The position numbers were made by a program, and so were the translations under genes. Below are positions 1 through 64,000 of a stretch of 64,000 nt of DNA, piece after piece. The stretch lies in the NCBI RefSeq assembly GCF_964355755.1, contig NC_092678.1, positions 17,358,714-17,422,713 on the forward strand. Reading direction: 5' to 3'. Source of the DNA: Antedon mediterranea (lineage: Eukaryota; Animalia; Echinodermata). Every line of letters begins with the position of its first letter. Positions within the stretch are counted from its first letter, which is position 1. The notes beneath the pieces are model-generated. The model was given only the letters and a program-made list of their open reading frames with translations, was not told the DNA's origin and did no database searches.

Positions 1-1259
1 TTCTTCCGCTCGAGTATTCTTTAACCCCACAGGCTACATCGTTTAGATAGCGAGATCATAAATATTTTTGTATTCTTATACTATAGGAAAGGTGATTCCA
101 TTTTGCTAAAGGAACCTTTAGAAATACAATAGCTTTATTTATTTGTAGTTTATTCAACAAGAAACGAAAACTAAATATCTAAATAAATAAAGTATAGACA
201 TAATTAATTAAATTAATAAGTACTTTTAGTACGATAAAATGTATTACCAATGGGCAAAATATGTAGCATTGATGCCATAAAAAATAAATTGACGAGTCTC
301 GGTAAACATGTAGGCTTAGCTCGTGGTTCAGTGTAGCGGAGGAAATTCACTTTAGCTGCGTATCCTTATCACCACTCCGCGATAGAAATTGGCCTAACGG
401 GTAGGCCTAGGACTTGTAGTGTGGGGGGCCTAGCAAGTCAAGTAGAGTGCCTCGGCCAACCTACGTTCCCTAGTAGGTAGAAGGTTAAGTTAGACCATGC
501 CATTTAGGCCTACTATAGCGGAAAAAATTTCTGGTGGTTCTACTTTTTTATTTGTATTAAATGATTTATCAAAGCCTATACTTATACTACCTAGTAATGA
601 ACTAAGAATTACTTCGACGGGAAAATATTGACGAGTCTCAAAAAGTGTAGGCCTCTTTTGCGGGGGGAAATTTGATTGATGTTGTATTGTAGAAATTGTA
701 CTGTATAGAATAGCTAGTAGTAGGAGCTAGTTTTTTTCTTGGAATGTGGAAGGATGTTTTCGTATCAAATTAGATTTGGATACAAATTGTTTTTTTCTAA
801 AGACGTGGTTGCAATACAATCATATAATTATGATAATAAGAGGGAAGGGGATTTTTAGGGTGTGGGGGGGGGGAGGGGCTGGGGCCTAACTAGGCTAGTA
901 GTATTAGTAGGCCTAGGCCTATACCTGTATTTATATAAATTTTTGTTCGGAAATAAAATACATAGTTTATAAACACAAATTATTCTATAAAAATATAAAT
1001 AGGCCTAAATATATTAAAAAAACCTAATTTAATGTAAGTTTGTTTTTTGTAAGACGCGCGCACAGATTGAAGGAGACATTTATAAAAATAGTCATTTGTT
1101 TGCGCTTCTAATAGCGTAATTGTTATTAAGATTGTTGTTCAAAATAACTCTTAAATTGAGGGCGCGATCGACAAACCCGTTAAATTATCCAGAGAGGGCG
1201 TACTCCAGACTAAAAAGTGATTCCAACAGGAGGGGGAACCAACAAGATGCCGGCCGTAA

Positions 1260-3999
1260 ATGTGTTCAAAAACATTATTTAATATAAAAAATACTAATCT
1301 AATATAATAATCAAAACACAATATGTTACGTTACTAAATAACATAAATACTACGTGATGATAATATTATACATTTGCATTACATCTAAAATTATCTGAAC
1401 GTTTGTCTTGAATGTTTTATAAATGTTACCTTGGTACGTTATCAAGACGTTAAAATGATACGTTAATAAATAACATAAAAACTACGTTATTATAATACGT
1501 TTTTATAACATTATTATTACATCTTAAAATAACGTTATTTTATAGTTTGTACTTTACGTTTTTACAACGTGTTTGCCGAACGTTTGCTTTGAACGTTGTA
1601 TAAATGTTATATTTGGAGTTAATCAAGACTTTAAAATGTTATGTTAATAAGTAACATAAAATATATGTTATTATAATACGTTTTTATAACATTATTATTA
1701 CATCTTAAATTAACGTTATGTTATAGTTTGCATTTTACATTTGTACAACGTATTTCACAAAGTTTGTCTTAAACGTTGTATAAGTGTTATACTTGTACGT
1801 TATTAAGACGTTAAAACGTTACGTTAATAAATAAAATTAAAACTAAGTTATTAAAAAACGTTTTTATAACATTATTGTTACATCTTAAATTAACGTTAGT
1901 TTATAGTTTGTTTTTTACGTTCGTATAACGTATTTCTGAACGTTTGTCTTGAACGTTGTATAAATGTTATATTGATACGTTATCAAGTCGTAAAAATGTT
2001 ACGTTAATGAATAACATATAAACTACGTTATTATAATACGTTTTTATAACATTATTATTACATCTTAAGTTAACGTTAGTTTATAGTTTGTATTTTACGT
2101 TCGTATAACGTATTTCTGAACGTTTGTCTTGAACGTTGTATAAATGTTATGTTGGTACGTTATCAAGACGTAAAAATGTTACGTTAATGAATAACATATA
2201 AACTACGTTATTATAATACGTTTTTATAACATTATTATTACATCTTAAATTAACGTTAGTTTATAGTTTGTATTTTACGTTCGTATAACGTATTTCTGAA
2301 CGTTTGTCTAGAACGTTGTATAAATGTTATATTGATACGTTATCAAAACGTCAAAATGTTACGTTAATGAATAACATATAAACTACGTTATTATAATACG
2401 TTTTTATAACATTATTTCTACATCTTAAATTAACGTTAGTTTATAGTTTGTATTTTACGTTCGTATAACGTATTTCTGAACGTTTGTCTTGAACGTTGTA
2501 TAAATGTTATATTGGTACGTTATCAAGACGTAAAAATGTTACGTTAATGAATAACATATAAACTACGTTATTATAATACGTTTTTTTAACATTATTATTA
2601 CATCTTAAATTAACGTTAGTTTATAGTTTGTATTTTACGTTCGTATAACGTATTTCTGAACGTTTGTCTTGAACGTTGTATAAATGTTATATTGGTACGT
2701 TATCAAGACGTAAAAATGTTACGTTAATGAATAACATATAAACTACGTTATTATAATACGTTTTTATAACATTATTATTGCATCTTAAATTAACGTTAGT
2801 TTATAGTTTGTATTTTACGTTCGTAAAACGTATTTCTGAACGTTTGTCTAGAACGTTGTATAAATGTTATATTGATACGTTATCAAAACGTAAAAATGTT
2901 ACGTTAATGAATAACATATAAACTACGTTATTATAATACGTTTTTATAACATTATTATTACATCTTAAATTAACGTTAGTTTATAGTTTGTATTTTACGT
3001 TCGTATAACGTATTTCTGAACGTTTGTCTTGAACGTTGTATAAATGTTATATTGGTACGTTATCAAGACGTAAAAATGTTACGTTAATGAATAACATATA
3101 AACTACGTTATTATAATACGTTTTTAGAACATTATTATTACATCTTAAATTAACGTTAGTTTATAGTTTGTATTTTACGTTCGTATAACGTATTTCTGAA
3201 CGTTTGTCTTGAACGTTGTATAAATGTTATATTGGTACGTTATCAAGACGTAAAAATGTTACGTTAATGAATAACATATAAACTACGTTATTATAATACG
3301 TTTTTATAACATTATTATTACATCTTAAATTAACGTTAGTTTATAGTTTGTATTTTACGTTCGTATAACGTATTTCTGAACGTTTGTCTAGAACGTTGTA
3401 TAAATGTTATATTGATACGTTATCAAGACGTAAAAATGTTACGTTAATGAATAACATATAAACTACGTTATTATAATACGTTTTTATAACATTATTATTA
3501 CATCTTAAATTAACGTTAGTTTATAGTTTGTATTTTACGTTCATATAACGTATTTCTGAACGTTTCTCTTGAACGTTGTATAAATGTTATATTGGTACGT
3601 TATCAAGACGTAAAAATGTTACGTTAATGAATAACATAAAAACTACGTTATTATAATACGTTTTTATAACATTATTATTACATCTTAAATTAACGTTATT
3701 TTATAGTTTGTATTTTACGTTTTTATAACGTATTTTTCAAACGTTAGGTCTGAACGTAATATAATTGTCACATGTAAACGTTATTAAAACGTGAATATGT
3801 TACGTTACTATACAACAATAATCAAACGTTTCTCAATTACGTAAATAAAACGTTGTGAAAACGTTTTTGTATTAACGTAATTTTATTCACATTATGTAAC
3901 GTTTTAATGACGTTGTGACAATGTACTTTTGTAACGTTATTATCGATAACCAAACTATAACGTTCGCGAATGTTGTCATAACGTTATGTGTTTGCTGGG
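1260..3999. mobile_element. One end of a TIR DNA transposon (terminus CCCAGCAAACACATAACGTT on minus strand, probably CMC/EnSpm-like) inserted in Gypsy pol
   Basis: Gypsy RNase H breaks off at SQLDK and the ORF ends in ...DPANT*, encoded by the reverse complement of 3984-3999. The partner TIR is not visible, so the left boundary is arbitrary. Confidence 0.65.
1300..3983. repeat. 180-bp tandem array rich in AACGTT palindromes (~14 units), subterminal array of a TIR transposon
   Basis: Sequence repeats exactly every 180 nt between ~1800 and 3720 and decays at both edges; it ends at a TIR-like terminus at 3999. Confidence 0.95.
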
Positions 4000-6432
4000 T
4001 CTTTATCTAACTGTGAATATCTAGATTCTGTTTCCGACAACCTTCGTGAGGCAAAAGCAACTGGTTGTTCAACATTATCAATGATATGGGAAAGTATGAC
4101 CCCTACACCATAGGGTGACGCATCACATGTCAACATTAGAGGTTTATTTCTATCATAATGTACTAAAACATTAGATGACGTCAGTAGTTCTTTAGATATA
4201 CAAAAGGCATTTTCCTGTCTATCTGACCATAACCACTCTGTATTGTGATTTAACAACTCGTATAGTGGAGCTAAAAGTGAACTTAAATCTTTCATGAATC
4301 TACCATAGTAATTCAATAAACCTAAATAGGCTTTTAATTCTGTCACATTGGTTGGGTTAGGTGCATCTCTTATTGCCTTCACCTTTGTATTTAAGGGATG
4401 AAGCCCATTTGCATCAATTTTAAACCCCAAATATTCAACCTCATTAGAATTAAATACACATTTGTCCCTTTTCAATTTAATGTTGACCTCCTTCAATTTT
4501 AGCAACAACCCTTCTAAGTTCATGTCATGCTCCCTTTGATTAGTGCCCGATACTAGGATATCATCCAAGTATGCTACAACTCCGGGCAGTCCAAATGTAA
4601 TACTATCAACAACTCTCTGAAATATTCCAGGAGCTGATGACACTCCAAACGGTAATATGTTATACTTATACAACCCTAGGTGAGTATTAATAACTGTATA
4701 CTGTTTTGACTCTTCAGACAAAATAAGTTGTTGATATGCATGCGACATGTCTAACTTGGAAAAAATTTTACCCCCGCCTAGTTTGGCAAACAAATCCTCA
4801 ATTAAAGGTAATGGGTACGTATCTACCTTCGCAACTTGGTTAATCGTTAATTTGTAGTCTCCGCAAATTCGTACGGAACCATCAGACTTAATAACGGGTA
4901 CTATAGGTGCAGCCCACTCAGAAAAATTAATAAGCGTAATTGTGCCTTCTTGCTTTAATCTGTGTAATTCTTTTTCGACCTTATCTTTGATCCCAAAGGG
5001 TATTGGCCTTGCTTTACAGAATTTGGGAACAGCCCCTTCCTTCACCAAAAGTCTGGCTTTAAATCCTTTAATTTCACCCAAATTATTCTCAAAGACTTTA
5101 TCATATTTACCAATTATTTCACTATTTAACATAGATCCTTTCGTTTGCACTTGTTTGATTTTACCCCAATCTAATTGTAGATTAGTTAACCAATTCCGGC
5201 CTATCAAGGTGGATCCTCTCCCTGGAATTACTACTAGAGGTAACATAACCAGTTTACCCTCCATACATTTCACCTTTACATGACACACACCAACTACTTT
5301 AATTTCTTCTCCAGTGTATGTTTTCAATTTAGCATCAGATGGTTTAATTATGGGTCTATCTTTACTGTTAGGCCACACTTGTTTCAACATATGATCACTT
5401 ATCACAGATACAGCGGCACCTGTGTCAATTTCCATCTTAACGTTAATACCATTTACATTTAACACTGTTTGATATGGATCAGTGCTTGTTCTACTTAGAA
5501 TAACATTATTAGTAATAGTAAACAATTCATGATATATGTCATTACAATCTCTACTAGTTGGTAAAGCTACCGTATTATAATCATATTCACAACAATCTTC
5601 ATAATCATCATTTACATCTAATTCTCCCAACTGACCCTTAACCTTTCTATTAGTATGTCCCTTTTTCTTTCCATCAGGTGGTTTATTTTTACTTCTACAA
5701 ACAATTTCAAAATGTCCTGTGATTCCACATCGATGACATTTTGACCTCTTCGCTGGACAATTTTCATCTCTGCTAAGATGACCTTCCCTGCCACATTTCC
5801 AACACTTTGCTTTCTCCCCATAGTTAGGTTTCACCTGTCTCTTAAATCTGGCTCTAGGATTACCTTGAATTTGTTTAACTGATGTATCAATCGATGGTTA
5901 TCCTGCCTCCATATTAATATCATGCACTTGTTTGTCCACTGCCAAAATTGCGCTTGAAATATCAACTGCCTTTTTAAATGTTAAATCCGGTTCTGCTAAC
6001 ATTCGCCGTTGTATTGAATTATCATTAATACCTAACACAAGACGATCCCTCAACATCTCTTCTAATGTCGCCCCAAAGTCACATGGTTCTGCTAGCCGTC
6101 TCAATCGTGCTACGTAATCCACTACACTCTCTTTATTTTGTCGATGATTAGAATAGAATTTAAATCGACTAACTATGATATTTGGCTTTGGCTCTGTATG
6201 CCCAGTTATCAAGTTAATTAAATCTTCATATGACTTGTCGGTCACCTTCGCTGGTGCCAGTAAATATTTCATCAAACTGTACGTTTTTTTTTTCACATAC
6301 CGTCAGCAACACTGCTCGTTTCTTCTCGCCGTTGTCGATATCGTTCGCAACAAAATACTGTTCTAGCCTCTCAACATAATCCGACCAGTTTTCTGCTTCT
6401 ACATATTCGTGTAGGATTCCTAATTGAGCCAT
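3984..6432 (-). pseudogene. Disrupted gag-pol polyprotein
   Basis: Gag N-terminus (W..YVERLEQYFVANDI) frameshifts in an A-run at ~6284-6293. An in-frame TAA at 5898-5900 separates the 132-aa and 616-aa ORFs, which share a frame. Truncated at ~4000. Confidence 0.9.
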
Positions 6433-6452
6433 CACAAATTACGATATGTAAT

Positions 6453-6470
6453 AATCCCACTACGTCGCCA
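6453..6470 (-). promoter_or_regulatory. Primer-binding site, tRNA-Ser(GCU)-like
   Basis: TGGCGACGTAGTGGGATT begins 3 nt after the LTR end and resembles the complement of the tRNA-Ser(GCU) 3' end (TGGCGACGAGGATGGGATT). Confidence 0.7.
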
Positions 6471-6473
6471 ATT

Positions 6474-6678
6474 TGTTGTGTACTAACACCATTTAAGGTA
6501 AATATCTGAACAATAAAAGCAAAACAAGTAAACACACGTGAGTCTAAGTTTAGTCGTTCTCCATCTTCCCCGCATCCGGGGCTTTATTCATTCTCCACAA
6601 CACTATATATATAGAGGGCGTTAGACCATTACAATCGGTTACAATTACAGTACAAGTAATGTACAGTATATGACAACA
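6474..6678 (-). repeat. 5' LTR (205 bp)
   Basis: TGTTGT...ACAACA inverted termini, TATA-like run at ~6604-6613, AATAAA (minus) at ~6583-6588, adjacent to the PBS. Host repeat resumes at 6679. Confidence 0.85.
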
Positions 6679-7945
6679 TGAAACAGACATATTTCATAGA
6701 AGTATTAATTTCTAAAACAAAATAATTGTTTTTATGTTTAACTATATGCCTCATATATGAGGCATAGAGTTAAACTGACGTTTTCATGAGAGGATTATAT
6801 ACTATTTGTTCCACGTGCACAATAAGCTTATAAAACTATTGCAGATTATACGTGAATTGGACCGGTGACGAGTCGGTGACAAACTGAACGGATCATCTAG
6901 GAGTTCTGAAACGTCTGGCCAAGTGCGCTCTCTTTGCGCAGTATTATACGGAGGCGTGTCTATTTTTGTTTTCGTATCTAATTTTGGCTTTAAAACATGT
7001 CAGCCCAAAACAATCGATACCCCTGGATCCGCCCCGTCAGAATATTGTCGATATAAAATGATGGAGGTTCAGACGTTATGTGGAACATTTAAATTGTATT
7101 ATTTGTATTCCCTCTTTAAACTTCATCTTAATTTCAATATAATAATATCAATGAAGTGATATTGTTTACTTAGAAGTGTGCCAGTTATTCAGCACTGAAG
7201 AAAACAAAATCAGAAAAATTTAAACACATGTTACCAGGTTTTTTAAAACATTAATAAAGCTAAGTGTGTTAATTAATGAGATGTAAAGCACATTTTAGCA
7301 TGAGGAAGTGAAAATATGTAGGGAGAGAAAACATAAAGTGTAGACACAGATATCACCTCACAAGCAATCTATTGCTGACCCAGTGTGAAGCCAGAAATCA
7401 AGAGTTGTTCCTGCTCCCCAATTATTGTGGTCCCTTTATTTATAAAACTTGAAAAGCAGAAAAAAGAGGAGGAGGTGTATGTTTGTTTGTTGGCAGACTA
7501 TAACGCTGGTTAAGTTTATCTTACGGACAGGTAACGCTAATAATGTACGTACCACAACATTAGGTAACCGATGCGCCCCCATTATGACACGTGTGAATAA
7601 AGAACAAGTGCTATTCCACTGTACGGAGGGATAGCTACCCGATGCCTCTCATAATAATATTATTTTTCATTCAATAACATATACTAATAATAATTTACTT
7701 TAAAACAAACGAATACAAGTAGGCATATCACTACACACAATACAACTACATACAGGAGCTTGTGTTAAAATAAAGGTTTATGGACCAATCATAATCAAAC
7801 AAAAATGGGCATATTATATTATTTGAGTTTTGGATGAATATTCTGTCTTTGCAAAGGGTAAAAAATGATGTGACAATAAGTGTGGTTATATTACAACGAA
7901 AACATACTATTTTCAAAAGTATGATAAACAAGAGAAAGCACTTAC

Positions 7946-8017
7946 AGTTGTGTCAATGATGTCAATCCATGAAACACATTTGCTGTTAATGTTGTTATTT
8001 GGTTAACGGACAACCAT
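7946..8017 (-). CDS. LRR exon (72 nt): WLSVNQITTLTANVFHGLTSLTQL
   Basis: ttttcag acceptor, GTAAGT donor, phase 2-2, typical 24-aa extracellular LRR consensus. Confidence 0.9.
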
Positions 8018-8169
8018 CTGAAAACCGTGAAAAATGCAATACATAAGTTTAGTTTTGGATGAATATTCTGTCTTTGCAAAGGATAAAAAATGAAATTATG
8101 TGACGACAATAAGTGTGGTTTTATTACAACAAAAATATACTATTTTCAAAAGTATTATAAACAAGTGAA

Positions 8170-8221
8170 ACATTCGAACACATTTGCTGGTAATGTTGTT
8201 ATTTGGTTATTGGCCAACCAC
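8170..8221 (-). pseudogene. Truncated LRR pseudo-exon (WLANNQITTLPANVFE...), donor end deleted
   Basis: Acceptor and first ~16 codons present; 3' part and donor missing relative to the 7946 exon. Confidence 0.75.
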
Positions 8222-10494
8222 CTGAAAAATGTGAAAAATGTAATAAATAATATATACAGTACCAAGGGATAGGATGATAAAACATTATATATTTTATATA
8301 TAATTTAGAAAAACAAACAAAACATAACAATAAATATCTTATTGTGCCAGCAGAGGTCAAGTCCAATTAGGCGTGTCACTCCAGAAGTGAAACCATTACA
8401 AGGTATATACAAGGACATACTAATACTTGTTTAATGTTACTTTAGCTCGTATTATCATTATTTGCATGTTTTAGCTGTTTTTCATTAACTTCTTCTACAT
8501 GATATAATTATATTTTATCTATATTTTACTGTAATCATGTTGTACTTTCCATATCATATGATGACATAGATCAATATCTACGATACAATACAACCGTTAA
8601 ATGACGATGATCCATGTGTTCTGCTATATTTTTACGTTTCGTTATGGCCGCCGATGGTGCTACAGTAACTGAATTAAATAGTCTTGAGTTCGAATAAACA
8701 ATGCCAAAATAGAAAAACTCAAAAAGAGCAAAAAGAAAGACATTACATTTGAACGTATTACGAATGAAACAGACATATTTCATTGAAGTATTAATTCCTA
8801 AAATAAAATAATTGTTTTTATGAGGAAAAGAGTTAAACTGACGTTTTCATGAGAGGAAGATATATAATATTTGTTCCTCATGCAAAATAAGCTTATTACA
8901 ACACTATTACACTAAAGCATAAAGTTACACTTAACTGTGCTTTAAAATAAACATAATTAAAAGCATTACACAGTATAGGCCTAATAGTTCACCCGATAAA
9001 AATTTCTGATTTGTCCAAATTTTTTTTAAAAAAATCTGACAAATATAAACATGAAGAAATAAAAAACAATGTCGTTAATATACATCAGACTTAAGAATAA
9101 TGACATCAATTTTCGATAATCATAAGGACGAGTTCTCGAATGATTATCTCATTTGTGCCCATGGAATTGATATTTCCTAAGTTCACCTAACTACGGAGGA
9201 ATAACGCATTTATATTATGACTACATTAATCATAATGTTTAATGATGCTGTGTTATCGAATTTTCTATGTTACTGGAGAAATCGGGATACAATACCGATA
9301 ACCAGGTGTGTTAGACCAGAATACGTTACTCCGGCTTAAAATGGAGGTATTTGCTTTAACCACGTTCTGAAATGTGTCTGTAAGATTATGTTAGGCAAAA
9401 ACAACACCTTGTATACCATAGCAGCCTGGTGTAGAGACCTATGTATTGCCTTCGCTAAATCCTTTCTTAAACTTGTTCCCACTTATACCTTCTGGAGAAA
9501 TGTTATCCATAGATATAACCCTAATATACTGCTGATTGGATTCGTCATATTATAATTGTAACACAATGTGTCATAAGAACTGTTCGTTATACCTTGGTAG
9601 TAAGTGGTGCAATTAATTAAAGAATTATATGATTTGTAAATAGTTTACACAAAGTGCAACACAGTGTGACGTATTATCTGCTACAATATCTAATGATTAC
9701 ACATTTTTAATAATTATGTAAATTCTCATTTAATAAAACACTTATAATAACAAATTACCGTATTAAACGTACAAATCAAAGTATAAAAACAATAAGTATA
9801 TACAGTACGAACAGAAATTACGATAATAAAGTGTCTATTTATTAATTTCGAAATACAAAAAAAAAATAAAAACAAATTATTTATATTGTGCCAACAGAGG
9901 CCAAAAAGACTTATGTCCAATTAGGCGTGTCACTCTGACAGTGAAACAATTACAAGGTATAATTGATATAATACTAATTTAATGTTACTTTATCTCGTAT
10001 TATCATTTCATGTTTTAGCTGTTTTTCATTAACTGTCTTTGCATGATTATAACAATGTTTTATCTAGATTGACTGTAATCATGTTGTACTTTCCATATCA
10101 TATGATTTCTCGTATTATCATTATTTGCATGTTTTAGCTGTTTTTCATATGATTTCTAGATGTATTTCAATATCTACGATACAATACAACCGTTAAATGA
10201 CGATGATCCATGTATTCTGCTATATTTTTATTTTTCATTATGGCCGCCGATGGTGCTACAGTAACTGAATTAAAGAGACAAAACAATGCCAAAATAGAAA
10301 AACTCAAAAAGAGCAAAAAGAGAGATATTACATTTGAACGTATTACACATGAAACAGACATATTTCATAGAAGTATTAATTCCTAAAACAAAATAATTGT
10401 TTTTATGTTTAACTCTATGCCTCATAGAGTTAAACTGACGTTTTCATGATATGAAGATATATACTATTTGTTCCACGTGCACAATAAGCTTATA

Positions 10495-11442
10495 TACTCA
10501 TGGTTTGTGAAAGAATATTTCATTATTCCAATGTCACAACTAAAATGGGAAGAGTACTTCAATGATAACAACATTGATTGGAAAACTTCTTGGTTACGGA
10601 AAGTATGTAAAATGAAAGATAAGAAACTAGCACAATTCAATTATAAGATGTTACATAGAATACTGCCTACCAACAAACGGCTGTACCAGTGGAAAGTTAA
10701 GGAAACACAAACGTGTGACAAATGTGGAGAAATTGAAAATGAAAATCATTTGTTTTTTAGTTGTGGATTTATTCAGAAATATTGGAGGAAAATGTTTAGT
10801 ATCTTTGTAAGTTTAAATCACAATAATATATCATTTAAACAATTAATACTAGGAACGGGAGATAAGCTAATAGATTATATTTACACTTTTTCAGCAATAT
10901 ACTATTTATAGAATAAAAATGTTATCTGCACTAAATAAGCCAGTGGGTAAATCTTTATGGAATTCATTTAAAAGCAATATGTTATATATCATTGAATGTG
11001 AAACATATAAAAATAAAGAAACAAGTATAGAAAAATGGGTAGCTTTAAGAAATAAGATTATGATAATATAATTTCTAATTTGATACGATTAACCGAAAAA
11101 GAATTACAGTGATACGGGTTACTGGTGGTACTGAGCTATTATTGGTTTTTTTTATCATGTATATAAATATATTGTATAATCCGGGTTGTAAAATGAAAAC
11201 AAACAAATGAAAATGTGTGAACTATTTTAAAACGGGATAGATGATAATGATGATCCTGTCAAGTGTATAACAAATATAAGAAAAGTAATGAAAAAAGGAG
11301 TAATACAGAATTCATAATATGTAAAAATGTTACTTATGAACTGTAACGACATTTACAAGTTAAATAATACGATTTTATGTAATATGAGATAATATGAATG
11401 TGAATAAAAGTGGTGTTTGCGCCACAAAAGAGAAAAAAAAAA
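10495..11442 (+). mobile_element. 5'-truncated Tx1/L1-clade LINE (zf-RVT C-terminus, 3' UTR, polyA)
   Basis: ORF 10468-10911 has FNYKMLHRILPTN...CDKC...ENENHLFFSC (zf-RVT motif); AATAAA at ~11404 and A-tail at 11433-11442. Confidence 0.85.
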
Positions 11443-12967
11443 TGTGTTAATTAATGAGATGTAAAGCACATTTTAGCATGAGAAAGTGAAAATATGGAGG
11501 GAAAGAAAACATAAAGTGTAGACACAATTATCACCTCACAAGCAATCTATTGCTGACCCAGTGTGAAGCCAGAAATCAAGAGTTGTTCCTGCTCCCCAAT
11601 TATTGTGGTCCCTTTATTTATAAAACTTGAAAAGCAGAAAAAGGGGAGGAGGTGTATGTTTGTTTGTTGGCAGACTATAACGCTGGTTCAGATTTTAAGT
11701 TAAGTTTATCTTACGGACGGATAACGCTAATAATGTACGTACCACAACATTAGGTAACCGATGCGCCCCCATTATGACACGTGTCAATAAAGAACAAGTG
11801 CTATTCCACTGTACGGAAGGATAGCTACCCAATGCCTCTCATAATAACATTATTTTTCATTCAATAACATATACTAATAATGATGATAATAATTTACTCT
11901 AAAACAAACGAATACAAGTAGGCCTCATTACACACAATACAACTACATACAGGAGCTTGTGTTAAAATAAAGGTTTAGTGATCAATCATAATCAAACAAA
12001 AACGGGCATATTATATTATTTTAGTTTTGGATGAATATTCTGTCTTTACAAAGGTTACACCCCCCGGGGAAATTTGGCGACCGGCACTCCAAAAAGCTGG
12101 TAACATCCCTGCGTTATTATATGAATACCTGCAAATATTGAAAAAAAAGACACACATTTCAAACTGATTGATTTAAAACAATATATTAATAATAATACTG
12201 TACAACAATACAATAAATAGATAACCACTACATTTGTCTGATATATTTCACAGTAGGCCTACAGTTATTTGTATTCAGCATTTCAGTGGGCGATTTAGAC
12301 TTCGTTTGGCACTCGAAACAATGTCAAATGAAAGGCAAGCTAATATTGCCATGAGGAGGTGCAAATCTGAGGGAGCAGAAAATATAAAGTGAACAATTCC
12401 AAACAGATATCACCTCAACTTTATTTATAAAACTTGAAAATCAGAAAAAAAAGGGGAGAAGATAGTGTATTATTTGTGGTTGTTGCCAGATGCCTAAACT
12501 CTAGAAAATGATAAATTAAGTTTATCTTACGGACGGATAACGCTAATAATAACAATTATTAATTCATAGTTATGCTTTATAGCTTTTTGAGGGTTTTTTT
12601 TCGTGCACTTAGAAGAACTTATTTAAAGTGCATTTTAAGTATTGTTTTTCTTCTAGATTATTTCAGTCATCACAATAGTTAATGTTTGTTTAATTTGGAG
12701 GTTCAGACTTAAACACAAAGTACCAATGTATAAAGTGCACTATGCTGTGTGAAATAAAACTGAAACTGAATGTACGTACCACCACATTAGGTAACCGATG
12801 CGCCCTCATTATGACGATTTTTTTAGAGAAAGATACAAACCATCTGTTGCGCGTGCGAATAAAGAACACGTGCAGCTATTCCACCGTACGAAGTGAAAGA
12901 TAACAAATGCCTCTCATAATAACATTATTTTTCATTTAATAATATTTACTAATAATGATAATAACAA

Positions 12968-14006
12968 CTAGATTTGAACTCGTAACTATGGACGAGTTAG
13001 GTTATCCGCAGCGAAAATGCCACGTGTACGTCATACTTTAGAATATTGCGCACAGAAAAACGATTATGCCATTGAAAAAATGTTAGTGTGCTCTCAATTA
13101 TATGTCACGTCTAAGTATATAGAGTATACACTATATATCTGTATACGTACTACAACCAGTGCAGAATAGGTGAAAATACCGGGACCCGCTTTGTCATCCA
13201 ATTTTTACCATGATGATGTCATCAAAATGAAACACGTAGATAGCAATTTTGGAAGGAAATTATCTGAGCAACAACATATCGTGTTGAAAAAATTTGGATA
13301 CGTAGAATACGGAAGCGCGCTCTTTTAAATGTCATGAACTATGACGCAAAATATGAAATTACGACTTTTATAATTGAACTGGCCATATGATGACGTCACA
13401 ACATCCAAATCGCATAATTTGTACATGATTTCCAGCTTCCAGAAAACGTTTTAATCATGTGTATCACTTTTTATTCTGATGAGCTATAATAAATTTAAAT
13501 TTATTGGAATGATGAAAAAAAATGATCAAAGTTATTCACGCTTTTGAACATGATGAAGTCATCGCAATTTTAAAAATTGTAAATCAAGCGAAAGATAATT
13601 GATTGACCTAGACAATATAAAAAAATGGTGGGAAATGGAATATGGATAAGTGGAGATGCGTTCTATTAAATGTGATGAGCTATGACAAAAGAGACAACAA
13701 TCCTATATTTTATATTCGAGTGGCCATACGATGACGTCACAATGTCTAGTTAGCCATATTGATACATGATCCGATATCAACAACTCATCTACTTCCAGAA
13801 TATGTAAAAAAATAAACTTCACCATGTAGTTTAGAAACTATGACTGTTTTAAAAAAGGCATAATTATGACGATTTATTTTACTTTTTCAGCAAAAACGAG
13901 CGCAAATTGTCCAATTCGACGTGCTCGTACGACGTGATTTTAAGTCGAAATTGTTTGAAAGCTGGTAAAATTACTAGAAAATACTGGAAAAACATAAATC
14001 ACGCGA
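12968..14006 (-). mobile_element. Non-autonomous Helitron/Helentron-like element, copy 1
   Basis: Minus-strand 3' end has hairpin AACTCGT...ACGAGTT followed by CTAG|T; absent from the paralogous empty site at ~11870-11900. Confidence 0.55.
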
Positions 14007-14154
14007 AAAAAAATAACATTTACTAATAATGATAATAATAATTATACGAATAGGAAAAAGGGTAAAAAATAAAATAATGTGACAATAAGTGTGGTTACAT
14101 TACAACGAAAATATACTATTTTCAAAAGTATGATAAACAAGAGAAGGCACTCAC

Positions 14155-14226
14155 AGTGCTGTCAATGATGTCAAACCATCAAACACATTGGCTGGTAATG
14201 TTGTTATTTGGTTATAGGACAACGAT
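14155..14226 (-). CDS. LRR exon (72 nt): SLSYNQITTLPANVFDGLTSLTAL
   Basis: ttttcag acceptor, GTGAGT donor, phase 2-2, LRR consensus. Confidence 0.9.
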
Positions 14227-14377
14227 CTGAAAACCGAGAAAAATGCAATACATAAGTTTAGTTTTGGATGAATATTCTGTCTTTGCAAAGGATAAAAAAT
14301 GAAATTATGTGACAATAAGTGTGGTTTTATTACAACGAAAATATACTATTTTCAAAAGTATTATAAACAAGTGAAAC

Positions 14378-14428
14378 ATTCGAACACATTTGCTGGTAAT
14401 TGTTGTTATTTGGTTATTGGCCAACCAC
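14378..14428 (-). pseudogene. Truncated LRR pseudo-exon with an extra 1-nt insertion
   Basis: Duplicate of 8170-8221. Confidence 0.75.
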
Positions 14429-17400
14429 CTGAAAATTGTGAAAAATGTAATAAATAATATATACAGTACCAAGGGATAGGATGATAAAACATTATATATT
14501 TTATATATAATTTAGAAAAACAAACAAAACATAACAATAAATATCTTATTGTGCTAGCAGAGGTCAAGTCCAATTAGGCGTGTCATTCCAGAAGTGAAAC
14601 CATTACAAGGTATATACAAGGACATACTAATACTTGTTTAATGTTACTTTAGCTCGTATTATCATGTTATTTGCATGTTTTAGCTGTTTTTCATTAACTT
14701 CTTCTACATGATATATAATTATGTTTTATCTATATTTTACTGTAATCATGTTGTACTTTGCATATCATATGATGACATAGATCAATATCTACGATACAAT
14801 ACAACAGTTAAATGACGATGATCCATGTGTTCTGCTATATTTTTACGTTTCGTTATGGCCGCCGATGGTGCTACAGTAACTGAATTAAATAGTCTTGAGT
14901 TCGCATAAACAATGCCAAAATAGAAAAACTCAAAAAGAGCAAAAAGAAAGATATTACATTTGAACGTATTACGCATGAAACAGACATATTTCATTGAAGT
15001 ATTAATTCCTAAAATAAAATAATTGTTTTATGAGGAAAAGAGTTAAACTGACGTTTTCATGAGAGGAAGATATATAATATTTGTTCCTCATGCAAAATAA
15101 GCTTATTACAACACTATTACACTAAAGCATAAAGTTACACTTAACTGTGCTTTAAAATAAACATAATTAAAAGCATTACACAGTATAGGCCTAATAGTTT
15201 ACCCGATAAAAATTTCTGATTTGTCCAAATTTCTTTTAAAAAAATCTGACAAATATAAACATGAAGAAATAAGAAACAATGTCGTTAATATACATCAGAC
15301 GTAAGAATAATGACATCAATTTTCGATAATCATAAGGACGAGTTTTCGAATGATTCTCTCATTTGTGCCCATGGAATTGATATTTCCTAAGTTCACCTAA
15401 CTACGGAGGATTAACGCTTTTATATTATGACTACATTAATCATAATGTTTAATGATGCTGTGTTATCGAATTGTCTATGTTACTGGAGAAATCGGGATAC
15501 AGTACCAATAATCAGGTGTGTTAGACCGGAATACGTTACTCCGGCTTAAAATGGAGGTCTTTGCTTCAACCACGTTCTGAAATGTGTCTGTAAGATTATG
15601 TTAGGCAAAAACAACACCTTGTATACCATAGCAGCCTGGTGTAGAGACCTATGTATTGCCTTCGCTAAATCCTTTCTTAAACTTGTTCCCACTTATACCT
15701 TCTAGAGGAATGTTATCCATAGATATAACCCTAATATACTGCTGATTGGATTCGTCATATTATAATTGTAACACAATGTGTCATAGAACTGTTCGTTATA
15801 CCATGGTAGTATGTGGTGCAATTAATTAAAGAATTATATGAGTTGTAAATAGTTTACACAAAGTGCAACACAGTGTGACGTATTATCTGCTACAATATCT
15901 AATGATTACACATTTTTAATAATTATGTAAATTCTCATTTAATAAAACATACCACTTATAATAACAAATTACCGTATTAAACGTACAAATCAAAGTATAA
16001 AAACAATAAGTATATAGTACCAACGGAAATTACGATAAAAAAATATCTATTTATTAATTTCGAATATACAAAAAAAAAAATAACAACAAACTATCTATAT
16101 TGTGCCAACAGAGGCCAAAAAGGCTTAGGTCCAATTAGGCGTGTCACTCTGACAGTGAAACAATTACAAGGTATAATTGATATAATACTAATGTTAATGT
16201 TACTTTATCTCGTATTATCATTTCATGTTTTTCATTAACTGTCTTTGCATGATTATAACAATGTTTTATCTAGATTGACTGTAATCATGTTGTACTTTCC
16301 ATATCATATGATTTCTAGACATAGATCAATATCTACGATACCGGTACAATACAACCGTTAAATGACGATGATCCATGTATTCTGCTATATTTTTATTTTT
16401 CATTATGGCCGCCGATGTTGCTACAGTAACTGAATTAAATACCGTAATCGCATAAACAATGTCAAAATAGAAAAACTCAAAAAGAGCAAAAAAAAAAAGA
16501 TATTACATTTGAACGTATTACACATGAAACAGACATATTTCATAGAAGTATTAATTCCTAAAACAAAATAATTGTTTTTATGTTTAACTCTATGCCTAAT
16601 AGAGTTAAACTGACGTTTTCATGAGATGAAGATATATACTATTTGTTCCACGTGCACAATAAGCTTATAAAACTATTGCAGATTATACGTGAATCGGACC
16701 GGTGACGAGTCGGTGACAAACCGAACGGATCATCCAGGAGTTCTGAAACGTCTGGCCAAGTGCGCTCTCTTTGCGCAGTATTATACGGAGGCGTGTCTAT
16801 TTTTGTTTTCGTATCTAATTTTGGCTTTAAAAACATGTCAGCCCAAAATAATCGCTACCCCTGGATCCGCCCCGTCGGAATATTGTCGATATAAAATGAT
16901 GGAGGTTCAGACGTTCTGTGGTACATTTAAATTGTATTATTTGTATTCCCTCTTTAAACTTCATCTTAATTTCAATATAATAATATCAATTAAGTAATAT
17001 TGTTTACTTAGAAGTGTGCCAGTTATTAAGCACTGAAGAAAACAAAATCAGAAAAATGTAAACACATGTTACCAGGTTTTTTTAAAACATTAATAAAGCT
17101 AAGTGTGTTAATTAATGAGATGTAAAGCACATTTTAGCATGAGGAAGTGAAAATATGGAGGGAAAGAAAACATAAAGTGTAGACACAGATATCACCTCAC
17201 AAGCAATCTATTGCTGACCCAGTGTGAAGCTAGAAATCAAGAGTTGTTCCTGCTCCCCAATTATTGTGGTCCCTTTATCTATAAAACTTGAAAAGCAGAA
17301 AAAAGAGGAGGAGGTGTATGTTTGTTTGTTGGCAGACTATAACGCTGGTTCAGATTTTAAGTTAAGTTTATCTTACGGACAGATAACGCTAATAATGTAC

Positions 17401-18843
17401 GTACCACAACATTAGGTAACCGATGCGCCCCCATTATGACACGTGTGAATAAAGAACAAGTGCTATTCCACTGTACGGAAGGATAGCTAACCGATGCCTC
17501 TCATAATAATATTATTTTTCATTCAATAACATATACTAATAATGATAATAATAATTTACTTTAAAACAAACGAAAGGTTGTAGTCAAGAGGCAGGAAACT
17601 GCAGGTGTTGTTTATTGCCTTTAGACATAAACAGGTACCACCGTACGAGAATCGGGTGTCCAACGGACGAGTACCATGTGTGTATATCGGGAACAAAGCT
17701 ATTATAAAGTGTACAGATTTTACAGACTATGTCTACGACACATAATATGTTGTATGACAAGAATTAATGAATATGAGTCCGATAATTGTACAGAGTATCA
17801 AACAACTACATGTGGATTATTAAACATTTTGACAAACATAGCGTTTCATACGTATAGTACGTGTACACACTTTATAGAAAACATTGAAACGCGACAACAG
17901 AAAAAAGACAATAACAGAGACTTGGGACAAGTCTATACAGTATTAATTTACAGTATTGAAAGTGATGAAGCAAAAGCAGAAAATGCACCTTGATCTATGG
18001 TAGTTATGGCATTATCGTTTAAATACCTACAGATATTGAAAAAAAAAAGACATTTCAAATTATTAATAATAATACTGTACAACAATACAATAAATAGACA
18101 ACCACTACATTTGTCTGCTATATTTCACAGTACAGTTATTTGTATTCAGCATTTCAGTGGGCGATTTAGACTTCGTCTGGCACTCGAAACAATGTCAAAT
18201 GAAAGGCAGACTAATATTGCCGAGAGGAGGTGCAAATCTGAGGGAGCGGAAAATATAAAGTGTACAATTCCAAACAGATATCACCTCAACTTTATTTATA
18301 AAACTTGAAAATCAGAAAAAAAGGGGAGAAGGTAGTGTATTATTTGTGGTTGTTGCCAGATGCCTAAACTCTAGAAAATGATAAATTAAGTTTATCTTAC
18401 GGACGGATAACGCTAATAATAACAATTATTAATTCATAGTTATGCTTTATAGCTTTTTGAGGTTTTTTTTCGTGCACTTAGAAGAACTTATTTAAAGTGC
18501 ATTTTAAGTATTGTTTTTCTTCTAGATTATTTCAGTCATCACAATAGTTAATGTTTGTTTTATTTGGAGGTTCAGACTTTAAACACAAAGTACAAATATA
18601 CAGTATAAAGTGCACTATGCTGTGTGAAATAAAACTGAAACTGAATGTACGTACCACCACATTAGGTAACCGATGCGCTCTCATTATGACGTTTTTTATA
18701 AGAGAAAGATACAAACCATGTGTTGCGCGTGCGAATAAAGAACAAGTGCAGCTATTCCACCGTACGGAGGGAAAGATAACCAATGCCTCTCATAATAACA
18801 TTATTTTTCATTTAATAATATTTACTAGTAATGGTAATAACAA

Positions 18844-19899
18844 CTAGATTTTAACTCGTCACTATGAACGAGTTAAGTTATCCGCAGCACAAACGCCACG
18901 TGCACGTCATACTTTAGAATATTGCGCACACAGAAAAACGATTATGCCATTTAAAAAATGTTAGTGTGCTCTCTATTTTGTGTCACGTCTAAGTATATAG
19001 AGTATACACTATATCTCTGTATACGTACTACATACAGTGCAGAATAGATGAAAATACCGGAACCCGCGTTTTCATCCAATTTTTACAATGATGATGATGA
19101 TACAATGTGATAGCAATTTTGCAAGGAAATTATCTGAGCAACAACGTATCAACGTGTTGAATAAATTTGGATACGTAGAATACGGAAACACGCTCTTTTA
19201 AATGTCATGAACTATGACGCAAAATATGAAATTAATTAAAATTAATTATAATTGAACTGGCCATATGATGACGTCACAACATTCGATTCGCATAATTTGT
19301 ACATGAATTCCTATCTACAATTCAACAGCTTCCAGAAAACGTTTTAATCATGAGTATCACTTTTTATTCTGAGGAGCTATAATAAATTTAAATTTATTGG
19401 AATGATGAAAAAAAGTGACCAAAGTTATTCACGCTTTTGAACATGATGAAGTCATCACAATTTTAAAAGTGGTAAATCATGCGAAAGATAATTGATTGAC
19501 CTAAACAATATAAACATATGGGGGAAAATGGAATATGGATAACTGGAGATGCGCTCTATTAAATGTCATGAGCTATGACAAAAGAGACAAAAATCCTATA
19601 TTTTATATTCGAGTGGCCATACGATGACGTCACAATGTCTAGTTAGCCATATTGATACATGATCCGATATCAATAACTCATATACTTCCAGAATATGTAA
19701 AAAAAAAACTTCACCATGTAGTTTAGAAACTATGACTGTTTTAAAAAAGGCATAATTTTGACGATTTTTTTTTACTTTTTCATCAAAAACGGGCGCAAAT
19801 TGTCCAATTCGACGTGCTCGTATGACGTGATTTTAATTCGAAATTGTTTGAAAGCTGTTAAAATTACTAGAAAAGGCTGAAAAAACATAAATCACTTGA
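18844..19899 (-). mobile_element. Non-autonomous Helitron/Helentron-like element, copy 2 (co-duplicated with host)
   Basis: Highly similar to 12968-14006 with the same flanks. Confidence 0.55.
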
Positions 19900-20046
19900 A
19901 AAAAATAACATTTACTAATAATGATAATAATATTTATACGAATAGGGCAAAGGGTAAAAAATAAAATGATGTGACAATAAGTGTGGTTATATTACAACGA
20001 AAATATACTACTTTCAAAAGTATGATAAACAAGAGCAAACACTCAC

Positions 20047-20118
20047 AGTTCTGTCAATGATGTCAAACCTTCAAACACATTCTCTGTTAATGTAGTTATT
20101 TGGTTATGGTTTAACCAC
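20047..20118 (-). CDS. LRR exon (72 nt): WLNHNQITTLTENVFEGLTSLTEL
   Basis: gttttcag acceptor, GTGAGT donor, phase 2-2, LRR consensus. Confidence 0.9.
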
Positions 20119-22559
20119 CTGAAAACAGTGAAAAAATGCAATAAATAAGTACAGTATATATATAGTACCAAAGAATAGTAAGATAAAAATTATCTATTTT
20201 ATTAATTTAGAAATACTTTCCATATCATATGATTTCTGGATGTAGATCAATATCTAATGCATTAAATAAGTATATATACAGTACCAAAGGATAGTACGAT
20301 AACAAAAAATATTTTTTAAATTTCGAAATACAAACAAAATATAACAACATATATCTATATTGTGCCAACAGAGGTCATAAACGGCTTATGTCTAATTAGG
20401 CGTGTCACTCCAGCAGTGAAACCATTACAGGGTATATACAAGGACATAATAATATTTGTTTAATGTTACTTCAGCTCGTATTATCATTAGTTGCATGTTT
20501 TAGCTGTTTTTCTTTAACTGCTTTTACATGATATAACTATGTTTTATCTGGAATTACTTTAATCATGTTGTACGTTCCATATCATATGATGACATAGATC
20601 AATATCTACGATACAATACAACCGTTTAATGCCTATGATCCATGTGTTCTGCTATATTTTTACGTTTGGTTATGGCCGTCGATGGTGCTACAGTAACTGA
20701 ATTAAATAGTCTTGTTCGCAAACAATGCCAAAATAGAAAAACTCAAAAGGAGCAAAAAGAAAGATATTACATTTGATCGTATTACGCATGAAACAGACAT
20801 ATTTCATTGAAGTATTAATTCCTAAAATAAAATAATTGTTTTTATGAGAAAAAGAGTTAAACTGACGTTTTCATGAGAGGAAAATATACAATATTTGTTC
20901 CTCGTGCACAATAAGCATATTACAACACTATTACACTAAAGCATAAAGTTACACTTAACTGTGCCTTAATACCGTTTAATAGTTCACCCGATACAACATT
21001 CTGATTTGTCCAAATTAAAAAAAAAAATCTGACAAATATAAACATGAAGAAATAAAAAGCAATGTCATTAATATCAGACTTATGAATAATGACATCAAAT
21101 TTCGATAATCATAAGGACGAGTTCTCGAATGATTCTCTCTTTGTGCCGATGGAATTGATATTTCCTAAGTTCACCTAACTACGGAGGAATAACGCTGTTC
21201 ATGTACGTACCACACTACATTAGATAACAGATGCCTCACATAATTACGTTTTCATGAGAGGAAGATATATCACATTTGTTCCGTGTTAACAATAAGCTTA
21301 TTACAACACTATTGCAAATCATATATGAAATGATACAATATGTCATAGTTCACTACTGTAGTGGAGTTTTAACGCAAACGTATACGTACCACCACACTAT
21401 ATAGATAACAAATGGCTCTTATAATGACGTTTTCTTAGAGGAAGATATATAACATTTGTTCCGCGTGCAAAATAAGCTTATAACGCTATTGTAGATTATT
21501 CGTGAATCGAAACAATTATGTTCAGTGTGCCTATTCCTTCTTGTTTTACTGTGGACAACCGCATAGAGAAACTTTAACATTTAACGCCATGCATCTGGAT
21601 TGTCTGTGATTTTAAAGGATGTCAATGCTATCTCCACATATGACAATTATTTCAATTTTGTAATACAGAATCTCAAATGTATCACATGTGGTTCTTGTAT
21701 CATTAGGTTAAGAATAAACATTTAAAATAATTATATAATTTCTCATTTAATAAAACATACCAGTTATACAACAAACTACGTACAGGAGCTCGAGCTTGTG
21801 TTAAATTAGTACATATGTTCTATCATTTATATTAAGAATACATTAATCATAATGTTTAATGATGCTGTATTATCAAATTTTAATGTTACTGGAGAAATCG
21901 AGATACAATACCGATAATCGGGTGTGTTAGACCAGAATACGTTACTCCTGCTTAAAATGGAGGCCTTTCCTTTAACCACGTTCTGAAATGTGCCTGAAAG
22001 ATTAGGCAAAAGCAACACCTTTTATACCATAGCAGCCTGGTGTAGAGACCTATGTATTGCCTTCGCTAAATCCTTTCTTAAACTTGTTCCAACTTATACC
22101 TTCTAGAGGAATGTTATCCATATATATAACCCTAATATACTGCTGATTAGATTCGTCATTTTATAATTGTAACACAATGTGTCATAAGAACTGTTCGTTA
22201 TACCATGGTAGTATGTGGTGCAATTAATTAAAGAATTATATGATTTGTAAATATTTTAGACAAAGTTCAACACAGTGTGACGTATTATCTGCTACAATAT
22301 CTAATGATTACACATTTTTAATAATTATGTAATTTCTCATTTAATAAAATATACCACTTATAATAGCAAATTACCGTATTAAACGTACAAATCAAAGTAT
22401 AAAAACAATAAGTATATACAGTACCAACGGAACTTAATTATTCTTACCAAGAAATAATACTTTAAGAACAATATTCTTACCAAGAATTTAATTGCTTTTT
22501 TCATTCTTGTTTTAAGCAGTATCTGCCTTAAAATAAGTAACAATTTATCGATTTTTTAA

Positions 22560-23810
22560 AATAGAATTCTTGTTTAAAGCAATATTTTTCTTAAAATAAG
22601 TAAGAATATTCCGATTTGTATTTTTTTGAATTCTTGTTTCAAGCAATATATTTCTTAAAATAAGTAAGAATATTCCGATTTGTATTTTATAGAATTCTTG
22701 TTTCAAGCAATATATTTCTTAAAATAAGTAAGAATATTCCGATTTGTATTTTTTTGAATTCTTGTTTCAAGCAAGATATTTCCTAAAATAAGTAAGAATA
22801 TTCCGATTTGTATTTTATAGAATTCTTGTTTCAAGCAATATATTTCTTAAAATAAGTAAGAATATTCCGATTTGTATTTTTTTGAATTCTTGTTTCAAGC
22901 AAGATATTTCTTAAAATAAGTAAGAATATTCCGATTTTTATTTTTTGAATTCTTGTTTCAAGCAATATTTTTCTTAAAATAAGTAAGAATATTCCGATTT
23001 GTATTTTTTGAATTCTTGTTTCAAGCAATATTTTTCTTAAAATAAGTAAGAATATTCCGATTTGTATTTTTTGAATTCTTGTTTCAAGCAATTTTTTTCT
23101 TAAAATAAGTAAGAATATTCCGATTTGTATTTTTTGAATTCTTGTTTCAAGCAAAATATTTCTTAAAATAAGTAAGAATATTCCGATTTTTATTTGTAGA
23201 ATTCTTGTTTCAAGCAATATTTTTCTTAAAATAAGTAATACAGGGTATTCCGATTTGTATTTTTTAGAATTCTTGTTTTAAGCAATATTTTTCTTAAAAT
23301 AAGTAAGAATATTCCGATTTTTAATTTTAATATTCTTGTTTCAAGCAATATATTTCTTAAAATAAGTAAGAATATTCCGATTTGTATTTTTTGAATTCTT
23401 GTTTCAAGCAATATTTTTCTTAAAATAAGTAAGAATATTCCGATTTGTATTTTTTGAATTCTTGTTTCAAGCAATATTTTTCTTAAAATAAGTAAGAATA
23501 TTCCGATTTGTATTTTTTGAATTCTTGTTTCAAGCAATATGTTTCTTAAAATAAGTAAGAATATTCCGATTTTTATTTGTAGAATTCTTGTTTCAAGCAA
23601 TATTTTTCTTAAAATAAGTAAGAATATTCCGGTTTGTATTTTTTAGAATTCTTGTTTTAAGCAATATTTTTCTTAAAATAAGTAAGAATATTCCGATTTA
23701 TATTTTTAGTTTTCTTGTTTCAAGCAATATATTTCTTAAAATAAGTAACAATATTCCGATTTTTATTTGTAGAATTCTTGTTTCAAGCAAAACTTTTTTT
23801 TAAAATAAAT
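22560..23810. repeat. ~63-64-bp tandem array (~19 units)
   Basis: Unit TTCTTGTTTCAAGCAATATTTTTCTTAAAATAAGTAAGAATATTCCGATTTGTATTTTTTGAA. Confidence 0.95.
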
Positions 23811-24249
23811 AAACAAGAAGTCTATCAAATAAAAACCAGTAAATGTTTACTTATTTTAAGAAAAGTATTGCTTGAAACAAGAATTCTATCAAATTAAAAT
23901 TCGTAAATTCTTACTTATATTGCGAAAAAAATTGCTTGAAACAAGAATTCTATAAAATATAAATCACTAAAAATTTATTTTAAGAACGATAAATAAATTC
24001 TCATTTTAAGTAATATTTTACTTAAACAAATAAATTCAAGAATGTTATAAAACATAATATTAACAATACTGTTATTTTCATTAAGAACTACAATTTACAT
24101 GACATTAGGTACAATAATATATACAACTTCTTTAAAACAAACTTGTTTTTATTAATAATAAAATGCCATCAAAAGAAAACTTAAAAACATTAAAATGGTA
24201 AAATACAAATTTCGTAAAATTCTTCTCCCGCACATGGGCTTTAAACTAT

Positions 24250-25921
24250 TAGGTGTCTTTAAATTTATTAATGTATACTAATGATGATTCAACAGCCTTT
24301 GTTAAGTGTACAGGTGTGTTTTCATCACAAATCACTAACTGTTAAAGGATAGTGAGGCCTACTTCTTTTCATTTTGGATAATCGAAATCCAGAAGGTAAA
24401 AAGTGGAGAGGAGAGTAACTAGAGCCTCATCTAATTTTGCTTTCTTTGTAGTTAGAATTGTTTGCTAAACTTTAATGTAGGCCATTTCTGTGTCCAAAAG
24501 CAATACCGGCATATTACCTGATCGGCGTGAAGACCAGGATTCTGGATCTTTATTCATGTTCCTAAAAATGAAAAGAGATTAATATAGTTTTAGTTATTAC
24601 TGTATTTAAAATATGTGTAACATCATCAACTAATTGGGTACGGTGTGGTTTTAGAGTCCTATATCTGGGGCGGTAAACACAAAAACATGACGCAATATTA
24701 GAACGGTGGTAAGAATAATTTTACATTATAAGACATAAGGGTGGGTGGAATATGCATTTGAACTTTTTAATCACAAACTTTGCCCTGTTTATACCGATCC
24801 CAAAGACAGGCCTGGCTGTATCTATTATTTTTAGTTAAATTATTAGGGTCTAAATTTATTTTTAATATTACTATTTAGGAAGACAATACGCAAAACGGTG
24901 CTCAATCCTGATTGATGTTTTTATTCTGTATCAATGTTTATAATAACAATCATACAATTAAATGTAAATTTTGTTTAATTGTTTGATTTTAATAAATTAT
25001 TGTAAACATAGTATATACCTCGAATTTTAAGCTAAGATAAATTTGATTTTAAAAAAACACTTTAAGATATTTTTTTTAATGTACTTAATGTTACTTGTAT
25101 TTTAAATTTTAAAAAACACTAAATACCTTCAAGGTCGGCAGACTTTTTTTGATGAGTTTTTCCCAACAAATATGTTTGACAGATTTGACAACATATGGGT
25201 TATCTTTGAACCTAAACAAAAATAACAAATTGAAAACATTATATTATATAAATTTATTTAAATGAGTGGAATAATGTATGGACATAAACTTGATATACTG
25301 TAGCTCAAATTTTTAATAATGTAGCCTACAGTTTTGTAGGTGGTCAATGTAAAAGGAAGGGGAAAGGGTGGGCTGGCCAGGAGAGCATTAATATGTTTGT
25401 TTTTTTAGTATGTTTTTTTAAAAATTTAGAGTTAAAAACATTAAGTTTCAATATCGATGTGATCACTTCGGGGATTACTTAGTGTGTACAATTAATTAAA
25501 TATAAAGAAGTGTTTTTAAATGTCATTATATTTCTCATTGGAATATGTGTATATAATATAATCCTTCGTAGATATTTCATGGCTACATTACAAAATAACT
25601 GTTACATTATAATTGTATTATCTATTATTAGGCCTTCCTTATACCTAGCTGAAATAGGTCCGACAATATTTGTCCCCTCTGTCAATGTCTGAACTAAAAT
25701 GCTAAGCTAAACCTATACACCTGTCCGTCAGTACAGGCATAGTAGGCTAGCCTAGACCTACTAGTTCCAGGCCTACAGTATTACTAACTAGGAAGGAGCC
25801 TAGGCTAGGCCTAGACTGCTGGCAGATTAAAATATAATTATTAGGCCTACGAACCTGTTAAAATGTTGGCCACTTCTTCATCTATTTCTCGGATCTTCAA
25901 CAAAGCGTCTTCTTTCGACAT
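24250..25921 (-). pseudogene. Spliced EnSpm accessory (SAMD3-like C-terminus) gene remnant
   Basis: Exons MSKEDALLKIREIDEEVANILT (25854-25921), ~25127-25211, and a last exon ...LDEALVTLLSTFYLLDFDYPK*...L*QLV with stops. The F.L.YP motif is typical of this family. Confidence 0.55.
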
Positions 25922-26249
25922 TATATTAGACTAATCTTACTAGGCCTATTGAAGCATTTAATATATAAATTGCGATGAAAGGTGTCTTTTACTTACAAAC
26001 TCTAGATTTTGGATGATTACTTTAAAAAACCGTTGGCCATGATCCCGCCGGGAGCTAGGTCATCGACCACACACAGTGTTGTTTTTTAACTACAGTATAA
26101 CCAAAAATTTATCGCTGGCCTTTTACCCAGAATGTATAAGGTCATTATACTGCTCAACGTTAAAGCATGGCGGTATAAACCTCCATGGTGGTTAAAGCAA
26201 ATCTATAAAACGTCTGGACCAACAGTAATACGACAGACAATAATAATGA

Positions 26250-27250
26250 CACATGTTTGTTGCAGTCCGAAAAAAAGCGATAAGTTGGTGCCAGTAAACT
26301 GAAGTAGGTACAGTATTTGCTACCCTATTTGCTAAGGCATTATAATTCAATTCATGGAAATACTCCGAATTTTCGAGTAACATGTGGAATTGGTGGTTCG
26401 CTGCCCGGCAAGCTTTGGAATTTACAATTCGTTTTACAAGCATGTCATAAGACGCCATTTTAAGGACGAGTATAACAATCGGCAACCTCCTGCAGTTGAC
26501 GATGGAAACATCAGTATATAAGTATGCCTGGAGAAAACGAGGATGCCAATTGAGGATGAAGTAGAACTAGACCTAGACTAGGAGACTGACGAAGTTAATG
26601 AAGAAAAAAACTATTATAACGGGGATGATTTATCAACTGACGATAGTAGTAGTGATAATTCTAGTATTGTTATACTGTTAATGATTGTTTAATATTAATT
26701 ATCTTGTTGATGCTCAGCAAGAAGGCCTACTAACTAGAGGATGAACAAGCAGATAATAGTATAAAAAATGCTGATTTCTTTCTACTAAAATTAAAGGAGA
26801 GAAACAAGATTCCACAGGTAAGCCATTTTGCTTTAAAATTACAACAATTATGCATTTTAAACTATTTTTTATTAGAGAAATACGTCTATTTCCTAGGCCT
26901 TGCTGGTACTGTTATTATACAGGACTATTAGCTATAGTAACTATAGGACTTGGGTACTAGGCCTAGGCCTAGGCATTATACACTCTAAGTTTATGTTGCA
27001 TTTTTTTGTGACCAATTTCATTGTTACAAATAACATTTTTTTTGTTAGGCTGCATAGCTCCCCAACTAAAGCACAACTTAGTTTTTATTTTTAAACATAT
27101 TAAAACTTGAATATAAAAAATATTAAATCAATATTATTTTCTTTAGGTTGCAGTGCAATCGATTATTCAAAGCACAAACAGTTTGATTACCCAGATTCTT
27201 TCATCAGTTGAAACTGAAGTGCTAACTGCTCTACCGTTGTGTGAATATAA
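26250..27250 (+). pseudogene. EnSpm-like transposase N-terminal remnant (C2H2 zinc finger)
   Basis: LRHYNSIHGNTPNFRVTCGIGG/CPASFGIYNSFYKHVIRRH, then FLLKLKERNKIPQ|intron|VAVQSIIQSTNSL; frameshifted; catalytic core deleted. Confidence 0.6.
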
Positions 27251-27259
27251 GGATGACAA

Positions 27260-28800
27260 TCTATTTTAAGTAAACCATTTCTCAAAATAAGTATTTTTCA
27301 GAATATTAAAATAGAATTGACCTCAATTCAAGCAAAAATAGTCTTGATAGGATATAGTATGATATTGACTTCTTATCTTAAGTAAAACATTTCTCAAAAT
27401 AAGTATTTTTAAAAATATTGCGAATCTCAATTTAAGCAAAAATAGTCTTGATAAGATAGTATGATATTGACTTCTTATTTTAAGTAAAACATTTCTCAAA
27501 ATAAGTATTTTAAAGAATATTGCGAATCTTGATTCAAGTAAAAATAGTCTTGATAAGATAGTATGATATTGACTTCTTATTTTAAGTAAAACATTTCTCA
27601 AAATCAGAATATTGCGAATCTGAATTCAAGCAAAAATAGTCTTGATAGGATAGTATGATATTGACTTCTTATTTTAAGTAAAACATTTTTCAAAATAAGT
27701 ATTTTTTAAAATATTGCGAATCTCAATTTAAGCAAAAATAGTCTTGATAAGATAGTATGATATTGACTTCTTATTTTAAGTAAAACATTTCTCGAAATAA
27801 GTATTTTTAAGAATATTTCGAATCTTGATTCAAGTAAAAATAGTCTTGATAAGATAGTATGATATTGACTTCTTATTTTAAGTAAAACATTTCTCAAATT
27901 AAGTATTTTTAAAAATATTGCGAATCTCAATTTAAGCAAAAATAGTCTTGATAAGATAGTATGATATTGACTTCTTATTTTAAGTAAAACATTTCTCAAA
28001 ATAAGTATTTTTAAGAATATTGCGAAACCTAATTTAAGAAACTTTGTCTTACCTAAAAAAATATTTATTGTTTTAAGTAATTTTTAGAATTCATCAATCT
28101 TGATTTAAGAAAAATTATTCTTGATAGGGATAAATATAATATTGATTTCTTATTTTAAGTAAAATACTTTTCAAATTAAGTATTTTCAAATCTTGTTTTA
28201 AGCAAAACTATTCTTAATAAGAAGAGAATGATATTGACTTCTTATTTTAAGTAAAATATTTCTTGTAATAAGCATTTTCAAGAATATTGCGAATCTTGAT
28301 TCAAGTAAAAATAATCTTGATAAGGGTAGTGTGAAATTGACTTCTTATTTTAAGTAAAATATTTCTCAAAACAAGTATTTTCAAGACTATTGCGAAACCT
28401 AATTTAAGAAACTTTGTCTTACCTAGAAAAATATTGATTGTTTTAAGTAATTTTTATAATTCATCAATCTTGATTTAAGAAAAATTATTCTTGATAGGGA
28501 TAAATATAATATAGATTTCTTATTTTAAGTAAAATACTTTTCAAATTAAGTATTTTCAAATCTTGTTTTAAGCAAAACTATTCTTAATAAGAAGAGAATG
28601 ATATTGACTTCTTATTTTAAGTAAAATATTTCTTGTAATAAGCATTTTCAAGAATATTGCAAAACTTAATTTAAGAAAATGTGTCTTTTCTAGAAAATGA
28701 TTTCTTGTTTTAAGTAATTTTAAATCTTGACAAGAAAAAAAATACTTATTTTAAGAATTTTTTCTTAAAACAAGATTTTTTTTTCTTGCTTAGAATTTCA
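27260..28800. repeat. ~102-bp tandem array grading into degenerate units
   Basis: CTTATTTTAAGTAAAACATTTCTCAAAATAAG recurs every 102 nt. It shares the CTTAAAATAAG motif, inverted, with the left array. Confidence 0.9.
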
Positions 28801-31430
28801 AATTTTGCTGTGTAAAAAAGTATCTATTTTATTAATTTCTAAATACAAAGAAAAAATAACAACAAAATATCTATATTGTGCCAACAGAGGCCAAAAAGAC
28901 TTATGTCCAATTAGGCGTGTCACTCTGACAGTGAAACAATTACAAGGTATAATTGATATAATACTAATTTAATGTTACTTCATCTCGTATTATCATTATT
29001 TGCATGTTTTAGCTGTTTTTCATTAACTGTCTTTGCATCATTATAACAATGTTTTATCTAGATTGACTGTAATCATGTTGTACTTTCCATATCATATGAT
29101 TTTTAGATGTAGATCAATATCTACGATACAATACAACCGTTAAATGACGATGATCCATGTATTCTGCTATATTTTTATTTTTCATTATGGCCGCCGATGG
29201 TGCTACAGTAACTGAATTAAAGAGTCTTATTCGCAAACAATACCAAAATAGAAAAACTCAAAAAGAGTATAAGAAAGATATTACGTTTGGACGTATCACA
29301 CATGAAACAGACAAGTATTCCGTAGAAGTATTAATTCCTAAAATAAAATAATTGTTTTTATGAGGCATAGAGTTAAACTGACGTTTTCATGAGAAGAAAA
29401 TATATAATATTTGTTCTACGTGCACAATAAGCTTATTACAACACTATTGCAGATTATACGTACGGTGAATCGATGACGGGTCGGAGACGAACCGAACGGA
29501 TCATCCAGGATTTCTGAAAAATCTGGCCAAGTGCACACACTTTGCGCAGCATTGTACGAAGGCGTGTGTATATTTGTTTTCGTATCTAATTTTGGCTTTC
29601 AAAAATGGTAGCGCAAAGCAATCGCTACTCCTGGATCCGCCCGCCGGAATATTTTGACATAAAATGATAGAGGTTCAGACGTTCTGTGGTACATTTAAAT
29701 TGTATTATTTGTATGTTCCCTTTAAACTTCATCTTAATTTCAAATATAATAATATCAATAAAGTAATAATGTTTACTTAGAAGTGTGTCAGTTATCCAGC
29801 ACTGAAGAAAACAAACTCAGAAAAAATTTAAACACATGTGACCACGTTATTTGAACATTTTAAAGCTAAGTGAGTTAATTAATGAGATGTAAAGCACATT
29901 GAAGGCCAGTAACGTCGCTAATAGTTCCACTGGAAATACGCCTTTTCACGATATGGAAGACATCTTCTTCGATGGATGACAAAATAATAATATGAGCAAA
30001 GCGTAGCCAATGGTTCTGTCCACAACAGATTGTGGACAAGCCCATAATAACGACCATATTAATGTCAAAGGCAAAGTTACTAAAACATTCATAACTGATT
30101 AATGGCGGACAGTCATAATGAAATTCCAAAAATGTTAGTCACCTTAAGCATACTATTTTGTCCCCTCCGAAGAAATGTATATTGAGTGGTTAGTTTGATT
30201 ATTCTACATGTTGACTTACATAATAAAACCATCGAAATATGTTACTGTAAACGTTCACAAATGTGTGCTTATAATGGTCTGGTTCGGTTTTATCAAAGAA
30301 ATACTGTGAACATTCTAACAAATCTCGCCCTTTCTCCAAGTATTATTCAATGTTAATTTAATTTTTAAAAAAAATTGATTAAACATGTAGATTATTTATT
30401 ATTTAAAAAGGCAACCAGTGAACGTTACTGGTGAGAGAACCACTAACACCGTGGCGTGTCTCGACATCCAGTCCATGGTGTTTAAAGTTAGAATACACTG
30501 CTCCAGGAAGACGCTACCTTAATCCACGTTAGGGTTAAATGAGCACTGTCTGTAAGACTCTGTTATGCAGAAATGTATATCAAATGAAAACGAAAAGGAA
30601 AGTCTGGAGTTGTGACTAACCATCTATTTCAGCCAAACAAAAAATGGAACATACTCTATCGACAAAATAGGGACCAAATCAGAACCCATCAAGATCATAT
30701 GTATAACTCGACTGCTGATAAATGACGAACTTAAGCTATTTACACTCTACCACTGTAAGGAGCTCGAAAGCAGAGATGAATAAATGAATGGATGATAACA
30801 TTAATAACTTGCACAACTATATCCTAATTGATAATGAAATAAACATGAACTATATTAATAACATTACAATTGTTAACTGAACTGAAGTACATGATGAACA
30901 ACCACTATTTAGTTTTATAATGAACTTCTGTAATATGAACAAATTGAAACTACTTAATTTGTATTTTTACATTACTTTATTGCATTGTCAAAAACCAACG
31001 TAATGAAATATTAGAATATAGGCCTACAGCACCGGATATTTATGATAACGTGATCTAAGGATTATTTGAATAGACACCACACCTAGGAAATTGAATACAA
31101 CAATTCTGTAGTCAAAATTAAACTGGTTTCTTGTGATAGCTTCAACAAGCATTATTGACATGAGTAGTGTACTCCATATTATTGGTATGATATACTTAAG
31201 TCCCTCAGGATATAGTTAAAGTTACGGGACTTATTATTAATAGTTTTTCGTTAGTAAATTGACACTTTATACTGCCTTAGTAGGTTCCGCTGAACCTTAG
31301 AATCAGGCAAACCTTCAAATATCATATCTTATATTATGTCTAATTTCATAATTAACATTATTGCCTTGCAATGTAAATCAGCAGTCTTTACATTTTTTGG
31401 ATGCATACAATTATAAGAAGAAACACTTAC

Positions 31431-31502
31431 AGTATTTGCAAAGATGTTAAACCACCAAATACATTTGCAGGCAATGATTGTATGTTGTTTTCGTATAAAT
31501 AC
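31431..31502 (-). CDS. LRR exon (72 nt): YLYENNIQSLPANVFGGLTSLQIL
   Basis: gaag acceptor, GTAAGT donor, phase 2-2, LRR consensus. Confidence 0.9.
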
Positions 31503-32038
31503 CTTCAACAACAAAAAGAAACAAAAGTTAGTAATTAAACATTCACGAGCTGTTTTGAAGGATGTCATCTTTGTTTTTGGACACAAAAATAAATTAAAAT
31601 ATGTTGGGCGTATAGAATAGGTGTCTGTGGAAATTAATATATGGCCGATAACGTTACGAACGTTTGGTTATTACACAAATGAAAATGAAAAAATAAAGTG
31701 CATGATCGAATAGTTTTAGGGTTCTAAGATGGAGAAATAGACATCAAACTCGTCTGCTGTCATTCGCCTGAAAGTCAATATATAAACGGTCAGGCCGTTA
31801 TTATAAATGATAAAAAACGTAGTAAAAGTGTAGTAGTATACTTAAACTTAATTTAAACTTTTCATAAAATGTCGATTGATGTTACGTATGAAGTGATATC
31901 CGGGAACATTGCGTCAAGTTTATCGAACAATTTGGGTACGAACTTTCAAAACCGCTTTACCATGCCATTAAGTAATTGTTCATATAAAGAATCGAGTCAA
32001 ATGGCCGAGCGGTTCAGGCACGGGCGCCGTTTACCGTA

Positions 32039-35000
32039 CTCTCTTAATGTAAAAGAGTGAGAAACCACTCAAACTAGAGTGAACTTCCACTCTTTCAAAG
32101 AGTTAACTGAGGGACAACTCGTTTTGGAGTGAAAAAAAGAGTGGTCACCAAATCACTCTAAAATGAGTGAAACCAACTCTAGAAAGAGTGAACATTTTCA
32201 TCACTCTTTTAACAAGAGTGGAAATAATACACTCATAAAAGAGTGAAAGTGACCCACTCTTTCAAAAAGAGTGAAAATAATCAACTCATAAAAGAGTGAA
32301 AGGAAACCACTCTTTTTAGGAGTGGTATTTTTAGCGTATTCTTTTTCTACTTGTATCTTCTGTCTGCAAGGCTGCTTCTGAGATCCCAAACTTGGTAGTA
32401 GCCTTAAAAACATGCATTTAAAACACAATTGTGCACAGCCAAATAAATGAAACCGACATTGAGCTATATTAATTTGTTTATTTTGAAAAGCAAATCTCTT
32501 CTCTATACATAATGCATAATTAAGAGGTAATTTAAATTCATCAAAAACATTTCATCTCAGTTACTCATCATCGCGAATAAGATGGGAATATAACTCCCTA
32601 ACAGTTGGTTTGATATTTGTTGTAATTTCGTATAAGAGACCTTCAAAGAAATTGAAAAAGGTCACAAGCGGACTGGCAAATGGACATTAACTATAATTAT
32701 AATGAATTTTAAAAAGTCGATCAATTGCCTGAACAATTGCGCTACCACCAGGAATGCATCAACAATAATAAAAAAAAACTCTGTAGGTTCTTTAACATCA
32801 CCCAATGCAAGGATAAATGGCTGTAAATAAGTCTGGTCTTTTCCTGATGCAAAGCTGTCAACATCTGTCCCAGCCTGAAAAATATAAAAATACAGTATAA
32901 AAAGCTGAAAAATATGAATTTATCACAAATCCTCCGTACTTTAGTCTATTATTTATCACATAATAAACACTACAATTTTGTATCTTTAATCACCTTGTTA
33001 ATATACTGATCAACAATGCACGCTTGTTTTTGATCAGATGGTTTAAATTTCAATTTGGTATACTGCACATTACAAGTTTACACAATGTGTGAGCTAAAGG
33101 CAGTTCCCAGTTGCCTTCCTTCTTTTCTTATTTAACTTCAACATTTCCACATATGCAGAAAATAAATCGTTTTTAACCAGGTTTGATCTCCAGATACAAA
33201 ATTATGCTGCTGTGAAAAGGGTTTTTATACAACAGTAATCTTGTGAGAAGTAAAGGAGAAGATGACATTTTATTGGGGCTCATTTAATGTATAATCACAT
33301 ACTGTGTTTCAATTTTGAGATATAATATTTTCATATACTAAGAGTATTTTACAAAGAATGAAACACAAATTTTGTATAGATCTATTGCAATTTAATGATG
33401 GAATTATAAAAACGTTTAACAAGTACTCACTGGCTTGTGTTGTAAAATGTAATGAAAAGCATCGTAGACTTTGCTTTTCCCACCTCTTGATATTGATGGT
33501 AATTGTTCTGAACACATCCAGATCATCTGCAAAAACAGTAAATGCACTTAACGTTACAGTAATTGCTTGTTTCTGTTTTTAGCATTTTGTAAACCATCTT
33601 TTTATTTAAAATGTACTAAGGTTATTGTATATTTTTTTAATCAATCAATACACTTTACAATGTAATGTTTTATATCGATGTATAAACAGGGAAGAGTATA
33701 TTCCCTGACGCAAAAACTTTGTTGTTACGCAATTAACAACAATTATCATCGTTGGTACAGTTCCTGCTGCTTACTTGGGCTCGAATTCAACCCCAGCCAT
33801 CAGCGCAAGCTCGGTGGTCTAGAGGCCTGATGATCTGGAGGCTGTGGGTTTCCACCCAAGAACTTGCATATTTGTTCGCAATTGTTTTCAAATGTATTGA
33901 ATATTCGGTACACATTACGTCAGAGTTGGGCAAAACATCTTCCTATTAGTGTAAATAAGTTATTAAATAAAACAGGTAAGAATTAACAATCTTTATAAAC
34001 TTACTGAGTTTTGATTTATGCATCAGCACAAACTTGGGATGGTAATATGGCTTCCATTTGATTAACATTTTGAATCCGCATCCTGAATACATCAGTTCAA
34101 ATTCCAAGTTAATCTGAAACATTGAAAATATTACTACTGTAGGGGCCTAGGCTAATCAACCTAAAATTTTCAGAAATTTATTTTGTTAAATATTTATTTT
34201 ATATCCTATGAGAAATGATTCACAGAATCAAAGTAAAGTTGAATGAGTAAATTAGTACCATTTTACTCTTAAATTAATCATTCAGAAACATGACATAAAT
34301 TTCTCAGAATATAGGCCTAGTATCTTAGCTACCTAGCCTAGGCCTAGCTAGGCATAGGCCTAGGTCTACTAGAATAGGCTAGGTCTACAACAGGCTCCTA
34401 GGAGGGCCTGGGCCTAGTAAATAATAAGGCCGCAGCAGAGGGCCATCCGGCCTAGGCCTATGCGCATTGTTCGTTACGGCCACAACAAAAAACGTTTTAT
34501 TTGAATAAGTGAAATTTGTAAATATCATGTGTGTAGCCTAGCCGGGTCTATAATAATTAAAAAAGAGTGGTTGAATAAAGTGAAAACAATATCGTCGTAC
34601 CGTACCCATGCCAAAACAATTTGGGTATGGGTCCGCCTATAGGCTAAATACGAGTTAGCATATGGTGGGGACGAGTTGGTTTGGGTACGCGTTGCCAGCA
34701 CCCTTCCTACTAGGCCTAGCCAGGCTAGCTAGTAGTAGGCTAGGCGTTAGCACACCAGGATTCACACGCAAATAAAACATATTACAAAACAATATAATCA
34801 TTTCTACAATACACGGTAACAAAAGCTACATTTTAAATGTAAATTTACCATTAAATATCCTGATTAAATGTTGATCTTGTTCACCAAATATCTGGTGTAA
34901 AAATTCCTCCATCTCGTTGGAATGCGGCGGTGGGAGAAAGAGAGAGAAACAGTCAATCGGCCGGCCCGGGCGCGCGCGAAGACGATGAAAAGTTATGAAA

Positions 35001-35230
35001 TGCTTGCATTTGATTGGCTGACTCGATCAAAAGTTTTCACTCCCGGAGTCGAGTGGTGGGTGTTTACAGTTCGAGCGGGAATACATGCACACTCGTTGAA
35101 GGAGTGGTACGTTTTATGCTTAATAATTATGGCAGTCGCTCAAATTGGAGTGGATTAACACTCATTCAAGAGTGAACATCATTTCACTCTAAATTTGGAG
35201 TGGAAATATCACTCGTTTACATTAAGAGAG
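32039..35230. mobile_element. 3.2-kb TIR DNA transposon (CMC/EnSpm-like), TA target duplication
   Basis: Perfect TIR CTCTCTTAATGTAAA / TTTACATTAAGAGAG flanked by TA; CACTC/GAGTG subterminal repeats; minus-strand remnant QPFILALG...FFIIVD...AIDRLFKIH...FFNFFEGLLYEI at ~32590-32875. Confidence 0.85.
33702..33940 (+). mobile_element. Short tRNA-containing repeat element, copy 1
   Basis: Reverse-complement homolog of 51771-52035 with a different start point. Confidence 0.7.
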
Positions 35231-35917
35231 TACCTAAAGAACCAACAACATCGACAAAGGTTCGAGGCCGACTCGCTCCTAGTTCTGGTGGTGGAACAAG
35301 TCTTCTCGGATAAGGACTATAAACCGTAGGTCCAGTGTACACAGTTATAACCTGTGTGCACTTTAAAGAACCCAGTTCATTATTCGAAAAGAGTAGGGGG
35401 TTACCCCGGTGAACTGGTTCACAAAATAGCTCTGTATCAGGGGGATTGCCACCTATCTGATAGGACAGTGATTAATCCACTATTGTTAATCCTTGGCCAC
35501 ATTGCCTAAAGACATAAAATTAAAATTAAATATCAATGTAAACGATTCCATGTAGTTCATGTTCTAAAAAACTGCTATTGTTAGCCCTGAAAAAAAGAAC
35601 CTATTATACTTTAACGGACCATTTTCGCTGAACACGTCGTAGATGTTGGTACTTAGCGTTAGTTAGTTTTAAGTTGGACAAAAGCAGTTTATTAACTTTA
35701 AAAGGAGCATCCCAACCATTGCCTGGTCGGCGATCTTTGACTAAACGTCCTAAATATATTTTTGAACAAACAAAGTTAAATCAAATCATCTGAACTCATA
35801 TAGAAACATCTACACATATCATATATCTTATATCACATGCCTAATTTCATAATTAACATGATTAATTTACAATGTAAATCTGCAGCATATTCGAAGTATA
35901 AAATTATAAGAAAACAC

Positions 35918-35975
35918 AGTATTTGCAAAGATTTTTAACCACATTTGCAGGCAATGATTTTCGTCATATAAATAC
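35918..35975 (-). pseudogene. Decayed LRR pseudo-exon, paralog of 31431-31502
   Basis: Same flanks as 31320-31680, but the exon has internal deletions and has lost its donor. Confidence 0.7.
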
Positions 35976-37419
35976 CTTGTAAATGTTGTAAATAAACACA
36001 CGAGCTGTTTTGAAGGATGTCTTTGTTCTGGAAAAAAATAGTTTCACTTGCGTATATGTCAATGATTAACATATAATGGTTGTAAAATAATAAGTGTCAG
36101 TGGAAAATAATAGATGCTGATGTTAACATGCTAATAAAAAAAAAAGAAGAGTGACATTACAAATGTAAGAGTTTAGCTTTATAATGTATTTGTAATAGGT
36201 AGTCTCTGTAGCAAGGGAAAATTCCCACCCGACTAAACATAGCTGAAATAATAGTTGATGTAGACCTAATCTGACCTACATGAATTTTAGAATTGAGAAT
36301 AACCAAACGAATTAAGGAAAATTTTTACAGAAAATCGATGGTATAATGATGATTTATTTGCAGTCTAACAAGTGACAGTATTATCCCTTCTCTTATCTTA
36401 TCTTATCTAGGTCTACTGCAGAATGTGAACGGAAACATCCGTATACGTTTGACAAAAAGTATAAAAAATTATCTATAAAAAGATTTACCAGTTTATAATA
36501 ATCTCATAGCGCCGTTACACACTCACATAATTATTATTTGTTTGTACAATAATGTAAGCAAATAGACTGGAAGATACTAAAGCATTTTTTAAAAACTATA
36601 ACACAATACTACTGTTGTAAGGTCTATGACCCACAAGGGCGTTGATGTTACTGTAATGATCAACAACTGTAACATTAACATTGGTCAAATCAAGTAAACA
36701 TGTTCCTACCAAGAATAACCTGTAATACAAAAAAGTAAACATAATAATACAATTTTAATATACATTTTATTGACAAAAAGAGAGATAGACGTTTCGGTAG
36801 CATCATAGAAACATTTTCAAGATCAAGTGAATCCAAATCAATAATAATTATGTGCACTAAGCACCAAAGTTGGTGACATGAAATGCTACTGAGGGATTGA
36901 AATTATATATTAAACGTCTTTTAATTCATAATAATACAACTTAAAACTATCATTTTAATTATTTTGCAAAAAAACACCAACATATTTTATGTTTTATCCG
37001 CTTTGATTAAGAATAAATGGAATAATTTGTTATTGTTCAGAGTCATACCACAAGGCTTCAATTAAAAAAACATACTTTAACGTACTAATGTTATAGGATC
37101 TAGTATGCCAACAAATTACACCAGGTATGTATGCAACATTTTACTCCAGAAGATGTTAAAATACTCAAGAATAAACTAGCTAAGTAACTGATGGGGGTGA
37201 CAGTGTCGTATCAAAACGTCGTCAAAAAGTCGAGAATAATATGACCGATATCTTATCATTTCTTATTTACAATGATGTTGAATTAAAGAATTCCGACATT
37301 TGCTGCTGTGAACTTATCTAAAATTGCAACTGTTCATATTGGGGCTGTAGATACTGCCTCGTTATATCGTGAGATAAAGAAGATACCATTTGATTTGCAC
37401 TAAGGCGCAGGATTGGTCA

Positions 37420-38960
37420 TAGCAATAAATAGCAAACAAATAGCTGTGTAAATGCTATACCTGATACAGCAATACTAGCAATTAATAGCAAACAAATAGC
37501 TGTGTAATTGCTATACCTTTTACAGCAATAATAGCAAATAATAGCAAAGAAATAGCTGTGTAATTGCTATACCTGATACAGCAATAATAGCAAATAATAG
37601 CAACCAAATAGCTGTGTAATTGCTATACCTGATACAGCAATAATAGCAAATAATAGTAAACAAATAGCTGTGTAATTGCTATACCTGATACAGCAATATT
37701 AATAGCAAATAATAGCAAACAAATAGCTGTGTAATTGCTATACCTTTTACAGCAATAATAGCAAATAATAGCAAACAAATAGCTGTGTAATTGCTATACC
37801 TGATACAGCAATAATAGCAAGTAATAGCAAACAAATAGCTGTGTAATTGCTATACCTGATACAGCAATAATAGCAAATAATTAGCAAACAAATAGCTGTA
37901 TAATTGCTATACCTGATACAGCAATAATAGCAAATAATTAGCAAACAAATAGCTGTGTAATTGCTATACCTAATACAGCAATAATAGCAAAAAATTAGCA
38001 AACAAATAGCTGTGTAATTGCTATACCTGATACAGCAATAATAGCAAAAAATTAGCAAACAAATAGCTGTGTAATTGCTATACCTGATACAGCAATAATA
38101 GCAAATAATAGCAAACAAATAGCTGTGTAATTGCTATACCTGATACAGCAATAATAGCAAATAATTAGCAAACAAATAGCTGTGTAATTGCTATACCTGA
38201 TACAGAAATAATAGCAAATAATTAGCAAACAAATAGCTGTGTAATTGCTATACCTGATACAGAAATAATAGCAAATAATAGCAAACAAATAGCTGTGTAA
38301 TTGCTATACCTGATACAGCAATATTAATAGCAAATAATAGCAAACAAATAGCTGTGTAATTGCTATACCTGATACAGCAATATTAATAGCAAATAATAGC
38401 AAACAAATAGCTGTGTAATTGCTATACCTGATACAGCAATAATAGCAAATAATAGCAAACAAATAGCTGTGTAATTGCTATTGCTGTTCTATCACTATCC
38501 TACTGTGACACATTGGTCACTTGCCTGAAACCTCAGCTATAGCTGCTATAGTTGCTATACCTGATACAGCAATAATACCAATTAATAGCAAACAAATAGC
38601 TGTGTAATTGCTATACCGATCCAGCAATAATATAGCAAATAATAGCAAACAAATAGCTGTATAATTGCTATAATATGATACAGCAATAATAGCAAGTAAT
38701 AGCAATTAAATAGCTGTGTAAGTGCTATATTTTATACAGCATAAATAGCATGGAAATAACTTGCAGTTGCTATAATTGATATAGCCAGGCTGAAAATAGC
38801 CTTGGGATAGCTTTGGTATTATAAACAGCAAACAAATACCTGTGCAATTGCTTCACATCATCTATACAAAACAGGCTGCAAATAGCCTTGGGATAGCTGT
38901 TATATCACTATCCTACTGTGACACATTGGTCACTTGCCTGAAACCTCAGCTATAGCTGCT
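37420..38960. repeat. ~56-57-bp tandem array
   Basis: Unit ATAGCAAACAAATAGCTGTGTAATTGCTATACCTGATACAGCAATAATAGCAAATA. Confidence 0.95.
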
Positions 38961-39264
38961 ATAGTTGCTATATTTCAACTACACCATACCATAGTTAAAG
39001 CCAAATAATATAACAATTACACAATGCTACACTTAAACTGTGTATACTTAAAGGCCAGGTGCGGGCAAGACATTTCTATTGATCATACATTCCAATAATC
39101 ATCGATCTATAGTTTCCCCTATGTTTCATAATTTTTGGGATTTTCTTAGTGTTACACAAGCTTGTTGAAAATAACCACTTTCTTATCAGTGGGGGATAGT
39201 TCAAATTACACAGTAAAATCTCTAAATTCTTTTGTACACAAATTTTTTTAATAAAGGGGCATTT

Positions 39265-42200
39265 TAGTGATGTTTTTTTTAGGGTATACACGTCAGGCGT
39301 TTTACATGAGGGTGGTCAGATCTTGGCGGTTTACATCTGGAGTGATGTTTTTTTTTATTGGTATACACGTCAGGCGTTTCACATGATGGTGGTTAGATCT
39401 TGGCGGTTTACATCTGGAGTGATTTTTTTTTAAGGTTATACTGTACACGTCAGGCATTTTACCTTGGTGGTTTACATCTGGAGTGATGTTTTTTTTAGGT
39501 TATACACGTCAGGCGTTTTACATGAGGGTGTTCAGATCTTGGCGGTTTACATCTGGAGTGATGTTTTTTTTAGGTTGTACACGTCAGGCGTTTTACATGA
39601 GGGTGTTCAGATCTTGGCGGTTTACATCTGGAGTGATGTTTTTTTTAGGTTGTACACGTCAGGCGTTTTACATGAGGGTGGTCAGATCTTGGCTTTTTAC
39701 ATCTGGAGTGATGTTTTTTTTAGGTTGTACACGTCAGGCGTTTTACATGAGGGTGGTCAGATCTTGGTGGTTTTCATCTGGAGTGATGTTTTTTTTTAGG
39801 TTATACACGTCATGCGTTTTACATGAGGGTGGTCAGATCTTGGTGGTTTTCATCTGGAGTGATGTTTTTTTTTAGGTTGTACACGTCAGGCGTTTTACAT
39901 GAGGGTGGTCAGATCTTGGTGGTTTTCATCTGGAGTGATGTTTTTTTTTAGGTTGTACACGTCAGGCGTTTTACATGAGGGTGGTCAGATCTTGGTGATT
40001 TTCATCTGGAGTGATGTTTTTTTTTAGGTTATACACGTCAGGCGTTTTACATGAGGGTGGTCAGATCTTGGTGGTTTACATCTGGAGTGATGTTTTTTTT
40101 AGGGTATACACGTCAGCCGTTTTACATCTTGGCGAATTACATCTGGAGTGATGGTTTTTTTTAGGTTGTACACGTCAGGCGTTTTACATGAGGGTGGTCA
40201 GATCTTGGTGATTTTCATCTGGAGTGATGTTTTTTTTTAGGTTATACACGTCAGGCGTTTTACATGAGGGTGGTCAGATCTTGGTGGTTTACATCTGGAG
40301 TGATGTTTTTTTTAGGGTATACACGTCAGCCGTTTTACATCTTGGCGAATTACATCTGGAGTGATGTTTTTTTTTAGGTTGTACACGTCAGGCGTTTTAC
40401 ATGAGGGTGGTCAGATCTTGGTGATTTTCATCTGGAGTGATGTTTTTTTTTAGGTTATACACGTCAGGCGTTTTACATGAGGGTGGTCAGATCTTGGTGG
40501 TTTACATCTGGAGTGATGTTTTTTTTAGGGTATACACGTCAGCCGTTTTACATCTTGGCGAATTACATCTGGAGTGATGGTTTTTTTTTTAGGTTATTCA
40601 CGTCAGGCTTTTTACATGAGGGTGTTCAGATCTTGCCGGTTTACATCTGGAGTGATGTTTTTTTTTAAGGTTATACACGTCAGGCGTTTCACATCTTTGC
40701 GGTTTTCATCTGGAGTGATGTTTTTTTTGTTAGGTTATACACGTCAGGCGTTTCACATGAAGGGGGGTCAGATCTTGGCGGTTTACATCTGGAGTGATGT
40801 TTTTTTTAGGTTATACACGTCAGGCGTTTTACATGAGGGTGGTTAGATCTTGGCAGTTTATATCTGGAGTGATGTTTTTTTTAGGTTATACACGTCAGGC
40901 GTTTTACATGAGGGTGGTTAGATCTTGGCGGTTTACATCTGGAGTGATGTTTTTTTTTAGGTTATACACGTCAGGCGTTTTACATGAGGGTCGTTAGATC
41001 TTGGCGGTTTACATCTGGAGTGATGTTTTTTTTTAGGTTATACACGTCAGGCGATTTACATGAGGGTGTTCAGATCTTGGCGGTTTACATCAGGAGTGAT
41101 GTTTTTTTTATGGGTATACACGTCAGGCGTTTCACATGAGGGTGGTTAGATCTTGGCGGTTTATGTCAGGATTAATGGTTTTTTTTTAAAGGTATACACG
41201 TCAGACGTTTTACATGAGGGTGGTTAAATCTTTGCGGTTTACATCTGGAGTGATGTTTTTTTTTTAGGTTATACACGTCAGGCGTTTTACATGAGAGTGC
41301 GTGGTCAGATCTTGGCGGTTTACATATGGAATGATGTTTTTTTTAAGGTTATACGCATCAGGCGTTTTACATGAGAGTGGTCAGATCTTGAGTGCGTGGT
41401 CAGATCTTGGCGGTTTACATATGGAATGATGTTTTTTTTAAGGTTATACGCATCAGGCGTTTTACATGAGAGTGGTCAGATCTTGGCGGTTTACATCTGG
41501 AGTGATGTTTTTTTTAAGGGTATAAACGTCAGGCGTTTTACATGAGGGTGGTTAGATCTTGGCGGTTTACATCTGGAGTGATGTTTTTTTTTTAGGTTAT
41601 ACACGTCAGGCGTTTTACATGAGGGTGGTTAGATCTTGGCGGTTTACATCTGGAGTGATGTTTTTTTTTAGGTTATACACGTCAGGCGTTTCACATGAGG
41701 GTGGTTGGATCTTGGCGGTTTACATCTGGAGTGATGTTTTTTTTACGTTATACACGTCAGGCGTTTTACATGAGGGTGGTCAGATCTTGGCGGTTTACAT
41801 CTGGAGTGATGTTTTTTTTAGGTTATACACGTCAGGCGTTTTACATGAGGGTGGTTAGATCTTGCCGGTTTAGGTCAGGAGTAATGTTTTTTTTAAGGGT
41901 ATGCACGTGAGGCGTTTTACATGAGGGTGGATCCATTTCGGCAGTTTACATCAGGAGTGATGTTTTTTTTTAAAGGTATACATGTCAGGCATTTTATACG
42001 AGTGTGGTTAGATCTTGGCGGTTTACATCTGAAGTGATGTTTTTTTTAATGGGTATAAACGTCAGGCATTTCACATGAGGGTGGTTAGATCTTAGCGGTT
42101 TATGTCAGGAGCGTTTTACATCTTGGAGGTTTACACTGGAGTGATTTTTTTTTATAGGTTATACACGTCAGGCGTTTTACATGAGGCTGTTCAGATCTTG

Positions 42201-45032
42201 GCGGTTTACAACATCATAGTTGAGATTATTAAGGAACAAACCAGAAAACTATATAGAGCCATTTTTGACATTCCAGTTCCCAAATATTTTTAAACATCTT
42301 TAATACTACAATATAATCCATATTGACAACAACTATTATTTACCAACAACAACAATCAGGCTTTTACAATGGATTCCGAACACTACAAATACTTTCATCT
42401 TAAACAGCACAATCCTAAAATATTTAAATGTCATAACTAAATATTTACATCTGGGGTGATGTTTTTTTTTAAAGGTATACATGTCAGGCATTTTATATGA
42501 GTGTGGTTAGATCTTGGCGGTTTACATCTGAAGTGATGTTTTTTTTTATAGGTACACATCAGGCATTTCAAATGAGGGTGGTTAGATCTTGGCGGTTTAC
42601 ACTGGAGTGACTTTTTTTTTTAGGTTATACACGTCAGGCGTTTTACATGAGGGTGTTCTTGGCGGTTTACATCTGGCTTGTTTTTTTTTTAGGTTATACA
42701 CATTAGGCGTTTCACATGTGGGTGGTCATATCTTGGCGGTTTACATCTGGAGTGATGTTTTTTAGGGTATACATGTCAGGGGTTTTACATGAGGGTGGTC
42801 AGACCTTGGAGGTTTGCATCTGGAGTGATGTTTTTTTTATGGGTATACACGTCAGGCGTTTCACATGACGGTGGTTAGATCTTGGCGGTTTACATCTGGA
42901 GTGATGGTTTTTTTTAAGGTTCTACACATCAGGCGTTTTACATCTTGGCGGTTTACATCTGGAGTGATGTTTTTTTTTTTTTGGTTATACACGTCAGGCG
43001 TTTTACATGACCAGTTAGGGTGGTCAGATCTTGGTGGTTTGCATCTGAAGTGTTTTTTTTTTAGGTTATACGCATCAGGCGTTTCACATGAGGGTGGTCA
43101 GATCTTGGCGGTTTATGTCAGGATTAATGGTTTTTTTTAAAGGTATACACGTCAGGCGTTTTACATGAGGGTGGTTAAATCTTGGCGGTTTACATCTGGA
43201 GTGATGTTTTTTTTTAGGTTATACACGTCAGGCGTTTTACATGAGAGTGCGTGGTCAGATCTTGGCGGTTTACATCTGGAGTGATGTTTTTTTTAGGTTA
43301 TACACGTCAGGCGTTTCACATGAGGGTGGTTAGATCTTGCCGGTTTAGGTCAGGAGTAATGTTTTTTTTAAGGGTATGCACGTGAGGCGTTTTACATGAG
43401 GGTGGATCCATTTCGGCAGTTTACATCAGGAGTGATGTTTTTTTTTAAAGGTATACATGTCAGGCATTTTATACGTTTGTGGTTAGATCTTGGCGGTTTA
43501 CATCTGAAGTGATGTTTTTTTTAATGGGTATAAACGTCAGGCATTTCACATGAGGGTGGTTAGATCTTAGCGGTTTATGTCAGGAGCGTTTTACATCTTG
43601 GCGGTTCACACTGGAGTGATTTTTTTTTTATAGGTTATACACGTCAGGCGTTTTACATGAGGCTGTTCAGATCTTGGCGGTTTACAACATCATAGTTGAG
43701 ATTATTAAGGAACAAACCAGAAAACTATATAGAGCCATTTTTGACATTCCAGTTCCCAAATATTTTTAAACATCTTTAATACTACAATATAATCCATATT
43801 GACAACAACTATTATTTACCAACAACAACAATCAGGCTTTTACAATGGATTCCGAACACTACAAATACTTTCATCTTAAACAGCACAATCCTAAAATATT
43901 TAAATGTCATAACTAAATATTTACATCTGGGGTGATGTTTTTTTTTAAAGGTATACATGTCAGGCATTTTATATGAGTGTGGTTAGATCTTGGCGGTTTA
44001 CATCTGAAGTGATGTTTTTTTTTATAGGTACACATCAGGCATTTCAAATGAGGGTGGTTAGATCTTGGCGGTTTACACTGGAGTGACTTTTTTTTTTAGG
44101 TTATACACGTCAGGCGTTTTACATGAGGGTGTTCTTGGCGGTTTACATCTGGATTGTTTTTTTTTTAGGTTATACACATTAGGCGTTTCACATGTGGGTG
44201 GTCATATCTTGGCGGTTTACATCTGGAGTGATGTTTTTTAGGGTATACATGTCAGGGGTTTTACATGAGGGTGGTCAGACCTTGGAGGTTTGCATCTGGA
44301 GTGATGTTTTTTTTATGGGTATACACGTCAGGCGTTTCACATGACGGTGGTTAGATCTTGGCGGTTTACATCTGGAGTGATGGTTTTTTTTAAGGTTCTA
44401 CACATCAGGCGTTTTACATCTTGGCGGTTTACATCTGGAGTGATGTTTTTTTTTTTTTTTGGTTATACACGTCAGGCGTTTTACATGACCAGTTAGGGTG
44501 GTCAGATCTTGGTGGTTTGCATCTGAAGTGTTTTTTTTTTAGGTTATACGCATCAGGCGTTTCACATGAGGGTGGTCAGATCTTGGCGGTTTACATCTGG
44601 AGTGATGTTTTTTTTTTTTTGGTTATACACGTCAGGCGTTTCACATGACCAGTTAGGGTGGTCAGATCTTGGTGGTTTGCATCTGAAGTGTTTTTTTTTT
44701 AGGTTATACACGTCAGGCGTTTCACCTGAGGGTGGTTAGATCTTGGCGGTTTACATCTGGAGTGATGGTTTTTTTTAGGTTATACGCATCAGTCGTTTCA
44801 CATGAGGGTGGTCAGATCTTGGCGGTTAACATCTGGAGTGATGTTTTGTTTTAGGTTATACACGTCAGGCATTTTTTATGAGGTGGTCACATCTTGGCGG
44901 TTTACATCTGGAGTGATGTTTTTTTTATGGGTATACATGTCAGGCGGTTCACATGAGGGTGGTTAGATCTTGGCGGTTTATGTCAGGATTAATGTTTTTT
45001 TTAAAGGGTATACACGTCAGGCGTTTTACATG
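39265..45032. repeat. ~75-bp tandem array with a ~1.48-kb higher-order duplication
   Basis: Unit GAGTGATG(T)nAGGTTATACACGTCAGGCGTTTTACATGAGGGTGGTCAGATCTTGGCGGTTTACATCTG; an identical non-array spacer occurs at ~42211 and ~43687. Confidence 0.95.
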
Positions 45033-45542
45033 ATTATTTAAAGGGTCAGTTCTAAGTTCAGATTATTTAGAAGGTTAGGATACTTAAAGAAGGTTTAGTT
45101 GACACAGTGGAGGTTTATTAAATGGTTAGGTTCATTTCATAGTTGAGATTATTTAGAGGGTTAGGTTCAGTTCATAGTTGAGATTATTTAGAGGGTGAGG
45201 TTCAGTTGATGTTTCAGATTATTTAGAGGGTGAGGTTCAGTTCATAGTTGCTATTATTTACAGTGTTAGGTTCAGTTGATAGTTGAGATTATATAGAGGG
45301 TTCAGTTCATAGTTTAGATCATTAAGACGGTTAGGTTCACTTCATAGCTGAGATTATTTAAACGGTACGTTCAGTTCATAGTTGAGATTATTAAGGAACA
45401 AACCAGAAAACTATTACAGTGTTAGGTTCAGTTGATAGTTGAGATTATATAGAGGGTTCAGTTCATAGTTCAGATCATTAAGACGGTTAGGTTCACTTTA
45501 TAGCTGAGATTATTTAAAAGGTACGTTCAGTTCATAGTTGAG
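45033..45542. repeat. ~37-bp degenerate tandem array
   Basis: GATTATTTAGAGGGTTAGGTTCAGTTCATAGTTGA-like units. Confidence 0.8.
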
Positions 45543-47073
45543 CCAATTTTGACATTCCAGTTCCCAAATATTTTTAAACATCTTTAATACTACAAGAATA
45601 ATCTATATTGACAACAACAACTATTATTTACCAACAACAACAATCAGGCTTTTACAAGGGATTCCGAACACTACAAATACTTTCATCCTAAACAGCACAA
45701 TCCTAAAATATTTAAATGTCATAACTAAATATAATGCCTCAATTTAATTGTTCATTTCCTTATAAACTTAAGTTGCAACTATTAATGATTCAGAATAATA
45801 TTATATAAAGGTCGCAAACTTAATTCTTTGGCTCTTGAAGTACAATATTATGCAACACACGTAGAAATTTGAATAAAATGTACAGCAAGAAAAATGAGCA
45901 TAACATCGTGTATGATGACAAAATTAACCTATTCCAAATAAAACATGCCTTCCAAATTCCAATTAAAGGGTGATAGCAACAAACCCAAAAACTATAGAGA
46001 CATTTCTGACATTCGACTTTCCAAACATTTTTAAACATCTTTAATACTACAACAATAAGCAATTACTGATAAACAACAACATTATTTACCAACAACAATC
46101 AGGCTGTCACAAGGGATTCAGAACACTACATATACTTTCATGCTAAACAGCACAATCCAAAAATATTTAAGTAAGAGAAGGGATCAATTATTTTGTTGCT
46201 TCGTTTATCTCAAACTTGCTTTTCACTACATAAACAATAATGTGTATTAATAAAATTAAGAGAAATAGGTGTAATCAATAATACATTTCACGTCAAATAT
46301 TCCATGTACAGTAAAATATCAGCACATGTAAAAATATGCCACTAGTTAATGCTCCCATTTCAACGTTTGAATGGGATACAGCAAGAAGGTTCACCTCTGT
46401 ATTCTGTTTAAAATATATTTATAAACGATCTATTATTAATACAAATACCAAAGAAATACAATTCGGAGACTGCTTTATAAACCATCTATTATATTATGCA
46501 ATGTTAGTGTAAATGTAATCCTATCCAAAATAATTGTATTTCAAAAAGGTGGGAAATTATTAGGACATTTGGAAAGTCGTACTGTAATATAACAACCTTT
46601 ACATGTAAGTTGTTTAATCGTATACATACGTTCGAGTATGGATACATCTGGTACAATCAGAAAGTTGAAAATAAATACAAGTTTGTGATTTAGAAAAATG
46701 AAAATATGTTAAGCAGTTTACAATCCATTCTAAATGAGAGTATTTTAATTTATTTAAATGAAAGATTATAATTTCAGTTTTATCAAAGATAAAATTCATT
46801 TTATGTTACTTTTCCCTTTTTTATAAATGTCATAACTAAATGTATGCCTAGATTTAATTGTACATTTCCTTATAAACTTAAGTTGCAACTATTAATGATT
46901 AACAATAATATTATATACAGGTCCCAAACTTAATTCTTTGGCTCTTGAAGTACAATATTATGCAAAACACGTAGAAATTTGATTAAAATGTACAGCAATT
47001 AGGACAATGAGTGATCTGAGTAAGTAGAATAGCCTGATTTATAACATACGATTGAACAATGTCATTCACTAAC

Positions 47074-47562
47074 TTATTGCGTGTCCAAAAGTTTACCCTC
47101 ATGCTGCAGTTTCTTGTGTATCATTTCATTGTGTCTTTGGATAACAGTATACAAAAAAAATTTGACATTCGTTTCGTGATGTACTTATACTTGTTAAGTG
47201 ATTTGAATGTCTGTTCAGCACATTGAGTGTTAACTCCAGCTATAACTGCGTGTTGTGGCAGTTGTGGATGGTATATACACTCTGGGTTACTCAATGGCAT
47301 ACATTCTTTTCGTTTGTGAGTCCTAATGTGAAATAGGTCTACCACGAATTTCAGATTGTTCAATAAGTCAGTTGCTCCTTCATTTCCCTTTTTTGCTAAG
47401 TTTTTTAAGAATGGATGAAGCTCACAGGCCCTGTCATATCCGATATAGCTGAATCTGTCCCATTGCCTTGAACATGTTCGTAAAAAAAAATACAAAAGCT
47501 TGGGAAGGTGATTCACAAGTGTATAACTCAGCGAAATCCACAATAATACCACAAGGTCTAAC
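47074..47562 (-). pseudogene. KDZ transposase C-terminal remnant
   Basis: VRPCGIIVDFAELYTCESPSQ (frameshift) ...YDRACELHPF...VDLFHIRTH...C...NTQCAEQTFKSL. These match the KDZ motifs PCG/ES, YD..C, D.FH..H and N...EQ. The 5' part is replaced by the satellite. Confidence 0.8.
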
Positions 47563-50500
47563 CATAGCAATAGCTGCTATAGCACTGAAACACTTAACCC
47601 TTAGACTTCAATAGCACAATAGCATATCAGTAGCAACCACAACTGCTTTCTAAGCTATAGCAGAAATAGCAGCTGTAGCAGTAACACCTAACCCTTAGAT
47701 TTCAATAGCATAATAGCATATCAGTAACCACAACTGCTTTTCCAGCTATAGCAGAAATAGCTGCTATAGCAGTAACACTTAACCCTTATATTTCAATAGC
47801 ATAATAGCATATCAGTAACCACAACTGCTTTTCCAGCTATAGCAGAAATAGCTGCTATAGCGGTCAAACACTTAACCCTTGGACTTCAATAGCATAATAG
47901 CAAATCAGTAGCAACCATAACTGCTTTTCCAGCTATAGCAAAAATAGCTGCTATAGCAGTAACACTTAACCCTTAGACTTCAATAGCACAATAGGATATC
48001 ATTAGCAATCACATCTACTTTTCCAGCTATAGCAGAAATAGCTGCTATAGCGGTCAAACACTTAACCCTTGGACTTCAATAGCATAATAGCAAATCAGTA
48101 GCAACCATAACTGCTTTTCCAGCTATAGCAAAAATAGCTGCTATAGCAGTAACACTTAACCCTTGGACTTCAATAGCATAATAGCAAATCAGTAGCAACC
48201 ATAACTGCTTTTCCAGCTATAGCAAAAATAGCTGCTATAGCAGTAACACTTAACCCTTAGACTTCAATAGCACAATAGGATATCATTAGCAATCACATCT
48301 ACTTTTCCAGCTATAGCAGAAATAGCTGCTATAGCGGTCAAACACTTAACCCTTGGACTTCAATAGCATAATAGCAAATCAGTAGCAACCATAACTGCTT
48401 TTCCAGCTATAGCAAAAATAGCTGCTATAGCAGTAACACTTAACCCTTAGACTTCAATAGCATAATAGCATATCATTAGCAATCACATCTGCTTTTCGAG
48501 CTATAGCAGAAATAGCTGCTATAGCAGTGAAACACTTAACCCTTCAAATTCAATAGCAAACTAGCTTATCAGTAGCAACCAAAACTGCTTTTCCAGCTAT
48601 AGCAAAAATAGCTGCTATAGCAGTAACACTTAACCCTCGGACTTCAATAGCATAAAGGTTACAGTGGAACCGTAATCACGTAGCCATAACATCGGCAGGG
48701 GTTCGAGGCTCACTCACTCCATGGTTCTGGTGGTAGAACGAGTCTTCTCGGATAAGGACTATAAACCGTAGGTCCAGTGTACACAACTTGCTCGTGTGCA
48801 CTTTAAAGAACCTAGTACATCTTTCGAGACGAGTAGGGGGTTACCCCGGTGTATTAGTACATCACAGCCACTGATCACCAACTGGGCCCTCTGGGAGATC
48901 AGTCTTTGACTGAAGAGGTCAACCAGTATAAAGATAAAACAAACAAATAAAAGCAAATCAATAGCAACCATAACTGCCTTTCCAGCTATAGCAAAAATAG
49001 CTGCTATAGCAGTGAAACACTTAACCCTTCAAATTCAATAGCATAATAGCAAATCAATAGCAACCACAACTGCTTTTCCAGCTATAGCAAAAATAGCTGC
49101 TATAGCAGTAACACTTAACCCTCAGACTTCAATAGCATAATAGCAAATCAATAGCAACCCTAACTACTTTTCCAGCTATAGCAAAAATAGCTGCTATAGC
49201 AGTAACACTTAACCCTTGGACTTCAATAGCATAATAGCAAATCAATAGCAACCATAACTGCTTTTCCAGCTATAGCAAAAATAGCTGCTATAGCAGTAAC
49301 ACTTAACCCTCGTACTTCAATAGCAAAATAGCAAATCAATAGCAACCATAACTGCTTTTCCAGCTATAGCAAAAATAGCTGCTATAGCAGTAACACTTAA
49401 CCCTCGGACTTCAATAGCATAAAAGCAAATCAATAGCAACCATAACTGCCTTTCCAGCTATAGCAAAAATAGCTGCTATAGCAGTCAGACTTAACCCTTA
49501 GACTTCAATAGCACAATAGCATATCATTAGCAATCACATCTGCTTTTCCAGCTATAGCAAAAATAGCTGCTACAGCAGTGAAACACTTAGCCCTTAGACT
49601 TCAATAGCATAATAGCATATCAGTAGCAACCACAACTGCTTTTCGAGCTATAGCAAAAATAGCTGCTACAGCAGTAACACTTAACCCTCGGACTTCAATA
49701 GCATAATAGCAAATCAATAGCAACCATAACTGCTTTTCCAGCTATAGCAAAAATAGCTGCTATAGCAGTCAGACTTAACCCTTAGACTTCAATAGCAAAA
49801 ATAGCATATCATTAGCAATCACATCTGCTTTTCGAGCTATAGCAGAAATAGCTGCTATAGCGGTGAAACACTTAACCCTTCAAATTCAATAGCAAACTAG
49901 CTTATCAGTAGCAACCAAAACTGCTTTTCCAGCTATAGCAAAAATAGCTGCTATAGCAGTAACACTTAACCCTCGGACTTCAATAGCATAATAGCAAATC
50001 AATAGCAACCATAACTGCTTTTCCAGCAATAGCAAAAATAGCTGCTATAGCAGTAACACTTAACCCTCGGACTTCAATAGCATAACAGCAAATCAATAGC
50101 AACCATAACTGCTTTTCCAGCTATAGCAAAAATAGCTGCTATAGCAGTCAGACTTAACCCTTAGACTTCAATAGCACAATAGCATATCAATAGCAATCAC
50201 ATCTGCTTTTCCAGCTATAGCAAAAATAGCTGCTATAGCAGTGAAACACTTAACCCTTCAAATTCAATAGCATAATAGCAAATCAATAGCAACCATAACT
50301 GCTTTTCCAGCTATAGCAAAAATAGCTGCTATAGCAGTAACACTTAACCCTCAGACTTCAATAGCATAATAGCAAATCAATAGCAACCCTAACTACTTTT
50401 CCAGCTATAGCAAAAATAGCTGCTATAGCAGTAACACTTAACCCTTGGACTTCAATAGCATAATAGCAAATCAATAGCAACCATAACTGCTTTTCCAGCT

Positions 50501-50650
50501 ATAGCAAAAATAGCTGCTATAGCAGTGAAACACTTAGCCCTTAGACTTCAATAGCACAATAACATATCACTAGCAACCACAACTGCTTTTCCAGCTATAA
50601 GCAGAAATAGCAATATTAGCATAAATAGCATGGTTAAAGCAACAAATAGC
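47563..50650. repeat. ~93-bp tandem array (~30 units)
   Basis: Unit ...GCTATAGCAAAAATAGCTGCTATAGCAGTAACACTTAACCCT..ACTTCAATAGC...; shares TAGC/GCTA motifs with the left 57-bp array. Confidence 0.95.
48657..48946 (+). mobile_element. 5'-truncated DeuSINE inserted in the 93-bp array
   Basis: B-box GGTTCGAGGCTC, same Deu core as 35300-35410, (AAAC)n tail, probable ATAAA TSD. Confidence 0.85.
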
Positions 50651-51770
50651 AAAAAAAACCTGTATGCTACAACACAAGTATAAGCTCTGAAAACTCCAAA
50701 ATGACCAATCCTGCGCTTTACTCTTGATTTGCAGCTTGTAAAAGGAGATGTTGAGCATGGTTTTACTGAAGGACAACACATCAAGAATAAGCTGAATGAG
50801 TGTTATTGAACAGTCAAAACTTAATTGAACTGCAATAATGCTAGCAACGCCAAGTATTTTCCTAATGCTGTTTAAGTGATGCTTCTCGTCAAGGTACGTG
50901 TAAGCAAAGGCCACAAAAAAGCCGACACATGCCTTCTTTGTGTCTATACCTTGGAAATATGTCCGTTGATACCACCGTGGATGGAAATCACTGCCAAAGT
51001 GAGTGCTTTGACTGTTAAAAGTGATGAATATGTTTCTTTATTGTTGAGCTGTGATGCTAAATATAAAGATAATATACTTGGTCCGTCACTCTGGCCTGCT
51101 AATGTCATCATTCGTAAATATGATGAGCCTATAATTGGTTTGAAAGATAATCAATATGACTCCAGGTTTAACCATACTGGTTAGTCATGGCTGTACATCA
51201 AACTTGTGATGTCCGAGTAGTTTCATATAACTGTAAGAAATTAAAGTCTAGACAGACGAAGATTATTGACTTATGCGAGACGTATGATGTTATTTGTTTC
51301 CAAGAAACATGGCTATGTTATGATGAGCTTCACCCTTTGAAAACGCTGTATATTGATTTTGACTGTTATGGCACGTCGTCTATTGATACCTCCGCATCTC
51401 TGGAGGTGTAGCTATATTGCTTAGAAAGAGTTTATATAGTTCTGTTAGGAACATTCATCTAGCTGACAATAGCTTGTTGCCATTGAGTTAGGTGTAGATA
51501 ACAATAAAACATTGCTTGTCAATATATACTTAACGTATGACTGCAACGAAAATTGTGTAAATTTGAAGATATGATTGAGAAGTATGATAACTGTAAAATA
51601 GTGCTTTTAGGAGATTTAATTAATTTCTGTACAGAATGAAATCTGCATTTGTCTGACTGTGAGAATCGGGGTTCACGTCTGACACGTTTACCTTCTATAG
51701 CACATAACACAACCAGTCGGTGGGACCATTTAGTTTCCACTCAGAGTTCACATTCTTGTTTAAGTAATTT

Positions 51771-52035
51771 TAATTGTAGTTTTGCGTCAGGGAGTTGAGT
51801 GATTAGATGTTTTGCCCTACTCTGACGTAATTTTTACTTTATACTAAGTACAATTGAGAATACTTGCGAAAACATTCGCAAGAAGTTCTCGGGTGGGACT
51901 CGAACCCACGACCTCCAGATCACTAGCCTGGCGTTCATACTTCTAGACCACTCAGCTTCCGCTGATGGCTAGTGGTTAGATTCGAGCTCAAGTAAGCAGC
52001 GGGTACTGCACCAACAGGATTGTAATTGTAGTTTT
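51771..52035 (-). mobile_element. Short tRNA-containing repeat element, copy 2, inserted in CR1 APE
   Basis: A-box-like AGCTGAGTGGT and B-box GGTTCGAGTCCC on the minus strand; 13-bp terminal direct repeat TAATTGTAGTTTT. Confidence 0.75.
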
Positions 52036-52242
52036 AGCTATATGATTTCATAGGGTCTGATCATTTCCCTATTGCATTTAGTATTAATGATGTTTTATGG
52101 GATAAGCCTATAACCCATGATTCAAGATAACGACAGACATAACATTGCAACTATTGTTAACTGGAAGTCTGTTAGTAAACAGGATATTGATAAGTACACT
52201 TATACCACATGTATTACTTAATAGTCTTTTAATTAAGTCCTA

Positions 52243-53706
52243 CTAGATGGTACGCTCGCTTCGTTCGCGTACCATCTAGGTCGTGCCCACAGACGGTTCT
52301 CGAATACATAGTAATTTCAGCGTTTAAAAAACTGGCGACTTCAAATGCACATGCAGGACAATAATACATGTTGTTTACAGGAACGAACAAATAGACACGG
52401 TGATTTATGTACTCAACTAAAATTAGCACCCCGCGAATTACTTCCGAAAAAGAAGTTTGTCACAAAATAAGAAACAAACTGAATTTGTGTTTTGTATGTA
52501 ACATTTGGGTTGAGGGATAGGGAAGAGGATGGATGCAAAGACGAACAATTTTTAAATATATTCTTTATCGATTTAGTAACGAAATATGAATTATTTTCAT
52601 GTTTTACAAATAATATACCAGTAAACACAGTAAAACATTGCGATTTAATACTTTGTTGAAACTGTCACCGTCATAGTCGATTGAAATAGTACAGTTCATG
52701 TAACGATACATCACTAATACGACGTTTATATTTTTGTTGAAGTTACATGATAACAAACGTTCAGAAGGAACTGTCAGTAATATATTAAACACCTCTATTC
52801 GGGGCAAATCGTAAATTCGCTTTAATCGTCAATAAATAATTATCTAACTCAACTTAATTAGTAGGCCTAATGGTCAAGTGTCTCATAGAGCCAATTATGC
52901 TACCCACTACCCAACTTGTATTGAAAATTAAGTTGTTTCCTAACCACCAAACTTGTTCTGCGTTTAGGGCATGTACTGATTATTCGTACTGTAGGCCTGT
53001 CCTCTACTGGCTTTACAACGCTATTCATGCAGTGAGGGGAGGGTGGTGGTGTTGGTGGTGGTTTAGCTGCAATAATAAAGTTGATTGTACATAATAGACG
53101 GCGACTGGAAAGGCTAGCTCATTATGCGTTAAAAAAAAAGATTCCACAGATTGGAAAAAAATGTATCGAATTTCTGTTATGAGTATACAGTACTTGTATT
53201 TACGACGCCTGAGGGAATAGACACTTGTGGAACAGAGATTGGAATGTTCCATTTATCGCAGATCAAAACATTTGTATAAACGTTTATTAAATCTATCAAA
53301 ATAGTATTTTTTAAAGAAAATCGGCCTGTCTTCAACATTATGATGCTGTACTCGAGCTGTTCAACCGGTTTCCAGCTATTAAAAACAATTATCGTAGGAG
53401 GAGATAGGAAAATGCGAAGCATCCTCGCATTATTGTCTGCGGGTATTTTTCAAGTTGGACATCCACTAGACAGTGTATACCACGACCACGAATCACCCCT
53501 ATTTGTGGCAAATCGTTGAACCTAAATTCGTTTTAATTGTCAATAACTAATTATCTAACTCAATTTAATTAGTAAACATGGTTACATCAGATGGTTAAAA
53601 TCAGTACCGAAAGTACGAACCAACTTTATATTATACCATCGAGTAAAAATTCTAGAAATAAACTGCGATTTATCGAATTTTGCCCTTACGTAAATTTATA
53701 TTTAGA
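52243..53706 (-). mobile_element. Non-autonomous Helitron-like element within CR1 ORF2
   Basis: Minus-strand 5' TCTAAATATAAA and 3' hairpin CTAGATGGTACGC...GCGTACCATCTAG ending CTAG|T; internal direct repeat at ~52806 and ~53525. Confidence 0.6.
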
Positions 53707-54980
53707 AGCTTTCAATTGCCATAGTTGCTTTCTGGACGCACCAAAAGCGTTCGATCGAGTCAAATCTTATTTAAAGTTTTAGTTGAAAGAGGTGTGCCTA
53801 TCTTTGTAGTTAGGATCTTACGACTGGTATGATAATCAAGAATTTGTTGTTAGATGGAGATATTGTGTCCCTTCACCTTTTTTCTGTTATTAACGGTGTG
53901 CGCCAAGGGGGTGTAATGTCTCCACTGCTTTACAATGTAGCCTATTATATTGAAGATCTTTATGTACAACTTAGAGAGTCCAATCATGGGTGTACTATTG
54001 GTGATAACAAATTTAATTGTCTCAGTTACGCTGATGACATGCTTCTCATGGCTCCTTTTTCTATTGGAGTACTGAATCTCATTAATGTTTTTGGACTTTA
54101 TGCTACGAATCGAGATATTGTGTACGGTACTATACAATCCAAGTGTATGTTTTTATGTGCTCGTGTACGTAAGTTACAAGGTTGACCTAGTGTTAAGCTA
54201 AACCACACTGACCTTGAATTTGTTGACTGTATAACATACTTGGGTCATGTGATTTGTAACTCTCTGAATGATGATAATGATATTAAGAAACAGTATCGAG
54301 CTATGTGTATCAAAGCTAATGCATTATGCAGGACATTCTCCAAATGTTCCGTTGAAGTTAAATGTCAGTTATTTAAAATGTTTTGCGTTAATGTAGGCCA
54401 ATACTGTATGACTCTATGGAGTAAATTCCGTGAAGGTACTGTAAACTAATTTAGAGTTTTCTTTAATAACGGGTTGCGTAAGCTACTGAAAATTCTTAGT
54501 TATAGCATGATTTTTTTTAACGAATAACGTTCCCTCATTCTATAATTTGATGGAACGCTATACATTATAGTTTTAAGAGCATAATTCATGACAGTTGCAA
54601 TAGCCTGATTGAACCATAGTTAACGTCATTCCACAATCCAACCTACATCAGCGTTTGGTACAAATTGGTATTTTTTAGGATATTGTAAGTTGATTTGTGG
54701 AAGTTGCTTATTTAATTTCCTGGTTAAATTGTTTCTATTTTTTGTTTTTTTTTATGATTTGTATATGGATGTACTATCCGAAATAAAGAAAATGAATGAA
54801 TGAATGAATAGTGTACCGTCATTTTAAAAGTGATATTATTGGCCTAATACAACGTCATGGTATTTAGAAACAGTCAAACCAACCCTTAAATGCATAATTT
54901 CACAATTAACCAGATATACTTACAATTGTAAAGCTTTTAAATGTTTACAAGTAAGGACAAAAATGAGAATAAACACTTAC

Positions 54981-55052
54981 AGTGTAACCAATGACGTCAA
55001 ACCAACAAATGCATTTTCATGCAATGTAGTAATGTTGTTACTTCTTAAATCC
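54981..55052 (-). CDS. LRR exon (72 nt): DLRSNNITTLHENAFVGLTSLVTL
   Basis: tttttaag acceptor, GTAAGT donor, phase 2-2. Confidence 0.9.
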
Positions 55053-55329
55053 CTTAAAAATAAAAACATGAATACTTGGTAAAATAACAGTTCACGAGTT
55101 GAGGTTTTCTTTTTTGGGAAAAAATAGGTACAGTTTGGTGTGTATGTCAGCGGACAAAATAGTGACCGTAAAATAATGTATCTGTATTGTAACTGTTAGT
55201 GTGTATTACGTGTCAGTGAAAATTAAAGAGGGTCGATAACGGTACAAACGTTAAAAATAAATATTATTAAAATTAATATACAAAGTTTTTCGATCAAGTA
55301 CGTATCAAGTTCAAACTATCAAACACGTC

Positions 55330-55930
55330 ACAGGAAGCGTGGACAAATGTCGAAGACGTGTGAAACTTCGAAGGAAAAAAAATTAAACCTTCCTATGTCA
55401 TCTGTTATTTTTGGTAATGCTCACTCACTCAAAAACAAGTTTAGTGAATTGGCTGCAAATGCCAGTATTCGAATACAGAGACAGTTGCCTTATGGCGCTC
55501 ATTGAAATTTGGCTATATGAATCTGTTTCATATCATGGATCAAAAAATTGTTCTTGTAATCTGGAATTATTATCAGTTGCTCGTCGTCCCTTTTACTTGA
55601 AAAGGGAATTCTAGCAGGTTCTAGTCATCATTATCTATATACACCCGAAAGCAGACTTCAAAGTAGCTTGCGCTAAAGTCGTTGAGATAGATAGACAACT
55701 AAGCTGCAAATCACCAGATTCAATAAAGCAGTTACTTTGTGACTTTAACAAAGGATCCTATAAAGAGCTTGCAAACGTAATTCCACACCTTCATCATGTA
55801 AACGTCGCTACGAGAGAAGGAACTATACTTGGTATGCACTATGGAAATGTTAAAAATGCTTATACAGCAAAGATATGTCTAAGCACTGGGCGGTCAGATC
55901 ACAACATGATCCCAAGCTATAATTTACGAA
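55330..55930 (+). mobile_element. Degenerate Rex1/Babar-type LINE endonuclease fragment
   Basis: GNAHSLKNK, EYRDSCLM, CSCNLELLSVARRPFYLKREF, CDFN and GRSDHNMI motifs, with stops. Confidence 0.7.
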
Positions 55931-56021
55931 CATAGGAAGCCTCAAAATTAATATGATACGCACATATCTTAGTGCCGTTAATTGTGATATTCATTAGGCC
56001 TACATTAGGCCTGGGTTAACC

Positions 56022-59000
56022 CACTGTGCAACTGTAGTGCTGTTTTTTTTGTTTATTCTTTAGTTCGATTCTTCCAGCATAGTATTGTTTTATTTATTTA
56101 ATCTATAGAAGGTTCATAACAATACGAACGTTAGATTATTGTAAAAAAAAATGTTCGATAAACTAAGTCATTGGATTTTTGTCTAGATTTGGTAGTTTTT
56201 TTATGTTTACGAATTAATTTTTCCATTGGTTAAGGGGGATTGGTCGGCTGAATTTTAATAATGTGTATGATTTAGCTCACAGCTGTTCCAGAAATATGAA
56301 TTAAGTGCAGCGCCCCCAACGTTTCATAGCGTTTTATGGAGTAGCGATTCCGAAAACATATTGTATACAAACCACATGAGGAACCCGGAAGCAATCAAGC
56401 ATAAAACGACTGTTTTTTAATAGCCAATAAAAACAAATAAAGACCGCGAAAGTCAGAAATATAATGAATATTCATTAGAACAACCCTGGATGAAGGTGAA
56501 AAACATGTTGTCGTCGTTTTATCACGTGGATTTTAAGAGGTAATGTAATTGAAAATTGTACACCCAACGCCAGTTTTTTTTCTCAAGTGATACATTTAAA
56601 AAGTAGGTATAAATGTTGTTTTCCATATCAGTTTAAAAATAATTTTTTCTGTTGAATTCTTTGATTTAGTTGGATACTTTAGTTATCCTTGAATGTTTTA
56701 ACAAGGATCGTATTCATATTGCCTGGCTGGATTTTTTCCTATGCTAGCTTATAATAGGCTATGCCCAGGCCCCTTGCGTGGTTAAAACCAGCTGTGTAAG
56801 ACTAATGGCTGTTTATTTTTAACACGTAAACATGTATATTCGGGGGGCCTGAGTGACAGTTGACCTGTTATAAAGCTGATTAATTACTTGTTCCTGGTCC
56901 TAATTAAAAATTAGGCCTAGTCTAGGCCTAAGCTTTTTTAATAATCATTCATATTGGGAAAGGAGTACAGAGTAGGCCAGGCTACAGGCCTAGCTAGGCC
57001 TATATTATATATAGGCTAGGCTACCTCATCAGCAGGTTAAAGGCTAGCAGCCTACCTAGCATGTCTTAGTCAAAGATCTGTAATATATTAATAGAAAGAA
57101 GTTATAGAGTACTGTGACATTAGATATTTAATCATAAATGCATATTTCTTTCATATTTGTATTGTATATTTATTATTTTGATATGCAATGAATCACAATC
57201 TAAATCAGTAAATAACATAAATTTCCGTTATCAATAAATAATTATTAATATATAAACCAAATTAAAATAAAATAACTGTTTATTTTTAACACGTAAACAT
57301 GTCTATTCGGGGGCCTAAATGACAGTTGACCTGTTATAAAGCTGATTAATTACTTGTTCCTGGTCCTAATTAAAAATTAGGCCTAGCCTAGGCCTAAGCT
57401 TTTTTAATAATCATTCATATTGGGAGAGAGGAGTACAGAGTAGGCCAGGTTACATCCCTAGCTAGGCCTATACTATATATAGGCTAGGCTACAACATCAG
57501 CAGGTTAAAGGCTAGCAGCCTACCTAGCATGTCTTAGTCAAAGATCTGTAATATATTAATAGAAAGAAGCTATAGAGTACTGTGACATTAGATATTTAAT
57601 TATAAATGCATATTTCTTTCATATTTGTATTGTATATGCAATCACAATCTAAATCAGTAAATAACATCAATTTCCGTTATCAATCAATAATATATATAAA
57701 CCAAATTAAAATAAAATAACTTCCAAAAAATTAAATTCAATTACAATTCATATACCATTTGTTAAATATTCACAAAATCATTGTTCTAGCAATAACACAA
57801 AAAATACTACCATTCATACAGTATACTGTACATAATAATATGCAATACTGTAACAATTAACTGAGAAATAGCAAACTATTCCTCAACTTTTCTGCACTTA
57901 GTTACCGGCCTAGTTACTTCATGCTGGATCTCAGGTGAAATAAACGTCAGATGTGACTTCATGATTTCCCACAAAACTCTTTCCATGGTACTGCTGTCGA
58001 GGAATTTAAATACCTCGTCCATTTTTGTACATAGAGGTCCAGTTTCAAATCTCTTGGTTCATAGTAGTTCGCTATATAAAATATATAAAAGAAATATGGC
58101 ATTCATTTTTATAGTATTGCATGTTTTAGACATAATTTTAAAGGTATATAATGTAGGACTGACCAAGTCTTTGACCTCTTGTTCTTTTAGATTTATTCTG
58201 TGGCCAGTCTCTGCAATCTTACTATGCTGTTTTGTCACAAGTGACACTGAGAGTTCATTTCTTAAATGCTCAAGATTCTTTTCTAAAGACTGGATTTTAA
58301 TCATTGTACTTTGTAGCATGTCGATGTGCTGCAGCTTCTGATTTTCTCTTTCTGCTAGATGATCACCTGAGATTAAACAATATTGGTCAACCAAATAAAT
58401 GTCAATCTGCATGAAAAATGAGCATCAAAATTATTATATTTTCAAAATGTTAACAACTATTTCTTGTAGCAGATGATAATAATATATGGATAATTCATAG
58501 GAAAATAAGTTCCAGCCAAAGGTTTGCTTTATTATGCATAAAAATAGGATAAACAATTTTGAAATTCTAGGCTCAAAGGGACAATGTATATTTAAAGAGC
58601 AACTTGACCAATTGAGTTATTATGTAATGTCAATGTAAAGTTGAAACAACATTTGAATTTACCAGTCAAGATGTCAGCATCCTGTCGCATGTTGAATATT
58701 ATAACATATTGACACCTGGAAAAATAGTTGATTGAGGAAATATTTAATAAAGAAAAGAGGTATATTTATAAATTACTGTAACAATTGTTTGTTTCGACAG
58801 TTATTTTATACTAACATTGTTCTTTAATATGAAGTACAAACACACTTTTCATTGTTTGGAGTGTGTATTAAACTTTCTAAAGAGGTGGTTATGATTATTT
58901 ACCTACCCTGTTTAATTCAATGTCTACCAGGTATGGCCTAACAACACTGTGCGATATTGTTTTGCTTTTTTTTTTTCACTGCCATGGTCTACAAAAAACT

Positions 59001-60150
59001 TGTAGTCATGATTGTAGGCCTTGAGATATCTACAGGCTTGAGGAACATTGTTGGTTCTGATGTCATCTTGATTACAAAAACAATAGATGCAACTGTACTT
59101 TCCTTTAAAAATAAATCAATTTTTAAATCTACAGTACTTCAGTTTTGTGTCCAAACAAATCCAAACAAGAGAGCTAATAGTCAAAATATTAAAACATTAT
59201 TATACAAATGTATTACTATTAAGGCCTAGCCTAGGCTGTGACTGTCACTCAGTCACACCAGCTAGCCTAAAAATGCACCAGGAAAGCAATAATTATTATT
59301 ATAAACACATGCCATTAATTATTTGGTAACAGTTATAATGATTAACTTTATGATTAGGGTAATTAAAGGTTTAACTATTACGAATTTTCTATGTTTCGGT
59401 CTAGCTTTATTCTAGGCCCACATTACCGTCACGGTCATCGTGGGCGTCAACGCACTTTCTAAGCCTATTGCCAAACCGTTTTCTCGCCGACAACAATAAC
59501 AATGTATAAAGGGGTTGCAAAATATGCGAGTTTTACTAAAAACTGAACCAGGCTATATTTACAAAACTAGTATTATTTTGTTTATATAATAATGATGGAC
59601 TATATTCTAGTTCGTTCTTTTTCTAAAAAAATTTATTATATCCAAAAAAAAGTAAAGAATACAATGATATTTTCTACTTACGATTGTTTACCATTTCTTT
59701 ACACAGTTTATCTTGACTTCCTGGTTTATGTGCTGGAGAGTATTTCAGTAAAATGGACAATATCGTGGTTTATTTATTAATTTATAGTAAAGAAACAATA
59801 AAATATTTATTTTTTAATTGAACATACACTTTTTTTAATCATTTAGTTTTGTATAAAATGTTTTACTACATAAAAACTCACGATAGCGAAATTTAATTTG
59901 GCGTTCGCGAAATAATGGTTTGTAAACAAAAATTATATGTCCGCGCGACTCGGGAGAGCCTCGTCTGCTAACACTGAGGGCGCTTGACTTTTTCTGATAT
60001 CTTAACACTAGTTGAAACAGCTGTGAGCTTTGTAATTTATTTGTCATAGGTATAATCTCTGGTCTATGAGCAAGTGCAAATATTCTACAATTCAGACTCG
60101 ATTCAATGAAATTAAGCAAATTTTGTTTAGGAATTAATGTTAGATGGTGT
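56022..60150 (-). mobile_element. Degenerate Chapaev/Transib (RAG1-related) DNA transposon, boundaries uncertain
   Basis: Minus-strand remnants GKYSCIYC...HDYKFFVDHGSEKKKAK...VVRPYLVDIELNR (~58905-59103) and GPLCTKMDEV...RQQYHGKSFVGNH (~57960-58045); inverted motif AGCTCACAGCTGTT at ~56274 and ~60015. Confidence 0.5.
56808..57720. repeat. Two-copy ~470-bp tandem duplication
   Basis: CTGTTTATTTTTAACACGTAAACATGT at ~56809 and ~57276. Confidence 0.9.
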
Positions 60151-60547
60151 GAGATAAAACGAGAAAATGTCAAGTTTATAACATGAAATGAAATTGAAGA
60201 TGAGTACCACTTTTTGTTAATAATTATGTTAATACAACTTAAATTTATCGTTTGATTTCTTTTGCAAAATACACTAAATTAGGAAAAACATATTTTATGT
60301 TGTATCCGCTTTAATAATAAAGAATAAATCAAAGAATTTGTTATTGTTCGCAGTCATACCACCATTATAACGCTTTAACAAACATTTTAACCTTTCCACG
60401 TATTAATGCCTTAGTGTACTAATATTACAATATATTGTAAGACTTTAGCACGTTACCCTGAACGTCATGGTATTTGGAAACAGTTAAACCTACCCTAAAT
60501 GTATAATCACAATTAACATGATTTACTGACAATTGTAAACAGCAACC

Positions 60548-60940
60548 TCAAATCAAATCAAATCAAATCAAATCTATATTCGTTTCATATATAAAAACGT
60601 AGCAAGTAAGTACTTGTCACCTGGTTTAACCAAAAAGTTAACATTTATTTATTAAATAAAAAATGTACATTGTTTTCCTCGACAGAAAAATATGGTAAAA
60701 CATTCACAATTACATCATAAAATAAAACACATTTACACTTTAAAAACATTAATTAAAACATCCATCAACTGTAAAACTTTGAAATATATATATATTGCAT
60801 GTGCGTTATTATGATCTAACAATCTTTGAGTTAAAATATGCGTTGAATTTGGTACAAAAGATATTCGGTTTCTTGGCGTATCAGCTCTGAGAGCCTTTAC
60901 ATTTTTATAAGATGCATTTGCCGTCTAGCACGTGAAAGTA
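60548..60940 (-). mobile_element. 3' fragment of a LINE (L2/Rex-Babar-like) with (TTTGA)n tail
   Basis: (TCAAA)5 at 60548; minus-strand translation LRADTPRNRISFVPNS resembles the RT C-terminal T.R...SF.P motif. Confidence 0.55.
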
Positions 60941-61112
60941 TTCTTCCTTCTCTGTGCCTAAGGCAGAATTGGAAGGAAAACATCAGTATACATTTGCCAA
61001 AAAGTGACATAAAAGTATAAAGAATACTCGATAAAAATACTTTATAATAATCTCATATAGCGCCGCTACATACTCGCACATTATTTGTTTAATAATTTAA
61101 GCAGATTCTGAA

Positions 61113-61113
<1 letters not shown>

Positions 61114-61152
<39 letters not shown>
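61114..61152. repeat. (AT)n microsatellite
   Basis: Direct observation. Confidence 0.95.
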
Positions 61153-61154
<2 letters not shown>

Positions 61155-61487
61155 AAATACTACGTATGTAAAGATCAACGACTGTAACAATAACATCGGT
61201 GGATTTGAGGACAACCCTGAATACCTGTAATTACAAAACAGTAATATAACTTAAAACTTAAAATCATCAGCTAACATACCCTTTTATCCGCTTTGACAAT
61301 ACAGAATAAATCAAAGAAGTTGTTATTGTTCACAGTCATACCACCATAATGCTTCACTTTGAATGTACCGTAATTTTACAAGTAATATTTAACAGTTAAA
61401 CCTACCGTTAAATGTATAATTTCAGAAATAACATGATTTAGTTGAATTTTTATAAGTAAGAAAACAAAATGAGAAAAAAACACTTAC

Positions 61488-61559
61488 AGTGTAACCAATG
61501 ATGTCAAACCACCAAATGCATTTTCATGCAATTTAGTAATGCCGGTACTGCTTAAATCC
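61488..61559 (-). CDS. LRR exon (72 nt): DLSSTGITKLHENAFGGLTSLVTL
   Basis: ttttgaag acceptor, GTAAGT donor, phase 2-2; flanks paralogous to 54950-55310. Confidence 0.9.
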
Positions 61560-62790
61560 CTTCAAAATAAAAACAGTTGGTAAATAACAGTTCACGAGTT
61601 GAGGTTTTCTTCTTTGGGAAAAATATTTACAGTTTATGTCAGTAGATGAAATAGTGACCCTAAAATAATGTATCTGAAATGTACTATCATTGTGTATTAC
61701 TGTACGTGTTAGTGAAAGAGTAAAAGGTTTGATAACGGTACAATAAACGTTAAAATATTATTCAAATTATAAATACAAAATATATCGATTTAGTACGTAT
61801 TGTAGTACGTCAGGAATAGGTTGTTCGTTTACATAATTACTAATCTAAGACGGAGAGATAACATTTTAATACATCTTAAAGGCAATTGATAAATAATCAA
61901 TCACTTACTATAAGCAGACACGTAGCAAGAGTGTGTAACTTATTTGTTATTATAGAATAGAGATGTAATCTGAGGGTAGCCCACAAAAATTAAAGTATAA
62001 CTAAACGATAAAGAAAGACATTTATACAGAAGATCGATGTTATCTGATAACGATAATAATTAAAGTATAACTAAACGATGAAGAATATATACAGAAGATC
62101 GATGTTATCTGATAACTCGCCCAATGATATCAAACGGCGCCTCTACAGATTTACACATTGATTCAATTCAAAGAGTTTACACTGACGAGAAAAGTCAGCA
62201 TTTTTTTAAAGTTATGAATAATCAAGTACCAAAATAATAATAAAATTGTTTAAAATACCGTTCGTTATCTAATTTATGGACGTAGGAAGTCAAACAATTA
62301 ATATATGTACATATTTGTTATTTAGTGCCTTTGATTCTAACATCCGTTACTTTATGTGTTAACCCACCGTATACTAACATAATAGTGTCTGTTTCTGTGG
62401 TTAATTGCGCGATGCAATGCTGGTTTTTCAATTGAGGATTTGTCAGTTCTGTTCTCGCACGATTGTCCTGTATTTTTCCAATTAACTAATTTTAATTTTC
62501 CGTTGTATCATTTTCATTTCTATCATTTGTAATAAAAATATTATAAATTTATAGTAAAATTATTATTTTTTTAATATAAGCTTTAGAAATAACGTAACTG
62601 CGATCAACGTTTCAATGTTACATTAACTAATTGAAATTGTCTGTAATAAAAATTGTATAAATTATAATTATTTTTTTAATAACATAGACGTTGGGAATAA
62701 CGTAACTGCGATTAACGTTTCAATATGTAACTACACTTGTCTTATGTAGGTTAACAGTTTGCACAAAACAGGTCACTGGATGATACTTAC

Positions 62791-62926
62791 AAGAATGTTA
62801 TTGGTTGATGATTATTGTAGTTCTTGACGGATTCTGCTGTTGTATTAATATAATTCCGACAGTTTAAGTAGTTAAATGAACACGTGCATTTGATTGGACA
62901 TATCTGTGTTAGGAATATTAATTTTT
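62791..62926 (-). CDS. LRR N-terminal cap (LRRNT) exon: KLIFLTQICPIKCTCSFNYLNCRNYINTTAESVKNYNNHQPITFL
   Basis: (T)n-CAG acceptor, GTAAGT donor in phase 2 matching the next LRR exon; CPxxCxC-x6-C motif; open frame. Confidence 0.85.
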
Positions 62927-63671
62927 CTGAAAAAAAAAAACATGTTTTCGAATTTAATTATATGGACAATAAAACCCTTATTTAAAAAATAGCAATACAA
63001 ATGTATTAACTACGTTTGTCATTTAACTATTTTATTTTGGCTCTTGAGTAGGACTGGACGTTGTTTAAAAGATAGATGTATCTTAATTTTGGTAGATCAT
63101 TCTTCAAAGGTATCATAAACTAATATCATTTTGATACACTGCTGTACATCTGTAATTTTAGATTTGTGGATTTTCCGCACACTGGATAAATATAATTCAT
63201 ACAAAAGAAATCTCTTATTGCTCCAAAGGTCTCTCAATTCCGTGTCAAATTTCGTCTGCCGGTGGAATTTGTATAGTCTATAACAATGCACCATCATAGC
63301 GTTGGCTCGATCCTTGTCTGCCTTCTCCGGAGTAGTGGTTATAGAGCCGGTGTTTTGGTGGAATAATGTTTTATAATGCAGGTGATTCATTATTTTCTCG
63401 TTTCTAACAATATCGGAATTTTTACCGCGATGAAGTCTTTTTGCAAAAAGAAGCTTTGTGTTATGTTTGGAAACCTCTTACCATAGCGTTTGTGAATTTC
63501 TTACAATTGATAAATTGATATTTCGACGTCAAGTTTTCTGAGATTTTAGAGTGACAAGGGAGTAATCTAAATGTTGTGGTTGAATCAAGTAAAAGAGCAT
63601 AGACTAGGTTATAATTAAATATTTAATTTATGGCAGGAACATTCTAAAGTATAGACGGCGGTTCGGCTTAA

Positions 63672-64000
63672 TTTTTAGTCGCGTGGAAGCGACTCTATAG
63701 TTCACTATGTCGGTCGGTCGGTCTGTCTGTCTGTCTGTCGGTCCGGTATCACTATGCGTTTTATCGCTTTCTGACCTTATCTTGATATCAGTTTAATCTA
63801 GCTAGGTCAATTTTTCACAGTATATTCCTTATGGCCAGGAATCAATGTGGTTACGTTTTCACGGTGCGCAATAAAAAATTACGCGGTCTACGCACGATTT
63901 AACGAAATCAAAGTTTGTAATCATAATTATCTTCACAACCATGAATCACAATTAAATAAAATTTGGTACTCATAAATTTCAGGGCATAAATCATCATATG
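63672..64000 (+). mobile_element. Helentron-associated non-autonomous element (HINE/DINE-1-like), runs off the window
   Basis: T-run start, short palindrome AGTCGC..GCGACT, then a (GTCG)/(GTCT) microsatellite: the typical HINE 5' layout. Confidence 0.7.

Follow-up and report, generated by a model that had tools for sequence, protein, structure and literature searches.

How can exons of a single gene come to differ more from one another than the introns that separate them? The question is raised by a window of 64,000 nucleotides (the whole stretch of DNA analysed), in which, according to the original prediction, duplicated leucine-rich-repeat (LRR) exons outpace their introns at ligand-facing positions. 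The best explanation, to which a probability of about 0.6 is given, would be the birth and death of exon units by unequal crossing-over together with diversifying selection on the predicted ligand-binding face. The window holds seven intact LRR exons, all in phase 2, six of 72 nt and one of 75 nt:

61488..61559, minus strand: exon D, 72 nt, phase 2, AG..GT borders, open; Pfam LRR_8 E=0.015
54981..55052, minus strand: exon E, 72 nt, an older duplicate of D; LRR_8 E=2e-5
31431..31502, minus strand: exon F, 72 nt; LRR_8 E=0.002
20047..20118, minus strand: exon C, 72 nt; LRR_8 E=2e-4
17952..18026, minus strand: exon G, LRR-like, 75 nt, phase 2, AG..GT borders, open, LxxNxI pattern
14155..14226, minus strand: exon B, 72 nt; LRR_8 E=5e-5
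7946..8017, minus strand: exon A, 72 nt; LRR_8 E=0.0013

By transcript order, D is the earliest and A the final LRR exon of the window; G, which sits between C and B, had been overlooked at first. Exons A, B, and C share the minus strand, a length of 72 nt, AG..GT borders, phase 2, and an open frame. LRR_8 is matched by six of the seven exons at E<=0.015, as single repeats that all lie below the curated cut-off, and no Pfam match at E<=0.001 was found for the 25 codons of exon G. The Pfam and PDB matches display the 24-residue pattern LxxLxLxxNxLxxLPxxxFxx of the typical extracellular class, with VLR, LRRTM, and LGR4 chains and designed typical LRRs among the PDB matches of exon C. On the plus strand of the window no intact LRR exon was detected, either by nhmmer (nothing better than E=1.7) or by splice scan.

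The gene likely encodes an LRR protein of the typical, extracellular class, and its host is likely an invertebrate animal. No other domain of the gene and no transmembrane or TIR exon was recognised in the window, and the ends of the gene lie outside it. A protein word search with exon A and its in-frame intron as query returned zero matches, as did Rfam over 6000-37000. A profile built from exons A, C, F, E, and D had 2338 protein matches at E<=0.001. Among the 150 best, 117 share a cap motif that is characteristic of the bacterial-looking matches, and names were found for five of the 16 checked: a bacterium, an amphioxus LRR-EGF-F5/8-Sushi protein, and three proteins from dinoflagellates. 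As a guide to gene identity these matches were set aside and read as convergence on the LRR consensus. Like the DNA-type runs, run X5, which is guessed to be RNA, extends over introns and a high-copy element; no C-B joint occurs among its matches listed, which says nothing about expression.

The introns consist of repeated modules, collinear between the C-B and B-A intervals by self-BLAST, and contain the remains of four dead exons:

8018..10494, unstranded: intron module X, copy a (copies b at 14227-16669 and c at 20256-21195)
12111..14154, unstranded: intron module W, copy 1 (copy 2 at 18009-20046)
6676..7860, unstranded: intron module Y-Z, next to exon A on its donor side, from self-BLAST (further copies at 11440-12057, 16522-17574, and 29300-29900)
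8171..8221, minus strand: pseudo-exon pA, with a 29-nt deletion identical to that of pB
14377..14428, minus strand: pseudo-exon pB, its 3' end and donor lost by the 29-nt deletion
35915..35978 (limits approximate), minus strand: dead copy of F with several deletions (nhmmer E=1.2e-4, alignment to F)
12111..12128, minus strand: second copy of G type, a relic of the acceptor and about six codons with unrelated DNA beyond

Module X differs by 2.3% between copies a and b (55/2414) and by 7.2% between a and c (67/925), the two copies of W are 5.4% apart (109/2005), and three young copies of Y-Z differ by 2.3-3.9%. Pseudo-exons pA and pB, both without a splice donor, are identical over 63 aligned bases (8165-8227), and pB has one additional base.

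The counts on which the original prediction was built are accurate. Exons A and B differ at 9 of 72 nt, with seven replacement and two synonymous differences, the five residue changes (W/S, V/Y, T/P, H/D, and Q/A) are as first given, and 8041-8160 differs from its copy by one substitution in 117 aligned bases and one 3-nt indel. The intron yardstick of about 1%, however, came from one of the least diverged stretches available (0.9%, against 2.3% for the whole of that side and 5.4% on the other side). The excess nevertheless persists over full alignments, both for A/B (exon 9/72 vs intron 60/2507, Fisher one-sided p=9.2e-5) and for B/C (12/72 vs 112/2036, p=7.5e-4), so that young exon copies show 2-5 times more divergence than their surrounding introns. 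Among purely intronic windows of 72 nt, none had as many differences as the exon in Xa/Xb (0/2343), W1/W2 (0/1915), or Y0/Y2 (0/956), while in the older comparisons of module X 1-6% of windows did (49/857 for B/C, 10/854 for A/C). Across three copies, 16 of 72 exon sites are variable against 11 of 123 in the shared flanks (p=0.0096), and 18 exon changes were observed where 5.8-8.4 were expected (P 4e-5 to 0.003). At the other flank of A and B 5 of 93 bases differ, and against the donor-side flank alone the exon excess is not significant (p=0.089). The older pair D/E has no exon excess (7/72 vs 42/326, p=0.56; flanks 16/95 and 26/231). All nine A/B exon differences are transversions, compared with 89 transitions and 99 transversions in introns (P=0.003), a pattern that is not an obvious prediction of selection alone. 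CpG hypermutation is rejected as the cause of the exon divergence, given 0-1 CpG per exon and zero A/B transitions.

To say that exons evolve faster than their introns goes too far: synonymous differences are also in excess, the flanks are reticulate, and part of the gap is a matter of unequal age rather than of rate. Synonymous exon sites stand about threefold above intron and flank level, with six changes in 17.2 sites (P 0.003-0.017 depending on the background, or 0.014-0.054 if taken as five). Exon B has acceptor-side letters in common with A and a donor-side flank in common with C, while the donor-side flank of A is shared with the pseudo-exon; B would accordingly be a hybrid cassette with an A-type acceptor flank and a C-type donor flank. 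In the four-copy comparison, the exon and acceptor hold three informative sites that group AB|Cp and one that groups AC|Bp, and those of the donor side group Ap|BC. Under the best single-crossover model, B retains differences at 7 of 72 bases (P=0.002 if the background is 2.4%, P=0.10 if it is 5.5%). Given the diverged other flank, the synonymous excess, the modest whole-exon dN/dS (A/B 1.2, B/C 0.8, A/C 0.5), and the hybrid-type flanks of B, the exons are, judging by these alignments, in part older than their own introns.

The single AC|Bp site, at odds with its neighbours, would also suit exon-limited gene conversion, in which short tracts are copied from related LRR exons elsewhere in the genome, the introns of which are too diverged to convert. 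Conversion would bring silent and replacement differences jointly, in keeping with the synonymous excess, and some codons have two bases changed. Furthermore, contigs of runs X1 and X6 are stacked on the cassette (11 and 22, respectively, at 14146; 10 and 14 at 14184), and contigs show more variants at exon C, one of them in a concave codon. The stacked contigs may, however, be alleles, and depth is not copy number; scans of metagenomes, with protein and with a 30-base motif from the intron as queries, gave zero matches and yielded no donor, and conversion alone leaves the clustering of replacement changes on four codons unexplained. This account is considered rather improbable.

An artefact of assembly, through haplotypes joined in tandem or paralogous letters polished into exons, is judged very improbable. 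The A/B intron divergence of 2.3% is indeed close to the 1.5% between run X5 contigs and the window (36 letters in 2359 bases over six of eight listed pieces, the two in the high-copy element being omitted), and at seven of the 16 places listed for module X the runs carry copy a's letter, for the most part to the exclusion of copy b's, as counted from the best-supported rows among the matches listed. A mis-join would, however, have to cross about 200 bases at 87-92% identity, and other copies are 5-8% apart with insertions. Errors that spare frame, splice sites, and all framework residues yet strike concave codons are implausible, and the selection signal peaks when exons D, E, and F, all outside the duplication, are included.

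The second component of the preferred explanation, diversifying selection, concerns where the exon changes fall. Variability had been placed at the concave x positions; of the five residues that differ between A and B, only three (five of seven replacement bases) are concave. The framework NQITTL..NVF.GLTSLT, described as fixed, is constant as protein but has synonymous changes. Replacement changes cluster at LRR positions 3, 5, 7, and 8, the predicted concave face: these four codons hold eight replacement changes in 9.5 sites and zero synonymous ones, and the remaining codons hold four in 45.3 sites, near intron level. At one concave base A, B, C, and pA each have a different letter, although the codon's third base is invariant.

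Codon models with fixed site classes were fitted to six exons (exon G, of 75 nt, was left out), with or without pA, under three frequency models and two kappa settings; three topologies were tried under one frequency model. Concave dN/dS was 3.0-4.9, above 1 in these fits, against 0.06-0.10 for the framework and 0.9-1.7 for other variable positions, with p from 0.0097 to under 0.0001 for the concave class across all six-exon fits. A wider, six-position concave set gave 3.3 (p=0.0015) and the convex set 1.07. The four-position set ranked third among 715 such sets, and one of 84 null simulations matched the observed statistic. The expectation of diversifying selection is thus supported by the six-exon fits, but A, B, and C alone are borderline: concave dN/dS was 2.5-3.2 with free kappa (p 0.07-0.16), 4.4-5.5 with kappa from introns (p 0.008-0.017), and p was 0.51 for the six-position set. 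Only one of six D/E replacement changes is concave. The sample is small, comprising six exons and four codons. Recombination can inflate dN/dS tests run on a fixed tree; it is present at this array, and the tests use a fixed tree.

It is unlikely that no positive selection was involved, with exons merely older through crossover and intron homogenisation, framework purified, and exposed positions drifting. Such an account would fit the threefold synonymous level, the whole-exon ratios of 0.5-1.2, the insignificant comparison of A/B with the donor flank, the equally insignificant three-exon test with free kappa, and the absence of an excess in D/E. It is opposed by the high ratio of the concave four while other exposed positions are near 1, by the rank and simulation results, and by the base that takes four letters beside a constant third base. 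Diversifying selection has likely changed four codons of the predicted binding face.

The two components can be combined as follows. In a gene with one LRR per exon, exon-plus-intron units would have been repeatedly gained and lost, likely via unequal crossing-over. A single crossover that joined an A-type to a C-type cassette, the two having diverged beforehand, may have doubled the intervening DNA and made B a hybrid, leaving young introns (2-5% apart, near allelic level) next to exons of older descent, for which the intron yardstick would be 5-8%. The A/B gap would then be due to the likely joining of older exons to fresh intron copies and to likely selection. Later selection for new binding surfaces may keep or add concave-codon differences, producing a divergence peak of the opsin type at the exon.

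The locus offers very young, well-resolved repeat birth, death, and hybridisation within a single LRR gene, with dead exon copies and intron modules of several ages as internal controls. It also illustrates that comparing exons with introns in tandem arrays can mislead, as their ages may differ. The exon-array pattern is already known from brown-algal receptor genes; a literature search, mostly of open-access main texts, turned up no animal gene described as having one LRR per exon and exons that outdiverge their introns. If the host is an invertebrate and the product a receptor, the locus would bring to animals a pattern known chiefly from brown algae, and copy-number and allelic variation would be predicted. 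The locus does not yet bear on invertebrate immune specificity, and the immune or recognition receptor of the original prediction is putative. That this animal recognition gene assembles binding surfaces peculiar to each individual, drawing on LRR exon cassettes from across the genome, with copy number and order varying by haplotype, hybrid repeats arising via conversion or crossover, selected concave codons, and variable splicing of frame-neutral exons, is a long shot; it would amount to a germline counterpart to the diversity of VLRs, reached convergently with the ROCO genes of brown algae.

Among known systems, LRR exon arrays of the gonadotropin receptor type are old and stable, unlike the present copies, which are 2-8% apart and accompanied by four dead relics. 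Vertebrate gonadotropin receptors and other exon-modular LRR genes resemble this gene in their similar-sized phase-2 exons, of which exon duplication is thought to be the source (excerpts of PMC11378527). Echinoderm Toll-like receptors likewise combine an invertebrate LRR ectodomain with positive selection mostly on concave beta-strands, in the portion of PMC3367398 concerned. The VLRs of lamprey and hagfish, which gain somatic diversity through a conversion-like process, share the 24-residue typical LRR and variation on the concave beta-sheet (PMC3900441, in part). In contrast to their somatic assembly of cassettes into an incomplete germline gene, the cassettes here are ordinary spliceable exons, in frame, with intact splice sites and in a single orientation, and the variation is germline.

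Human red/green opsins display a divergence peak under gene conversion, with near-identical tandem introns and an exon that is diverged around selected codons, silent sites included (passages of PMC3924837). The same peak is found here, where the exon including its silent sites stands above the flanking introns; however, the units are exons within the same gene, and one unequal crossover between older cassettes would cover much of the gap, so that conversion need not continue.

The type I LRR arrays of brown-algal ROCO genes differ in having GxxP-type repeats, in the parts of PMC3341825 that describe them, whereas typical-class extracellular repeats occur here, with LxLxxN interrupted by the exon border within its first Leu. 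The window showed neither an inverted exon nor a ROC-COR GTPase domain (the gene continues beyond it), and the combination of ROC-COR with GxxP repeats that defines the ROCO family is absent from it. The likeness lies in the architecture: those arrays also place one repeat in each 72-nt phase-2 exon, keep inactivated exons inside introns, as pA, pB, and the F and G relics are here, and have four selected concave sites, 14, 16, 18, and 19 (PMC3341825 and PMC11378527, in excerpt). A signal of positive selection appears at four concave sites here as well (3.0-4.9, in a small sample), and by our own mapping the ROCO sites are spaced as positions 3, 5, 7, and 8 of the present repeats.

The window is AT-rich (GC 22-40% by 2-kb bins), with abundant satellites and no Ns; composition, repeat content, and intron size suggest an invertebrate animal host. 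Its minus strand carries seven short open exons bounded by AG and GT, all in phase 2, each splitting a Leu codon, and separated by introns of 2.0 to 23.5 kb:

61488-61559, minus strand, LRR exon D, 72 nt
54981-55052, minus strand, LRR exon E, 72 nt
31431-31502, minus strand, LRR exon F, 72 nt
20047-20118, minus strand, LRR exon C, 72 nt
17952-18026, minus strand, LRR exon G, 75 nt, detected by nucleotide profile search and absent from the original prediction
14155-14226, minus strand, LRR exon B, 72 nt
7946-8017, minus strand, LRR exon A, 72 nt

Six exons, all the 72-nt ones, match Pfam LRR_8 as a single repeat. Four relics lie within introns, namely the pseudo-exons pA and pB, whose common 29-nt deletion takes the 3' end and donor, a copy of F with deletions, and a partial second G consisting of the first six codons. 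Within the 64-kb window, no exon encoding a start, a cap, a transmembrane segment, or a signalling domain was identified, and the gene therefore extends past it. Exon D (61488-61559) has Thr where LxLxxN has its conserved Asn, which would fit a first or atypical repeat and suggests that the N-terminal cap may sit just beyond the window. Protein searches returned mainly bacterial-looking proteins with the common LRR consensus and no gene identity, and solved-structure matches were VLRs, LRRTM, LGR4, and designed repeats.

Between exons A and B, 9 of 72 bases are different (7 replacement, 2 silent), while the aligned intron has 60 differences in 2507 bases (p=9.2e-5). For B and C the counts are 12 of 72 in the exon and 112 of 2036 in the intron (p=7.5e-4), and for A and C they are 13 of 72 in the exon and 67 of 925 in module X, a duplicated intron block (p=0.003). 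The intron stretch chosen in the original prediction has 1 substitution in 117 bases. None of the 2343, 1915, and 956 windows along young intron copies reached the exon count, whereas 49 of 857 and 10 of 854 did so in older X comparisons. The excess is therefore real and beyond scatter along the young copies, which confirms the observation that these exons differ more than their introns. The older pair D and E has no excess (7/72 in the exon versus 42/326). All 9 A/B exon differences are transversions, against 89 transitions and 99 transversions in introns (P=0.003); replacement changes are enriched for transversions, yet a bias this complete is not readily predicted from selection alone.

Across A, B, and C, LRR positions 3, 5, 7, and 8, which in known LRR structures face outward from the beta-strand, hold 8 replacement changes over 9.5 sites and no silent changes, compared with 4 replacement changes over 45.3 sites in the remaining codons. 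The replacement excess is limited to these four concave codons, which the original prediction had chosen after inspection of the data. A custom fixed-class codon model was fitted to all six 72-nt exons (the 75-nt G being left out), both including and excluding pA. It gave dN/dS of 0.06-0.10 for the framework, 0.9-1.7 at other variable positions, and 3.0-4.9 at the concave four; over frequency models, kappa settings, and topologies, p ranged from 0.0097 to <0.0001. The gap between the last two classes argues against neutral mosaicism, in which the exons would be patchworks diverging without positive selection, an account that we consider unlikely, although fixed-tree dN/dS tests can be inflated by recombination. 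When the concave set was widened to six positions, dN/dS was 3.3 (p=0.0015); for a convex set it was 1.07. The concave four rank third among 715 four-position sets from 13 non-framework positions, and 1 of 84 data sets simulated with dN/dS=1 matched or exceeded the observed value. With A, B, and C only, the result for the concave four is marginal: p is 0.07-0.16 when kappa is free and 0.008-0.017 when it is fixed from the introns, and the six-position set gives p=0.51.

Self-alignment identified the C-B and B-A intervals as collinear copies built of the intron blocks W, Y, and X. The blocks have diverged to different extents, X by 2.3%, Y by 3.0%, and W by 5.4% (X versus W p=4e-8), and the X copy adjoining C lies 7.2-7.8% from the other two. 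A/B homology stops 93 bases beyond the donor, with 5 differences in those 93, and when only this flank serves as the yardstick the A/B exon excess gives p=0.089. B carries A's letters on its acceptor side and C's module on its donor side, A has the pseudo-exons' module on its donor side, and each of the three ways of pairing A, B, C, and pA has at least one supporting site. In the simplest history, an A-type cassette (exon plus flanks) would have crossed over unequally with a C-type one, copying the intervening DNA and making B a hybrid; conversion from distant donors, bringing in letters from remote copies, seems improbable. Copies from such a crossover would be expected to differ at about the allelic level. 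Relative to the window, contigs of one sequencing run, X5, show 1.5% difference (36/2359 bases, 6 of 8 listed pieces), and those of one sequenced organism, organism C, 5.6% (108/1937 bases, 8/8 listed pieces, some maybe paralogues).

Silent differences number 2 over 18.2, 3.5 over 17.2, and 5 over 16.3 sites in A/B, B/C, and A/C, with whole-exon dN/dS of 1.2, 0.8, and 0.5. The three copies carry 18 exon changes against 5.8-8.4 expected, and 6 silent ones against 1.4-2.0, a silent-site excess in keeping with exons older than introns. Even the best single-crossover model leaves B with 7 differences, for which P is 0.002 if the background is 2.4% and 0.10 if it is 5.5%. Variable sites amount to 16 of 72 in the exon versus 11 of 123 in the common flanks (p=0.0096), whose rate is lowered because they contain splice signals. 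pA and pB, unspliceable and of the same ancestry as the exons, differ at 0 of 63 bases, but they move with the young X copy. The original proposal of diversifying selection is partly supported: part of the gap comes from unequal age, and selection on the concave face is probably the rest (probability about 0.6). An assembly artefact is a very unlikely alternative.

Nine runs from three organisms and four studies carry parts of 13900-20300, each with less than half of its words, and none is catalogued as RNA. In every one of four aligned runs, 28-30 of 30 bins of this stretch are covered, with many contigs heaped on the cassette. Among the best-supported rows listed, exon C has at least 4 variant rows changing 3 codons, 1 of them concave, and in module X the runs carry copy a's (8018-10494) letter at 7 of 16 places. 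Variation thus exists among alleles or paralogues, its distribution aside.

The introns also hold mobile elements. A broken Ty3/Gypsy-type retrotransposon (3984-6450, minus strand) downstream of exon A retains a zinc knuckle, protease, reverse transcriptase, and part of RNase H, and ends at a 180-bp satellite, while a non-LTR fragment (10450-10911, plus strand; zf-RVT, E=5e-9) lies in the B-A intron and is missing from the C-B copy. Both W copies contain an insertion of ~1.07 kb (12963-14020 and 18840-19915) between direct repeats of ~20 bases; contig depth over the second is 1-2 orders above its neighbours in 4/4 runs, so the insert is a high-copy element common to the three organisms. Six unrelated satellite arrays, which may promote or mark rearrangement, lie within introns of this one gene:

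1394-3807, satellite array, unit 180 bases
22503-23971, satellite array, unit 63-64 bases
27322-28730, satellite array, unit 102 bases
37419-38750, satellite array, unit 56 bases
39266-45033, satellite array, unit 76 bases
47569-50611, satellite array, unit 94 bases

Acceptor- or donor-side flank modules without an adjoining exon, at 9791, 15992, 20156, 20256, 28813, and 36356-37051, are traces of more cassettes, since deleted.

Brown-algal ROCO genes are described as having 72-nt phase-2 exons that each encode a single repeat, inactivated exons within introns, and four selected concave sites (PMC3341825, PMC11378527), with a spacing that by our own mapping is that of the concave four here (PMC11378527). 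Other accounts describe a divergence peak in red/green opsins, where exons of tandem copies are more diverged than introns (PMC3924837), and concave variation in VLRs (PMC3900441) and in sea-urchin TLRs, whose genes are mostly single-exon (PMC3367398). A literature search of incomplete coverage found no animal case combining 72-nt LRR exons, dead exons, concave selection, and exon divergence above that of introns. By its repeat type and its in-frame exons with intact splice sites, the locus does not qualify as a ROCO or a VLR gene; it works like brown-algal ROCO exon arrays and the opsin-type divergence peak.

Follow-up and report, generated by a model that had tools for sequence, protein, structure and literature searches.

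Eight exons on the minus strand of the DNA analyzed here are likely, as judged from their sequences, to be the 5′ part of a probably working gene for a fast-evolving recognition protein, which would likely be displayed on the cell surface or secreted. The analyzed DNA, hereafter the window, is a 64,000-nt stretch of the AT-rich genome of Antedon mediterranea (GCF_964355755.1, NC_092678.1, 17,358,714–17,422,713), and all positions are counted within it. The reading that we favor, at a probability of roughly 60%, is that this gene gains and loses binding modules through duplication of exon-plus-intron units. It is probably a member of a multi-copy family, with its end lying beyond position 1.

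The cap exon, the LRR exons and their joined frame

As originally predicted, an LRRNT-like exon is followed by six 72-nt phase-2 exons with canonical splice sites. The LRRNT-like cap exon (62791–62926, 136 nt) is entered in phase 1 and left in phase 2, the pattern C-P-x-x-C-x-C-x5-C can be read directly in it, and a start codon requires an upstream exon. The 72-nt LRR exons are L1 (61488–61559, phase 2-2), L2 (54981–55052), L3 (31431–31502), L4 (20047–20118), L5 (14155–14226) and L6 (7946–8017). L2 is an older duplicate of L1, to which it is 90% identical in the exon and 78% in the flanks. All seven of these exons have AG...GT(A/G)AGT splice ends, and joined by coordinates they form 188 codons without a stop, in agreement with the single open frame that had been claimed. 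The inventory itself was incomplete, however, as a 75-nt LRR exon (17952–18026, minus strand, phase 2-2, donor GTAAAT) that encodes a 25-residue repeat, and four dead exon copies, had been overlooked. With the 75-nt exon added, the join of eight exons remains open over 213 codons. The exons span about 55 kb, and the predicted introns, which range from 1.2 to 23 kb and have strong consensus donors, already contain repeat insertions of 7–20 kb.

A profile search of the single exons recovered LRR_8 in the 72-nt exons but no family in the cap exon. All six 72-nt exons matched Pfam LRR_8 (E from 2e-5 to 0.015); none of these matches reached the whole-protein cut-off, as is expected for single-repeat queries, whereas the cap exon matched no Pfam family at E ≤ 1. 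Its Atlas lead was LRRNT (0.85), with nothing stronger. The 75-nt exon alone did not match Pfam; its HMM match was weak (domain E 4e-4), and its Atlas lead was to LRR clusters (0.96). In the whole window, six such 72-nt exons were found on the minus strand and none on the plus strand. Of 60 third-order Markov simulations, 58 yielded no such exon and two yielded one. Similarly, the 3′ motif and donor common to the exons had six matches and none in 100 shuffles, the motif having been built from the same six exons on which it was counted. An open 72-nt AG/GT stretch at 55807–55736 was without LRR likeness and was dismissed as a chance occurrence. One LRR per phase-2 exon is not unusual on its own, as passages of PMC6642158, PMC11378527 and PMC6564038 indicate.

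Tandem units, dead exons and nested repeats

Comparison of the copies supports a recent multiplication of the LRR exons by duplication of exon-plus-intron units. The units that carry L4, L5 and L6 lie in tandem on the minus strand and are 87–94% identical. Unit 1 (17134–29900), which is enlarged by ~7 kb of repeat insertions, contains L4 and the 75-nt exon. Unit 2 (11440–17133) contains a dead copy, L5 and a truncated copy of the 75-nt exon. Unit 3 (7295–10494) contains a dead copy and L6, and a ~2 kb deletion at 7853–7860 took the region of its 75-nt exon. In total, the window holds seven intact LRR exons and four dead copies that lie in introns of the minus strand and have lost splice sites. 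A copy of L3 (approximately 35915–35978) has deletions in the acceptor tract, exon body and donor; two exons of the 72-nt type (14380–14428 and 8174–8221) have lost their 3′ part and donor, the former with an additional 1-nt insertion; and of the truncated 75-nt copy (12111–12128) the acceptor and ~18 nt are left. Thus, the earlier view of a solenoid that is still expanding holds for the recent duplication but not for the fate of the copies, as exons also die. Under the favored reading, unequal crossing over would produce the copies. A copy whose splice sites are kept would extend the LRR horseshoe by one rung and leave the frame intact; loss of the donor would silence a copy that is unwanted.

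Because each of the seven LRR exons is symmetric (phase 2-2), any of them could be skipped in frame, and skipping of LRR exons is documented in NLRP3 (PMC6642158, in part) and in brown-algal ROCOs (PMC11378527, in part). The cassettes could accordingly be alternatively spliced, either skipped or mutually exclusive in a Dscam-like manner, to give one gene many solenoid lengths and faces. We consider this quite improbable given the size of the introns and their strong donors; moreover, symmetric phase is required for duplication in any case, and the silencing of dead copies by donor loss suits constitutive inclusion.

Next to unit 3, only the beginning of a fourth unit (6676–7294) is found, which is cut, ahead of the expected site of the next exon, by a Ty3/gypsy LTR retrotransposon (3984–6678, minus strand; LTR ~6678–6474, broken gag, pol to RNase H). 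Its pol is 49–57% identical to elements named from fish, sea cucumber, bivalves, sponge and pseudoscorpion, a range that points to an animal host and to no narrower group. A 180-bp tandem array (1394–3807) interrupts this element, and positions 1–1393 have no homology to the unit. Given that the fourth unit, which begins at 7294, is cut at 6678, the array of exon-plus-intron units probably runs past position 1, and the continuation that had been predicted there is likely. The same cut, together with the lack of unit homology at positions 1–1393, the four dead exons, and a window in which neither the start codon nor the gene end was located, could also mean that this family member was recently disabled or truncated, its 3′ half having gone with the nested transposon insertions. 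Such an interpretation is unlikely: all eight retained exons are open and have good splice sites, whereas the dead copies are each clearly broken. In addition, given the 7–20 kb repeats already held by the introns, one more insertion need not break the gene.

Differences among the young exons

The six 72-nt exons are 57–90% identical in DNA, and their consensus core is nearly invariant. The numbers of distinct residues over the six exons were 1, 2, 1, 1, 1, 1 and 1 at the seven core positions and 4, 4, 5, 3 and 5 at five positions that we take, from the LxxLxLxxN consensus, to lie on the concave face. These five positions, which were fixed after the alignment had been seen, varied more than the other 11 surface positions (Mann-Whitney P = 0.006). 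At the predicted concave codons, L5-L6, L4-L5 and L4-L6 each had five replacement and no silent differences (pN 0.41–0.45), and pN of the remaining codons was 0.05–0.08. Against flank divergences of 0.025, 0.053 and 0.062, respectively, the concave excess had P values of 4e-6, 2e-4 and 5e-4 in three tests that are mutually dependent. Over all 4368 five-codon subsets of the non-core positions, an exact test gave P = 0.04, and the off-strand surface codons 11, 12 and 16 were equally variable. The older pair L1-L2 had no concave excess, with one of six replacements concave. The exon was the most divergent 72-nt segment of the duplicated unit: in one comparison it had 9 differences where no other segment of the 2.6 kb exceeded 7, and in another, over 2.1 kb, the values were 11 and 10. 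The dead exons that lie 200 bp upstream of L5 and of L6 have remnants with no substitutions between them, whereas L5 and L6 differed by five in the corresponding part. The absence of indels from the young exons was not significant alone (P 0.54–0.57). Taken at face value, these alignments suggest that the youngest copies differ mainly at the predicted binding face.

An excess of this kind could also have arisen without selection for new binding, if older paralogues had exchanged exons or undergone gene conversion and exposed residues were under relaxed constraint. Divergence in the flank adjoining L5 and L6 lies above the unit mean (5/90; 11/120 ungapped, a value inflated by an indel), which fits an exchange of short tracts. 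The silent divergence of L5-L6, 2 in 16.8 sites, likewise exceeds the unit mean of 2.5%, many related cassettes could serve as donors, and the subset test gave P = 0.04. However, silent changes are absent from the concave codons in all three young pairs, concave pN exceeds the silent rate three- to fourfold in both L4-L5 and L5-L6, and the excess persists against a background of 12% (P ≤ 0.01), so that exchange without selection appears rather unlikely. In the favored reading, the five variable codons would specify outward-facing residues of the concave β-strand, and selection would favor new residues there because the ligand changes; such a ligand would most likely be a microbial, parasite or allogeneic surface.

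Variants of L6 were also found in DNA contigs. Comparison of L6 with contigs from four runs yielded 108 contigs and 23 variant entries, of which 11 fell in the five concave codons and were all replacements, while the other 18 codons had seven replacements and five silent changes (Fisher P 1.6e-4, in a test that is not independent because 12 of the 23 entries repeat letters of window copies). The other 11 (four concave replacements, four other replacements and three silent changes) match no copy in the window; thus, further cassettes or alleles exist, and DNA contigs from two samples contain further variants. No indel was among the 23 entries inside L6. None of the 108 contigs was at least 99% like L6, which, as contigs drop variants, is no sign that L6 is absent. 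The summed depth over L2 and L6 was tens of times the single-contig depth in the unique 5′ region; no copy number can be derived from it, and it is a hint of a gene family. In one run, presumed to be of RNA, introns and repeats were covered as in DNA, and none of the joints listed was at an exon junction, which speaks neither for nor against expression.

Protein family and comparison with known systems

Cys caps are typical of extracellular LRR domains. The extracellular receptor originally proposed can therefore be retained as an LRR protein with one repeat per exon and a Cys cap, but not as an established membrane receptor or family member. No LRRCT, membrane segment, LDLa, TIR or other domain was found in the window, nor a 7TM exon in positions 1–7945. 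As neither a signal peptide nor an anchor was located in the window, the word receptor follows from the cap alone. The minus strand has no LDLa motif, yet just 1074 bp of the window lie upstream of the cap exon, whose phase-1 entry presumably fits an LDLa or signal-peptide exon. An LRR-GPCR end of the expanded GRL101-like type is a serious possibility, although single-pass, GPI and secreted ends, taken jointly, are somewhat favored. In a protein database, the cap exon, a short query in a weak search, had no match (one candidate). Of two LRR profile searches, one gave 21 of 610 candidates and the other 2436 representatives. A Pfam scan of 36 of the 150 listed among these representatives, together with inspection of four proteins, identified proteins that combine LRRs with cadherin, FN3, Calx-beta or PKD domains. 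No C[PS]xxCxC cap occurred in the 70 best profile matches per repeat; thus, these matches do not assign the protein to a family. No match came from two metagenome pattern scans.

The process proposed here has precedents in the ROCO genes of brown algae and the LRR genes of ciliates. Our literature search, mostly of papers outside subscription and of their main texts, found no such exon turnover described for an animal LRRNT-capped protein. Within one gene, the locus preserves how single binding modules arise, diverge and die, and the dead neighbors serve as an internal neutral control. If it does belong to an immune or allorecognition receptor family, it would provide a testable case, in an animal, of the diversification by exon cassettes that is known from brown algae and ciliates. 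Given that genes so built escape ORF scans and are easily mis-annotated, fast-evolving recognition families of invertebrates may be undercounted.

Similar to the exons of this study, those of the brown-algal LRR-ROCO genes, as described in sections of PMC3341825 and PMC11378527, are 72-nt phase-2 one-repeat exons with inactivated intron copies, selected concave sites and intragenic duplication, although the sample here is small. Different from the cytosolic ROC-COR GTPases of these algae, the animal protein has a 'typical' 24-residue repeat and a Cys cap and is likely extracellular; no ROC-COR domain was found in the window, and the cap and the animal host speak against one. The algal genes also have intact inverted exons on the non-coding strand, where none was found here. 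Compared with VLRs of lamprey and hagfish and the VLR-like proteins of amphioxus (PMC3900441 and PMC4731796, in part), the variation is likewise on the concave face, as predicted here, the repeat fits the LRRV 24-residue consensus as quoted in PMC4731796, and VLRs, VLR-derived repebodies and designed consensus LRRs are the top matches among 54 in the PDB. This resemblance is generic, however, as prokaryote-type LRR proteins score equally. VLRs are assembled somatically, in a manner like gene conversion, into an incomplete germline gene, whereas the cassettes here carry splice sites and follow the cap exon in order in the germline gene. Neither the connecting peptide, the LRRCT nor the stalk of VLRs was found in the window. 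A speculative and rather unlikely extension is an invertebrate family of VLR-like receptors that would be an exon-based equivalent of the lamprey system. Its spliceable LRR cassettes would be duplicated, traded among genes or alleles and perhaps skipped, so that individuals or cells would have different binding faces.

LGR/GRL101-like GPCRs share the LRR ectodomain. Gonadotropin receptors have phase-2 single-repeat exons (PMC11378527, in part), which are not diagnostic, and expanded variable clusters occur in a snail, as in the 12-gene cluster at the SudRes2 resistance locus of Biomphalaria sudanica (PMC12297450). These GPCRs have a rhodopsin-type 7TM domain after the LRRs and, in type C and GRL101, LDLa repeats before them; the window has no exon for either, and intragenic exon turnover is not among the features described for the snail cluster in the pertinent text of PMC12297450. 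Exon size and phase would also fit a conserved hormone or guidance gene present in single copy, such as a canonical LGR, Slit or LRIG (PMC6642158; PMC11378527 for gonadotropin receptors; both in part), and LGR4 and Slit2 are among the PDB matches. Such a gene is very improbable in view of the recent tandem duplication, dead exons and extra variants, a cap exon without Pfam or database match, and canonical LGRs that are single-copy in the ambulacrarians covered by 10.1101/2021.04.15.440029, as far as its text indicates.

According to passages of PMC6642158, Toll-like receptors have most of their LRR domain in one long exon, different from the one repeat per exon found here. Their TM and TIR domains, like the EGF, LamG or Ig domains downstream in Slit and LRIG, would lie outside the window if this gene had them. 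The LRR genes of Tetrahymena with 90-bp exons are alike in their phase-2 exon-plus-intron units, unequal crossing over and retroelements near young units (PMC6564038, in part), but the exons here are 72 or 75 nt, the units are ~6 kb, and the host is an animal. Human NLRs, Slit and LRRC37 also have frame-preserving exons of 69–75 bp with one repeat each (PMC6642158, in part); different from these exon-modular human genes, however, the turnover in A. mediterranea is of recent date, and intact copies lie next to dead ones.

Exons and open frame of the LRR gene

Scanning of the window for motifs in six frames and for AG/72/GT stretches identified six 72-nt leucine-rich repeat (LRR) exons on the minus strand, which start at 61559, 55052, 31502, 20118, 14226 and 8017 (L1 to L6 in gene order), and a Cys-rich cap exon at 62926–62791 on the same strand. 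As originally predicted, all six were phase-2 exons with canonical splice sites; their acceptors, like that of the cap exon, were AG and their donors GT(A/G)AGT. The cap exon has entry phase 1 and exit phase 2, and when joined by coordinates with the six LRR exons it yielded the single open frame that had been proposed (188 codons, stop-free). Each of the six LRR exons alone matched Pfam LRR_8, whereas the cap exon, predicted to encode an LRRNT, had no match in Pfam and only a weak Atlas lead to LRRNT (0.85). Because 58 of 60 simulated sequences contained no such LRR exon and the other two contained one, the six found here are far beyond chance. Judged from its sequence, the locus is rated a real gene fragment. 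The window was also searched for an LRRCT, an LDLa, a membrane segment and a start exon, none of which was detected.

The exons listed in the original prediction were thus present, but one 75-nt LRR exon and four dead copies had been overlooked. The 75-nt exon (18026–17952, minus strand), which emerged when every open phase-2 exon with strong splice sites was listed, is symmetric, encodes a 25-residue LRR and was grouped with LRR clusters by Atlas (0.96). With it the join remained open (213 codons); when this join was searched with an HMM of 202 unrelated repeats, seven repeats were recognized, that of the 75-nt exon weakly.

Tandem units, dead copies and transposons

The four dead copies were all in introns of the LRR gene: a decayed copy of L3 at ~35.9 kb, two copies of the 72-nt type at 14428 and 8221 that lost the 3′ part and donor to deletions, and, at 12128, a remaining 18-nt piece of the 75-nt exon. 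Self-comparison of the window placed L4, L5 and L6 in three tandem exon-plus-intron units; the identities were 94% between 7853–10494 and 14057–16669 and 91% between 12111–14257 and 18009–20150. Older flanks were common to L1 and L2 (78%). A fourth unit begins at 7294 and is interrupted at 6676, where a Ty3/gypsy LTR retrotransposon (3984–6678, minus strand; LTR, broken gag and pol) starts. The RNase H part of its pol is in turn interrupted by an element carrying a 180-bp tandem array (1394–3807), a nested insertion. This retrotransposon marks the host as an animal. In the simplest history, a unit carrying one 72-nt and one 75-nt exon would have been duplicated, a local 200-bp duplication would then have given rise to two 72-nt exons, of which one is dead and the other live, the unit with both would have been duplicated once more, and the 75-nt exon would have been lost from later units.

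Large satellite arrays (39266–45542, 47569–50630, 37419–38750, 22503–23971 and 27322–28730, with units of 76/77, 94, 56, 63 and 102 bp, respectively) fill the two longest introns. A KDZ (Kyakuja-Dileera-Zisupton) transposase fragment was found at 47121–47576 (minus strand; Pfam E 4e-6), and non-LTR retrotransposon fragments (zf-RVT and RVT_1) at 10450–10911 (plus strand), the border between tandem units 2 and 3, and at 53814–54185. The L1-L2 intron holds a multi-copy element of ~4 kb (56400–60250) with short ORFs and a 470-bp internal duplication (56809–57721). At 63672–64000 lies the terminal part of a repeat of very high copy number, whose core is (GACA/GACC)n; read depth there was hundreds of times that of the unique region. 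The CpG o/e of the whole window was 0.86. The octamer TAGGCCTA was in 63-fold excess and, together with overlapping octamers, 40- to 90-fold over-represented outside arrays across the whole window, which may be an echinoderm-like feature.

Variation at the predicted concave face

The LRR consensus core was almost invariant across the six 72-nt exons. Five codons of the exon (22, 23, 1, 3 and 4) encode the x residues of the LxxLxLxx strand, which presumably form the concave face, to judge from LRR structures in general. Among the six exons, 3–5 different residues occurred at each of them. Passages of PMC3900441 and PMC11378527 agree with this assignment. Three pairs of exons are young (L4-L5, L5-L6 and L4-L6) and not mutually independent; in each, these codons differed by 5 replacement changes and no silent ones (pN 0.41–0.45), compared with pN 0.05–0.08 for the remaining codons and a flank divergence of 2.5–6.2% (P 4e-6 to 5e-4 for the excess). 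The excess held at 12% background (P at most 0.01), and the LRR exon was the most divergent window within its duplicated unit. The older L1-L2 pair showed no concave excess. An exact test of the five codons, whose positions were fixed after the alignment had been seen, against other surface codons gave only P=0.04. Exchange of short tracts between cassettes may contribute to the excess.

The 5′ part of the locus occurred in five public sequencing runs, none of them registered as RNA. All four that were examined behaved as DNA; read depth over the locus does not equal copy number. Across 108 contigs, which came from no more than two samples, L6 had 23 variant rows. Eleven affected the five strand codons and were without exception replacements; the remaining 12 (7 replacement and 5 silent) affected the other 18 codons. 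No indel rows were found inside L6 in these contigs; in one, the donor was short by two bases. Ten of the 23 rows were letters of L4 or L5, two more matched dead copies as judged by eye, and 11 were new, so there are more cassettes or alleles than in the window. The predicted product is likely a diversifying recognition protein (probability about 0.6).

Candidate family and comparison with known systems

Among the matches listed, protein searches returned generic LRR proteins only, and a PDB profile search ranked variable lymphocyte receptors (VLRs), repebodies and designed consensus LRRs on top and LGR4 and Slit2 lower; the consensus is therefore VLR-like but not diagnostic. VLR membership itself fails on mode of assembly. 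The recent exon turnover makes a conserved hormone LGR, Slit or LRIG a poor fit, and a Toll-like receptor is unlikely on exon structure, as described in parts of PMC6642158 and 10.1101/269241. The gene may belong with expanded GRL101-like GPCRs, similar to those that excerpts of PMC12297450 place at the snail SudRes2 locus.

Phase-2 exons with one repeat each are common in animals, according to a portion of PMC6642158. Our literature searches found no such exon turnover described for an animal LRRNT-capped protein. Similar to the predicted gene, LRR exons of brown algae (sections of PMC3341825 and PMC11378527) and ciliates (a section of PMC6564038) show turnover, dead intronic copies and concave diversification. 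Exon turnover as such is known from these two groups, and the animal LRRNT-capped case would be a variant of it.
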